Source: Schmidtea polychroa (Eukaryota). From it: a stretch of 64,000 bases of DNA. The position numbers were made by a program, and so were the translations under genes. The notes under the pieces were generated by a model. The model was not told where the DNA came from. It searched no databases and saw only the letters and a program-made list of their open reading frames with translations. This document shows positions 1 to 64,000 of the stretch, one piece after another; position 1 is the first letter of the stretch; every line of letters begins with the position of its first letter. The stretch spans positions 31,498,001-31,562,000 of the forward strand of contig CM097885.1 of assembly GCA_044892525.1 (NCBI GenBank), read 5' to 3'.

Positions 1-1944
1 GTCCTCCCAGTTGGAAGACCTTTCGGACCAAACTGATACTTAAACAAGGGAAACATGAAACGAGCCATGAGGCTAGCTCGTGGCGTCCTATCTCTGTCAT
101 GAACACTACATACCGTATCTTCTCCTCTGTCCTTAATCATCGTATCCTGTCCTAGATCAGGCAAGGTCACCTACTTACCACCAACCAAAAAGCCATTGGC
201 ACCCCCGATGGCTGCGCCGAACATAATGTCAACACCATCTTCGAGTGCGAAGGGGAATTGTCCACCTCTGTGCCTATTGTCAAAGTGGTGAAACAAGGAT
301 GCCCACTTTCTATGACCCTCTTCTGCCTTTCGATTGACTTCATCTTAAGGACTATACTACGCGTACACCCTTCCTTTTTTCACGAACACAATATAAGCAT
401 CATGGGATATGCTGATGACATTGTCCTTATCTCCGACTCCTTCTCATCCATTACCGCTGCACTAGCTGAGACTGTGCGCCTCGCACAATAGGTCAATCTT
501 CGGTTTAAGCCATCTAAATCTGGCTATTTCTCACTCAACACTCTCGACACCCCCCCTATCAAACTCAATGGCGAAAGATTACCAGTTATCGACGACTAAA
601 ACCTCTAACTTTATCTCAGCGTTGACTTCTCGCACAAAAATAAGCATAACATCGATGAGAGACTTGACAACGCTCTGAAAGACACAAAACTTATCTTCCA
701 ATCTTACCTGCACCCGGCACAGAAGTTAATGTCCTACAAGATCTTCATACACTCCTGCCTCATCTTCACTTTCCGCAACTGGCAAAACATATGACGTTAG
801 ACTCTAAACACCTTACGAGAGGGGACGCGCAATACCTTGGCTTCGACCAAAAACTTAAAGACATTTTTCGAACCGCGATGGGGATAAAATTATGCAATTA
901 AACAACAATTTCATTTATGCCTCGGTAAAATTGGGGGGGGGGGTGGAACTCACTTCAGAGATAGATGAATACCATATCCAGAGCATTGTTCACATGATCA
1001 GGTCCCACAGCTCATTCGATCTAAGTTTTCCTAACCTTGTCACTTTTGAACTTGCACAGGCAAGAGGCCAAAGTAACCTTCATATTGCCCTGGCGTGGCT
1101 GAATGGGGAAACATCTAAACAATTTCCTACCTTCTCCTTCTTTTCCAAATTCCATAAATCGTCAACTAGACTGCTCCTCAAATACGGTATCTCCACGAAA
1201 ATCAAATACATTGAAAACTCCCTGCAACTAGAGGTAAAATATCGCGAACATCTCACCTACTTCAACATTGAGAATATCCATGAAACGTCCTCAGAACTCC
1301 ACTCCATAATTAACCTGATCCATGCTGAAAGATGGATCCGGATGAGATGCCAAGGTTACATTGCAAAAGCAATCAGTGAAAGCAACACAGTGGCCTTTTT
1401 CATTCAAATTGACATTTTGTCTGACGCCCAGTACCTCTTTCTTATTAAAGCGAGGAACAAACTGCTTAAGCTAAACTACTCTCCCCATCGGCTTAAGACC
1501 AATAAGTCAACCACTTGTCGACACTGCCTCACACACCCTGAAATCCAGGCGCATATCTTCAACCACTGTGCTGCAAAACTTAACGCCCGACGCTTTAAAC
1601 ACTCCAATGTCCTACAGGCCGTATCTGATATAATCCTGTCCCTCAACTTTATGGTAGACGTAGAAAGGCCCCGGATAGGGTATCAACGAGGCTTATACCT
1701 GACCTCCTCATTAAGTCTAACAGAAACCGCAACTGCCACCAGGACCTCCCACACATTTGAACCGGCACCGGAACATGGAAACTGCCTCCTGAACAGGCCA
1801 CCTGCCAACGGGACCTGTCACTCGCTCGAGCTGCCAATGGAACATGGAAACTGCCTTCTGGACCGGCCACCCACCACCGGAACTGATCACAAGCTGGACC
1901 TGCCACCAATACGTACCACAAATCCCGATCCTGTCACAAATTGA
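1..1944 (+). mobile_element. Degenerate non-LTR retrotransposon, RLE (R2/NeSL-like) type, 5' end outside window
   Basis: RT motifs WRPISV (about 80), KQGCPLS and YADDI in 258..491; CCHC knuckle CRHC..HIFNHC followed by an RLE-like (R/K)HxNV motif in 892..1944. Multiple stops and frameshifts. Confidence 0.85.
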
Positions 1945-3785
1945 TCCCCCCTCGGAACTTATTGTGTTTATGCTATGACTTAAATTGCGATTTTGCGTTT
2001 TCTTATCTATCGACAATGATCCTGAACTTAATCATATTTATTGACACTGATCCTGATTGATCTCCATATTTTAATCCTAGCACGACGAAAGGGACTCATT
2101 TATTCTGGGCATGTATAGTGGACTTATCTATATTATGTATACAGTGCATCCCTTATCTATATACTACATTATTACCTTATCATAACCGGCTATGGAACAT
2201 TGTTAAACCACGTTTGATGCTTGAGTCTTAGACTCGGCGCCCTATGAATGATATGTAAAATCCTTTTATAATGAAGGGATGGGAAGTTTTCCCTTTATGC
2301 TTTAATTGGCCTGTAATGTTATAAACCATTAAAATAAACTTTTCCTAGTGCTACGAATCATTATCAAAGCTACAAATGGATTTAATCATTATTCCAAGCG
2401 CCCAAAAGTTAGCAAGAAGCACCCACAACCATAAACTGGGAATCACAAACCCACCCAAGTAGCCAGGTGGATGGCATCGAAAAAGTCAACAGCCTAATCA
2501 AACCCAAAAAACCAAACGAAACTAATTCTCAGATAAAAATTTAAAAAAACGTATCATCGCGATATCGTCTACTAAATTGCAAATCCTTAAAATACCTTGG
2601 ACATGAAATGTTGAATATGATACGACAAATTCTTCCAAAGAAAGACGTCATATGCCCACCGAATAAATGCTATCGGTCTAAAATGTTCAGCCATCGTCAT
2701 TGCGATATATGAAGCACCCGATTGTTGTAATCCATATAGTTAAATCCATCTTTAAATCCATCTTTAAATTTCGCAGCAAAAATCTTGAAACCAACAATAT
2801 ATATTTAATCAAAGAATTTATAAATAAAAAGTTTTAATTATTTACAAAAACTGCCAACTCCAAATTATTTAAACAAAAAAGATATCTAACTCATATGAAA
2901 TTTTCCAAATATGACTCAAAAAGAAAATCCATTCCAGCTTCATCAAAATGCTTCGACCCAGAAAAATCGGATACGAATTTTTATTTGTTGATTTGTGAAA
3001 AAGTTCTTGTTCTTTTATAACCAGTTGCCGTTTTTTGCGTTGAATTTGTGTGGATCATATTTTAAAGTATAGTAATAATTATTTATTAAATTATTTATTA
3101 AATTATTAAATTAAGAAGTAAAAAAACTAATTATTTATAAACCCAAAGTAAATTAAATTATGTAATATATAATAGGAACGCGTAGATAGAAAATTGAATT
3201 GGGTCTTAGTGAATGGTGATAATACTCAACTTTATAACTACGTACTATTTGAAATTTCGTACTATTATGAAATGCCTGTAAGCAAACCTGACTCTGTTTC
3301 TCCTTATGTAAACAAGTAGTCACGCTAATTAGACGCTGCTACATTTTGCTTGTAAACAAATTTTTCTGGGTCAACCATGTGGTGGGTTACTGGTGGTTGA
3401 ATGATTAAGTGCTGTTACCAGCGTAACCCAAAATACAACGTTAGTGTTTCCACTTGGTACCCGTTGAGTAATCAACGTTGGTACTGTACCAAGGGGTGAG
3501 TACTCGCAAAAAGTGAGCGCATCAAGGCACTATAATTGTCGAGCACTCTATGGGTTCACGGACTACCGTTAGAAGGTGTGTGTCCGATTTCTTCAGGTCC
3601 CTTATCAAAATTGTTTTCCCAACCTTATGCACAAACTCTCGCTTCTCAGGCAATCATAAAATTTATCAGACATTATTTTAACGCTACAAAATATGTATTA
3701 TTTTAACAACAAGCAAAGAAATATCCTTTTAGTACTACCAGGTATATAAAGCACACTACAGAAATACATAACACGAAATAAAAGT

Positions 3786-4256
3786 TCAACTTGACCGGTT
3801 GGTGGGGCCGGTTAGTCCCGTCGTAGACATTTGTGATGAACCCGCTTGCCTTTCGTACTCGGCAAGTCTGGCCTTCTTTAATTTTTCACGGATGTTTCGC
3901 CCCAGTCGCTTTCTTTTGGGCTTATCTTTCGCGGCCGGAGGGTAAATTGCTGCCAGCTCCACGGTCAACGGCCGGATTTGACTTATTGTGGCTCCATGAA
4001 CCGCTTGTTCATTGCGTTCGGTTTCTAACGCGCGGAGTTGGAGCTTCAAGGCCCGGATCTTCATCCGATCCTGCGCGGCTTGGGTCTGCAGTTGGAGGAC
4101 CTGCGCCACCTTCTTTTTCATATCCTGGGGACTAAACCAAGTGCTTTCTAGTTCCCGGCACCGTCCCTTGAGTCTGTCCACTCGGACTCGGAGATCCTCG
4201 GCCTGTTTTTGTGCTTCTTCCCTGTCCTTCCGTAGGTTCTCCAATAGTTTGAACAC
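3786..4256 (-). CDS. Coiled-coil protein, ORF2 of unclassified element (begins at a probable splice acceptor)
   Basis: Homologous to 61164..61673 (LLENLRKDRE, TWFSP, IRPL.VELA.IYPPA, KPKRKRLGRN); GC-rich relative to flanks; both copies are preceded by a pyrimidine tract and AG. Confidence 0.65.
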   Translation of the reverse strand: MFKLLENLRKDREEAQKQAEDLRVRVDRLKGRCRELESTWFSPQDMKKKVAQVLQLQTQAAQDRMKIRALKLQLRALETERNEQAVHGATISQIRPLTVELAAIYPPAAKDKPKRKRLGRNIREKLKKARLAEYERQAGSSQMSTTGLTGPTNRSS

Positions 4257-4493
4257 TAAAAGAAATATTCTTAGATTATGTTATTACACCATGATATTCG
4301 CTTGATAAGATCGGTACTGGTTATAAAGACATTTTATGATTATTGAAGACCAACCCATTTTTACGATAATTTATTAAAGAAGAAACTCATTCGAAGTAAA
4401 GTTCATCATCAAATCAAATCTTATTAATTCATTACAGAGGAGATTTGTTCAGAGTAAAGTTCATGTCTATCGCGAGTTAGAATTGAGGACGAG

Positions 4494-4859
4494 TTAGGCC
4501 GGGTACTTGCAAGGCCTCCCCCTTTTTCGAGGGGTCGTCTCGGCCTCCTCCAGGTCCTCCAGAGTCTTTTCTTCTCGGATTGCCCGGATTTGCATGTCGA
4601 GTTTCTTCAGTCGCATCTGGGCCGCGTCCACCTCGACGGCCGCTCGGTCGCGGGCCTCCTGTAAAAGGTCGTTTCCCGGCTCCTCCTTCACCCACGCCGG
4701 GGCATCTACTTCGGGGCCCTTCCGGATCACTCGATCTGTGCAGTCCAGGTCCCGTCCCTGACTCCACCGATGGATGTGGTACCAAATGTACCGGGTCCGG
4801 AGTCGGGTGATCGTCTGCCGATCGGCTTCTTCGATGCTGCTGCTGTCAGAGTAGGACAT
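4494..4859 (-). CDS. AT-hook/coiled-coil protein, ORF1 of unclassified element
   Basis: Homologous to 60490..60852 (ITRLRTRYIWY, DAPAWVK, EARDRAA); C-terminal RKRGRP AT-hook-like motif. Confidence 0.7.
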   Translation of the reverse strand: MSYSDSSSIEEADRQTITRLRTRYIWYHIHRWSQGRDLDCTDRVIRKGPEVDAPAWVKEEPGNDLLQEARDRAAVEVDAAQMRLKKLDMQIRAIREEKTLEDLEEAETTPRKRGRPCKYPA

Positions 4860-5389
4860 TTCTGCAAAGTAACAATCAGGTCACTTTATACAGATTATGT
4901 TACGAAGTTAAACACGGGATTTTGTTAATCTCTTTTCCCCCCTTTTTAAAAATTCAACGTTAACGAAAAAGAAAATTCTTTATTTTCCAGCTAACACATA
5001 TAGGCCTAAGAACAATAGATTATAATCACATTCATTATCAACTAGATTAAAAAGGAATTTCGTCGACAATCCGTTTGTTTAAATTAATCATTTACATTCC
5101 AGAATTTGTTTACCACTAAGTGGTAATTTTAATTACTATTTATAAATTTTAGTTCATACTTGAATAAAATGTAAAGTTTTTGGATCATCATTTTTAGGCC
5201 ACTAAATTCGGGCACGCTGGGGCGACAGGTGCTAGCAACGAACTAAGCTCTTCGTCTGCTTACCTTTCCTTCGGTTGTGCTCGTTATGAGTGGTTTGCTC
5301 TGCATACAAGTAATTTATTTAATTTGCTAATTTCTAAATTTCCAGGTGATCGATATCGGATTGGGATATCGATTTTTTTTGTAGTTAAC

Positions 5390-5544
5390 TGTAATAATAA
5401 TAATACCAATAATAATAACAATGAAGTAACGATACTAATAATAATAATAATAATAATGATAATAATAATATTAATATTAATAATGGCAATGATATTAATA
5501 ATAATAAGAATAATAATAAAATTTAATAATGGTAATGATAATGG

Positions 5545-5577
<33 letters not shown>

Positions 5578-5767
5578 CAAGAATAATAATAAATTTTTAT
5601 AATGGTACTGATAATGATGATAATAATAATAATGCTAATTATGATATTCATAATAATGATAATAATAATAATAACAAGAATAATAATAAATTTTTATAAT
5701 GGTACTGATAATGATGATAATAATAATAATGCTAATTATGATATTCATAATAATGATAATAATAATA

Positions 5768-5824
<57 letters not shown>

Positions 5825-5915
5825 GAATAATAATACTAATAGTAATGATAATGTTGATACTGTTAATAGTAATAATAAGGGAAATGATCCGGATTATGAT
5901 AACTATAATTTTATA
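5390..5915. repeat. Degenerate (AAT)n microsatellite region with an internal duplication
   Basis: AAT runs; the segment aacaagaataataataaatttttataatggtactgataatgatg occurs twice. Confidence 0.9.
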
Positions 5916-6374
5916 ATCCCATGTTTTAGAATTATAAATTTATGTTTTATAATTTGTACTTTGATAATTTTCGATTTATAATTTGAAATTTTTCAATTTA
6001 GGGATTTACAATCTTGTAATTTATAATTATAATTTCATATTTTGAAATTTATACATTCATATTTTATAAGTCATAATTGCTTAACTTATAATTTATAAGT
6101 TTATAATCTAAAATTTGTACTTTTGTATTTTGTAATTCGTATTTTCATACTTTATAATTTGAAATTTTTAGTCGACGGAATATACTTCTTACAACTTTCT
6201 TTCTATGATCAACATTGTTTTCCGCAGTACTTACAGATTTCCTGGTCCTATTTGTGGATTAAACTTCAGAGTTCTAGCGCGTCTATCGCCTATCTGTAAC
6301 CAATCCTAAGTTGATTTTTATACGAAAAATTGTTTGCTACTATCTCTGATCAGACTTTCTCCATTAACAATTTA

Positions 6375-7561
6375 AGTAGTAAGATGTGTCACCTCCAGGA
6401 CATGTCACCTCCAGGACACATATATAAGTAGGTCAAGTTAAAATTAAGTAGATCAAGTTAAAATTATGTAGGTCACGACTATATAGGTATTAAAATATGT
6501 AGGTCAAGTTACTTTAAATATATGTTACCTCCAGGACACTATATAAATAAATAAGTCAAATTAAGTAGGTCACGACTATATAGTTTATAAAAAATATGTA
6601 GGTCAAGTTATTTTTAACATGTATCCCTATAATATATACATCATTCAAAAGATATTTGAGAGTAGAGTACAATGATCATACCTTCAAAGGTGTATGGTGA
6701 ATCCCTAACCTTCAAAAGGTGCAAAACCCTCGAATTTTTTCAAACTCTATAATACATGTCATTCAAAAGGTAATTGAGATGTGAGTATGATGGTCATACA
6801 ATCAAAGGTGTATGGTGAGTCCTTCACCTTCAAAGGGTCAAAAAATTTCGAATTTTTTCAAACTTTATAATATATATACATCATTCAAAAGGTATTTGAG
6901 AGTAGAGTGTGATGGTCAAACCTTCAAAGATGTATGGTGAGTCCTTACCCTCAAGTGTCAAAAACTTTGATTTTTATTCAAACTGTAAATTGATCATTTC
7001 AACAAATCTTTCAATCCCCAAAATAAATTTCCCAACTCAAAAATTTCCCAAATTTTAAAAATTCCCAAAAACAATTTTCCCAACTCAAATTTTTTCAAAA
7101 ATTAAAAAGTCCCAAAAATGAAATTCCCCAAATTTCCCAACTCAAAATTTTTCAAATTTTAAAAAGTTTTCAAAACTATTTTCCCAAATTTTCCAACAAA
7201 ATAGTAAAAGAATGTTTTACAATTTTTTTTTTTCCTCGAATACATCAAACCAAAAATTTAACAAGGTTCGTCACACAAATCTAATTTTGAAATCAAACAA
7301 ATGAATTTAATAAAAATTAAAATCATCGACATACACAACCGCCGCCCGCTCGCCCGCCCGCCGCCCGCCGCCCGCCCCGAAGGGGCTGGGCGGTAGTTTG
7401 TAAATTTGGTTTATTTTGAATATTATTATTTGATACATAGTTTTATTATTTACAATATTCAAAGTATTAATAACAAAGGTAAAGAAATAAATGTTTATTA
7501 AATGTATATAGTATGATACTCATTAATATACATTGAACATGCTTTACATTTGCGAACATTT
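6375..7561 (+). repeat. Left TIR of Polinton-1
   Basis: Reverse complement of 21418-22559. Contains TAGGTCA repeats, three tandem units of about 120 bp (6628-6990), TTCCCAA repeats and a GC hairpin. Confidence 0.95.
6421..6606 (+). promoter_or_regulatory. Array of ROR/Rev-erb-type nuclear receptor monomer sites (AT-rich + TAGGTCA)
   Basis: Five W-rich-GTAGGTCA copies (6424, 6464, 6495, 6561, 6594) plus one TAGATCA variant; mirrored in the right TIR. Function is inferred. Confidence 0.45.
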
Positions 7562-8055
7562 GAATCATGGCATTTAGAACATACAATTACATGTCCGCAA
7601 GGTAAAAACAAAACCGATACTTGATTTTCTTTACAAATGTAACAAGTTAAATACATTTTCCTACCATCATTGAGTTTTTTCCTTAGCTTATTTTCAATCA
7701 ATTCGGATTTCGATATCCATTCATAAATCAATCTACTACTATATCCTGGTTCCAGCCTTAAATCCATACAATTCCAAAAGCATTCATTCAATGAATCATT
7801 ATCTACTATTGCTTTGTCTAAATGCATCAAATAAATCGATAACTTCAAAATGCATTCATTGTAATTAAATAAATCAATCAAATATCCAATGGAGGAATGT
7901 TTGAAAATTTCTAAAATTTTTATGGTTTCCTTTTCAGTGAGAGTATCATAATTGTTCATAAAATCTTCAACGGTGCAGTTTAAAAACTTGAATGATCTCG
8001 TGGTCATCAGTAATTTCTTAATAAATTTATGAAAATACTTATATTCTGCACACAT
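7498..8055 (-). CDS. IAP-type C3HC4 RING finger protein (putative E3 ligase)
   Basis: C-terminal CYICKENQVSVLFLPCGHVIVCSKC...CKAC; homolog at 47259..47750. Confidence 0.85.
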   Translation of the reverse strand: MCAEYKYFHKFIKKLLMTTRSFKFLNCTVEDFMNNYDTLTEKETIKILEIFKHSSIGYLIDLFNYNECILKLSIYLMHLDKAIVDNDSLNECFWNCMDLRLEPGYSSRLIYEWISKSELIENKLRKKLNDGRKMYLTCYICKENQVSVLFLPCGHVIVCSKCHDSNVRKCKACSMYINEYHTIYI

Positions 8056-8413
8056 TTATAAGAGATACATTAAAACAACTCATTTATTAAACAAGAAAAT
8101 AATTTAAAATCAATAATGGTAATTTTAAGGATTATCTTCGATAGATTTTATTGAATAATGGTTCATTAAAAAGGTCTTGAAGAGCTCTATCCAATGGTTA
8201 TATATTTGAAGATATAATGTTTGTGCACAATATAGTAAGTATTATTATTTTTATTATTATTTTTATTAACAAACTACATTCTAATAAAATACTTTTACAC
8301 ATCAAATTATTAAAAAAAAAAAAAAAAAAAACCGATAATTATAAAACGAAAAAGAGACTTTACAATAATTTCTATTTTACAAAAATTCAAACAAGTCCGA
8401 TCACAGAATTAAA

Positions 8414-11400
8414 TTAATCTTGTAGATGTTGATTGATGAGATCGGGATCTGCTCCTGATTGAATATCATTATCGTCATTATCAATGACATCAACCCCTAA
8501 ATAATGACCATATGCAAAACTAGAGTTTTTCTCTACCCAAGCTCTTTTATCATCATGATTAGTTAAAGCAATCTTTGAGTTTTTAAAGGTAAAAAGCTGA
8601 TGATTTCGGGTTCCTATTCTAGTCTGAGGTACAGAAATAACTGTGTTGTTGTTGTAACAGTCTAAATAAGATTGATGTTTTATATCTGTACCTGGTAATT
8701 TTACGCCCTTAGCTCTCATAGTAGATTTATTTCCTAAAAGACTGTAGCACTTTGGTCGCAAGAAAACCCACTCACTATATCCTACACCCTTACTCTCATC
8801 CTTAAACTTACCTATAACTGAGTCGAGTCTCCTAGAATATAAAGGATGAGAGGGATCATAATTTGAGGTGTCTAACAAGTCATCCGAAATCATCGCTGGC
8901 AAAAGAACGTCAAGCTTTACATTTTTGACCTCTAAGAAGAAACTATCGGTATCACCCGCAACTATATTTATATCACAGTTAAACTGACTCCTATATTTTG
9001 ATAATTCTATGTACTGTAATTGATACATCCTTAGTTTGGATAAATCCAGCACTGATTGTCCGATGTAGCTGGGTCTATCCAAACATATAGACTCCTTATT
9101 GAGATGTACACCAAAAAGATCATCATCAATTTTGATGGTTTTTCTAAATGATGGTTTTGATGAATATGTAATTAATTTTTCCGCGGAATTACATAGTCGT
9201 AAATTTAATCTCTTCTTAAGGTTTTCAACGGATTTACCGTACAAGCTATTATTATACAATTTGAATAAATCTCTGTACAGTTCACTGCTTGCTTCAGCTC
9301 TTAGCTGTGTATTTTTATTTATATAATTTTTAAAAATCGGTGCTTGCTTGAATTTTGTAGCTCTATGGATGTGTACAACTTTGGCACCAAGAGACAAATA
9401 AAGCTTGAGAAGCCTCCAATGAAGAACATGGTTCTTCTTTGGCCAATGCGTGAGCATCAACTTCTCAACTTTCGAACCAGGCGGGCACATTTTCTCAGGA
9501 GCAAGAGGAAAGTCATTTAAGAAATCATGAAAAATTTCTGGAATATCTATATCCACTTCTATGGTATAACCATAGGGAAGGATTTCAATGTCAGCATTCA
9601 TGCACTCAAGCAATACATCATTCAATCCATCATACACCCAAGTGAAATCAGCAAAAGGAAGATTTTGGCTAAGAGCCCAACCATACAGATTATTTATATC
9701 AATATATAATAATTCTGTATTATCCGAAGCAGCAACGTAATGTTTGTTAACAAATGTTAACCCACCACGTATTCCTCCTTCGTAAAAATTGAACATTTCC
9801 ATGTCCTGTAAAAGTTCTATAGGCTCAGTTAATGTCATAAGCGCTGAGGCCCATGACATACCCGGAATACCATAAAAGTTTAGAGGTTCTAGACCATTGT
9901 ATGCAATGGCCTTGGCACGAAATTGTTGGAAATAGTCCGCAAGGAGGAATACATCCAATTTTTGATAAGTTAACATATAGTCAGCCAATTTAGTACAACG
10001 TTGTTGAGTCCAAATAAGTTGAGCCTTAGCATACTCATCTTCAGTAACACCAGACCAAATAGGAGGCAATTCATAAGTGGTTTCAAGTACATCCAAATCA
10101 GTCGCATAATCATAAGGAAATATGGCTTTAGCATCTATTATTAACCTATCAAAAACCGACGAAGTCAAAGGAAGATCAGTTAGAGTTTTTACAGCCTTAG
10201 CCAAAGAACAATTAACAAATTGTATGCTGTCGATAAAACGAACAGCTAATTTTTTAATGTGAACAATCATCGAGATAAATTTTTCTGTGCTTGTGGGTAT
10301 TATATTCAAATTCCAAGAAGGAAAGCCATTGAGACCATATTTTAAAATATGGTGTAAGTCGTAGCCTCGTAAATTATGAAATACAATCGGCAGCTGTTTA
10401 TAAATTCTGCGAGCCATATTACATTTCCTACAGGCTGCACCGAGATAATTACCAGTAAAATGGTCATGATCTCGAACAGCAAGGGATAAAACCTTCTTGC
10501 AAAGATAGCAGTTCCTACAAGATTTGAATTGTCGTTCCTCAGCAAAAGTCATAGGTCCTAACCGTTTTTTCCCTTCAAGCTCATAATAAGGTAGGACAAT
10601 TGTGACAGCAATTTCCTCTACTTTTTTAAGAAATTGAGGTATACAATCAAGACCATAAAACTCGTAATACGATTTTCTATTGTTAAGATTATTTATTAAT
10701 AAAAGACCTGCTGAAATAGGTAAATGTATTTGATGATGTTTAACATCTTTAGGTAAAACCGATTCAAAATCGGCATAAATAACAAAGGGTGGGGTGATTC
10801 TCTTTGAATGATTTTGAAACTCTAAATATTTATTTTCGGGTAAAGTGTAAAGGGTTGTACCCGTTTGATTTTTACTGCATAGGGCCACATGTTTAGTGAA
10901 AGCATTGTCTAATCGAAAACCGTTAAGACAATGTGGGCACCATTTGCATCTTATTTGAATACTACAGTCATTATTACGATGGCAGTTCATTAAACGTGTA
11001 ATGTTGGTCACTGCGGTGTAATGATAATTATCCTTATTTTACAAGAGTAATAAATAAATTGGAGTACCGATAGTAACCGTTGATCTGTGAATTATACTTA
11101 AGTGGGGGTGTTTAAAAACATAGTCATTAGGAACCTGATCATCATCAACTATCACAGTAGGGGTATAAGCCAGAACATTTATGGCAAGATTTAAGTCTAA
11201 ATTTTTCTTTTCGAATTTAGGTATATTACACAATTTCATCGGACAATCCGTGACTTCATTGTAATTAAGAATATTTAAAAGATTTTCATATTTTGAAACT
11301 CTTTCAGGGTGGCTACCTATTTCATCTTTTTTCAAGAGCGCGAGAATACTATAAAGGAAACACTTATGATCCTTATTTTTAACATTAATAATTGCTCCTT

Positions 11401-12509
11401 TAGATTTCAAATCTGCGGGTGTACGAATGTAACTATGACCAGATAGGCGACAAATAGGAGCAAATTTAGTCAGAATGAAATCAATCTCTAAGATATTAAT
11501 TACTCTCCAGCCACTACCTAAATAGGTAAACTTTTCAATTTTTTCGTTTAACTTATTAACTCCCTCAATTAAAAAGTTATCCGAAAAGATCTCGGCGTTA
11601 TTTGAAAAGTAGTTGTCACGGATTTCCCCATCTTTTTCAAATCTTATAAGAATAGCGAATTGAATTTTGACGCTACCCATGTTATTTATTTCAGATGTTA
11701 ACTTTTCAGTGATTTTATCCGTTATTATAATTTTAATTAATTGTGAATCGGCAATATTAAATCGAATAGTTCGAATGGCGCCATTTAAATTTGATTCTAT
11801 TATCGGCTCAATCGCTAAAGATGATCCACCTATTTGATTTATAGTATTTATAGTATTATCATTATTTATATTTTCATTTATAGCATTTATAGTATCAATA
11901 TTATCATTTATAATATCATGATTTATAGTATATTTAATATTATTACATTCGTCATCACTGAGTAGAATGACTTCATTTTTAATAATTTCGTCGTCACTGA
12001 TCTCAATAACTTCAGTTTTTATAATTTTATTTTTAATTTTAGACACCCTATGTTCAGCAGGTCTTTTGTTAGATTTCTTTTTTGTGTTATTATTTAAAAT
12101 ATTTACAATTTCAATGTTATTCTTATTTATTATTTTAAACAGTTCTTGTTTATTTGTTTTGAAAGAATTTAAGTGCTGAGAATGTTGACTATAAAATTCC
12201 TTATACCTTACACTCTGGGAAGTTTTGCATATGGGGCAAATAAAAAAGTTGATGCCATTAAAAGGTTGGCGATAATATTTCTTCATATTTTTGTGGCATT
12301 TATTGTCATGACCCATAGACGAATTACAATATTTAGGATAAAATTTGCCTAATAAAAGTTAAATAATTATTTATTGAATGAAAATGTATTATTTATTTAA
12401 TAATAATAATAATAATAATAAATGTAATTTAATCTTTCATTTAAAATTTGTCTATAATATTATCAACTATAAAATAATTAGTTAATGTTAAATAATGCTA
12501 AGTTATTAA

Positions 12510-12596
<87 letters not shown>

Positions 12597-13229
12597 TACT
12601 ACTACTATTACAATTACTATTATAATTATTACTATTACAATTACTATTTTAATGATAACTGAAATAATTTACATAAAGTTATATTTACATTATATTTACA
12701 TAAAATCTATATTATTATTAAGTTATTAATTAATTAAAAACTATATATTAATAAAATGAAACATACATTTTGATTCGTTATTCGAAACTGAGTCCCCAAT
12801 AGGGATGGGAGCATTCAAATTATACGCAACGGAGGTATCCACTACTGCGGCATTTATTATTGGAAAATTCTTGTTATGAGAAACAGAAGATTCTAAAATG
12901 TTAATGGTAATACAATTTTAATTAAACTAATAAATTACCATTTTGGAATATGTTTGAAATATCTAATATGTCGTCATTTTCGGTAATTGCGGCCCAATCA
13001 CCAAAATAATTGTCTAAATAATAAAGATAATAATAATAATTAAAGTATTTATAATAATTATAAATATACCATTTCCATCATTTCCAGAACCTAATCGCCT
13101 ATTGAAGACTGACGAGTTAACGGTACGAGTTTCTAATTGTAAATTTAATTATTTAATATAAATAAATAAATAAAAATCCTTACCATTTCTCGAAAGAACC
13201 ACATTGATTTTAGTATTAATTGATGACAT
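8414..13229 (-). CDS. Protein-primed family B DNA polymerase (pPolB), spliced; one in-frame TAA at 11039-11041
   Basis: Motifs YADFES, FHNLRGYD, YIDINNLYG, KLYNNSLYGK, GDTDS, RPKCY; EndoVII-like insert CYLC..RDHDH..CRKCN. Predicted exons 13229-13184, 13132-13070, 13013-12939, 12892-12767, 12348-8414, all phase-1 GT-AG. Confidence 0.93.
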
Positions 13230-13393
13230 TTTAAAATTGTAATAAAATAATTATGATGAAATTTGTATTACAATTGTTTATAACGTGATAATATGCCTTT
13301 GTTAATCATGCACGGAGCATGCACCGTTCATGACGGACTTTGTTATTATTGTAATAATATAAAACATAATAATAATTATAAAAATAATAAAAC

Positions 13394-13437
<44 letters not shown>

Positions 13438-13488
13438 ACATAATAATAATTATAAAATAATAAAAACACATTTTTATAAAAACATTTA

Positions 13489-13892
13489 TTATTTAATAGA
13501 CATAAGCCATCCTAAACAATGTTGTCCGCACGTACGAGTTAAAGGGTGTTGATACATTGTTTTATTATATACAATAGGTTTGCCCATTGTTTGTAGTTTC
13601 GAAACCAATAAAGCAGGATAATAGAAACCCATAGGATCGAATACATGTATCTTATCTGGTTTCATATAGATTGCAATCCAATGCTCTCCGCCGAGATGAG
13701 ATGAATGGGTATTGACGATTATGGCTTGATTATTTTTCAAAAATGGTATTTTATCGAGAGGAAAAACTCCTAAAAATTCATTTCCTAATATTTGTTTTCC
13801 AATTCGATTAACCTGAACAGAACTATTTTAATAAATTAAACAGTATAAAAAACAACTTACTCCATGACAACTTTCTGTATTTCTGTATACAT
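13489..13892 (-). CDS. Adenain-like cysteine maturation protease (PRO), 38-nt intron 13823-13860
   Basis: GEHWIA, FDPMG and QHPLTRTCGQHC catalytic motifs; ATG directly follows the MCP stop; GTAAGT...TAG intron restores frame and is conserved in copy 2. Confidence 0.9.
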
Positions 13893-15116
13893 TTATACCA
13901 GAACGGTTCTATTTGCAGTAATTTGAACTTCATTTTCAAATACTCCATATATTATAACATGCACAGGTTCTGTAATAGCTTTTGCAAACTTTATATCTAA
14001 TCGTAAATTTCCATTTTGAGGTAATTGACTCTGATTCAAATCAAAATCTGGGGCCAAAACAAATGTAAAGAATGGATATTTGGTTTTGAATTCTTCAAGA
14101 GTTATGCCGCAATTCAAATTTTTATCTAAATATCCCATATTTCTAACAATACTCTGCATATATGTAGCACAGTAATTGTCACTATCGAAATCTTGAGTAT
14201 ATGTTTCTCGATAATCAGTATTTTTCGACAAAGTTAGAGATGTAACACCAAAGGTTTTGAAAATTGAGCTTGAGGCACTATATGAACCATTATATTGTGC
14301 TTCACCTTGAAATGTTACCAGAATAAAGTTTGGCATTCTTCTATCTCCAAATATTTGTTCCTTATAGAAGGAAGAAGCACCTTTGGCTATTGCAAATGAA
14401 ACAATTTCTTTTGTTTTCAGAGGATAGATTGCATGCTTAGAATTAAGACCCAACTGATGACCTGCTAATACCGACGGATCAACTCGAACTCTTCTTACTA
14501 GTAATTTTGCATCAACTAATTGACATATTGGTTGACCAGCACCACTAGTTAATGATAAAGAAGAATCGGTTCTTTTCAGTCTAATGTGTACATTGACTCC
14601 TGGAAGTAAATATTTTGGTTGATCCATAAAATCGAGTTGTAATGATGAACACATGGTGAAAATCTTTGAGCCTTTAATCCATTTTTTCCGTTCGTCATCA
14701 CTTGCTGCATAACCCATAGGAGTAAGACATGTATTTTTGGTGTCGGTATTATAATTTAAAATAGTTTCTATTATCGCCTTGTGGATATATGTATTGTTGC
14801 CACCTTCAATCTTGATATTATTAAATCCAAGAATAGCATCTTTAAAAAGTGTATGAAACAAAAAATTATTAGGTATTGTAGCATCAGCATCACCCAAAGC
14901 CTTTTTATCTTTATCTATAACCTTGATTTGAACAATCAATAAAGTATCATTCAAATCTAAATATTCTGTTTGAGAACCATTGATGTAAAATTCTACATCA
15001 TTTCTACTATCGGTAATTGAATTCATAGGAAAAACTTCCTCAAATGCCCCAAATTCTATTACAGCCTGGGGCGATGGTCTATCAAATATACATAATTCAG
15101 ATTTACCACAAATCAT
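13893..15116 (-). CDS. Major capsid protein (double jelly-roll, PY/hexon-like)
   Basis: SELCIF, VEFYING..YLDLNDT, QPKYLLPGVNVHIRLKR, GNLRLDIKFAK; size and position typical of Polinton MCP. Confidence 0.88.
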   Translation of the reverse strand: MICGKSELCIFDRPSPQAVIEFGAFEEVFPMNSITDSRNDVEFYINGSQTEYLDLNDTLLIVQIKVIDKDKKALGDADATIPNNFLFHTLFKDAILGFNNIKIEGGNNTYIHKAIIETILNYNTDTKNTCLTPMGYAASDDERKKWIKGSKIFTMCSSLQLDFMDQPKYLLPGVNVHIRLKRTDSSLSLTSGAGQPICQLVDAKLLVRRVRVDPSVLAGHQLGLNSKHAIYPLKTKEIVSFAIAKGASSFYKEQIFGDRRMPNFILVTFQGEAQYNGSYSASSSIFKTFGVTSLTLSKNTDYRETYTQDFDSDNYCATYMQSIVRNMGYLDKNLNCGITLEEFKTKYPFFTFVLAPDFDLNQSQLPQNGNLRLDIKFAKAITEPVHVIIYGVFENEVQITANRTVLV

Positions 15117-15475
15117 TTTGCAAATATAGTTCCATGTCCTTTCATTCGTTTGTTTATACGTGATATTCCATGTCTTTTACGTTTTGGAGCTGGACCTGGA
15201 GGCGTATCTTTTTGAAACATACCTGCAACCCCTGGTAAAACTTTCCCTAATTCAGCTAAAGCATTTGTTTTTAGAGATGGTAATATTTTCTGTTCATTCA
15301 TAATAACATCTTTTGCAGTTTTCATACCAAAACTACCAATACGTTTAAGAATAGGCAATGCAAATCTACCAATTGTTCTCAACCATCCCGATCCGTACTG
15401 TTTACCAATAAAATATGGTAATTCACCGCCAGATTGGCTATCACTATACATACTAATAATATCAGAATTAGCCAT
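15113..15475 (-). CDS. Small basic core/membrane-active virion protein (QxGG/QxGxG motifs plus amphipathic helix)
   Basis: QSGG and QYGSG followed by WLRTIGRFALPILKRIG; basic C-terminus; lies between mCP and MCP; conserved at 38113..38487. Confidence 0.65.
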   Translation of the reverse strand: MANSDIISMYSDSQSGGELPYFIGKQYGSGWLRTIGRFALPILKRIGSFGMKTAKDVIMNEQKILPSLKTNALAELGKVLPGVAGMFQKDTPPGPAPKRKRHGISRINKRMKGHGTIFAK

Positions 15476-16535
15476 CTACTTTACGAAAATGTAATGTCAA
15501 ATGAGTTTTTGAACCTTTTGGAAAGTTTATAAGTTTTCCACTATCATCACGAATATTTATTTCTATATTGTTTATACATGAACTTGCTATTGGTAAATAC
15601 ATGGGATTATCGATATTTATATTGACAACTTCATCATGTTCATATTTTCCAATCCATACCGATTTCAAAAGAGGAACACTGGAATCACCAACAATTATGG
15701 GCTCGATAATGTTAGTATATATGAACATTTGTTGATGATGTTCTAGTATTCTTGGTTTGCGTATACCAGTCGATTTTTCTCTATATATTTGCTTATCTAA
15801 TCCAAGTGAATTTGCCAAATTTTTATCAAATGTAACTTCGCAAATATCCTCATTCAAACTGAAGGTAAACATCAAATCTTTCACAATTTCCAAATTTTTA
15901 AATATGTGTGAACAATTGAACTTTAAATATTTAAGTAATACATCAAGTTTATCAAAATATAATTCATCAGCAAAGATGAATGATTCTTCAACTTCATCGT
16001 TATACGACACAGATATTTTGATTTCTTCTTTCACTATACTGTTTGCTTCAAATAGATTAAAACGTAATAAATACTCGGTCTCCATAACAATATTTTTCAG
16101 CTTATTGCAACCCATTCGTTTGGCATCTTCAATAGTTTCGAATGTTATTGTAAATGGTTTAAAATCACAACTGATATTTAATCCATCCTTGTAAAATATA
16201 TAGCAATGCGAATCTAATATTTGGTTCGGAATATGATATGTTTTATCATAATTACTAATAATAAAGATACCGCTACATGTTTTCACAATATTCCTTTTGA
16301 AATCAATCTTACATTGACTATAAAATGGGAATGTGTTGTACACGAATGTAAAATCTTGCAGTGCAACTTCCCAGTCACCATTTAAAGAAATCGGATTCTG
16401 GAGATTGACCATAAATTTACTGCCTTGATTGTCTGGATGAATTAATGGGCAACTATTGCTCGGTAAAATAGTATAAAAATTCACTTTACTAGGTCCTTTG
16501 CTGATATCCATGACGGGTTTTGATAACCATGCCAT
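15468..16535 (-). CDS. Minor capsid protein (penton, PX)
   Basis: N-terminal FYTILPSNS..L.GDWEVAL and C-terminal FIYTNIIEP..VGD..VPLLK..YLP..IEINIRDDSG..LTLHFRK. Confidence 0.88.
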   Translation of the reverse strand: MAWLSKPVMDISKGPSKVNFYTILPSNSCPLIHPDNQGSKFMVNLQNPISLNGDWEVALQDFTFVYNTFPFYSQCKIDFKRNIVKTCSGIFIISNYDKTYHIPNQILDSHCYIFYKDGLNISCDFKPFTITFETIEDAKRMGCNKLKNIVMETEYLLRFNLFEANSIVKEEIKISVSYNDEVEESFIFADELYFDKLDVLLKYLKFNCSHIFKNLEIVKDLMFTFSLNEDICEVTFDKNLANSLGLDKQIYREKSTGIRKPRILEHHQQMFIYTNIIEPIIVGDSSVPLLKSVWIGKYEHDEVVNINIDNPMYLPIASSCINNIEINIRDDSGKLINFPKGSKTHLTLHFRKVDG

Positions 16536-17110
16536 TTGACATAGTATTGTTTATCCTTGCCGACCTTTTTAGTTTTCAATATTTTTTGAATTCTAAATAC
16601 CTTTGGAGGAGGAATGACTTGTAATTCCTGCTCATAAAATTTCCCTTGTACAATATTATTATCACTGTCTTTGATGACATACATTACAGGATTCTGTTTA
16701 GTATTTATTTTTGAAATTACAAAGACTTCATCATTCCAATTTGTATCAAAATTTTTAATAAATGGTGATGCACTAATTTTACTAATTCTAACATGATCAC
16801 CGACTTTATATTTAGGTTTTGCAATTTTTACAGATTTCTTAGAATAGAATGTTTTTGATGTAATATCAACCGGTCTTAATCCATTCAGTCCTCGGTGTGA
16901 TGAATGATTATAACTTGTTATTATTTTCGGTAAAGCATTTACCCATTTTTTATTACCTTGATGCACGAACAATTTCTTTAATCTATCTCTCAATGTTCGA
17001 TTAAATCTTTCAACATGGGCAGCTTTGTATTGAGAATGTACCGAGTAGTGATTTATTTTCAGTTTATCGAGGACTTGCTTAACTTTGCTATTGTAGAATT
17101 CTTTACCTAA

Positions 17111-17172
<62 letters not shown>

Positions 17173-17575
17173 TAATAATAATAATACCCAAATCTGTTTG
17201 CAAGTTATTAGGATGTCCATCTTTAAATAAAATATTAATTGCCTTGGACATTTCATCTGCAGATTTTGCCTTGACTGGTATTGCTTGTGCAAACCTGCTG
17301 TATACATTAATACATGTTAAAATATATTTATTCCCATTGTTAATTTTCGAATACGGTATCATCTCCATCAAATCCATTTGCCATAAATCGTCAATACCAA
17401 ATGTTTTATAGGCTCTTGTTGGAAATCTTTTCCGCATTGGTTTGTTCAAACTGTACGCAAGCTGATCTGATAACCACTTCTGGGTTTCTTTTTTCGAATT
17501 CGGAACTCTTTTCTTTAATTTTGCCACTCCACCGAAACCGGCTTCGTCTTCTGGGTTCGTCCAAATCTTCTCCAT
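16481..17575 (-). CDS. Retroviral-like (rve) integrase with C-terminal chromodomain; (ATT)n intron 17107-17187
   Basis: WQMDL, QTDLG|KEF and VERFNRTL (DDE triad); chromodomain YYVKWHGY..SWI. The poly-Ile tract is a GT..TTTTAG intron. Confidence 0.93.
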
Positions 17576-17633
17576 TACAGCAAGAAGATTTAAAATTAAA
17601 ATTTAAATTAGGTAATGAAGGATTAGCACCCAT
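17406..17633 (-). CDS. Candidate overprinted, N-myristoylated small protein overlapping the integrase 5' end
   Basis: Starts MGANPS..SSCC, ACAATGG context 3 nt after the upstream stop; open at the same length in copy 2 (35995..36222). Confidence 0.5.
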   Translation of the reverse strand: MGANPSLPNLNFNFKSSCCNGEDLDEPRRRSRFRWSGKIKEKSSEFEKRNPEVVIRSACVQFEQTNAEKISNKSL

Positions 17634-17636
17634 TGT

Positions 17637-18170
17637 TTATGATTGATTTCCTACAACTCCACCTAATAATGATAATGCCAGAGGTATCAATGCACCAATA
17701 AATCCACCTTGTTGTTTATATATAATTTTCCTCATTTGCTTACGATTTTTATTATTTACTAATGATAACAAAGGTTTCCTATGTTTGCTCAATAAATGCT
17801 TTTTTGATTTACTGATTTTAATTTTGCCTTTGACTACTTTAAGTATAATATTGAGTAAATCATCGACAACAAAATTTGGGAATGATTGCAATATATTCAT
17901 TCTTTTCATACTCGGGGCCTTTAACAATGCATTAAAAAATGGAAAACTGCGATGATTTTTAATTACTTTTTTACCGGCTTTACGGGTTTTACGGGTTTCA
18001 CGTTTAGGTTTAGGATTTTTCGAAATAAGATTCATTGCAGAGAAATTTTCAGTTACAAGTTTTTTAGATGGTGTATAACTAGTTGTTGGTGGAACCTTTT
18101 GAACTTTAATACTCTTTTTAATACTTTTTCTTAATTTCCTAATATTTTTCACCCTTGCTTTTAGAAACAT
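17637..18170 (-). CDS. Lys/Arg-rich core-like protein with C-terminal QQGG and hydrophobic tail
   Basis: Very basic; ends QQGGFIGALIPLALSLLGG; near-identical copy at 35458..35991. Confidence 0.7.
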   Translation of the reverse strand: MFLKARVKNIRKLRKSIKKSIKVQKVPPTTSYTPSKKLVTENFSAMNLISKNPKPKRETRKTRKAGKKVIKNHRSFPFFNALLKAPSMKRMNILQSFPNFVVDDLLNIILKVVKGKIKISKSKKHLLSKHRKPLLSLVNNKNRKQMRKIIYKQQGGFIGALIPLALSLLGGVVGNQS

Positions 18171-18188
18171 TATTATTCATAGAGGTTT

Positions 18189-18815
18189 TCAACTTTGTTT
18201 ATAAACCATGGCACCTTTTGGGTTGAAAATATCTGTTTTTACTCGTAAATCATCGGGACATTGTTGTGTGAAATCAAGAAATATATATCCATGAGGTATT
18301 TTTGTAGCATCTTGAAATGCACTGATAAGAAAATTACGATTGTTAGGGTATGCTTGACGTGCAAGAAAATCAATCACTGTTGCATCTCTAGGATTCTTGA
18401 AAATAACTAAATATTGTACATTTAAATTACGTGTTCGATGTGCACCACCTTGATGAAATAGATTTTGAGTTATAAAAATAACAGTTACACCAACGTGTCT
18501 ACTGATTTTGGTAAATAAATTATTGAAATTCTTTTCTTTATTAGCTTCTTGATACAAATCATCAATAATTATGACATCCCCCTTCTTTAGTCTACTGGAC
18601 CAATTTTTATCAAATCCCTCTACTATTTTCATATTTTTCAATTTACAGAAACTTGATTGAGTCAATCCGTGTTCTTGATCAGCACCTCGATGCCAATACA
18701 TTTTGTTAAATTTTGATTCAAATAAATGTGATTTTAGTAATTTGCAAACAAACAAAGTTTTGCCGCTACCACTTGGTCCGACTATTTGATATACAGCATC
18801 ATTTCTTAGTTCCAT
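18189..18815 (-). CDS. FtsK/HerA (A32-like) genome-packaging ATPase
   Basis: Walker A GPSGSGKT, Walker B IIIDD, SRH..VTVIFITQNLF, FKNPRD, PHGYIFLD. Confidence 0.93.
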   Translation of the reverse strand: MELRNDAVYQIVGPSGSGKTLFVCKLLKSHLFESKFNKMYWHRGADQEHGLTQSSFCKLKNMKIVEGFDKNWSSRLKKGDVIIIDDLYQEANKEKNFNNLFTKISRHVGVTVIFITQNLFHQGGAHRTRNLNVQYLVIFKNPRDATVIDFLARQAYPNNRNFLISAFQDATKIPHGYIFLDFTQQCPDDLRVKTDIFNPKGAMVYKQS

Positions 18816-18931
18816 TTTTAATATTTATTTAAAAATTAATTTTGTTTATATCGTAAAGAATAAATTGATTTAATTACTCTATAATATAACATATATATAT
18901 ATATACTTGATTTTTTAAATATTCAGTAGAA

Positions 18932-19444
18932 ATGTTGACAAATATTAATTATAGAGGTCGTGTGTCTTTGGAAACTGTTGGTATGATGAATTTCCCCAAG
19001 TGTAAACCACAACAATATGTTGACAAAACTGGAAAATATACTATTATATTTTTCAAAAATGGTAAATGTCGTATAATGGGTTGTAAGAAGCCTATCGAAT
19101 TCGAGAATTTGCAATATAATATCAAAGATATTCAAGTTCAAAGTCTTACTATAGCTACCAAGGTTGAACAATCTATTAATTTGAATAATTTAGCAAAGTT
19201 ATTAGATGGAGATTGTATATATGAGCCTGAATTATTTCCCGCTCTGCGTTATACAAAATATAATCCACTATGTGTTAATATATTTTCGAGTGGTAAAATA
19301 GTTGTACTAGGTATTAAAAATTTAGATTTTCATACTATTGTTGAAGGAATTATAAACGATGTAAAGGATTTGATTGGATCTTTAACAATTTCTTCAAATA
19401 TAAGTAACGAGGATTTGCTTGAATATTTATTCAACAATGATTGA
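18932..19444 (+). CDS. TATA-binding-protein-like protein (viral TBP)
   Basis: Two TBP repeats: IIFFKNGKCRIMGCK, and INLNNLA..YEPELFPALRY..VNIFSSGKIVVLG. Confidence 0.85.
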   Translation: MLTNINYRGRVSLETVGMMNFPKCKPQQYVDKTGKYTIIFFKNGKCRIMGCKKPIEFENLQYNIKDIQVQSLTIATKVEQSINLNNLAKLLDGDCIYEPELFPALRYTKYNPLCVNIFSSGKIVVLGIKNLDFHTIVEGIINDVKDLIGSLTISSNISNEDLLEYLFNND

Positions 19445-19805
19445 ACATGAAGGTAACTGTTTTTATTTTAAATTTACTGATTTTTGTTTAGAAACTATAC
19501 TAAAAATTTTGATTGATAAAATTGAAGATTTTTATCCGAATTTGAACAATTCCTTAATGTATTGTGCTCCAGAAGTTGTGTTTTACAAAATTTATGAAAT
19601 AACTGGAATAAATGTAATAGATTTAATTCATATGGATCATGCTACGATTACATGTTATACCGATGATGTTGAAAATTGTGATTTTTGTAAAAATAATATG
19701 CAGAATACTTGTGGGGATGATAGTTGTACATGTTTTGTAAATCTACAGAAACGAGAAATAATTCATGCATTACTTGTGGAATTGCGAAAAAATGTATTGT
19801 TGTAA
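19437..19805 (+). CDS. Orphan accessory protein with Cys-rich C-terminus; 39-nt intron 19453-19491
   Basis: Homologous to 33789..34175 (I..I..FYP/YYP..PE..IY/IF..T); the same short first exon and intron occur in both. Confidence 0.6.
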   Translation: MIEHEGNCFYFKFTDFCLETILKILIDKIEDFYPNLNNSLMYCAPEVVFYKIYEITGINVIDLIHMDHATITCYTDDVENCDFCKNNMQNTCGDDSCTCFVNLQKREIIHALLVELRKNVLL

Positions 19806-20007
19806 TAAAATATAATTATATTTGTTTTGTGATAACCTTAATTAACCTATAATATTTCTTTGTGTACAATAAATCATTTCAGACTTTGTTATTTAGCATA
19901 AAATGAACTAGTTGATCACGTTTTGATCATGCCTGTCACTTGAAACTTGTTTACAATGAAATTAGTATAAAATATCTGGTTCAAATTATTAAATATTATA
20001 ACTACAA

Positions 20008-20602
20008 ATGGATAATCAAATTACAGGTTTGTTGTCGTTTACACATATTCCATTTAGTAGTTTTTTAATCTAGGAGTTTTGAAGAGAAAAAATGCAGATG
20101 CCGCTCAGGAATTCGGAAAAAGGAAATTTAAAGAAGCGACATTATCCACGGAAACCTTGGTCAATGTTCGAGTGGATACAAAAAAGCCAGTCGAATTCAT
20201 GCAATACAAACTAAATTATTTGTATTGTCCAATTTCCTATACATTTAAGGTAAGTTTCTATAAATTATTTTGGATTTTATTATTATTATTATTTATTGTT
20301 AGGAACCAGTAACTCTGGAAAAATGTTTCTACAATGTGAGACTTTCCAAAATCAAGTTTCACGACAAGATGCTATTGGGACAATTATTTCAGAGGATCAA
20401 TGAAAATATTGAATTTGATGATGAAGATATGTTCATTAGAAACGATTTGGATATGATTCCCAATGGTGGTAAGATGAGCAAAATAACCTGCATGGTTACC
20501 ATATTAATTCAAGGGTATAATGTAAGCAGAGACCGAATCAAACCAATTTGGAAAATTATAAAAGCCGAAGATAAGTTTGAAGAGGAACATTGTTCATGTT
20601 AA
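20008..20602 (+). CDS. Three-exon accessory protein, candidate ssDNA-binding (OB-fold) protein
   Basis: Introns 20027-20073 and 20250-20302 join ORFs 20079 and 20336 in frame; homologous to 33022..33450 (TI.IQGY..PIWKI). Confidence 0.6.
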
Positions 20603-20674
20603 ATTTATTTAATACATCTTTATTAGTGTTTTGGTGTTTTTAAATCATTGAAAATAACTAAAGTTTCAAATTTA

Positions 20675-21060
20675 TTAATCTTCAATACAATCTCTTTTCA
20701 TTATATTTTCAACAATATGATCAATACAATTAGTAGAAACAATAGATTCATCTTCTTTAGATTCATTTGGTAATTTATCTGTTGTAGAATTCTCAATACA
20801 TGACTTAAGTTCTTCACTAGGCAAATCAGTATATTCATCTTCTTGCTGGGAAATATTTTCAGATTCATATGACATATCATCTTCATTAATTTCATCGTCT
20901 GAATACGGCCATTTTAATTTCTCTGGAACATTCATAAATTCTCTAACTTTTACATTAGATATTTCCTCTAATTTTTCAATCAAAAAGTTGATTATATATG
21001 CTAAATAAAAAAAAAAAGAATTAATAAACATAAAATTCATATTTTACCTTTTTCCGACAT
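20675..21060 (-). CDS. Small acidic accessory protein; 47-nt intron 21001-21047
   Basis: MSEK|AYIINFLIEKLEEIS...CIDHIVENIMK; homolog at 32534..32889 with the same intron position. Confidence 0.65.
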
Positions 21061-21417
21061 GGTTGAAAATAATTAAAATGAAAAAATAATTATGTTTATA
21101 CTATTATTCAAAAGCAACAAGATGATCGATAGATAGATTATAAGAAAATTAGATATTTCAACACGATACATATAATAAAAAGACAAGCAAACTTGCAATG
21201 ATATTTAACGTTTCAGTTTTTACATTTTTTTTTTAATATTTATTTCAATTATTTCGACAACACAAAAAGTGTCAATTTTTTTACTAATTAATTTTCAGCC
21301 TAACCTACAACTTTTCACAAAAATCCAAAAAAAAAAAAAAAAAAAAAATGAGACCTTTTTAATGAACCATTATTCAATATAATCTATCGAAGGTAATCCT
21401 TAAAATTCCAAATTTAA

Positions 21418-22559
21418 AATGTTCGCAAATGTAAAGCATGTTCAATGTATATTAATGAGTATCATAATATAAACATTTATTTCTTTACCTTTGTTATTAA
21501 TACTTTGAATATTGTAAATAATAAAACTATGTATCAAATAATAATATTCAAAATAAACCAAATTTACAAACTACCGCCCAGCCCCTTCGGGGCGGGCGGC
21601 GGGCGGCGGTTGTGTATGTCGATGATTTTAATTTTTATTAAATTCATTTGTTTGATTTCAAAATTAGATTTGTGTGACGAACCTTGTTAAATTTTTGGTT
21701 TGATGTATTCGAGGAAAAAAAAAAATTGTAAAACATTCTTTTACTATTTAGTTGGAAAATTTGGGAAAATAGTTTTGAAAACTTTTTAAAATTTGAAAAA
21801 TTTTGAGTTGGGAAATTTGGGGAATTTCATTTTTGGGACTTTTTAATTTTTGAAAAAATTTGAGTTGGGAAAATTGTTTTTGGGAATTTTTAAAATTTGG
21901 GAAATTTTTGAGTTGGGAAATTTATTTTGGGGATTGAAAGATTTGTTGAAATGATCAATTTACAGTTTGAATAAAAATCAAAGTTTTTGACACTTGAGGG
22001 TAAGGACTCACCATACATCTTTGAAGGTTTGACCATCACACTCTACTCTCAAATACCTTTTGAATGATGTATATATATTATAAAGTTTGAAAAAATTCGA
22101 AATTTTTTGACCCTTTGAAGGTGAAGGACTCACCATACACCTTTGATTGTATGACCATCATACTCACATCTCAATTACCTTTTGAATGACATGTATTATA
22201 GAGTTTGAAAAAATTCGAGGGTTTTGCACCTTTTGAAGGTTAGGGATTCACCATACACCTTTGAAGGTATGATCATTGTACTCTACTCTCAAATATCTTT
22301 TGAATGATGTATATATTATAGGGATACATGTTAAAAATAACTTGACCTACATATTTTTTATAAACTATATAGTCGTGACCTACTTAATTTGACTTATTTA
22401 TTTATATAGTGTCCTGGAGGTAACATATATTTAAAGTAACTTGACCTACATATTTTAATACCTATATAGTCGTGACCTACATAATTTTAACTTGATCTAC
22501 TTAATTTTAACTTGACCTACTTATATATATGTGTCCTGGAGGTGACACATCTTACTACT
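21418..22559 (-). repeat. Right TIR of Polinton-1
   Basis: Reverse complement of 6375-7561 with few indels. Confidence 0.95.
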
Positions 22560-25517
22560 AATTTACATTTTCAGGATCGACGTGATTTGTACCTAGCTAT
22601 CGTAATTATTTATAACTTATAGTTTTATAGTTAACAACAAGAATATTACAACTAAGAACTTACACATTTACAAACATTTTAAAGTGGGAACTAGATTTAA
22701 AATGTCTATCTTTACTCGGAATCAGCATATCTAGATCAAGTTATACCTGTACGTATGCCGAATATCTCTCAAAGATCCTTACTACAAAATCTAGTTCGGC
22801 ATATGTCTAAGTATAATTGAAATTACCATTATGGATCAACTAGCTACATTAATGTGAGTGTAGAATTGTGTAATTTTAGGTATGAGCTCTACTCAATTTA
22901 GAACCTTAGTGTAGAGTTATTGTTCAGGATTTTAAGTGTTGAGTTTAATTGTATATTACGCAATGAGTCGGGAAGAATATTGCTTCCATGGCCCCACTGT
23001 GACCACTTCCACAAACCTTAGTGTTGTGTGCTAAGTCAACCATTTACGGCTGACCTTAAATAAATACGAAGAGTCAGACGGAGGGTTTCCTCGACCTAAC
23101 TCCATGGCAGGACCATGAAGTAGTTCGACCTCCGGCTGACCCGAACAAAAAGAGCCATATAATAAGAGATTAATATAATATAAATAATGCATGTTTGCAT
23201 GTACTATGAGGATTTTAACAAATTGGATGCAGGACTGAACAACGACGCAGGAATACCAGTACGCCGTTGAACATTCGTACATCAAAAAAATAATAAAAAA
23301 AAAACATCAAATATGGAATTACTTTAATCTTAACTAAATAATAACTACATGATAATAATAAAAAATTTCAATCATATATACTCACTATGTAGCTAGGAAA
23401 AGTTTTTGTTCAAAATTTGGCATAAAATAATGATGATTCTGACTGAAACGTGTCAGTATATATACCTATTTTGTACACGTGTATGTATTGATGCATTAAA
23501 ACAAACTCGAATTCTTTTTATTCCAGAATTTTCTATTTTGCGATTTTGATATTTTTAATGGCAATTTTTGTGCCATAATTTTTGTTTTTATTTTTAAATT
23601 TTTATTTTTTAATTATTTTTCGTTAATTTTACGTCCATGATGGATTTGGAACGGTTCCAGAACATTCTATTTTACTTTTAATTTAATTTTTATTCTAACT
23701 GGTGTTTTATGAATTTCTTTTTAAGATTTATTATTTTTAATACTAATTTATTTATTTTCTCTAACTTTTATTGTTCTAGCTGGCTTTTGTGATGGTCATC
23801 GCCATTTTAATGGAATGTTCTGGGTTTTTCTGGAATTTTTTCGGTTTTTATCGTCTTTTAAGTTATTCGAGTCTGTTTTATGTTTATCTGTGTTTATTTG
23901 GTTATTTTCGAGTTCTATTTTGCAACACCTCTTGCTTTTGGTATAATTTTATTTAATTTCTGTGTTTAGGTTTTTGTTGTTTTTTCCTTTAATTACTATT
24001 GTTTATTTGGTGTAGTTTTTAATATTTAACTATACTTTTTGCTTTTTGCATGCTGTGTACTTACACATTTCAGTCACAATTAGAAATTTGGGTCTAGAAG
24101 TCAGTTCTAGCCCAACACATGTAAAATGCATACATTAATTTATGTGTGCAACAAAGATTTTTTGGATTTCAGTTTGTAAGGTGTTTTCAGCTGAGAGTTA
24201 AATATTTCAATGATTTGTCAAAATAATTTTAAATTGTAAATAATTGACTATTAAAATAACTTTTAAATAATTTTTAAATTGGATTTTTTGAGTTGAAATT
24301 TTTGAATTAAAAATTAAAATGGCTTTTTAAAAAAGAAGTTTTATTAATGAAAAACTTTTAAATAAATGTTTTAAATATTAAAATATTTTGATAAATGGTT
24401 TTGAAAGTATTTTATTCAACGCGGAAAATTTGTTTTGAAGTTATACAATATTTCATTGAATAAATACTTGGAATTATGTCGTTGACTTTTGAATGGATTT
24501 AAAAAATAATTTAGAAGATGTTTTAGCAGCTTCTAATACAGTTTGAATTTGCAGGATCAATATCACTAATTCAAGGTTAAAATAATGTAGTGCAAGAAAT
24601 AATAATAAAATAATGACGTTTCGTAATAATAATAATAATAATAAGTAGCCTATAGCTTAAATTCCCTAAATCGTAAAAAGGTCAGAAAAAAATTCGATTT
24701 TTAAAATTATTATTAAATACACATATCTATAAAAAATTAAAAATTCAATTTCCGTACGTCAGTACGTTTCCGTACGGAAATTGAATGTACTTACCATTAC
24801 TTATTCATTAATTCAGATTTATTCTAGTATCATCGAATGACACATAGTGTTGGACACGGTACTTTAAAATGTTTAGTGTTATTATTATTATTTTTTTTTT
24901 GAACGCAGTCTCTTATTAATACAAATTTTTTTCATGTAAGATTTATAGACATGTAAATAATGTCTTAATTTCTAGGGTTGTTGAGAAATTTGTGACATAC
25001 TTATAGGGTAGTCTAGGATTTGTAACATAGAGTGACTTTTATTGTATGTATGTTGACTACAACACAACACCAATATCGTATTGTAACGTTGCTATGATGA
25101 CGTCATCCGTGACTTTTTAAGCGTCAACTGGTAAGTGCCAAAAGAAAACCTACCTCTCACTGGCTACAAACAATTTGGACTGTTTAAAATAGGTTCTATA
25201 CGTTTGCTATTACACATGCATATAGTACCATGGACTGGTTTTGGCGGGGAGTAGTTGGAATTTTATATGGACCAGGAGAGGCCAGAATAGTAAATTTGGG
25301 ATGAATTCGATCAATCTTGTCAGTGAAGAATTCACGGAATGCGTTAGCAAGAAAAGATATATCAGGCTGGTCTGGAAGAGAATATATGGGGGTGCGGTGT
25401 AAAATAGAATTAAGGGCTTTCCACAGCGAGTGGGGATAACTGTATAGTTGTTGATGGAGTGTGAAACATCCGGAAACAGTGTGTTTTTGTTTACTCAGTG
25501 TTTACGCGGTTCTACTG

Positions 25518-25645
25518 GCGGGGGCCCTTTTGACAGGGGTCGTTTTTACCAAGGGCCTTATATCAGGGGCCCTTTTATCGGGGTCCTTTATGTCGGGGCC
25601 GTTTTGCCAAGGGCCTTCTTGTCGGGTGCTTTTATGTCGGGGGCC
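25518..25645. repeat. GC-rich tandem repeat, unit of about 16 bp (GGGGCCCTTTTRTC-like), about 8 copies
   Basis: Degenerate tandem units in AT-rich context; possibly a transposon subterminal array. Confidence 0.75.
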
Positions 25646-26999
25646 GTAATATCGGGGCCCTTTTGACGAGTCATATACACGCACACCAACATTAGGGTAT
25701 ATATACCGATGTATTTCAATCAAAAGATACATGAATTTATGTCAACATTTTTGCCAGAAAATTTAACAAGTATGGTTACTTTTTGTTTGTTTATGTTCAT
25801 GTAATAATCTTTTGTTTACTATCATGTTATGAGAATATAAGGTTGTGCAAAATCATCATTTTTGTTTTACGATGTCTTTTTGAACAAGCGAGATTTTTTC
25901 CAACCTTGGATTCCTTATTTTTTCAGGCCCACAGCTAACTGCATTTACAAACAAATAAAATAAACTTCAACCGGGAGTGACGGTAGTTCTTCGCAGTGCA
26001 TACTGAGCCATTTTACCAACCTGTCTATCAGGAATTTCTTGGTGACCTGTGTGGACAATGATCAGCATTGACGTTGTCTACACCGGGTGTAAACGTTAGT
26101 AATTAAATCGACCGAGGCCACTGCATATTTTTAGTTTTTACACAACACCAAGAGTTCACCGTATCCAAGTCCAATAGGCCAGTGCGATCGACAACTTCCT
26201 TAATTAATGTTAAGGATTTATAGCGTATAATGACCACATACCTTAATTACATTTAAATACAGAGTTTATAAGACAGTAAGCGCTCGCTTCTCAAACGTCC
26301 AGTGGGCTGAGAGAAACGAGTATTTCAACATTATTGAGGCAAAATCATCACCACATACAATGAAGATTTGAATCGTAAAGTCAATTTTAAACTTTGAATT
26401 TCAGAGAATGTGCGATTCCTGTCCAAAGATGCTGGGTGTCAATTGTAACTTTGATTATAAGGAAATAAATGAATACAAAAGATTTAATTAGTAGTTATTT
26501 TATAAAATAGGTAATTCCGAACACGGACCTGAGTTGAAAGTAGTGTAGCAATGTAGACTAAAGGCGATTTCTTTCTGATTAGTAAAACCCCGAATATAGA
26601 TTGTTGATAAAACAGTTTATATTTAACAATAATTATTAGTCGACTGATCAATAAAAATGTAAGGAATGATGGAAATGTTTACTTTATATTACATTCAATT
26701 ATATTACCATATTTTATATTGTGGTATGTTAGAGGGTATGATGTAGTGTGCAAGAATTGAATTAATAATAATGGTAGATCCAGAGTATACATTACCGAAA
26801 AGGGCAGATCCCTCTAAAAGTTTCCAATCCACCAATCTTAAGTTGCAATTTAAGAGGATGTGTGAATAAAAGCAGAGCAGATCACCGATAAAACTTTCGA
26901 ATGCTAATTTTGACTTGAGTTGTGAGGAAATGGGCGATAAACAGAGAGGGACGTAAAAAAAGTCGGACATAGGCTTTCTATTGGCAGTACTATTATAGT

Positions 27000-27160
27000 G
27001 TACAAGGGTACGCTCACTTTTTTTAAGTACTCACCCACTCGATACAGTTTCAACGTTCATCACTTGACAGGTATCGAGCGCTACATGATTCTTGTATTCA
27101 GGATTACGCTGGAGACAGGTCGAAAGGGTAAAATATGGATTACATGTAACCCACCACGTT
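27000..27160 (+). repeat. Solo copy of the conserved 3' module of the unclassified element
   Basis: Matches 61780-61923 (cgctcactttt..agtactca..ttgtattc..ttacgctgg..gtaacccacca). Confidence 0.7.
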
Positions 27161-27785
27161 TATTAAAACACCTATTTCTAAATGATTGATGAGTGAACCA
27201 AATTCATGCCCCCATACAATCAAGATCTATTAAGGTGACAGTTTGATTCAATTATAAGTTTCCCTTAGTGCAAACTTGCACATTTTGATTACAAATTAGC
27301 ATAAGATGTACATAATAAGATTTATAAAATAACTTAGGCGACAAATAGTAGAGAACTCTGGAGAAAAAATAGCAAAAAATGTTAATTATAATTCCACTTA
27401 ATAAAATTACAAGTAGTCCATTTAAAAAGCTGTGTGAACTGTGTATTGTTGAGTTTTTAATTAGATAATTATTAACGTCGGTGTTTCTGACTCCACGTGT
27501 TCTGTAAAAACAATTAGACAAACAACACTCAACATAAATTTATTTTCAAATTCGTATAATTGTAGAAGATAAAGTATAAATCAACAACTAACTTATTTCA
27601 ATACAACTAATTAATAAATACGCGAGGATATTTCAACATGAATACTATCCTTACTTAATAAATACACTCAACTCTTTTTTACACGCGTTTTGTTATACGA
27701 TTACGAAATAACACGATCTACAAAAAAGAACAATTACTCTTTTTTTGCATAATTTATTCCATCTTGTGCTAGATCAAATATCTAA

Positions 27786-28645
27786 TTGCTGTTTTTACCG
27801 CCTAATATAACTTCCTTGAGTCAGCCACTGGATCAGAGCATTATAGCAACCTTCAAAATATATTATATAAAACAAGCGTTTAAATATATTTTAGATTCAA
27901 TCGAGGAAAAACTTAACGGTCATGGAATGCATGGAAAAATTACACAATTATGCATTGTATTACACATGCTTCTCATGTCGTAAAACAACTTCGGACATCT
28001 ACCCTAAATACTTCCTGGAGAAAGATTTTGCCAGAATGCGTCGAAAGTGGAAATTCTGTAATAGACACATCAATTGTGTGTTTGGAAATAATAATTTTAT
28101 AACACGCCATTCGTCGTGAAGGGCTTGACAACATGGATACGGCAAACATCGATAAAATAATGATTGAGAAACCTTTAGATGAGGAGGGTATCCTTGAAGT
28201 TGTAAGAGTTAATGTTAGTAATGAAAACAATAATGATTATGAGAAAGGTGGAATTCAACAACTAAAAGCTAGTTTAATTCGCGAGGGTTATAAATTTTCT
28301 GCAATTATGGCACATCATTTCCTTACTTATGATGCCGACGTGGAATGTGCAATAAGGTTTCAGCGTATCATGCAGCTTTGCACGGATGGGTACCAAAATA
28401 CCTACAAGCAACTTGAGAAACCAAAAATCCAGCCTCTTATAACGGATTTCCTAATAAAAAAAAAGCCAGCATCAGAGGACGTTATTAACAAACGAGTGCC
28501 TTCAATGGATTCAAGTTCGTTAGATGTGTTAGACTCTAGCGATGAAAACAATATTGCACCTGTTAGAATAAACGTGCCCTGTTATTATCAAGTAGTGATG
28601 ATAGCAATAAATAAACTTTTGATTTATAATTCAAATTTTTTATGA
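27786..28645 (+). pseudogene. Tigger/pogo (DDE_1, CENP-B-like) transposase remnant
   Basis: FLPPNITSLSQPLDQSIIATFKIYY motif followed by frameshifted C-terminal segments. Confidence 0.8.
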
Positions 28646-28939
28646 GTACTTATGGACTAAAATTTATTTGTTATCTTTTTTAATAAAAATGAGAATGAGA
28701 TATATACGAATATGTGTTAGAATAATTATATGTGTTTTCATAAATTTATTTTGCATGATTTTTCATACCAAAAAGATTTTTTTCATCTTACATGGTTTTT
28801 TTTAACTGTGGAACACATCCTCAGTTTTACTATGTCTTCCTGATTTTTTTACTCGAATTTCTTTGGAACGTATCTACAGTGTAATAAAAGAGTTGGGTGT
28901 ATTATAAATATGTCAACATGTGATGTCAATGTCAATACA

Positions 28940-29700
28940 TACATTTTACCCTTTCGTGCTGTTTCCAGCGTAACCCAGAATACAAACAATTGCTTTCTCT
29001 GCTTGATACCCGTTGAGCGATCAACGTTGGTACTATCAAAAGTGGTGAGTGGTCGCAAAAAGTGAGCACACTATTTGCAGTATAATTGTCGGGCACTCCT
29101 TGGGTTCATGGACTATCGATAGAAGATTTGTGTCCGATTTGCTCTGGTCCCTTAATTTAATTGTTTTCCCAAATCCTATAAACTCTCGCCATTTCATCAA
29201 ACTGACATCAAACATGCTCGAAAAAATCAAACAGTTTTATTAATATTCTCATCAGATCATTACACCGTTGTTTGCGAATTATGTTGAGATTGCGATGACC
29301 CTTGTTCGACCAGGCGCTCCTGTTCGGCTAGCCGGAGTCTCTTCAACCGTTCTCTCTGACCTCGGCCTAACCTCTCGCGTTTCGATTTTCCTGGCTTGGG
29401 TGCATGGATTTCCGCTAACGCCGTGGCCATGGGTCAAATGGCTCCAGCAATGTGAGCATCGATGGTCTTTTGACTCAGTTGCGTTTCCAGCGCTCGAACT
29501 TGTATCTTCAACGCGCGAATTTCCGTTTGCCCTGCGCCTTTTAGAGCTGCAATTGCTCGATTTGTCGGACACGTTTTTTCATGTCATCGGGGCTAAACCA
29601 TGTGCTTTCCAGTTCTTTGCACCACCCTTTGAATTTCATGATTCTAGTCCGTAGTCCCTCCACTTGTAACTGGGCTTGCTCTCGGTCATTCTCCAGGTAC
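28940..29700 (-). pseudogene. Degenerate ORF2 plus 3' module of the unclassified element (5'-truncated)
   Basis: YLENDREQAQLQVEGLR..ELESTWFSPDDMKK; the 3' module matches 3420-3630. Confidence 0.7.
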
Positions 29701-30281
29701 ATTTGTAAATGAAGTTCAACGCATCTATATTTACAATTGTAATTAGCATTAGGAATGTTGGTTTCAACTATTAGATCCATTGAGGGGGTCGTAAAGAAGA
29801 TATATGAATTTTAATTTGCAAAATTCAATAAACCTATATATATACATATACATATGCTGGGTTTTAGATAATTTAAGTCGGTAACCTCTGACTCCTCGTG
29901 TCCTTTTAATCACTTTTAATCAAAACAATAAACTACCCAACGTATATTTGAATCACAAAAATATATTATTTCCTCAACAATAAACAATCAATAATCAAAG
30001 TTAAGTTTGACCGATTCTCCGCTCGGTGTTGATGCTTTGACAAAAGATAATATTCATCTTTTATTTCCTTAGGTTCTCTTGACCAACGTGTAATAGTTCT
30101 TGCTATGTTTTATTTTACTTTTATTTAGATGTTTTAACTTTTGTGTGAATTTTAATTTAATAATTAAATCAATCGCCAAAAATGTATTTTTCTAAAATAT
30201 TTCTAAAACAAATATCAGAAATTCTAATGAATATTTAACTTAATTTTAACTCAAAAATAATTCTTATGGTGATATTTCGTC

Positions 30282-31385
<1,104 letters not shown>

Positions 31386-31953
31386 GTACTACTATTCGCA
31401 GCAATATTGTTAGAAATTGGTAACGTTGAATTGATTTTCAGATATTCTATTGATCCTTTGATTGTTTGAATTTCTGTTAATAATAATTCAATCTTTTTTA
31501 ATAAATAATCATGCTTCTTATCAATAATTTTCATATTCTTTTTATTTTCAACAATAGAGTTATTGAAAACCTCAATATGATCAATTAATTTAATTTTTAT
31601 ATTTTGTATATATTCAAATGATAGTTCATAACTGTTTTCTAAATTCTCCAATCTTTGAGATATTCTTTTTCCTGGATGCTTTGACCATTTTGGTTTGTCG
31701 AGAATATATAAAATATCCATCAACTTGGCTGTATTCGGACAAACACATATTGATTTATTAAAAGACTCCACTGTTATTGTTGTATTGTGTGAGCACACAC
31801 TCGTTATAATAATTAGCAATATGAATATAGTTTTCATGGTGTATCAAATCAAAACCTTTCTTTTACATTAATGCCTATCAACCAATCAAAATCATACAGT
31901 ATTAGTATAAATAAAACATCATATTTTAAATTATTGTAAAAATATCTCATTTT

Positions 31954-32456
31954 ATGGAAAATCTTTTAAGCGAACTCGTCAACAAGAATATTATGGAAAG
32001 CCTAAGTTTCCTGGTCGATCGGACCGAAAAGATTATAGAAGGAAATCACATTGATTATGAGGACGTGCTCAATTCCGATTCCCTCGAAACGAAGAAATTC
32101 TATTTTAATAGGATTTTTAACTGTCTATGCGACGAGGAGATGAAGTGGACCCGAATATTAGTAGGGTTCGCTTATATGAAGATCATAATGGAAAGAAGTC
32201 TATGGGACTCTGAACATTATTATCAGTGGTCTCAAGAAGTAATACTTTTATAATCTATATTTTATTAATATTTATTTTCTAGATAATCAAGTCAAAGTTT
32301 CAGCCATGGATTGAAGCCAATGGCGGATGGGGCGTGCTGAATCAACTCGCCAGAAATGCAAAGGAAATAGATCAGCAGAAAATCAAATTTAAAAACTATT
32401 TAAAACTTGCAACAGTTGTTGCTATTTTGTATGTTTTATGTCGGTTTTTTAAATAA
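31954..32456 (+). CDS. Bcl-2 family protein (viral Bcl-2), 152 aa; 44-nt intron 32239-32282
   Basis: BH1-like LCDEEMKWTRILVGFAY in exon 1; exon 2 gives BH2 WIEANGGW and the tail anchor LATVVAILYVLCRFFK. Confidence 0.85.
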
Positions 32457-32533
32457 AAATTAATATAGTTATTTTGTTTGATTTTTAAATAAAATTTTAA
32501 TTAAATTTACAAACACTAATTAACTAAGATTTA

Positions 32534-32889
32534 TTAATTAACACATTCGCAGTCGTCATCTCCACATTTCATTATTTTTTCAACGACATGATCAATACAA
32601 TCATTCGTAATATTATCTTTAGATTCATCTTTAGGTTCCTCTATAGGTTCCTCTATAGGTTCATCTATAGGTTCATAGATTTCCTCTTGAGTTTCTTCCT
32701 CATCATCAAATCCTGTATCTTGACTCTCAACTAACCAGCCGATATTTAAGGCATTTGTAATAGATAATATGTCCTCAATTTTCACACCAGATATTTCTGC
32801 TAACTCTTCCAACAAAAAGTTGATTAAAAATTCTAAATAATAAATAATTCGGTAATTAATAAATCATGTTAACCTTTTTCTGCAGTCAT
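32534..32889 (-). CDS. Small acidic accessory protein; 41-nt intron 32833-32873
   Basis: Homolog of 20675..21060 (INFL.E.L.EIS.VK, CIDH.VE.IMK). Confidence 0.65.
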
Positions 32890-33021
32890 TTTCATCACTT
32901 TAAAACTATATTATAAGTTTGTTTATAGATTTTCTTTGTTAAATTTGCATGTCATTTGCATTTATGTTGCAATTAATAAAGAGAAAAACAAATCTGACTA
33001 ATACATTTATTAAATATAACA

Positions 33022-33450
33022 TTAAAATATTTGTGAAAGTCTAGCAGACATAATTTTCCAAATAGGAGAATATACATCATTATTATCAACTTTATATCCC
33101 TGGATTGCAATTGTTATATACCAATTTTCATTTTCTTTGAAACTAATTTCATCAAAAGCATCATAAAATCTTGCATATCTATTGTTGAACCACGCATGTT
33201 GATTACACGATAGATTCGAATCTATCCGTTTAAAAACATCATCAATAGTTTTGACATCAATCATTGAAAGCGTGCCGGATAAGAATTCAAATTTAGTTGG
33301 AATTAGCTTGACTGGTGCAACCAATTTCATATTGATTTCTTCTTTCAAAAAATACATTTTGTAGTTGTGGAACATTTGAACTGGTTGTACCATTTGAACT
33401 GGTTGTACCATTTCTTTAGGTTTTTCGGTGCTTGAAATTTTCTTAGTCAT
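33022..33450 (-). CDS. Accessory protein, candidate SSB; intronless homolog of 20008..20602
   Basis: PVQMFHNYKMYFL, VFKRIDSNL and ITIAIQGY..PIWKI align with the copy-1 protein. Confidence 0.6.
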   Translation of the reverse strand: MTKKISSTEKPKEMVQPVQMVQPVQMFHNYKMYFLKEEINMKLVAPVKLIPTKFEFLSGTLSMIDVKTIDDVFKRIDSNLSCNQHAWFNNRYARFYDAFDEISFKENENWYITIAIQGYKVDNNDVYSPIWKIMSARLSQIF

Positions 33451-33635
33451 CGTGAATAATGAATAAATTTAAATGTTACAGGGTTTTTATACCTTTGACT
33501 CATGCCTATCAACCAATCAGATTATAGCATGTCTTTGTTTAAATTGCATTCAAAATGCATTGATGTTGCATTGTCACATGTTCTATTATTTTTATTAATG
33601 TTTTATTATTATTAATGTTTTATTATTTCTATTTC

Positions 33636-33674
<39 letters not shown>

Positions 33675-33788
33675 TTTATTATTAATGTTTTATTATTAAT
33701 GTTTTATTATTTCTATTATTACTATTATTATTATGATTACTATTATTATTTCAAATATAAAAAAGATAAAACACAATAAAAAATTCAT

Positions 33789-34175
33789 TTATTGGTAACC
33801 TAAATCTACAATCCGGGAGTAGTGAAACCTTCTCAGAGTTTTCACTAACTCCCATTTGACACATCGCCGATATCGATCGGCACAGCATGAGCATCCGATG
33901 ATGCATTGGTACCCCGGCTCCATTTACTTCATTGTTCTGTTGATCTTAACATCCCATAAAAATTGATGAAAGACCTCCATTATTCTAATTTGCGTGGCAT
34001 AAAAAATCAAATCTGGTATGATTTCCGGTTCCCGATCTTTGATTACTTCAGCAATTTGCGGATAATAATATTTTATCCTATTAATCATGACTTCTAGATA
34101 TTTTTCTAAAATAATAAATATAAAAAATGTGAAAATAAAAATTTTAAATTTACCATAATCATCTATTTCTTTCAT
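33789..34175 (-). pseudogene. Orphan Cys-rich accessory gene, homolog of 19437..19805, with an in-frame TAA at 33924-33926
   Basis: The frame continues after the stop as MEPGYQCIIGCSCCAD..KWELVKTL to a stop at 33789. Confidence 0.5.
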
Positions 34176-34276
34176 GAGATTCGCGGCGCTCGGAATTTTT
34201 ACATAGTGAAATAAATGAATTCTAAACAAAAAACCGTTTGTTTAAATCAATCAATAACCAATTAGAAATTAACCAA

Positions 34277-34714
34277 TTAGAAATCGACCAATGAAATTAT
34301 CTCATTTCGAACCTTGTCAACAAATTCTCTATACTCCAAATTTCTCAACCCTAACATGACAACCTTTCCACTAGCAAACACGTTGACACATATAGGGTTA
34401 TATTTTAATAGTCTTAGTGCCGGAAACAATTCCGGTTCAAATATACAATCACATTTTTTCGACATGTTATATAGATTGATACTATGTCCCATATCCATAG
34501 TAACGGTAATTGATTGGATTATAATATTATTTATTCGATATTGTAATTTATTAATATCCAAAGGTTTCTTACATCCCATGATTCTGCATTTACCAGTCTT
34601 GAAAAATATTATCGGATATTTCCCGCTTCTATCGATAATTTGCTGGGGTTTCCCTGGTGGGAACCTCATATTCGATACATCAAAATTTCCTCGATAATTT
34701 ATATTTGCTAACAT
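34277..34714 (-). CDS. TATA-binding-protein-like protein (viral TBP)
   Basis: IIFFKTGKCRIMGCK; FEPELFPALRL..VNVFASGKVVMLG. Confidence 0.85.
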   Translation of the reverse strand: MLANINYRGNFDVSNMRFPPGKPQQIIDRSGKYPIIFFKTGKCRIMGCKKPLDINKLQYRINNIIIQSITVTMDMGHSINLYNMSKKCDCIFEPELFPALRLLKYNPICVNVFASGKVVMLGLRNLEYREFVDKVRNEIISLVDF

Positions 34715-34813
34715 TATTAAATCATTTATGAAAATTAGTCTTTATATATAAATTGAGCACGAGTTCATTAAATCATCGAATATAAACAAATACACATTTA
34801 TAAAATCTTTGAA

Positions 34814-35439
34814 ATGGAATTAAGAAATGATGCAGTATACCAAATCGTTGGTCCGAGTGGTAGTGGAAAAACATTATTTGTTTGTAAATTACTAAAATCA
34901 GATTTATTCAAATCAAAATTCAACAGGATTTATTGGCATAGGGGTGCTGATGAAGAACATGGATTAACTCAATCAAGTTTCTGTAAATTAAAAAACATGA
35001 AAATAGTAAAGGGATTCGATAAAAACTGGTCCAGCCGATTAAAGAAAGGTGATGTCATTATTATCGATGATTTGTATCAAGAAGCTAATAAAGAAAAAGA
35101 TTTTAATAATTTATTTACAAAGATCAGCAGACATGTCGGTGTAACAGTTATTTTCATAACACAAAATCTATTTCATCAAGGTGGGCACATCGAACACGTA
35201 ATTTAAATGTACAATATTTAGTCATTTTCAAGAATCCTAGAGATGCAACAGTGATTGATTTTCTTGCACGTCAAGCATACCCTAACAATCGTAATTTTCT
35301 TATCAGTGCATTTCAAGATGCTACAAAAATACCTCATGGATATATATTTCTTGATTTCACACAACAATGTCCCGATGATTTACGAGTAAAAACAGATATT
35401 TTCAACCCAAAAGGTGCCATGGTTTATAAACAAAGTTGA
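34814..35439 (+). pseudogene. Packaging ATPase with a 1-nt frameshift near 35185
   Basis: ORFs 34814..35206 and 35251..35439 together match 18189..18815. Confidence 0.9.
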
Positions 35440-35457
35440 AAACCTCTATGAATAATA

Positions 35458-35991
35458 ATGTTTCTAAAAGCAAGGGTGAAAAATATTAGGAAATTAAGAA
35501 AAGGTATTAGAAAGACTATTAAAGTTCCAAAGGTTCCACCAACAACTAGTTATACACCATCTAAAAAACTTGTAACTGAAAATTTCTCTGCAATGAATCT
35601 TATTTCGAAAAATCCTAAACCTAAACGTAACACCCGTAAAACCCGTAAAACCAGTAAAAAAGTAGCTAAAAATCATCGCAGTTTTCCATTTTTTAATGCA
35701 TTGTTAAAGGCCCCGAGTATGAAAAGAATGAATATATTGCAATCATTCCCAAATTTTGTTGTCGATGATTTACTCAATATTATACTTAAAGTAGTAAAAG
35801 GTAAAATTAAAATCAGTAAATCAAAAAAGCATTTATTGAGCAAACATAGGAAACCATTGTTATTTTTAGTAAATAATAAAAATCGTAAGCAAATGAGGAA
35901 AATTATATATAAACAACAAGGTGAATTTATTGGTGCATTGATACCTCTGGCATTATCATTATTAGGTGGAGTTGTAGGAAATCAATCATAA
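35458..35991 (+). CDS. Lys/Arg-rich core-like protein
   Basis: Near-identical to 17637..18170 (QQGG changed to QQGE). Confidence 0.7.
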   Translation: MFLKARVKNIRKLRKGIRKTIKVPKVPPTTSYTPSKKLVTENFSAMNLISKNPKPKRNTRKTRKTSKKVAKNHRSFPFFNALLKAPSMKRMNILQSFPNFVVDDLLNIILKVVKGKIKISKSKKHLLSKHRKPLLFLVNNKNRKQMRKIIYKQQGEFIGALIPLALSLLGGVVGNQS

Positions 35992-35994
35992 ACA

Positions 35995-36222
35995 ATGGGT
36001 GCTAATCCTTCATTGCCCGACATTAAATTTAATTTTAAATCTTCTTGTTGTAATGGAGAAGATTTGGACGAACCCAGAAGACGAAGCCGGTTTCGGTGGA
36101 GTGGCAAAATTAAACAAAAGAGTTCCGAATTCGAAAAAAGAAACCCAGAAGTGGTTATCAGATCAGCTTGCGTACAGTTTGAACAAACCAATGCGGAAAA
36201 GATTTCCAACAAGAGCGTATAA
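35995..36222 (+). CDS. Candidate overprinted myristoylated protein
   Basis: MGANPS..CC; same length as the copy-1 ORF. Confidence 0.5.
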   Translation: MGANPSLPDIKFNFKSSCCNGEDLDEPRRRSRFRWSGKIKQKSSEFEKRNPEVVIRSACVQFEQTNAEKISNKSV

Positions 36223-36440
36223 AACATTTGGTATTGACGATTTATGGCAAATGGATTTGATGGAGATGATACCATATTCGAAAATTAACAATGGGAATAA
36301 ATATATTTTAACATGTATTAATGTATACAGCAGGTTTGCACGAGCAATACCGGTCAAGGCAAAATCTGCAGAAGAAATGTCCAAGGCAATTAATATTTTA
36401 TTTAAAGATGGACATCCTAATAACTTGCAAACAGATTTAG

Positions 36441-36490
<50 letters not shown>

Positions 36491-37123
36491 TTAGGTAAAG
36501 AATTCTACAATAGCAAAGTTAAGCAAATCCTCGATAAACTGAAAATAAATCACTACTCGGTACATTCTCAATACAAAGCTGCCCATGTTGAAAGATTTAA
36601 TCGAACATTGAGAGATCGATTAAAGAAATTGTTCGTGCATCAAGGTAATAAAAAATGGGTAAATGCTTTACCGAAAATAATAACAAGTTATAATCATTCA
36701 TCACATCGAGGACTGAATGGCTTGAGACCGGTTGATATTACATCAAAAACATCATTGACTTCTAAAAAATCTGTAAATATTGCAAAACCTAAATATAAAG
36801 TCGGTGACCATGTTAGAATTAGTAAAATTAGTGCATCACCATTTATTAAAATTTTTGATACAAATTGGAGTGATGAAGTCTTTGTAATTTCAAAAATAAA
36901 TACTAAACAGAATCCTGTAATGTATGTCATCAAAGACAATGATAATAATATTGTACAGGGGAAATTTTATGAGCAGGAATTACAAGTCATTCCTCCCCCA
37001 AAAGTATTTAGTATTCAAAAAATATTGAAAACTAAAAAGGTCGGTAAGGATAAACAATACTATGTCAAATGGCATGGTTATCAAAACCCGTCATGGATAT
37101 CAGCAAAAGACCTAGTAAAGTGA
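36053..37123 (+). CDS. rve integrase with chromodomain; (ATT)n intron 36441-36494
   Basis: Near-identical to the copy-1 integrase; DDE motifs intact. Confidence 0.92.
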
Positions 37124-38120
37124 ATTTTTATACTATTTTGCCGAGCAATAGTTGTCCATTAATTCATCCAGAAAATCAAGCAAGCAAATTCATCATCGAA
37201 CTCCAAAACTCTATCTATTTGGATAATGACTGGGAAGTTGCTCTGTTGGATTTTACATTTGTATACAATTTATTCCCAATCTATAGCAAATCTGTTATTG
37301 AATATAATAAGAAAGTAGCAGTAACGGAATATATTAATTTTCTTATTGATAAAGATAGTTATAACTTGACGAGTTCATCGAAATCAAGGAAACCTATAAT
37401 TTATGATGATGGTCAATATTTATACATGAATTGTTTGAATAAGCCATTCGAAATTTTATTTTCTACAATGGCTGATGCTAAACGTCTTGGATTTACTGAT
37501 TTACGTAATGTATTTAATGATACAGTCAAAATAAATCTCTCTACACTTCCAAAAACTAATAATTTAGTGGAATTCAAATTTAAGCTATCATACATTGAAA
37601 TAACAGAGCATGCATATACTTTTAAAGATAATTTATATATTACAGACCTCGAACAATTACAATCTTATTTAGGTGATAATTGTAGCGATATTTTAACAGT
37701 TTTCGAGCTTCAAAAAGATAAAGTATTTAGATTTAGTATAAATTCTAATCTTAGTCAAATTTGACAAAAACATTAGGATTGACTAAACCAGTATGTACAC
37801 AAAATGAACAAATTTGTGAAGGAACAAACAAACCGAAAATCCTTAAACATCATCAGCAAATGTTCATTTACAGTAATATCGTGGTACCAGTTATTGTTGG
37901 CGATTCTAGTGTTCCTTTAATGAAATCTATATGGATTGAAAAACATGATCAAGATGAAGTTGTACAAATCAATGTAGAAAATCCCATGTATTTACCTGTT
38001 TCAACATCTTGTATAAACAATATAGAAATAAATATAAGAGATGATTCTGGTCAATTAATCGAATTTCCAAAAGGTTCAAAAACTCATTTGACATTACATT
38101 TTCGTAAAATAAATGGCTAA
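37069..38120 (+). pseudogene. Minor capsid protein (penton), frameshifted near 37760
   Basis: ORFs 37069..37764 and 37761..38120 carry the N- and C-terminal penton motifs. Confidence 0.85.
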
Positions 38121-38487
38121 TTCTGATATTATTAGTATGTATAGTGGTAGCCAATCTGGTGGTGATTTACCATATTTTATTGGTAAACAGTACGGATCAG
38201 GATGGTTGAGAACAATTGGTAGATTTGCATTGCCTATTCTTAAACGTATTGGTAGTTTTGGTATGAAAACTGCAAAAGATGTTATTATGAATGAACAGAA
38301 AATATTACCATCTCTAAAAACAAATGCTTTAGCAGAATTAGGGAAAGTTTTACCCGGGGTTGCAGGTATGTTTCAAAAAGAAAAACCTCCAGCTCCAGCT
38401 CCAGCTCATGCTCCAAAACGTAAACGACATGGAATATCACGTATAAACAAACGAATGAAAGGACATGGAACTATATTTGCAAAATGA
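38113..38487 (+). CDS. Small basic core/membrane-active virion protein
   Basis: Near-identical to 15113..15475. Confidence 0.65.
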   Translation: MANSDIISMYSGSQSGGDLPYFIGKQYGSGWLRTIGRFALPILKRIGSFGMKTAKDVIMNEQKILPSLKTNALAELGKVLPGVAGMFQKEKPPAPAPAHAPKRKRHGISRINKRMKGHGTIFAK

Positions 38488-39694
38488 TTTGTGGTAAATC
38501 TGAATTATGTATATTTGATAGACCATCGCCCCAGGCTGTAATAGAATTTGGGGCATTTGAGGAAGTTTTTCCTATGAATTCAATTACCGATAGTAGAAAT
38601 GATATCGAGTTTTATATTAAACCGAATATTTAGATTTGAACGATACTTTATTGACTGTTCAGATTAAGGTTGTAGATAAAGATAGAAAAGTTTTGGATGC
38701 CAATGCAGATGTAATACCGAACAATTTCCTGTTTCATACTCTTTTTAAAGATGCAGTGTTGGGATTTAATAATATCAAGATTGAGGGCGGAAATAATACA
38801 TTCATTCACAAGGCATTAATAGAAACTAGTTTAAATTACAATTCCGATACTAAAAATACATGTCTTACTCCTATGGGCTATGGCAGTGATGATGAAAGAA
38901 AAAAGTGGGTAAAAGGCTCAAAGGTTTTCACCATGTGCTCATCATTACAACTTGATTTTATGGATCAACCGAAATATTTACTACCGGGAGTTAATGTACA
39001 TATTAGACTGAAAAGGTCTGATTCTGCATTATCTCTTACTAGTGCAACTAATACACCAATATGTCAATTAGTTGATGCTAAATTATTGGTGAGAAGAGTA
39101 CGAGTAGACCCCTCAGTATTAGCAGGTCATCAATTGGGTCTTAATTCAAAACATGCAATTTATCCATTAAAAACAAAGGAAATTGTACAATTTGCTATTG
39201 CTAAAGGTGCTTCATCATTCTATAAAGAACAAATATTTGGTGACAGAAGAATGCCTAATTTTATTCTGATAACATTTCAAAGTGAAGCACAATATAATGG
39301 ATCATATACTGCATCCAGCTCAATTTTTAAAAACTTTAATGTTACTTCATTGACTTTGTCGAAAAATACTGATTATAGAGAAACATATATTCAAGATTTC
39401 GAGAATGACAATTTCTGTGCGACATATATGCAGAGTATTGTTAGAAATCTGGGTTATTTAGATAAAAATTTGAATTGCGGAATAACTCTAGAAGATTTTA
39501 AAAGCAAATACCCATTTTTTACATTTGTTTTAGCCCCTGATTTTGATTTAAATCAAAGTCAATTACCTCAAAATGGAAATTTACGACTGGATATAAAGTT
39601 TGCAAAAGCTATTACTGAACCAGTACATGTTATAATATATGGAGTATTTGAAAATGAAGTTCAAATTACTGCAAATAGAACTGTGTTGGTATAA
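38484..39694 (+). pseudogene. Major capsid protein with a 10-nt deletion frameshift near 38620
   Basis: MICGKSELC start overlaps the upstream stop (ATGA); the NGSQ codons are lost; the rest matches copy-1 MCP. Confidence 0.88.
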
Positions 39695-40106
39695 ATGTAT
39701 ATTGAGACACAAAATGTTATCATGGAGTAAGTTGTTTTTTATACTCTGGATTTATTTAAGTAGTTCTGTTCAGGTCAATAAAATCGAAAAACAGATATTG
39801 GGAAATGAATTTGTTGGAGTTTTTCCTCTTGATAAAATTCCATATTTGAGCAATAATCAAGCAATAATCGTCAATACTCAATCGTCTCATCTTGGTGGAG
39901 AACATTGGATAGCTATATATGTGAAACCTGGTAATATATTCGTGTTCGATCCTATGGGTTTTTATTACCCGGCTTTGTTGATATCAAAACTACAAACAAT
40001 GGGGAAACCTATTGTGTATAATAAAACTATGTTTCAAAATCCCTTGACCCAAACATGCGGTCAACATTGTTTAGCTTGGTTATTGTACAAAAAATTTGAT
40101 GTTTAA
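39695..40106 (+). CDS. Adenain-like cysteine protease; intron 39727-39763
   Basis: GEHWIA, FDPMG, QNPLTQTCGQHC; same intron as in copy 1. Confidence 0.9.
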
Positions 40107-40232
40107 TAAATGTATCCTTTCCTTTGGTGTTGTGATTATTATTATTAATATTATTAATATTATTATTATTATTGTGATTATTATTAATATTATTATTATT
40201 AATATTATTATTATTAATATTATTATTATTAA

Positions 40233-40293
<61 letters not shown>

Positions 40294-40682
40294 ATTATTA
40301 TTATTAATATTATTATTATTAATATTATTATTATTGTGAAAAATATTATTATTTTTAATTAATTTTATTATTATTCTAATAAATATTATTATTTGTAACA
40401 TAAAGACTACCTATGCCTCAAGCATGCACAGTGCAAGTTAACAAAGGCATGACTAACAAAGGCAGTCACATGTAATTTTGAGTGATTTACATTACATGCA
40501 TGCATGCGTGTGATTGGTTGAGAGAGTAAAATATTCAGTGTATATGTGTGTGTGTCTATATTCTCATTGGCTGGGACAGGAAAATATTCATTCTCTTTAT
40601 AAACATCGACAAATCTAAAATTTGTCACAATTATTTCAAAATTTTAAAAATTCTATTTCGAAATCAAGGAAAGCTATCTAAA

Positions 40683-41703
40683 ATGGAAAACACCAATAAT
40701 AATAATAATATTTTACGACATCTTTTGACAACTATGGGTAATTTATTTTATTTTTATTTTATTATATTTTATTTTATTCATTTAGAACCATTCGATTGGT
40801 ATGAAGTTACCGAAGACGAAACTATATTAAATGTCGACAATATATTCGGTAAATTTATCATTTTAATTTTTATTAAATTAATTTTTTTTCATTTCAGAAA
40901 ATGATAATGAAAATAGCGACGATGATGTCGTTTTTCTCGGCCAAACTGATGCCTCTAATAAGATCTTTGGTAAATTTAATATTTTAATTTTTATTAAATT
41001 AATTTTTCATTTCAGAAAATGATAATGAAAATAGCGACGATGATATCATTTTTCTTGGGCAAAGTGATGCCCCTAATTATGCCCCAGTTTACAAAGAAAA
41101 AAGTAAATTTTATTATTTTTCATTTTATTAAATTAATTTTTCATTTTAGAAAATGTTTCAATTGCCCCAGTTTTCAATGTTGATATTGATGCAGATGAAA
41201 TTAATAATAATGAAGATGATGGTGAAATTAATACTGAAGATGATGGTGAAATTGGTAATATCCCGTCTGAGGATGATTCCGACATGGAATCCCAATGTAA
41301 GAATTATTTATTTTTATATATATATATATTTTTTATATATATATTTAAAATTTCGTAATAACTTTTTAAAGATTTTCATAAAAACATTTTTAAATATTTT
41401 GATAAAAATTTTTTAAATATTTGGATAAAAATTATGAAACTCTTGAAGAAAATGATTTTATGATGAAAATATGCCAAAAAATATGAAGAAGAAAAAATGA
41501 AAATGATTTATGAAGAAAATGATTATGATGAAAATATGACGAAAATTATGAAGAAAATGATTTATGATTTATGATGAAAATGATTATATGAAGTAAATAC
41601 TACGTTTTTTTTTGAAAATTATTATGAAAATATTTAAAAAAGTTATTACGAAATTATAGTTATAAAATCCTTGTAGTTTGCAATGTGCATCTACAATAGT
41701 TAA

Positions 41704-41788
<85 letters not shown>

Positions 41789-42185
41789 TAAATAATAATG
41801 TAGTCTACAGTAAGCATGTAGCTACATAGTAGTCTGCAGTGAGCATGCAGCTACTTCTCTTTAATAATAATATAAATATTAATGTAGTCTACAGTAAGCA
41901 TGTAGCTATATAGTAGTCTGCAGTGAGCATGCAGCTACTTCTCTTTAATAATAATATAAATAATAATGTAGTCTACAGTAATCATGTAGCTACATAGTAG
42001 TCTGCAGTGAGCATGCAGCTACATAGTAGTCTGCAGTGAGCATGCAGCTACTTCTCTTTTATATAATAATAATAAAAATAATCATAATAATATATAAATA
42101 ATAATAAGACCCCCATCTACAGTAGTTTGCAGTAAGCATGCAGCTACATAGTAGTCTACAGTGAGCATGTAGCTACTTCTCTTTA

Positions 42186-42222
<37 letters not shown>

Positions 42223-45200
42223 CTGACTCGTCTACTATAGTCTCTCTAATATTTAACATATTCTTATAATAATCTGACCCATATACTAAAATGTCTCTAA
42301 TATTCTCTCGAATATATTAACCTATTTTCTATAAGGTTTTATCATCATTTGTTATATAGTTCATTTGAATTAAATAACAAATGATGATAAATCCTTATAG
42401 ATGTAACAATTAGTTTTCAATATAGAAAAGAATAAAACTTTAATTTTATTATTTAACAGGTAGACTATACCCAAATTATTGCCAATCCTCAATTGGCCAT
42501 AACGACAAATGTCATGATACAATGAGAAAATATTACCGAAAAAAGTTTAATTCAGTCAACTTTTTTATATGCCCCAAATGCGTGACTAGCGAAAAAATAA
42601 AATATATGACATTTTTTAATAAACATCATAGTCACTTAGGGCAATTTTCGATTTCAAAAAATGTTTTATTTAAAAAAATAAATAAAAATAAAAAAAATTA
42701 CAAAAAAATTTAGAAAAAAATATTATTAAAAAAAATATTATTAAAAAAGATTTAAAAAATATTAAAAAAAATATTATAAAAGAAAAAACAGATACTATTA
42801 AAAAAGATTCTATAAATATTATTAAAAAAGATTCTATAAATATTATTAAAAAAAGAGATTCTATTAAAAGACCTGCTGGTTTAATTAAAAATTGCATTCC
42901 TAATAAATTATCGCGACCTGAAGTGATAGTCATCAGCAAAGATGAATGTGTAGCTTCAACATCGTTCACACAACAAGCACCCTTTACACAACAAGCACCC
43001 TCTACACAACAAGAAGTGATAGTCATCAATGATGAATATGTAGCTTCAACGTCTTTCAACATATGTCAAATAGGCGGCTCTTTGTTTGAACCTATGGTAG
43101 AATCCGATTTGAACGGATCCCGAAAAACATTAAAATTTGACATAAGAAATCAAAACTTAGTAAAAATAGCCCTAACATCAAAAATTGAAGAAAGATTAAT
43201 AGAGGAAATAGAAAAGATGGGCAATGTAAAAATTCAATTTGCAATTTTAATTAAATTTGAAAAAGATGGGGAGATCCGGGATAATTATTTTTCAAACAAT
43301 GCGCAAGTTTTTACATCAAACTTTATAAACGAGGGGGTGAGCAAATTAAATGAAAAGATTGAGCAATTCACTTATTTATGAAGCGGGTGGCGAGTAATGA
43401 ATATTTTAGAGTTAGATTTTATTTTAACGAAATACGCACCCGTTAGTAGATTATCCGGACATAGTTATATAAAAACCCCATCTGCATTAAAATTAAAACA
43501 CGCAATAATTAATGTTAAAAACAACGACCATAAGTGTTTCTTATATAGCATTCTTGCACTTTTAAAAAGAGAAGAAATAGGTCGTAATCATCAAAGAGCC
43601 GCCAAATATTATGAATTTTTACATCTATTAAATTATGATGAAAACACAGATTGCCCGATGAGGCTATGTAACATCCCCAAATTTGAAAGAAAAAATCCAG
43701 ATTTAAATTTAAGCATAAACGTTCTGTCTTATAATCCAGCCAGTTCTGATTGTGATATTTCTGAGGATTATGTAGCTCACCACCCTCATCTTAATATTGT
43801 ACATCACTCCAAGGTTATAGATGGTAGGCCAATTTATTTATTACTTTTGAGTAATAAAGATAAATATCATTATACGGCCGTGACAGACTTGGACAAATTA
43901 ATGAATTGTCATTTAAATGAAAATGTTAACGTTCAAATAAGGTGTAACTGGTGCCCACATTGTTTAAATGGCTTTAGATATAAGAATGCTTTCGGTCAGC
44001 ATGTTGCTCTATGCTGTAAAAATCAGACTGGCACAACCTTGTATACACTTCCTAAAAATAAGGATTTATTATTCACAGATTACGCAAAAACCGTTACACC
44101 TCCCTTCGTAATTTATGCCGATTTTGAATCGGTTTTACCAGAACATGAAACATATCATCAAATACATTTACCCATATCAGCAGGTCTTTTATTAATTAAT
44201 AATTATACAAACACTAAATTTTATTATTATTTTTTTGGACCTAATTGTATTTTGGATTTTTTGAGGAAAGTGGAGGAAATTACTGTCACAATTGTCCTGC
44301 CATATTATGAACTTGAAGGTCGTAAAGGTATGTCTACTTTGTCTTTTGCTCAGGAGCGTGCCTTTCGATCTACCACTATTTGTTACTTGTGTAAAAAATC
44401 TATTATTAATCCTGTGAGAGATCATTGCCATTTTACAGGTAGATATGTCGGAGCGGCATGTAGGAAATGCAATGTCTCTCGCAGGATTAATAAGTTGTTA
44501 CCTGTTGTCTTTCATTATTTACGAGGCTATGACCTCCACCATATTTTAAAACATGGTCTCAGTGATTTTCCCCTTTGGGAACTTAATATTATACCTACCT
44601 CTACAGAAAAATTTATATCTTTAATTGCATATATTAACAAATTGCCTGTTCGTTTTATTGACAGCATGCAATTTATCAATTGTTCTTTAGCAAAAGCTGT
44701 GAAAACACTTACTACTTTTCCGTTAACTTCGTCTGTCTTTCAAGGGTCGATGATTCACTCTAAAGGTATCTTTCCATATGATTTCGCTACTTCTTTGGAT
44801 GTTCTTGAATCGACTTTAGAATTACCTCCTATTTGGTCTGATGTTACGGAAGATCAGTACGCTGAGGCTCAACTAATTTGGAGTCAGCATAACTGTAATA
44901 ATTTGTTAGATTATATGTTAATCTACCTAAAATTGGACGTATACCTCCTCGCAGACTATTTTCAGCAATTCCGCGGTAAGGCAATTGCTTACAATGGTCT
45001 GGATCCTCTTAATTTCTATGAGATTCCCGGTATGTCATGGGCCTCAGCGCTTATGACATTAACGGAACCAATAGAACTTCTGCAGGACATGGAAATGTAT
45101 AATTTCTATGAGGGAGGGTTCCGGGGTGGGTTAACATTTGTTAACAAACATTACACGGCTACTTCAGATGATACAGAATTATTGTACATTGATATAAATA

Positions 45201-46484
45201 ATCTGTATGGTTGGGCTCTTAGCCAAAATCTTCCGTATGGTGATTTTTCTTGGGTGAATGATAACTTGAATGATGTTTTACTTGAATGTATGAACACGGA
45301 TATTGATAACCTTCCATATGGGTATACTATGGAGGTCGATATCGATATTCCGGAATGTGTGCATGACTTTTTGAATGATTTTACGCTTGCGCCGGAAAAG
45401 TTGTGCCCGCCTAATTCAAAAGTTGAGAAGCTTATGCTTACGCATTGGCCAAAGAGGAACTATGTTCTTCATTGGAGGCTTCTCAAATTGTATATAGAAT
45501 TAGGTGGGGTGGTTGTAAATATTCATAGATGTATAAAGTTTAAACAAGGACCTATCTTTAAATCGTACATAGACACCAACACTACTTTACGATCTCAGTC
45601 TACTAGCGAAATATATAGGGACTTGTTTAAATTGTATAATAACAGTCTGTACGGTAAATCCGTTGAAAATCTGAAAAAACGAATGAATTTGAGGTTGTGT
45701 AATTCATCCGAAAAGATGATAGTATACTCCTCAAAGCCGACTTTCAGAAAGTCTATAAGAATCGATGACGATCTGATTGCGGCACATTTGGAAAAAGATT
45801 CAATTTGTTTAGACAGACCTAGCTACATCGGTCAAACAGTACTATATCTGTCTAAACTGCGGATGTACCACTCCAATATATTGATTTGGAGAAGTACAGG
45901 CGACAATATAAATGTATTATAAATATTATTGCCGGTGATACCGACAGTTTCTTTTTGGAAATAAAAAATTTAAAATTATCAACTCTATTACCTCAGATGA
46001 TCTCTGATAATTTATTGGATACGTCAAATTACGATCCAACACACCCCTTGTATAATAGGAACCTTGACTCTGTCATCGGGAAGTTTAAAGATGAGAGCAA
46101 GGGATTAGGTTATTCTGAATGGGTTTTCTTACGCCCTAAATGTTATAGTCTTTTAGGTAGTAAGGAAACGGTAAAAGCGAAGGGGTTAAATTACCAGGGA
46201 CATCAATAAATCATGAATCGTATTTAAATTGCTTTCATTCAAATCAGGTGATTTCTGTACCGCAGACTAGAATAGGTACTAGAAATCACCAACTTTTTAC
46301 TTTCAAAAATTCGAAAATTGCCCTAAGTAATAATGATGATAAGCGCGCGTGACTAGGAAAAAACATAAGTTACGCAGTTGGGCACTATTTAGGAGTTGAC
46401 GAATTAAGCGAATATGATGAGGAAATCGGTCCAGCTCCAAGTCCCAGTTTTGACGACAGCGAATGGGATGAAGATCAAATTTAA
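40683..46484 (+). pseudogene. pPolB, spliced 5' end, multiple lesions
   Basis: Exons 40683-40737, 40786-40848, 40898-40969, 41016-41102, 41150-41296, 42460-46484. Frameshifts near 42695, 45870 and 46190; TGA stops at 43379 and 46350; all pPolB motifs recognisable. Confidence 0.9.
41800..42180. repeat. Nine 26-bp imperfect palindromes in the pPolB intron
   Basis: Consensus GTAG-T-CTRCA-GTRAGCA-TGYAG-CTAC. Confidence 0.85.
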
Positions 46485-46694
46485 ATAGGACAACTGAAAA
46501 TTGTGAAAATTGTATAGAAACTTTTATTTGATTTACAAAAAACTTGTATTTATAACTTGTATTATAACTTGTATATTGTATAAAACTTGTATTTATATAT
46601 ATACATATTGAATAAAATTTGTAATCAGATTTTTTTTAAATTTTTTAAGTATTTGTTGTTTTATTATAATTTTATATTTAATGGTGATTTTTAT

Positions 46695-46805
46695 ATAGTC
46701 TACAGTGAGCATGCAGCTATATCAGTATTTTTTTATATAGTCTACAGTGAGCATGTAGCTATATCAGTATATTTTTATATAGTCTGCAGTGAGCATGCAG
46801 CTATA
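46695..46805. repeat. Three further copies of the same palindrome downstream of pPolB
   Basis: Consensus ATAG-T-CTRCA-GTGAGCA-TGYAG-CTAT. Confidence 0.85.
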
Positions 46806-46828
46806 TCGATTACTATAATAATAATAAT

Positions 46829-46880
<52 letters not shown>

Positions 46881-46895
46881 CTTTAAACAGCTTGC

Positions 46896-46958
<63 letters not shown>

Positions 46959-47258
46959 CTTTAAACAGCTTGCAAGGTTACTAGTCATGCTTATAATATA
47001 CATTTGATGGTTACAATTTCTACATTTTGAAAGCTATATTTTGATTGGCTATCACAATTTTTATAAATGTAAGAACAAAAGTAATTTAGTTATTAAGAAA
47101 TTTATTACTAATGATTTCTATAAATAAAACTGATGAATGTGTAACACATTTGGTAACTTTATTATTTTGTCAATATTTTTTTTTCTATATACCATTTATA
47201 GCAAGGAAGTCCTACTAGAAATAAGGAAAAATTATGTCCAACCTATTCTGAAATTTCA

Positions 47259-47750
47259 TTGAAATTTTTTAACAACACAGTTGAAGATTTTATAAATAAT
47301 CATGATACTTACAGTGATAAGCAACTCATAAATATTTTAAAGATTTTCAAACATTCCTCTATTGAATATTTGATTGATTTATTTAATTATGATAAATCCA
47401 TTTTAAAGTTATCTAGTTATTTAATGTACTTAGAAAAAATAGCGGTAAACAATGATTCACTGAATGAATACTTTTGGAGTTGTATGTATTTAAGGTTGAA
47501 ACCTGGATATAGTAGATTGATTTATGAATGGATAGCAAAAGCCGATTTGATTGAAAATAAGCTAACGAAAAAACTGAACGATGTTAAGAAAAGGTATTTA
47601 ACTTGTTCAATTTGTAAAGAAAATCGAGTTTCGGTTTTGTATTTACCGTGTGGTCACGTAATTGTTTGTTCTAAGTGTCACGAGAAGAATGTTCGCAAGT
47701 GTCAAGCCTGTTCAACACTGATTAATGAATATCATACTATATACATGTAA
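47259..47750 (+). CDS. IAP-type RING finger protein (start uncertain)
   Basis: CSICKENRVSVLYLPCGHVIVCSKC..CQAC; homolog of 7498..8055. Confidence 0.8.
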   Translation: MKFFNNTVEDFINNHDTYSDKQLINILKIFKHSSIEYLIDLFNYDKSILKLSSYLMYLEKIAVNNDSLNEYFWSCMYLRLKPGYSRLIYEWIAKADLIENKLTKKLNDVKKRYLTCSICKENRVSVLYLPCGHVIVCSKCHEKNVRKCQACSTLINEYHTIYM

Positions 47751-49106
<1,356 letters not shown>

Positions 49107-50229
49107 TTCGTCATTTTCATGACAATAATTTCTTTAAAAATACATTTAAAAATATTTAAAAATTGTCTAAAATAAAGTTATTATAAAAACGTATCTTAGC
49201 GGCGCATTTCTATATATCGAAAGTTTGCGTGTGTTTTTTAGTATGCGTTATGTTTGTGTGCAGTATTTACTTTTTCTTCCACTTTTTAGATTTCTATAGT
49301 GTAAGGTGTATCTCATTGCACTATTACTGTAAACATCAACGTGAAATCAAAGTAAGCATGTATGTTTCTATAATGTAAGATTATTGGTTTTTTTCTTATA
49401 TTATAGGAAACGTATCTCATCGGTGTTTGGTGTAGTAGATGTTATTGCATTGCTGTCACTCATTGGATTCTCTATCCACTGTCTGTTGTCTGTTTCTCAA
49501 ATTATATGGCTCTCGATTTTAAATTTTTGAATATTTAATTAGTTTTTAATTAATTTTTAACAATTTCCAATTTTTATAATACATTTTACATTATTGTATA
49601 ACTCAAACATATATGATACTTTAACAAATATACTTTCAATCATATAATAAATTCAATTAATTACAAAATTTCAATAAATCACTTTTAAAAAATGGCTTTT
49701 CGTTTTTATTGAGTATGGATTTAAACAAAATAAAGTTATAACTTTGATTAAAATTACAACATGAATTCATGAAGAATTTTTTTCTTTCCTTTAAAGCCGT
49801 GTATTTCTAGATTCTTCAAACTTTAAGATTAGGCTAAATTAAAGTATATAAATCAGTGAGATGCGGTATAATAATATTTTTCAAATTAATTTCCAAATAA
49901 AAAGCTTTTATCTTTGTCATCTTCAATCAATTTTCCTTATCTTTATTTTTTTTCAGATTATGAATCAAAATTTTGTGTTAAATATAAAACAAAATATTGA
50001 GCTACTATTAGTATTATTCAAAGTTATATTTTTATTTGTACAAAAATATTTGTACAAAGATTGCATTGGAAAATATTTCTTGATAGTTTTTGTGAGTTTA
50101 AATATAAGCGTAATATGTGTGAGAATTACATTTCCGTAAATAGAATTTGGACATTTCTGGAAAAGCATTGAAAAATTGTTAGATTTATTGTAGAATAATT
50201 GCTACAACCTACGGTGAAAATGTGTGGGA

Positions 50230-50700
50230 AAATGACATGATGCTTTTCTCAAGAAACCTTTCATGCTCACCTGGAATATGTTTAGTGCACACAAATCGGA
50301 TGAAGTGAAGAAGGTTGTCAAGAAGATTAAGACAACACTTGTTGTCATTCCAAGAGGTTTAACTTCTGTTCTACAACATTTGTATATTTCTCTTATTAAA
50401 CCATTCAAAGACAGACTTCAAGATGGATATGTTCTGGGAACGCAAAACTGACAAAAGTAAGCAATCTGCAAAGACCCAGAATTGATCACGTCGTTAAATG
50501 GGTCAAAGATGAGTGTGAGTCAATTTAATTGGACATGATTGCAAAATCCTTTAAGAAATGTTGCGTAAGAAATACGCTTGAATGTTCAGAAATTACACTG
50601 TATTCGAAGACGAATCTGGTGCTTCAAAGAACCACGAGACCCACAATGATGACGTATACGATGACAACGAACATATTACAAAAGAGGAATTTTATCAACT
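50230..50700 (+). pseudogene. pogo-like DDE transposase remnant
   Basis: FSAHK..LVVIPRGLTSVLQHLYISLIKPFKDRL and MIAKSFKKC segments with stops and frameshifts. Confidence 0.75.
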
Positions 50701-51556
50701 GTTCGGGGATTCCGATAATTATTATTTTAAGATTTTAATGATTTTAATTTAAAAAACTTTGATATTCCTATTTATGAATATAATTATTGGTAAGGGTCGG
50801 CTTATGAACAAACGGCCTTTGGGACGAGTATCGTGGTAAATATTTATTTTAATATATTATCTTTTTAAATTTTATGTAAAAAAGTAGAATTTATATTTAT
50901 ATTTATATATTTATAAAACTTAAACATTTTCATTTCAAAATCTTGGCTAGGTTAATAATTTGATTCTAAATTGTTTTAGCAAGTAAAAAAATTGTCATTT
51001 GACAATTGATGGATTTAAAATTAATGTAAACAAAAAATAAATCTTAAGATGAATTCAGATGTTCTAACTTATTTACAAAAAAGCTTGACTATAAATCAGT
51101 AAATATATCGACATATTTACTGATTCAAGTTTACTGAGTCAAGCTTTTTAATAAATACTAAGTCAATTGAAAAGAAATCAGCGGTGAAATTGAAAAAAGT
51201 TCTTATTATAGAAAATGTTAAATATTATGTTAATTTGTGTTTTAAGAATGTCAGTTTTGTCTACTATGTCTTTTTAGTTGAATATTCAAAGTACCCCATT
51301 ATAAAGATGCTTTCAGATCCTGGATAGAATATAAAAAAAAGGTAAGACACTAACTAACATGAAAATTATTTTAGAATAATCAAACGTTTTATACTACTTT
51401 TGCTATTTAATTGAAATTAAAAAAGAAACCCCGGGTATATTTTTGATTGGCAGTAGTGACCTGTATCCAGTATGAGTATTCATTCATACTAGCCACAGGT
51501 CACTACTATCAACCAAGTTGAGTGAAAACAATATTTAATTTGACATGAAAAATCTC

Positions 51557-54500
51557 TTACAAATGTACCAAATAATTTACCTCCATAAATGATCGTGTTT
51601 TTCCCCGTTTGTAAATCATATAACTTTCATAAGGCTTCACTGCTAGATATGTTTCAACGTCTCCTTTGCCTTTCATAAATACACTTCCTCTGTATTCAAA
51701 TTGAAAATGGGTTGACAAATATTTTTGCACATAATCCGAAACTTGAATCCTTCCAGCCGGAGCTGTACTATACATTCTACTAGCCACATTGACAGTGTCC
51801 CCCCAAATATCATACAGAGGTTTGGTTGTGCCAATAATTCCAGCCGTTACCGGTCCAAAATTGTAACCAATCTTTAAATAAAAATGTTTGTTTCCGATAA
51901 TATTTTCCTCATTATAATATGCGAGTTGATTTAATAGATCAAATGAAAACAGCATCAATTTGTATAAATGATCGTTTCTATAAGCTTTTGATGAAGCATT
52001 CAATCCCGACGCCATCATGTAGCAATCATTGACAGTTTTAATCTTTTCTAATCCTTTATACAATGGAAGTCGAAGTAAGTTGTCGAATCCACAAATAATA
52101 TTGTGCAGCACTTTGAGAGCATTTAGACCCTTTTTAAAATCTTCTCTGTAATACCCAGAAAAGAAATTACTGATACAAGCAAATACAACACCGGCATTTG
52201 GTATGGTGTGAGCATAATTGAATTTAGTAGTCTTTTTATCGTCTGCACTCCCTGTAATTTGAAAGAAAACATATTTTGGAATAATATTATAGAGAAATCT
52301 TTCAGCCACTTTTCTCTCTCGTCTGGCTTCATCGTTTCTTATTTCTGCTTCTCTTGAAGCATAAAAAAAGATTCGAATGTTCTTTTCGTTTTCTTGGGTT
52401 AGATAATAAATGAGCAGACATACTTGCAACAATTGAAACACGTAGAAATATTGTAACTTTTGGACTTTGTATTGAAGGATATTTATCAAAAATTCTTGAC
52501 AGTTTGAAATTTCATAGTTAATTTCATCTAATGTTGGTTGTAACAATATATAAATAGACATAGCAGTACATACAGCCGTAGACATTTGTTTAATCACGCT
52601 GTATGAGCCAGTGAATATACAATTACTTATAAGAGAGAAAAAGATTAAGGTAAAATATTCAACTGTGTATTCGTATTCAACATACATTTTCGTTTGATTA
52701 TATAAAGTGTAAACTAGAAAAGAAGGAAAAGATGAAAGGTATATACCAATGAATAGTCTTGATACGGGATGATTAACAACAATGAATATTCCTCGTATAA
52801 TATCTGAAGGAATTTCACTTTTATATACCAAACATATCCAGGCTGAAATAAAGGTCATCACGATGCCACTGATGTACATTAAGAATGTAGATTTAGGTAT
52901 TGCTGAGCTTCGTATGACTAAAACATATGATGAGATTAGAATAAAGGTAATATACACCTGACAAGCAATTGCGTCAAAGAGTAACGCGATTTTTACCGAG
53001 TCAATGTTTATTTCCCTCAAATGGTCATTGGAGTGGAACTGAAAATGAGATTCAATTTCGTTATCCGTAAAAGTCATAGTAAACGGATTCAACGGTGGAC
53101 TATGAAAAAATTGCACTGTTTTCTCTGGATCACTCTGTAAATGTCGGATTAACTCTAAATCATTTTTCATTTTTTCATCCCTCATTTTAAAGGCAAGAGA
53201 AGATTGATCAATCACAGTTTCAGCAGCTGGAGATTCAGTATGTTTCTCGGAATATCTTTCAGTAATTTTTGAATCATTAACATCAATCCTATTAAAATAT
53301 TCGTCATATTCGGTTTCTACAGATTCTACAAAATATGTTGATATGGGAACTAAAGCTTGTGAAAATCCTTCAAGTCCGAATTTTCGTTCTTTTTTTATCA
53401 TTAACTTTTCGCCTTCAACAAATGTGTAAGCATGACAAACTAGCTTAAAGGTTTTCTCGGATATGTGAACTTTCCCCGGTTTCCCACTTGATTCTAACGC
53501 ATTTGCAATTGAAACGTCGTTAGAATAAACGTCAAATCGAAATCTTAAATTTCCAATAATCGCTGCAATAACTCGGCCACTGTGGACACCGACTCTCATG
53601 TTCACTTCTTCCTTGTGAGCTTTATTGAATGTCATAATCATTTTACACATTCCTAAACCCATTTCAACACAACACATCGCATGATCGGATCTTGGTACAG
53701 GGCAACCGGATACACAATAATAACAATCGCCCAAAGTCGCGATTTTTTCGCAATTCATAATTTTTCCAAAATCGTCAAAGCGATTGTACAAATCATTGAG
53801 AAGATAAACTAATTGTTTTGCACTTTTGTTTGAACTCATTGCCGTAAATCCGACAATATCAGCGAACAAAATACTTACATCTTTAAACTGTCGACAGTAA
53901 ACCAAATTAAATAAATCTTTATAGCGAACATTTTGCAGGAATTCCGTTTTAACCGCTTTTGGCATAATGGCCTCAATCCAGTAGATTTGCACTTCAATTG
54001 CCGATTCCATTTTCATTTTCGCTTGCGCATTTTGAGCGAGTTTGAGAAAAGCGGATTTTCTTCGAATTGAATTAAAAAATCTCAAGTATAAACCGATCAA
54101 ATAAACGGCAAAAAATAGAATAAATTCAGCAACTAAAAGATTGTATTTATGTGCAATATGGTGGTCTTCCTGGCGGACAGAGAGCAATGAGTTTACTGCA
54201 ATGCTGTAGGACGCTCGCGTCACATTTTGTGGTATTTCCGTTTTTAAACGGTAATTAACAGCTGACATGAAAATTAATATATAGACAATACTTAAAACCA
54301 AAGTGATTAGAAACCTCAGATGAAACAAAGTAAACATCATTAGGATATTGGCGACCATTAATGAAAGTCTTCCTTCTATCATTTCTTCGTTATCCGAGGC
54401 CAAAATAACGGAATATGTCATACACATAACGACCATGATAGACGCGATGGATATCATTGTTTCGGAATTGTCAACACTGGCTGTCAATATATATATGAGA

Positions 54501-54727
54501 ACAAATATACAAAACGCGATCAACGCAACGAGAGGCCCAAATACCATGCTTCTTTCACCCATATGAGATACAATTATTTCGGAGCAAAAATATATTATTA
54601 AAACTTTTGTACCATTTCTTATAGATTTGACATTGTGGACGGTCATGAGCATATGAAAATACTCACTAAATGCGGTCGAATGTAAGCTTAATACTTTTAA
54701 AATCTTTTGAATTTTGTGTTCAAACAT
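51557..54727 (-). CDS. ADCY9: Transmembrane adenylate cyclase (AC9-like), host gene, single ORF
   Basis: Two TM clusters and two class III cyclase domains: VSILFADIVGFT, TLGDCYYCVSGCP, RFRFDVYSNDV; KIKT, YDIWGDTVNVASRM. Confidence 0.88.
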   Translation of the reverse strand: MFEHKIQKILKVLSLHSTAFSEYFHMLMTVHNVKSIRNGTKVLIIYFCSEIIVSHMGERSMVFGPLVALIAFCIFVLIYILTASVDNSETMISIASIMVVMCMTYSVILASDNEEMIEGRLSLMVANILMMFTLFHLRFLITLVLSIVYILIFMSAVNYRLKTEIPQNVTRASYSIAVNSLLSVRQEDHHIAHKYNLLVAEFILFFAVYLIGLYLRFFNSIRRKSAFLKLAQNAQAKMKMESAIEVQIYWIEAIMPKAVKTEFLQNVRYKDLFNLVYCRQFKDVSILFADIVGFTAMSSNKSAKQLVYLLNDLYNRFDDFGKIMNCEKIATLGDCYYCVSGCPVPRSDHAMCCVEMGLGMCKMIMTFNKAHKEEVNMRVGVHSGRVIAAIIGNLRFRFDVYSNDVSIANALESSGKPGKVHISEKTFKLVCHAYTFVEGEKLMIKKERKFGLEGFSQALVPISTYFVESVETEYDEYFNRIDVNDSKITERYSEKHTESPAAETVIDQSSLAFKMRDEKMKNDLELIRHLQSDPEKTVQFFHSPPLNPFTMTFTDNEIESHFQFHSNDHLREINIDSVKIALLFDAIACQVYITFILISSYVLVIRSSAIPKSTFLMYISGIVMTFISAWICLVYKSEIPSDIIRGIFIVVNHPVSRLFIGIYLSSFPSFLVYTLYNQTKMYVEYEYTVEYFTLIFFSLISNCIFTGSYSVIKQMSTAVCTAMSIYILLQPTLDEINYEISNCQEFLINILQYKVQKLQYFYVFQLLQVCLLIYYLTQENEKNIRIFFYASREAEIRNDEARRERKVAERFLYNIIPKYVFFQITGSADDKKTTKFNYAHTIPNAGVVFACISNFFSGYYREDFKKGLNALKVLHNIICGFDNLLRLPLYKGLEKIKTVNDCYMMASGLNASSKAYRNDHLYKLMLFSFDLLNQLAYYNEENIIGNKHFYLKIGYNFGPVTAGIIGTTKPLYDIWGDTVNVASRMYSTAPAGRIQVSDYVQKYLSTHFQFEYRGSVFMKGKGDVETYLAVKPYESYMIYKRGKTRSFMEVNYLVHL

Positions 54728-55829
54728 TTTTCCTTTTATTTCAATTCCAGATCCCCTAATAAATTTGTATGGAATTCTTATTTTTAATTGAGTTTATGAA
54801 TATTAATTAATAATAACATTGATTGAGCGATCTTGTACGACCTGGAAGTGGAAATGAAAATGGATATACAATACTGTTAGAAACGCGCCCGCTGCAATAC
54901 CAGACAACTTACGATTACAAGACCCTTTTTAGACAAAAAGAAATTCATGTTTACCTACCACCTATTTTAGCATATTTACCGAGGCCTTCATTTATATTTT
55001 ATCATTACAAGCTAAGTTATTAACCTCAATATGATCATTATACCTTTTATTAATTTGTATATTCTTATAACTAGAAAATGTTGTTTATTTTATTTTTTAT
55101 TTATTTTAATATTTACTATAACTAGAAAATGTTATTAATTTTTCATTTTTTTATTAGCTGAAAATGAAATAGTATTTGTTGTTTAAACGTTTATTTTTGA
55201 ATAAAGATTATTTGTCAAAAAAATATAGGTTGTGGGTCGGAAAAAGACGGCATTTAAAATTTGGGGTCGCAATACAGAAATGTTTAGGAAACGCTGATCT
55301 AGGTAGATAATGTGCCAATGGATTCAATGAAAAAAACAAAATTTTTTATATTTTTAGACCTCACCTATTTAACTGAAAAATACAGGGGTGTAAATTCGAA
55401 CATTGTTCCCACAAAACTCGGCCATTTATAAATGTTATTAATAGATATAGATAGTGCATAGATGTATTAGATATAGTTTATTTGGTATCAAACCTCGGTA
55501 TTTTATACATTATATATTTGAATGAAAAAATCTTTTGGTTTCAAATATCAAATTTAGTAGATTTAACCGACTACCAGAGTGTTTATGTTAGTAAATTTTG
55601 AGTCTGGGACATTGTCCGTTTATATTTCATTAATTGTGTATTCTCTAGAGTAAGTGAATGTAAAATTAATTATGTACATTTAATGTCAAAGAGTCATTTT
55701 AATTAAAATTTACCTATTTTCCCGACTACAATGAGTTCGGTACAATAGGCCCTATTTTCATGTGGGGTCATAGACCCTTAATTGCTATAGTTAATTCGTC
55801 CGCATAGCCACGACAACTATACACAAGTG

Positions 55830-56005
55830 AGTACTGGACAATTATAGTATTTGAAGCATGTTCACTTTTTGCCGCTACTCAAACCCTTGGTACAGTACCA
55901 AGGTAGATCACTCAACGGGTATCAAGCGGTCGACTTGATTGTATTCTGGGTTACGCTGGAAGCAGCACGACAGGGTAAAATGTTTGATTACCTGTAACCC
56001 ACTAC
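55830..56005 (+). repeat. Solo copy of the conserved 3' module of the unclassified element
   Basis: cccttggtacagtaccaa..ctcaacgggta..ttgtattctgggttacgctgg..gtaaccca. Confidence 0.75.
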
Positions 56006-56155
56006 TAGTGATAAATATTTACCAACTATTAGTAATCAAAGAAAAAATCACAATGGATTCATTTAGTCAGGGAAGTTGAGCACCATCCAAAAATTCTTCC
56101 TATTTCAGCCCACTCAGTCATTATTTCTGAATAATTTGCGTGGGATTAAAAATTT

Positions 56156-56201
<46 letters not shown>

Positions 56202-58689
56202 CGCATTTGATTATCATAAAAAAAATTCATTTAGCTATGTCAAATAAACTTTGTTTTGGATTTTAGTTAATTTTAAGATTTTTTGTTAAAATAATGAATA
56301 AAGAAGTAAGATATTTATTTATTTATTATAATATACATTAAATTTTTCATAGTTCACCTAAAATATCAAGTATTTAGAGAAGAATCTTTAGTATGATTAT
56401 TAATATGATTTTTGAAATTATTGTGATCTGGTTTTCGAAGTTCCTCGTTAACTGCTTGGGATATTGCAGGAAATCATTCATTGAAAGTAAATCTGTCTGG
56501 TAAATCCATCAGCCGAAGAAACTTTAGTCCTTACCCCATTTTTAATTTTGCTCTACACTTTCGATGGGGTTCAAAAATGGATTATATGGCAACTTTTCTA
56601 TTTGAATAGTCAATGATATATTATTGTAAATGGATTAGCTAATCTTTGGATATTGAGACCTCGATTTGTTGGTATATTGTGTTGGGCTAGAACTGATTTT
56701 TAGACCCAAAATACTAATTGTGACTGAAATGTGTAGGTACACAGCAAGTAAAAAAGCACCAAGTATAGTTAAATAGTAAAAATACACCAAATAAACAATA
56801 TTAATTAAAGGAGAAAACAACAAAAGCATAAACACAAAAATTAAATAAAATTATACAAGAGCAAGAAGTTATGCAAAATCTAACTCAAAAATAACCGAAT
56901 AAACATAGAGTTACAAAAAACAAACTCGAATAACTTAAAAGATGGTAAAAACAGAAAAAAAAACCCAGAACATTCCATAAAAATGGCGATGACCATCATA
57001 AAAGCTACCTTAAACAATAAAAGTTAGAAAAATAAATAAATTAGTAATAAAAATAAAAATTCTTAAAAAGAAATTCATAAAACATCAATTAAAATAAAAA
57101 TTAAATTAAAAGTAATATAGAATGTTCTGGAACCGTTCCAAATCCATCATGGACGTAAAATTAATGAAAAATAATTAAAAATTTGAACTTTAGAAATAAA
57201 AACAAAAATTATGGCACAAAAATTGCCATTAAAAATATCAAAATCGCGAAATAGAAAATTCTGGAATAAAAAGAATTCGAGTTTGTTTAATGCATCAATA
57301 CATACACGTGTACAAAATAGGTATATATACTGACACGTTTCAGTCACAAGGATCACTTTTTATGCCAATATTTTTTTGAACGAAAATTTTGTCCAGAAAA
57401 CTAACAGTAAGTAGTTTTTCCTTTTTGATGTTCATCATTTTCATCATTGATATTAGTATTTTTATGTTTTGATTCATTAATGTAAATTATTTTAATGATT
57501 TTAATTGATTTTAATCTTCCACCTAACTTGTTTTTACCTTTTTCACTAATCAGCGACGTCTTAGTGCGTCGCTATTTAGTCCTGCATTTAATATTAATTT
57601 TTAACTAACAATTTCACAGGCAGACAGGCAATATCTTTTATATATTTTTTTTGTTCGGTCATCGGAGGTCGGCCACTTCATGGTTCTACCATGGAGTTGT
57701 GTCGATAAAACCCCTCCGCTATGGCTCCATATATTTATTTATCGGTCGACAGTGATGTTTCGACTCAACATTACAATAGGGCTTGTCGTAGCGGTCACAG
57801 TGGGGCCGTGTAAGCAAGCATTCTTCCCGAGTTCCAATGCAGTACACATTTAAAATCAACATTAAAAATTCCACACACTACTTCACACTAGGATCATAAT
57901 TGAGTAGATCTCAGACCCAAATTAAACACAGCAATTACAATTCAGTTAATGTAGTCGGTTGGGACCTCCCCACTTAGGTGTTGGACGAACATCGTTAGTA
58001 AATAAAAACTTTTTATCAATTAAAATTATAACTATAGATTATTTATAAAAGGGAAAATTTATAAATTACAAAATGGAATTTGTATATAAAGTGTAAATTA
58101 AAACATCCTATAACCGTGAATTCTAGATTATCTCATAAAATATAATCCTATGCTAAGTTCGAACCCTGGCTTACATATATGAGCGGCTATGTATAGATTA
58201 TATATGCACGATGATAATACAATACAGGCCTTAAACATAAGATACGACCTATAATTGGTAACTCTATCTCGATTATTAAGTGTAAATGATAAGTGGTTAT
58301 CTTAATTATAAAAATACAATCTAAAAAGAATTATACATAAAATTTTTATTACAGAAATATAATTTATATATATAACTTTGAATTTAAAATATAAAGTATA
58401 AATACTTATGGGAAATTATTAAACTATAATCTATAAAGAATTATACCCAAAATTTTATAAGAATATAAGTTCTCAATAGTTTTATGCAAATCCGAGTTTG
58501 AAAATATAACATATAAATGGTTATATGTAAATTACCAATGTATCTTGATTATACAATTCGATCTACAAATGGTTGTTCAAAAAATTTTTTGGCCATGAAA
58601 ATATAATTTCTAAATAGTTAGGTATGAATTTACATTTAGGGATATGAATTATAGATAGTTACATATGATCCTATATATACTTGGACCTT

Positions 58690-59560
58690 AAAAATATAAA
58701 CTATAAATAGTTAGGAAAAAATTTTTTACTTATAAAAATGTAAATTATAAATAATTATATAAAAATTTTGATTATAAAATATAAAGTATAAATAGTTATA
58801 TATAAATAAATAGTTATATATAAATTGTGTACGGATATGGATCATAAAAATATAAACTATAAATAGTTAGGAGTAAATTTTACTTATAAAAATATAAATT
58901 ATAATTAATTATATAAAATTTTTGATCATAAAATATAAAGTATAAATGGTCATATATAAACAATTATAAATAGTTATATATACATTAGATACGGATATCG
59001 ATCATAAAAATATACTCTATAAAAAGGTACGAATAAATTTTACTTATAAAAAATAAATTATAAATAATTATATAAATTTTTTTTTTATTATAAAATATAA
59101 AGTATAAATAGTTATATATAAGTAGTTACAAATGGTTATATATAAATTATATACAGTATCGATCATGGATCATAAAAATATACTCTATAAAAAGTTACAA
59201 ATAAATTTTACTTATAAAAATATAAATTATGAATAATTATGTGAAAATTTTTTTATTATAAAATATAAAGTATAAATAGTTATATATAAATAGTTATAAA
59301 TCGTTATATATAAATTATATACAGTTATTGATCATGAAAATATAATCTATAAATAGTTACGAATAAACTTTTCTTATGAAAACATAAATTATAAATAATT
59401 ATATAAAAATTTTGATTATAAAATATAAAGTATAAATGATTATATTTAAATTATAAACGTATATCGACCATAGAAATATAATCTGTAAATAGTTATGAAT
59501 AGATTTTACGTACAAAATATAAATTATAAATGATTATATATGAATTTTGATTGTAGATAG
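58690..59560. repeat. AT-rich degenerate tandem repeat, period roughly 160-190 bp
   Basis: Recurrent gatcataaaaatata..ctataaa..ttttacttataaaaa..ttataaaatataaagtataaatagttatat. Confidence 0.8.
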
Positions 59561-60489
59561 TTGATTATAAATTATATAGGTATATTGATGGTTACGATTT
59601 AATTTTACAAAAATATCAACTATAAGGGATTTTATATAAACTTGGATTGTAACAATATAATTTATAATTGGTAATATATGATACTGCATTACAAAGTAGT
59701 TCCAACAATTATCAGCATAAAATTAGTTCTGTATCACAAAATTTAGCTTACCTTGACAGTTGAGAAATTGTATATCCAAGCATTCAGTTTACAAATGTAA
59801 CAGTAGAATCCCAACTGAAATACCCAGCCATGATCAGGCTAATAATCTCCTTTGGAAGGAAAACTGCAGGGTGAACGGTACCGATGCAAACTCGGCACTG
59901 AATCTGCATGAAAATTGGGCATAAATCCACGATTGTAATATCAGCGTAGCATGGGTATTGAACTGATCCGGAGATAAAACAAACAACCAAAAATTTCTAA
60001 TAAGATGGTCACCCTGAACACGACAACCCCGTCTAAGTGAGGATGAGGTGGGAAACTAAGTTCCAACAGCTCACCCAGCACCGACGGAGCTGGTTGATTC
60101 GGAGGTCAAATTCAATTAACCTAAAATAAAATCTTATGTCAATGACATAACAAACTTTAAAAATGAATCATAAAATATCAATAATTAGATTAAATAAACA
60201 AAGTGAGATTTATTAATGATTTATATTTTTTTTTAAAGTTGAATTGCTGAATTAACCCTGTCAAATAGAATTAGATCTTCAGAAATCAATTTTGGTATTA
60301 TTTTTATTTAGCCATGGGTTTAGTGAGTTTTCGGCGGCACTGATCTAACAGTGGGAAAAGGAAAATTTTTTTTTATTTGATAAATTACATAACGGATTAA
60401 TAACCGAGATTTAAATTAATATACGCTCCATTCAGCAAAAGCAATCATTCCCCTACAAAAATCTCTTTTAATTGGGTTTATTTGGTAGA

Positions 60490-60852
60490 ATGTCCCAATC
60501 AAGCGAATCCGACGAAGTCGAATACCGGCAGATGATAACACGGCTCCGGACCCGGTACATATGGTATCGGATACACGACTGGAACCGGGGGTTGGACCTC
60601 GATAATTATGGTCCGGTCATCCGAAGTGGCCCAGAACCCGATGCCCCGGCGTGGGTGAAAGTAGAGCCCACCAACAACGTGCTCCGGGAAGCCCGCGATC
60701 GAGCGGCCGATGAGGTGGTGGAGGCCCAAAAGCGGCTGAGGAGACTCGAGCTCCAACTCAAAGCCGAAACACTGGGGGTAACTCTTGAAGAGCTGGAGGA
60801 GACCGACACCCCTCCACGAAAACGGGGAAGGCCCCGCAAGAACCTGGCCTAA
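60490..60852 (+). CDS. AT-hook/coiled-coil protein ORF1 (copy B)
   Basis: Ends PRKRGRPRK; homolog of 4494..4859. Confidence 0.7.
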   Translation: MSQSSESDEVEYRQMITRLRTRYIWYRIHDWNRGLDLDNYGPVIRSGPEPDAPAWVKVEPTNNVLREARDRAADEVVEAQKRLRRLELQLKAETLGVTLEELEETDTPPRKRGRPRKNLA

Positions 60853-61163
60853 CTCATCGACAGTCGCGGCTTGAATGGAATGGTTTTGACTGATTTCATC
60901 CAGTGATATTTTACCTTGTAGTAGCATAACGAATTGAATTTTTCTTTTGTTCATTAAATCTTGACAATATAGTCTATCGTGTATCTTCGTAGTGCAATAA
61001 ATTATTTTTTTTGCTATTACATTTTGGACTTTATAGCTAATGGGGTGTATTCATGATTGAGGTGACCCTTTTCTCATCACCCACTTATTAATTTCATGCA
61101 CGTACTCTAACTAACTTTGCGCACCTGGATGCGAGCGATGGAATTTATTATTATTTTCCTTCA

Positions 61164-61673
61164 GTGTACCAGTTACTTGAAAATCTACGAAAGGACCGCG
61201 AACAGGCCCAGCAACAATCCGAGGGTCTCCGAGGTCGGGTCGAAAAACTCAAGCTGAAGTATCGAGAACTCCAAGGTACTTGGTTCAGTCCAGCCGAGAT
61301 GAAGAAGCAGACGACCCACATCTCGCAACTCCAGACCCAGGCGGAGCAAGACCAACTCGAGATTCGAGCGTTGAGGCTTCAAGTACGCTCGCTCGAGAGC
61401 AAATTGAATGAAAAACTCATCCAGGACGCCCTCCAAGAGCAGATTCGGCCTCTTCAGGTGGAGTTAGCCAAAATATACCCACCAGCCCAGACAAGCAAGC
61501 CGAAACGTAAACGGCTCGGGCGGAATACCCGCGACAAATTGAAAAGGGCCTGGCTGGCCGAGCAGGAAAAGTTGAAAGAGACTGAAGCCAATCCACGACC
61601 CCGAGAGACGTTCGAGAGTGCGACCCTCCTGGGTAAACAAACTTTGCGGTTGTTTAAAACAAGGAATGGGTAG
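61164..61673 (+). CDS. Coiled-coil protein ORF2 (copy B)
   Basis: Homolog of 3786..4256; preceded by a ttttccttcAG acceptor. Confidence 0.65.
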   Translation: MYQLLENLRKDREQAQQQSEGLRGRVEKLKLKYRELQGTWFSPAEMKKQTTHISQLQTQAEQDQLEIRALRLQVRSLESKLNEKLIQDALQEQIRPLQVELAKIYPPAQTSKPKRKRLGRNTRDKLKRAWLAEQEKLKETEANPRPRETFESATLLGKQTLRLFKTRNG

Positions 61674-62104
61674 AAAGGCGTTTGGGGAAAAACAATCTCG
61701 ATGAGGGACCGAAACAAATCGGACACGTGCCTTCTATCGGCGTCCGTGAACCCATAGAGTGCTCGACAATTACAGTGCTTGATGCGCTCACTTTTTGCGA
61801 GTACTCAACCCCTTGGTACAGTACCAACGTTGATCGTTCAACGGGTACCAGGAGGAAAACAACGTTGTATTCTTGGTTACGCTGGTAACAGCACTTAAAT
61901 ATTCAACCACCAGTAACCCACCAATTGTTATAAATTCTATTGCCTACTCGTGATCTACCGAATCTCTTGTTCGTCCAATGTATTGAAGAGCATGTATTGA
62001 AGGGGACCACTACTATTGAAATTTTTTAAGGACGGTCTGATCCTATTAGAATACAAGAATGTTTGGTACCAATTATGATGGGGAATCTTCTTTTATTTCT
62101 AGAC

Positions 62105-62803
62105 ATGTCAGTACCCAACGCTCCAAACACAGAACTTCGACCCTGGTTTTCTTGTGCCAACAAGAATGAAGATATCATACATCGGGGCCCTTAAAAAACG
62201 TATCGATACATACGAAGGCACGTAGTTCTCCCCGTCACAGATGAAGGAAGAGCGGACAAAGATCCTACGATTGGAGTACTGCCGTGACAGCCTCCTGGAA
62301 AAAAGCAGATGCCAGCGGCTGACAATTAAGGCCCAATCAGAGGCCCTGCATAAGGTGTATACAGAGGTGTTCGTGAATGTCCGATTCAAGATGGGACCAA
62401 TGTGTTCCCGATCCATCACCAAACTAATGGAGAGTCAATGACATGGACCAGCTGCACGGGGCATGGGCCTCAAATGCCGCCCCTTCCCGAACCTACTATG
62501 TTGTCTGGCGTCACGCCTGGCTACGTTCCAAGTGCAGCTCTTCCTCCTCCGAACCTACAATCAGCCACGACCTCTACGTCAGGTCCACGAAAGCGAAAAC
62601 GGCATACGCGATCCGAAAAGAATCAAAAGCGCCGAGACGCTATCGCAGCCTTGGAAGCATCTCTGTCGGTTGCTCAATCGACCATCAAGGAAATCTCACA
62701 AACTCCTTCTACGGCACCTTTGAACCCGAACTGCGAGTTTACTAAAGGTAGTCCTAAGGTAGGGGCTCACCTGTTGGTAAATTTCAACCTATGTGCGCAG
62801 TAA
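62105..62803 (+). pseudogene. Divergent, disrupted ORF2-like paralog
   Basis: LKKRIDTYEGT*FSPSQMKEE resembles LKLKYRELQGTWFSPAEMKK; basic RKRKR patch further downstream. Confidence 0.4.
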
Positions 62804-63311
62804 GAACGTGTTACATCACCACGTGCACATATAAGGGAGATTAGTTACGATCATCCTGGATATCCAGGGAACCACATGCTTAGCAGATGGGGACAGATTT
62901 GCTTTTTATTTTTCCCCTTCCCGGCTATCCAACACTATGTCTCTATAGTGTAATAGCCAATATAATGTCACCTAGCTAATTCAATGTCCCTTCTGGCTAT
63001 GACACACAAACATTTATTATAAGTAAGTTAATATTTATATTATTAAATTTGCAAATCAATGGCCATTTAATGATAATCAATTGCCGGTTGGTGTATATAT
63101 AATATTAGACAATAAAAATAATTTCAAATTTACATAAATTATGACATTTTAAAATGAACAATTGGAAATTATCCAAAATAAAAAACGAATATGACAAACA
63201 CTCATTTTCACGAATTAATGAAATAAAGAAATTAAAACCAAATAATTAAATATTAACATTTTATATAAATACAAAAAGTCAAGCAAGTTTTTTATTGGAA
63301 AATTTATGAAT

Positions 63312-64000
63312 TTATCTTTTTCTACGATTGTTAGGACTTCTTGATCGTTTAGATTTTTTATATCTATCTCTGGATCGACTTCTAGAAATCCTTCTTTCTC
63401 TGTGTCTCTCACTTCGATCAGTTTCTCTACTATGTTTAGATCGTTTGACTTCATATTTATCAGCATCTACGCAGTTATATCTCTTCTCTCGTTCTATTTT
63501 CATTAATTCATACCTTTCAACTTCTTGATCTAGTTTCATTTTAATTTCATCTGATTCTCCTTGTAGTTCCTTTATTTGTTCATCATACTCTGGTCCACAG
63601 CCTTTTTCGTATAAAAATTTTTTTAATATATCGTTTTCTTCTTTAAATAATGGTGGTAATTTATAATCTTCTACGTGATCAACTTTTAAAACTCGTCCAC
63701 CAAGTTTAATTCCATTGAAATTATCAACAGCTAATGTAGTGCTCCTTTGATCTTCGTAGCAGATAAAACAAAATCCTTTTGATTTTCCTGTATATTTATC
63801 ACGGGCCATGTTAATATTTACAATTTCACCATATTGTGAAAACACACAAATTATATCACCTTCGGAATATTCAAATTTTAATCCACCAACAAATATCCAA
63901 CAGCTCCCTTTAAATATGTTGTGCCAAGAACCGGTGGAGTCTATAATTCCATATCTCAATTCTGTTTCATTGGCTTTTGTAATAGTTTTTATTGTATTCA
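63312..64000 (-). CDS. RBMX2: RBMX2/Snu17/IST3 RRM protein of the RES complex, host gene; start at the window edge
   Basis: SWH..FKGSCWIFVGGL..SEGDIICVFSQYGEIVNIN..RDK.TGKSKGFCFICYEDQRST.LAVDNFNG..KVDHV; RS-rich tail. Confidence 0.92.
   Translation of the reverse strand, partial: NTIKTITKANETELRYGIIDSTGSWHNIFKGSCWIFVGGLKFEYSEGDIICVFSQYGEIVNINMARDKYTGKSKGFCFICYEDQRSTTLAVDNFNGIKLGGRVLKVDHVEDYKLPPLFKEENDILKKFLYEKGCGPEYDEQIKELQGESDEIKMKLDQEVERYELMKIEREKRYNCVDADKYEVKRSKHSRETDRSERHRERRISRSRSRDRYKKSKRSRSPNNRRKR

Follow-up and report, generated by a model that had tools for sequence, protein, structure and literature searches.

A mobile 5-kb repeat with two conserved reading frames in Schmidtea polychroa, probably a solo LTR of a giant Gypsy-type retrotransposon

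A solo LTR is as a rule a remnant without coding sequence. The planarian Burro elements of Gypsy type are longer than 30 kb with internal regions of up to 25 kb, and the LTRs of Ogre elements reach 6.5 kb (PMC6431247, available part). More than 90% of the LTR elements of Dugesia and Schmidtea belong to Gypsy (10.64898/2025.12.11.693146, available part), and the ends of both Gypsy and Ginger elements follow a TGTNR pattern (PMC2836005, available part). That a Gypsy element can encode an export protein through splicing is known from CERV, and in the literature searched Cer1/CERV is the only invertebrate Gypsy system for which the export of unspliced RNA has been worked out (PMC10309623, available part). 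Here, a stretch of 64,000 nucleotides from S. polychroa (contig CM097885.1, positions 31,498,001 to 31,562,000; the window) was analysed, in which a 5-kb repeat is a real, mobile insertion with two complete copies, A and B (Table 1). The element is undescribed in the literature searched, outside which lie most subscription papers, Repbase and the original Burro paper; the last of these may describe these LTRs.

Table 1. Repeat copies, their parts and the inserted Polinton, numbered from the first letter of the window
Feature	Position	Strand	Details
Copy A, complete	3380..24117 (5' end 24117)	-	4,547 bp without Polinton-1; TSD CATG at 24121-24118 and 3379-3376
Copy B, complete	56680..61923	+	5,244 bp; TSD ATTG at 56676-56679 and 61924-61927
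Copy C	25674..27156	+	promoter-like module at 25.7 kb, 3' module 26946-27156 ending CCCACCA; without ORFs
Copy D	28892..29703	-	broken ORF2 (stops, frameshift) and 3' module; without 5' part
Copy E	55829..56004	+	3' module alone
Copy F	62187..62436	+	remote, disrupted ORF2-like remnant a short way downstream of B; E 5e-4 against E 0.6 for the best reversed-sequence control
Polinton-1	6375..22559	.	16,185 bp, inside AT-rich spacer of A; 6-bp TSD AATTTA
5'-terminal hairpin, B	56680..56709	+	11 bp; folding z -3.0
5'-terminal hairpin, A	24117-24088	-	folding z -5.1
A-rich 5' block (U3-like), B	56680..57346	+	92% identical to A 24117-23440
Promoter-like module, B	57320..57412	+	TATA-like GGTATATATAC, Inr-like TCAGTC, short exon, donor A|GTAAGT at 57407; motifs, putative function
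Promoter-like module, A	23466-23380	-	donor A|GTGAGT at 23385; motifs, putative function
GC-richer hairpin block in predicted intron, B	57655..57835	+	conserved; A counterpart 23150-22970
AT-rich tandem array, B	58689..59552	+	period ~162
AT-rich arrays, A	~5392-6107		different from that of B
ORF1, B	60490..60852	+	120 aa; 1 nt after AG acceptor
ORF1, A	4494..4859	-	121 aa, 62% identical to B; 2 nt after AG acceptor
Candidate poly(A) signal between ORFs, B	60996..61001	+	AATAAA; motif
Candidate poly(A) signal between ORFs, A	4375-4370	-	AATAAA; motif
ORF2 exon, B	61165..61673	+	starts TG directly after pyrimidine-rich AG acceptor
ORF2 exon, A	3786..4255	-	57% identical to B; acceptor at same position
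3' module (U5-like), B	61686..61923	+	hairpin cluster ending CCCACCA; A counterpart 3620-3380

Both complete copies have the termini TGTTGGG...CCCACCA, so that TG...CA ends with a short imperfect inverted repeat, as in a solo LTR, were found in two of two cases, and the 5' end fits the TGTNR pattern. Each copy is flanked by a perfect 4-bp TSD, within the 4-6 bp of a solo LTR and differing between the copies. A preliminary description of this DNA had seen no TSD; apart from 61923, which was right, its copy ends were off by two bases, and the duplications became visible at the corrected ends. The 11-bp inverted match that it had noted in copy A is composed of the palindromic TSD and a 7-bp TIR. 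The TIR of the two copies measures only 7-10 bp and is imperfect, with a mismatch caused by a 3' end in CCA, not ACA. In an end-pair scan of 625 shifts, a 4-bp duplication occurred in A and B alike at just one shift and 3-mers at three further shifts; the background of 4-mer matches at fixed spacing was 480 of 58,690 per copy, or 7e-5 for both copies. The flanks of A and B are unrelated. The TG...CA ends together with distinct 4-bp TSDs at two independent insertions argue for integration by a retroviral-type integrase.

Copy A, read on the minus strand, is collinear with B once Polinton-1 is removed, the aligned blocks following in the same order. This agrees with what had been proposed earlier, as does the insertion of Polinton-1 into one copy, for which the TSD and matches to pPolB, integrase, ATPase and TBP were found. 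The 5' blocks (A 24117-22867 versus B 56680-57928) are 79% identical (E 0), and identity amounts to 71% in ORF1, 67% in ORF2 and 89% in the 3' module. Short A/B matches in the spacer flank the Polinton site on either side. The central 2.5 kb or so are unaligned, with about 50% identity in a global alignment, so that only the order of the parts and a small number of short matches support collinearity there. The best-conserved parts of the unit are its ends, and divergence is mosaic: the two 5' blocks agree at 614 of 666 sites, the ORFs at 37 of 74 four-fold sites (p 4e-18). Such a pattern, in which the ends have stayed much closer to each other than the ORFs, would be accounted for by template switching between subfamilies. 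Partial copies had been placed at 27.0, 29 and 55.9 kb, and 3'-module copies were indeed present there; altogether, six related pieces lie within 64 kb. No 5' block of copy D was found past Polinton-2, and a candidate 5' end of copy C (CGTT, then TG at 25205) is unlike that of the family. A TSD could be assigned to none of C, D and E (C and E tested).

We consider A and B to be solo LTRs of 4.5-5.2 kb, derived from a family of giant LTR retrotransposons of Gypsy type, whether Burro-like or not, with a probability of roughly 65%. The TG...CA ends, the 4-bp TSD, the 7-10 bp TIR, the promoter-like block, hairpins biased to the ORF strand and a flatworm as host point to membership in an LTR. Each copy would have been left behind by recombination between the two LTRs of an integrated element. 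The earlier designation as a non-autonomous mobile element is borne out as to mobility by precise ends and TSDs in two insertions, but the unit is probably one LTR and not the whole element. No gag, pol, PBS or PPT was detected beside the five 3' ends and two 5' ends examined in the window; a TGG two bases past copy A was rejected as PBS because it belongs to the TSD. Paired direct repeats of the unit around gag-pol were found neither in the window nor in IMG/VR or JGI scans, and metagenome and viral-contig scans for the element, at the level of DNA and locus, were empty. A search of the window against Rfam gave no gathering match and one chance match in 57250-62000, and no tRNA gene was found. 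Of 18 matches listed in a sequencing-run word search, 11 contain part of the stretch, with no RNA run among them, and at least half of the words were present in four listed runs from one study.

A TATA/Inr-like module is common to A, B and C by its motifs. The spacing from TATA to Inr is short (about 20 nt), for which reason the start site is not established. A donor GTRAGT preceded by the base A occupies matching positions in the two complete copies, against a motif background of 0.11/kb, and the short exon contains a conserved upstream ATG whose frame differs among A, B and C. A promoter 640 nt inside an LTR implies an R+U5 of 3.9-4.6 kb, which is unusual. A further point against the solo-LTR reading is that introns on the sense strand of an LTR can be copied only if they evade splicing; movement at the DNA level requires no such escape. 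The near-terminal bases at both unit ends are included in hairpins, and the ORF strand folds with the lower z in seven of seven structured segments, three of them weak (-1.4 to -1.8). The GC-richer block yielded z values of -2.8 and -4.0 on the ORF strand versus +0.05 and -1.6 on the opposite strand, and the 3'-end hairpin -1.5 (B), -2.7 (A), -0.1 (C) and -2.7 (E). Across five copies of the 3' module nine cells showed double changes, which 0 of 500 shuffles reached, the tested structure having been derived from the same five related sequences.

As described before, ORF1 and ORF2 are open in both A and B. In copy B, ORF1 consists of helices followed by a C-terminal AT-hook-like PRKRGRP motif, and a helical model of ORF2 has long helices with a WFxPxxM kink and then a Lys/Arg-rich helix (9 of 15 residues). 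Third codon positions are the most changed ones in both frames. Comparison of A with B, two sequences only and with dS close to saturation, gave a dN/dS of 0.27 for ORF1 (pN/pS bootstrap 0.30-0.58) and 0.13 for ORF2 (0.24-0.44); judged by these substitutions, both are under purifying selection. The two are not homologous to each other (1.5%). A Pfam search with four ORF1 and ORF2 proteins disclosed no host family and a sole, sub-threshold match to DUF5551. No usable match to ORF1 was found in the ESM Atlas, and a word-based search confined to longer proteins left 0 of 460 candidates. For ORF2, word-based searching left 0 of 75, and the ESM Atlas returned unrelated coiled-coil clusters only (0.90-0.91). 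Searches of PDB sequences were uninformative, and Foldseek gave no E <0.001 in viral and PDB sets. Neither protein could be linked by homology or fold to Rev, CERV, Gag or another known protein in sequence and structure searches.

A deep profile search, which covered ORF2 only and left ORF1 less well searched, identified the ORF2 relatives P0121 and P0122 in other sequence records. Members of the ORF2 family are 29-58% identical, and the family is therefore old. In four of four distinct sequences (A, B, P0121 and P0122), whether read unspliced or as predicted, the exon starts with Val (an xTG codon); at this point copy D carries ATG. The start codon of ORF2 is probably an ATG whose bases are separated by an intron. 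The flatworm spliced leader, which ends in ATG, was rejected as the source of a start codon because it would be out of frame with both ORFs. In P0122 a parvin domain is joined to ORF2 at the exon-start point, as would be expected of a gene model if a host gene had come to use the acceptor of an inserted copy; the ORF2 splice acceptor can yield such false host gene fusions in annotations.

Alternatively, the entire unit could be a non-autonomous DNA transposon that carries two intron-containing passenger genes and depends on an integrase-like, Ginger2-like transposase. Its introns would be retained without special means, the conservation of the unit ends would suit it, and Ginger elements have TG...CA ends, TGTNR and 4-bp TSDs, some with introns (PMC2836005, available part). 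However, TIRs span 40-270 bp in Ginger1, with CCGG/CCGT targets, and 50-180 bp in Ginger2, with RTATAY targets (PMC2836005, available part), compared with 7-10 bp here and TSDs CATG and ATTG, two sites only, that match neither. Moreover, a double-stranded DNA element needs no strand-biased internal hairpins, yet these are present, and we regard this origin as unlikely. Less probable again is a complete, parentless replicating satellite of 4.5-5.2 kb with one hairpin per end, a single-stranded intermediate and a borrowed Gypsy-type integrase. The hairpins at both ends, the absence of an internal region from two of two complete copies and the six pieces within 64 kb speak for it. Yet solo LTRs also lack an internal region and are a standard product (PMC6839031, available part), an RNA starting 640 nt inside would need a second repeat for the 5' block to be regained, and the 3' hairpin is no better than shuffles in one of four cases. 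The Polinton integrase is excluded as helper because both Polintons have AG...CT ends and a 6-bp TSD.

Purifying selection, canonical splice motifs and relatives in other records would also fit a pair of host genes that segmental duplication has spread, or a cassette that became domesticated, but this is very improbable. The precise ends shared to the base, the different TSDs and the unrelated flanks stand against it and, together with the ORF2 relatives in other records, also against the amplifying lineage-specific gene cassette proposed earlier; copies D and F are decayed, and GC is 52-61% in the ORFs versus 34% in the adjoining host adenylyl cyclase gene. There is equally little to recommend a solo LTR of BEL/Pao and not Gypsy type, as BEL/Pao TSDs usually have 5-6 bp and those here 4 bp. 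A TRIM or LARD was rejected for want of direct repeats at the unit ends (first versus last 800 bp, best E 0.27), a Polinton/Maverick or its non-autonomous satellite since AG...CT ends, long TIRs and a 6-bp TSD are seen in the two Polintons of the window and not in A or B, and a Helitron or Helentron, which has no TSD and TC...CTRR ends or subterminal repeats in T-rich sites, by the 4-bp TSDs and TG...CA ends.

Within the solo-LTR reading, transcription from a promoter some 640 nt into the LTR would give rise to a short first exon, which would be spliced to ORF1 or, alternatively, to ORF2, the ATG of the latter being made across the junction from the A that ends one exon and the TG that starts the next. 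The AT-hook-like ORF1 protein would probably bind AT-rich DNA, for example the LTR's own arrays, and act on transcription. The ORF2 coiled coil with its Lys/Arg-rich helix, most likely Rev/CERV-like, would bind the structured RNA blocks and let unspliced genomic RNA survive and exit the nucleus. These roles are tentative hypotheses, weaker than the solo-LTR reading itself. Somewhat more doubtful is the broader picture of a planarian retrotransposon lineage with its whole regulatory kit inside the LTR: one promoter and donor, two alternative acceptors, an AT-hook DNA-binding protein, a Rev-like RNA-binding coiled coil with a splice-made start codon, and structured RNA signals that closely follow the donor or occupy the 3' end. 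Its solo LTRs would remain intact as two-gene expression units and act on the family in trans and, at the extreme, the unit would be a whole parentless mobile entity. If true, a spliced and selected two-gene LTR would keep making regulatory proteins after the enzymes of its element are lost, and would offer a compact test case for the export of unspliced RNA by invertebrate Gypsy elements; if there is no parent element, the unit would represent a type of integrase-dependent satellite that is new.

Coding sequence within an LTR that survives in solo LTRs is known from MMTV sag and HIV nef, which are part of U3 and rely on the 3' LTR for expression. Here, in contrast, both ORFs are downstream of the LTR's own putative promoter. 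Ginger1 and Ginger2 share with A and B the TG...CA ends, TGTNR, the 4-bp TSD and a tolerance of introns, whereas the copies lack a TIR of at least 40 bp and a transposase, and their TSDs fit neither target preference (PMC2836005, available part). Like A and B, Burro/GYPSM1 of planarians and Ogre of plants are multi-kb, with TG...CA ends, a short TSD, tandem repeats and accessory coding capacity, and Burro/GYPSM1 also has a flatworm host; their described accessory ORFs, however, are situated within the internal polyprotein region or ahead of it and not, as here, inside a putative LTR (PMC6431247, available part). No description of two spliced genes wholly inside an LTR was found in the literature searched. 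The comparison with Burro is by description, not by sequence, and A and B may or may not be Burro LTRs. CERV of Cer1, a Gypsy element of C. elegans, and HIV Rev are, as ORF2 would be, accessory proteins from spliced mRNA with a zipper or coiled coil and a basic nuclear signal, a likeness of layout only (PMC10309623, available part). CERV has 517 aa encoded by five exons that span gag and the env position, whereas ORF2 has about 160-170 aa and lies within the putative LTR; the Cer1 genomic RNA keeps its splice sites, as is proposed here (PMC10309623, available part).

The repeated unit of about 5 kb proposed in the preliminary description is real, given corrected ends and target-site duplications (TSDs). 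When Polinton-1 is removed, copy A on the minus strand and copy B follow the same block order from 5' block to 3' module, as claimed; in the central 2.5 kb, alignment is limited to short pieces, some of them on either side of the Polinton-1 site. The 5' end had been placed two bases too far out; the corrected ends are 24117/3380 in copy A and 56680/61923 in copy B, and the termini are alike (TGTTGGG...CCCACCA). Although no TSD had been recognised, CATG flanks copy A and ATTG flanks copy B. Among 625 joint end shifts the corrected ends were the sole 4-bp solution, 3-mers arising from three shifts, and the chance of a 4-bp match in both copies with the ends fixed is about 7e-5. The TIR is 7-10 bp long with mismatches, and no terminal direct repeat of the element was found. 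Judged from sequence, these termini and TSDs are marks of insertion by a retroviral-type integrase. TGTTGG also occurs 13 bp upstream of copy B, a hint that B is nested in an older related element.

Element counts cover the 64-kb window, which has a GC content of 31%. The closest named relatives of its adenylyl cyclase gene, in flukes and tapeworms, identify the host as a flatworm, and composition and Polinton load make a free-living triclad likely. Sequence comparison within it bore out the additional 3'-module copies claimed at 27.0, 29 and 55.9 kb (copies C, D and E). On the strand of the 27-kb piece there is also a promoter-like module, at 25.7 kb (E 5e-6); GC-rich 14-bp tandem repeats at 25500-25670 lie immediately upstream of this module. 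Copy D contains a broken ORF2, and a distant broken ORF2 was detected at 62187-62436 (E 5e-4 versus 0.6 for the best reversed control). Directly behind this remnant, a Pro-rich ORF (62354-62803, +), which includes the basic stretch PRKRKR, may be the C-terminal part of the same distant relative. Two short minus-strand stretches, 29860-29910 and 27450-27510, are alike by eye (ACACG..GAGTCAGA..CCGAC..AAATTATCTA) and were unreported by BLAST.

The element is probably (roughly 0.65) a solo LTR, a membership that we infer from its sequence. A giant Gypsy-type element would integrate, leaving a 4-bp TSD, and its long LTRs would then recombine so that a single LTR is left; solo-LTR formation is described in a passage of PMC6839031. 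Excerpts of PMC6431247 give planarian Burro elements more than 30 kb with an internal region of up to 25 kb, and Ogre LTRs up to 6.5 kb. In Dugesia and Schmidtea, Gypsy accounts for >90% of LTR elements according to part of 10.64898/2025.12.11.693146. In the window, a PBS followed none of five 3' ends and a purine tract preceded neither of two 5' ends, as expected of solo LTRs and equally of rival readings.

The unusual part of the element is two selected, apparently spliced genes within a repeat. Between copies A and B, ORF1 (120-121 aa) is 62% and ORF2 (about 160-170 aa) 57% identical; in this comparison of two sequences, with dS near saturation, dN/dS was 0.27 and 0.13 and the pN/pS bootstrap range 0.30-0.58 and 0.24-0.44, respectively. 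The C-terminal end of ORF1, PRKRGRP, we take to be an AT-hook core; Pfam reported no AT-hook in ORF1. The predicted structure of ORF1 is weak (pLDDT 63, helices 4-28 and 63-95), and that of ORF2 (pLDDT 79, pTM 0.34) comprises three helices, the first two long and with a kink, the third basic with Lys/Arg at 9 of 15 residues. Family and structure searches matched neither ORF to a known family or fold. Two ORF2 relatives emerged when 1.84 billion representatives were searched with a profile, the protein records P0121 (E 1e-27) and P0122 (E 3e-6); the latter, in which ORF2 comes after a parvin-like CH domain, is probably a gene model that took up the element's splice acceptor.

The splicing model was built from motifs. 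In both A and B a pyrimidine-rich AG immediately precedes each ORF, and a TATA-like/Inr-like module about 640 nt into the element, common to A, B and C, is followed in A and B by a GTRAGT donor with an A before it. Since the ORF2 exon begins with TG, joining the predicted donor to its acceptor would create an ATG across the junction; joining to the ORF1 acceptor would place a short leader ahead of ORF1's own ATG. Read unspliced or as predicted, the ORF2 exon has Val (an xTG codon) at its start in A, B, P0121 and P0122, and copy D has ATG there. AATAAA lies between ORF1 and ORF2 in A and B and is absent 3' of ORF2 in both. The TATA-to-Inr spacing of about 20 nt counts against this model, as does the upstream ATG of the short exon, whose frame differs among the three copies.

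Both the 3' module and a block located 250 nt downstream of the donor outperform shuffled sequence in folding, and in 7/7 segments the ORF strand has a lower z-score than its complement. The intron block shows this bias strongly (-2.8 and -4.0 versus +0.05 and -1.6), copies C, D and E weakly. Of the cells in the five 3' modules, 93% are paired; double changes affect 9 cells, matched by 0/500 shuffles. This covariation is supportive, not conclusive, because the structure was derived from the same related sequences; the consensus energy of the reverse strand is similar. Fold-back hairpins at the termini are clear at the 5' end and at two of four 3' ends. The element had no match in Rfam.

If the element is an LTR, its promoter would give spliced mRNAs for two small regulators, and unspliced RNA with the structured blocks would be the genome. 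Strong splice sites would then require an export route for unspliced RNA. For Cer1, part of PMC10309623 describes such export via the spliced protein CERV; by analogy, we tentatively propose that ORF2 serves in export as CERV does, and that ORF1 works at the level of transcription.

Copies A and B are 92% identical in the 5' block and 90% in the 3' module, versus 50% at four-fold sites of the ORFs (37/74; compared with the 5' block, p 4e-18). If the ends of a transposon are under strong constraint, that could produce this contrast. For an LTR, template switching would yield conserved ends and divergent ORFs by a single exchange of the middle cassette, because 3' module, internal region and 5' block are contiguous on the map of an LTR element.

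Polinton-2 is 74-93% identical to Polinton-1 over shared genes and has several broken ORFs. In both integrase genes the raw ORF reads through (AAT)n as poly-Ile, and the microsatellite probably lies within a small intron.

Neighbouring elements and genes in the window
Feature	Position	Strand	Remarks
Polinton-1	6375-22559		6-bp TSD; usual Polinton genes present
Polinton-2	30282-49106 (about 18.8 kb)	inverted relative to Polinton-1	AGTAG ends; 6-bp TSD TTCGTC
Short TBP-like gene, one per Polinton	18932-19444 and 34277-34714		head-to-head with packaging ATPase; first copy Pfam TBP E 3.5e-17
(AAT)n microsatellite, both Polinton integrase genes	17111-17186 and about 36442-36493		same place in both
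RING-finger (IAP-like C3HC4) gene near Polinton-1 end	7498-8055	-	domain match
166-aa ORF of Polinton-2	31337-31837	-	coiled coil between hydrophobic N- and C-terminus; weak Fib_alpha match; features suggest a secreted or membrane-anchored product
Non-LTR retrotransposon, 3' part	1-1944	+	RT-like remnants, CCHC finger; 69-bp tandem duplication near end; 350-aa ORF without Pfam match
DDE_1 transposase (pogo/Tigger-like), decayed, in the interval separating copies C and D	27786-28645	+	
Host adenylyl cyclase, type 9, 1,056 aa	51557-54727	-	long uninterrupted frame; best named relatives flukes and tapeworms
Host RRM protein gene	63312-64000	-	long uninterrupted frame; resembles RBMX2

The unit may be the LTR of a known Burro element whose small genes were overlooked; the portions consulted of PMC11410931, PMC8532177, PMC13238120, PMC5408684 and PMC7251063 do not describe it. 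A Ginger transposon was considered, as TG...CA and TGTNR ends are common to Gypsy LTRs and Gingers in a section of PMC2836005, which also gives Gingers TIRs of at least 40 bp and specific targets; the element has neither such a TIR nor Ginger target sites, which counts against this candidate. Its termini are not of Polinton type either, the AG...CT ends and 6-bp TSD of both Polintons in the window being missing from the element. The element resembles Ginger transposons in its TG...CA/TGTNR ends and differs from them in TIR length and targets.

Follow-up and report, generated by a model that had tools for sequence, protein, structure and literature searches.

Phase-1 micro-exons are predicted to open the pPolB gene of two Maverick/Polinton elements

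The window analysed here, a stretch of 64,000 nucleotides of Schmidtea polychroa DNA, holds two Maverick/Polinton elements:

6375..22559, no strand: element 1, Maverick/Polinton, ends AGTAGT...ACTACT, target duplication AATTTA
30282..49106, no strand: element 2, Maverick/Polinton, ends AGTAGA...TCTACT, target duplication TTCGTC

Both were recognized as Mavericks/Polintons by long terminal inverted repeats with AG...CT ends and by a 6-bp target duplication flanking each element (AATTTA for element 1 and TTCGTC for element 2). The inverted repeats of element 1 have arms of 945 nt that are 99% alike, which indicates that this element is young. By Pfam its Maverick gene set is complete for pPolB, a retroviral-type integrase with chromodomain (PF00665, E 3.2e-5, below the curated cut-off), a packaging ATPase (PF04665, E 6.3e-7) and an adenovirus-type protease (PF00770, E 7.2e-7); a 427-codon frame at 13893-15176 of the same element has no match in Pfam. 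Both elements also encode a short TBP-like protein (18911-19444, plus strand, and 34277-34741, minus strand; PF00352, E 3.6e-17 in element 1), whose gene stands head to head with the ATPase gene in both, and a RING-finger gene that adjoins pPolB (7498-8055, minus strand, and 47202-47750, plus strand; PF13920, E 4.8e-10 in element 1). Outside both elements lies an uninterrupted 1078-codon adenylate/guanylate cyclase frame (51557-54793, minus strand; PF00211, E 4.5e-96).

At the DNA level the two pPolB genes share 73.9% identity across 3209 nt, and both are damaged downstream of the micro-exons described below. The bulk of each gene is a long exon, which starts at 12348 on the minus strand in element 1 and comprises the following parts:

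12137..12348, minus strand: zinc-binding module at the start of the long exon, element 1, C-x5..7-C-x4/5-H-xn-C then C-P-x-C...H-x2-H
11951..12013, minus strand: pair of SIM-like stretches within the disordered long-exon linker
11465..11803, minus strand: predicted terminal-protein domain (PRD1-like, little-finger fold), from a structure model
11042..11404, minus strand: first part of a likely vOTU domain with the invariant Cys329, assigned from position and motif
11039..11041, minus strand: in-frame stop that breaks element 1 pPolB
8414..11038, minus strand: exonuclease and polymerase part of element 1 pPolB (PF03175, E 2.4e-23)
42460..46209, plus strand: element 2 long exon, which contains the zinc module and pPolB; breaks near 42690, at 43379-43381 and near 45870

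Upstream of the long exon, each gene can be read as a chain of very short exons:

13184..13229, minus strand: element 1 pPolB exon 1, 46 nt, with the ATG
13133..13183, minus strand: element 1 intron 1, 51 nt, GT-AG, phase 1
13070..13132, minus strand: element 1 exon 2, 63 nt, without counterpart in element 2
13014..13069, minus strand: element 1 intron 2, 56 nt
12939..13013, minus strand: element 1 exon 3, 75 nt, acidic, with a D-W-x-x-I motif, homologous to element 2 exon 2
12893..12938, minus strand: element 1 intron 3, 46 nt
12767..12892, minus strand: element 1 exon 4, 126 nt, ending in the base that completes the zinc module's first Cys codon
12349..12766, minus strand: element 1 intron 4, 418 nt, containing a TAA microsatellite
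40683..40737, plus strand: element 2 exon 1, 55 nt
40786..40848, plus strand: element 2 exon 2, 63 nt, with a D-W-x-x-V motif
40898..40969, plus strand: element 2 exon 3, 72 nt, with a SIM-like stretch, duplicate of exon 4
41016..41102, plus strand: element 2 exon 4, 87 nt, with a SIM-like stretch
41150..41296, plus strand: element 2 exon 5, 147 nt, Asp or Glu at 17 of 48 residues, whose last base completes the first Cys codon
41297..42459, plus strand: element 2 intron 5, 1163 nt, with repeats

The initial annotation had given element 1 exons of 46, 63, 75 and 126 nt separated by introns of 51, 56, 46 and 418 nt, and recomputation returned the same sizes. For element 2 it had given five exons with introns of 48, 49, 46, 47 and about 1160 nt, which we measure as 48, 49, 46, 47 and 1163 nt, and its description of GT-AG boundaries and phase 1 throughout is accurate for 9/9 introns. 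All nine have a GT donor, a T-rich 3' end and an AG acceptor, and their removal leaves the frame open, with no stop codon at the junction codons of either element. The short introns have a GC content of 6-15%, against 25-41% for the exons. Every internal exon (7/7 across both elements) is divisible by three, so that the frame would be kept on skipping. A palindrome-rich repeat (families D12 and D16) lies inside element 2 intron 5, at 41799-42217, and again downstream of pPolB, at 46688-46874.

We scanned both strands of the whole window with a chain finder that looks for an ATG with three short, AT-rich GT-AG introns behind it and an open frame. The only hits were the two pPolB chains, and no chain arose when either region was shuffled (0/1000 with dinucleotide shuffling and 0/1000 with shuffling of 25-nt blocks); the filters of the finder were fixed after the data had been seen, so the shuffles show the order of the effect and not an exact probability.

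The strongest argument, still an indirect one, comes from the zinc module. We built a search profile from the two modules, starting after the last junction, and ran it against 1.84 billion proteins, which gave 40 hits. The complete first half of the module was matched in 25 of these, amounting to 30 modules, while one further module lay too near the record start and 14 records fell outside the pattern. In 30/30 complete modules of these relatives a Cys stands 5-7 residues before the next Cys, an arrangement expected by chance at about 0.16 per module, with the proviso that the hits are mutually related. At this position the unspliced DNA gives Gly in both elements and the predicted splice gives Cys in both. 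Moreover, only the donor of the last micro-exon yields Cys at the junction, the remaining donors yielding Gly or Ser; the last micro-exon is hence not skippable, as the junction Cys would be lost. This junction Cys is the best evidence for the predicted splicing. The ten codons that follow the acceptor, which in element 1 lie before the first in-frame Met, are identical between the elements at 8, 9 and 2 of 10 first, second and third positions, respectively, and by this pattern they are conserved as protein, with changes mostly at third positions. The last acceptor occupies the same codon in both lineages, which share the leader layout at 74% identity in pPolB DNA. We conclude that the pPolB start is, to judge from these signals, real and very likely spliced.

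Sequencing runs added little in either direction. On 12650-13350, runs X1-X3, which are RNA by guess, gave AT-rich noise only and no joint, and run X4 gave two joints, neither of them GT-AG, with the intron 4 acceptor lying outside the region; we read these four runs as no evidence either way. A diverged copy in run X4 has 4 substitutions and 2 one-base insertions listed in intron 3, none at the GT or AG, and the two exon 3 changes listed are both synonymous, a weak comparison that draws on one run and on 6/15 differing letters listed. None of the 40 profile hits has this arm, and their gene calls probably ignore introns, so that some may hide leaders. A search for DNA of relatives gave no match in viral contigs (3/3 scans) or the phage collection, and the genome contigs gave 2 loci, neither informative.

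Both genes are preceded by shared motifs:

13276..13304, minus strand: 11-mer TAACAAAGGCA and TATAAAC box of element 1, putative promoter, with the box lying 53 nt upstream of the exon 1 start codon
40439..40604, plus strand: two 11-mer copies and TATAAAC box of element 2, with the box lying 85 nt upstream of the exon 1 start codon

The 11-mer occurs only three times in the window, each time upstream of a pPolB start (13294-13304 on the minus strand and 40439-40464 on the plus strand), and it contains what we take to be an HMG-box (TCF/Sox-like) site. In both elements the first ATG downstream of a TATAAAC box is the exon 1 ATG; TATAAAC itself is hardly enriched in the elements, which hold 23/36 sites in 55% of the bases. 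The same box also precedes several other element genes.

The micro-exons had been placed in a terminal-protein/regulatory N-terminus, and the terminal-protein part of this initial annotation did not hold. We modelled the first 435 residues of the long exon from six sequences (mean pLDDT 58) and obtained the zinc module at about residues 14-60, then a linker modelled with low confidence (67-178) and then an alpha/beta domain (182-294), which fits the terminal-protein fold of Krupovic et al. (PMC11161782, as far as the accessible text describes it). The best solved-structure matches of the model are mostly Y-family polymerases and weak (best E 8.6e-3), a resemblance predicted for the terminal protein in the same source (PMC11161782), and the best viral fold match is a protein of a Drosophila-associated adintovirus (E 1.5e-13). 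We therefore rejected the micro-exons as the seat of a fold with a four-stranded sheet and two helices: the predicted terminal-protein-like fold follows the zinc module and the linker, some 180 residues downstream. The zinc module has no Pfam family below E 0.1; word-based protein searches with it returned no match, and Atlas matches were all under 0.9. An undescribed two-site zinc module of this kind is found at the N-terminus of many pPolBs (P0048-P0084), either as a single copy or in up to three tandem copies. Shortly after the module, 11/37 related records end in a tail resembling a translated phase-1 donor, and there is an indirect hint that the module may be an exon in further lineages.

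How the micro-exons of the two elements relate to one another was assessed by peptide and nucleotide shuffling. Element 1 exon 3 and element 2 exon 2 align with a peptide score of 57 that 0/2000 shuffles equalled, and the zinc-module exons of the two elements are likewise alike (0/2000). No significant likeness was found between the first exons (807/2000) or between the last micro-exons at full length (148/2000), for which the ‘ES’ match before the last junction amounts to two residues only. The alignment of the two peptides reported earlier thus stands for the exon 3/exon 2 pair and fails for the last micro-exons as wholes. Each boundary of the shared exon (75 versus 63 nt) is shifted by two codons with the phase retained; its codon-position identity is weakly biased (11, 14 and 11 of 18 at positions 1, 2 and 3), and it retains W-x-x-V/I, T-E-x-D and N-I-F next to introns that cannot be aligned. 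Within element 2, the tandem duplication proposed for exons 3 and 4 was borne out (0/2000 shuffles), and the introns upstream of them are near-copies too: introns 2, 3 and 4 resemble each other with 0/1000 shuffles for each of the 3 pairs. The unit duplicated in element 2 is thus an exon plus its upstream intron. Modular gain, as had been suggested, agrees with this tandemly duplicated intron-plus-exon unit and with element 1 exon 2, which lacks a counterpart in element 2. From these comparisons the arm of this Maverick clade's pPolB appears to grow by exon duplication, and uniform phase 1 would follow if new exons formed by duplicating existing intron-exon units, with no skipping required.

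Together the micro-exons add about 103 residues in element 1 and 141 in element 2 ahead of the long exon. This arm has a low hydrophobic pattern, is strongly acidic in element 2 and is likely to be disordered or flexible. SUMO-interacting motifs (SIMs) have a short V/I/L core with an acidic flank. By our own pattern, SIM-like stretches occur in element 2 exons 3 and 4 and in the linkers, and structured parts of relatives match the pattern too; one relative (P0004) repeats such stretches within one frame. The shared exon carries D-W-x-x-V/I in an acidic context in both elements, a motif that presumably resembles the ATG8 LIR motif. It is also similar to the acidic strings that bind the TFIIH p62 PH domain (PMC10345426, accessible excerpts). 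Motifs of these two classes place an aromatic residue three positions ahead of a Val or other hydrophobic residue within disordered acidic sequence. Short docking-type motifs arise easily in acidic sequence, and the ‘regulatory’ role given to the micro-exons in the initial annotation is one that we infer from such motifs. A Met within 8 residues of the first Cys starts 15/25 relatives and many relatives are without the arm, so the arm is likely an add-on.

Several other readings of the upstream region deserve weight. Translation might start at an internal Met of the long exon, with everything upstream being decayed AT-rich sequence or a separate tiny gene; in-frame Met codons do lie within the zinc module of both elements and several relatives begin at a comparable Met. 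We consider this very improbable, given that the chain appears in 0/1000 shuffles, that conservation reaches upstream of the internal Met codons and that the junction creates the invariant Cys in both copies. Still less credible, indeed close to negligible, is that the introns are introners or host DNA inserted after the copies had integrated, for which one could cite the introners reported in eupolintoviral elements of dinoflagellates (PMC12166617, excerpts) and the near-identity of three element 2 introns. These three are adjacent, however, and were duplicated together with exon starts, while the other 18/21 intron pairs are no better than 14/1000 shuffles; moreover, two lineages share the codon position of the last acceptor, and the element 1 copy is young. 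A search for an introner family, that is, for dispersed near-identical introns, yielded within the window only those three co-duplicated neighbours among the 7 short introns compared, and this candidate was rejected.

If the exons are spliced, their sequence may still matter little. It is conceivable, though on balance we think it rather unlikely, that the arm is near-neutral, so that only the start codon and the junction Cys count and the remainder drifts: one micro-exon alone is clearly shared between the elements, exon number and boundaries vary, and many relatives do without the arm altogether. Against such drift, the shared exon has kept its W-x-x-V/I, T-E-x-D and N-I-F residues beside introns that have become unalignable, and SIM-like stretches recur in the linker and in P0004. 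Alternatively, the symmetric internal exons might act as a splicing switch, being skipped or kept to give polymerase isoforms with varying numbers of docking motifs. That 7/7 internal exons are multiples of three, that element 2 intron 1 can be retained in frame without a stop and that the duplicated exons bear SIM-like stretches would all suit a switch. Introns as short as these (46-56 nt) are as a rule spliced by intron definition, a mode that makes exon skipping less likely, and without the last micro-exon the Cys would be lost; since duplication of intron-exon units accounts for the uniform phase without any skipping, we regard a switch as distinctly improbable. The reading that we favour, and hold with considerable confidence, is that pPolB of this clade is a spliced gene, in which the host spliceosome would attach 4-5 phase-1 micro-exons to the long polymerase exon.

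In the corresponding mechanism, host RNA polymerase II would start near the shared upstream motifs, and the host spliceosome would join the micro-exons to the long exon, adding a flexible arm of about 100-140 residues. Splicing would be constitutive at least for the last micro-exon, and the last junction would supply the first Cys of the zinc module. The arm may have been added later to an ancestor beginning at a Met just before the zinc module, and its acidic and SIM-like stretches could dock host nuclear proteins. Krupovic et al. proposed vOTU cleavage behind the terminal protein (PMC11161782, accessible text); if vOTU cuts there, the arm and the zinc module would remain attached to the genome ends. 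A much more far-reaching version, which we think improbable, would make the arm a splice-built docking platform: exon duplication would equip the arm, held covalently at the DNA ends by the terminal protein, with SUMO-binding and with TFIIH- or ATG8-type motifs, the element would thereby recruit host nuclear machinery to its ends and tune this by exon gain or skipping, and the zinc module would be a mobile phase-1 exon across a wide, unannotated group of intron-bearing Mavericks.

Introns are unexpected in this place. The core genes of vertebrate Mavericks are said to have no introns, which matches Kapitonov and Jurka (PMC8097293), and the same is said of nematode Mavericks, where introns are confined to cargo (bioRxiv 10.1101/2022.07.12.499685), as far as the accessible parts of both sources go. 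Intronless core genes, a usual rather than a defining Maverick trait, are not what we predict for the two elements. In the accessible text of the literature on introns in Polinton core genes we found no description of a spliced pPolB leader, and we found no spliced pPolB in the accessible portions of PMC8502044, PMC8363768 or the nematode pPolB preprint. Otherwise the elements resemble Alpha adintovirus-type Mavericks/Polintons in element ends, target duplication, gene set and a terminal-protein-like fold followed by a likely vOTU (PMC11161782 and PMC8502044, in excerpt). The pPolB layout described for Mavericks/Polintons in these excerpts runs from terminal protein through vOTU and exonuclease to palm (Krupovic et al. 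2024, PMC11161782; Starrett et al. 2021, PMC8502044). Unlike the reported Mavericks, the elements here have 4-5 pPolB leader introns and an extra arm and zinc module before the terminal protein.

Comparable features occur separately in other systems. The mRNAs for the adenovirus E2B polymerase and pTP take their start codon from a tiny upstream exon. The likeness to E2B lies in a protein-primed polymerase whose start codon comes from such an exon; the adenovirus case differs in that about three residues are added over a long intron and the terminal protein is separate, whereas here a chain of short introns delivers 100-140 residues to a fused terminal protein-polymerase. In animal genes, class 1-1 exons are tandemly duplicated with the flanking intron. 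There such phase-1 exon duplication involves folded extracellular domains, in contrast to the short motifs of a viral-type replication protein seen here. Dinoflagellate eupolintoviral elements share with ours spliceosomal introns inside Polinton-like elements; their introners are described as mobile, mostly post-integration and mostly outside coding regions (PMC12166617, excerpts), whereas the introns here look inherited and would be needed to build the protein. Cryptophyte elements, in turn, are reported to carry group I introns (PMC12220804, accessible text). The adintovirus ‘Oncoid’ genes, as presented in the accessible sections of PMC8502044, likewise combine short linear motifs with adjacent paired-Cys zinc motifs and lie upstream of PolB, but the micro-exons here are without LxCxE and are in frame with pPolB instead of forming a separate gene, and the CR1-like stretch has Ile where the ‘Oncoid’ consensus has Leu or Met.

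If the genes are spliced as predicted, the novelty lies in a Maverick clade with a polymerase that needs host splicing. Splice dependence would tie the elements to nuclear host transcription, as in adenoviruses, and these are thought to derive from Polintons (PMC11161782, accessible text). The undescribed zinc module and the motif arm suggest where this protein, whose terminal part is predicted to remain on the genome ends, may contact the host. There is also a practical side: the accessible text of PMC8097293 has surveys counting Maverick copies as intact only with uninterrupted ORFs, a criterion that would class intron-bearing clades as decayed and truncate their pPolB N-termini.

Further candidate introns were seen in other genes of the two elements. 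The integrase genes contain inserts bounded by GT-AG, in phase 1 and with a TAT microsatellite (17107-17187, minus strand, and 36441-36494, plus strand); these inserts, of 81 and 54 nt, are in frame, stop-free and at the same place in the catalytic region of both elements. The protease gene of both elements apparently opens with just 5 nt of coding exon before a short phase-2 intron (13823-13860, minus strand, and about 39727-39765, plus strand). The corresponding positions of these integrase and protease inserts in the two elements speak for the spliced reading of pPolB. A Bcl-2-like gene of element 2 (31930-32414, plus strand) is split by a 44-nt GT-AG intron at 32239-32282, and its halves match consecutive parts of PF00452, both below the cut-off (E 0.005 and 0.22). 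A candidate intron at 47153-47201, before the element 2 RING gene, was rejected for want of a consistent frame. Finally, a scan of metagenome contigs provided three loci with distant Mavericks (L001-L003). Their pPolB opens directly at a finger, with no leader seen, and all three have a phase-0 GT-AG intron at the same place in pPolB motif A (68 nt at L001 6409-6476, 80 nt at L002 8158-8237 and 65 nt at L003 4550-4614).
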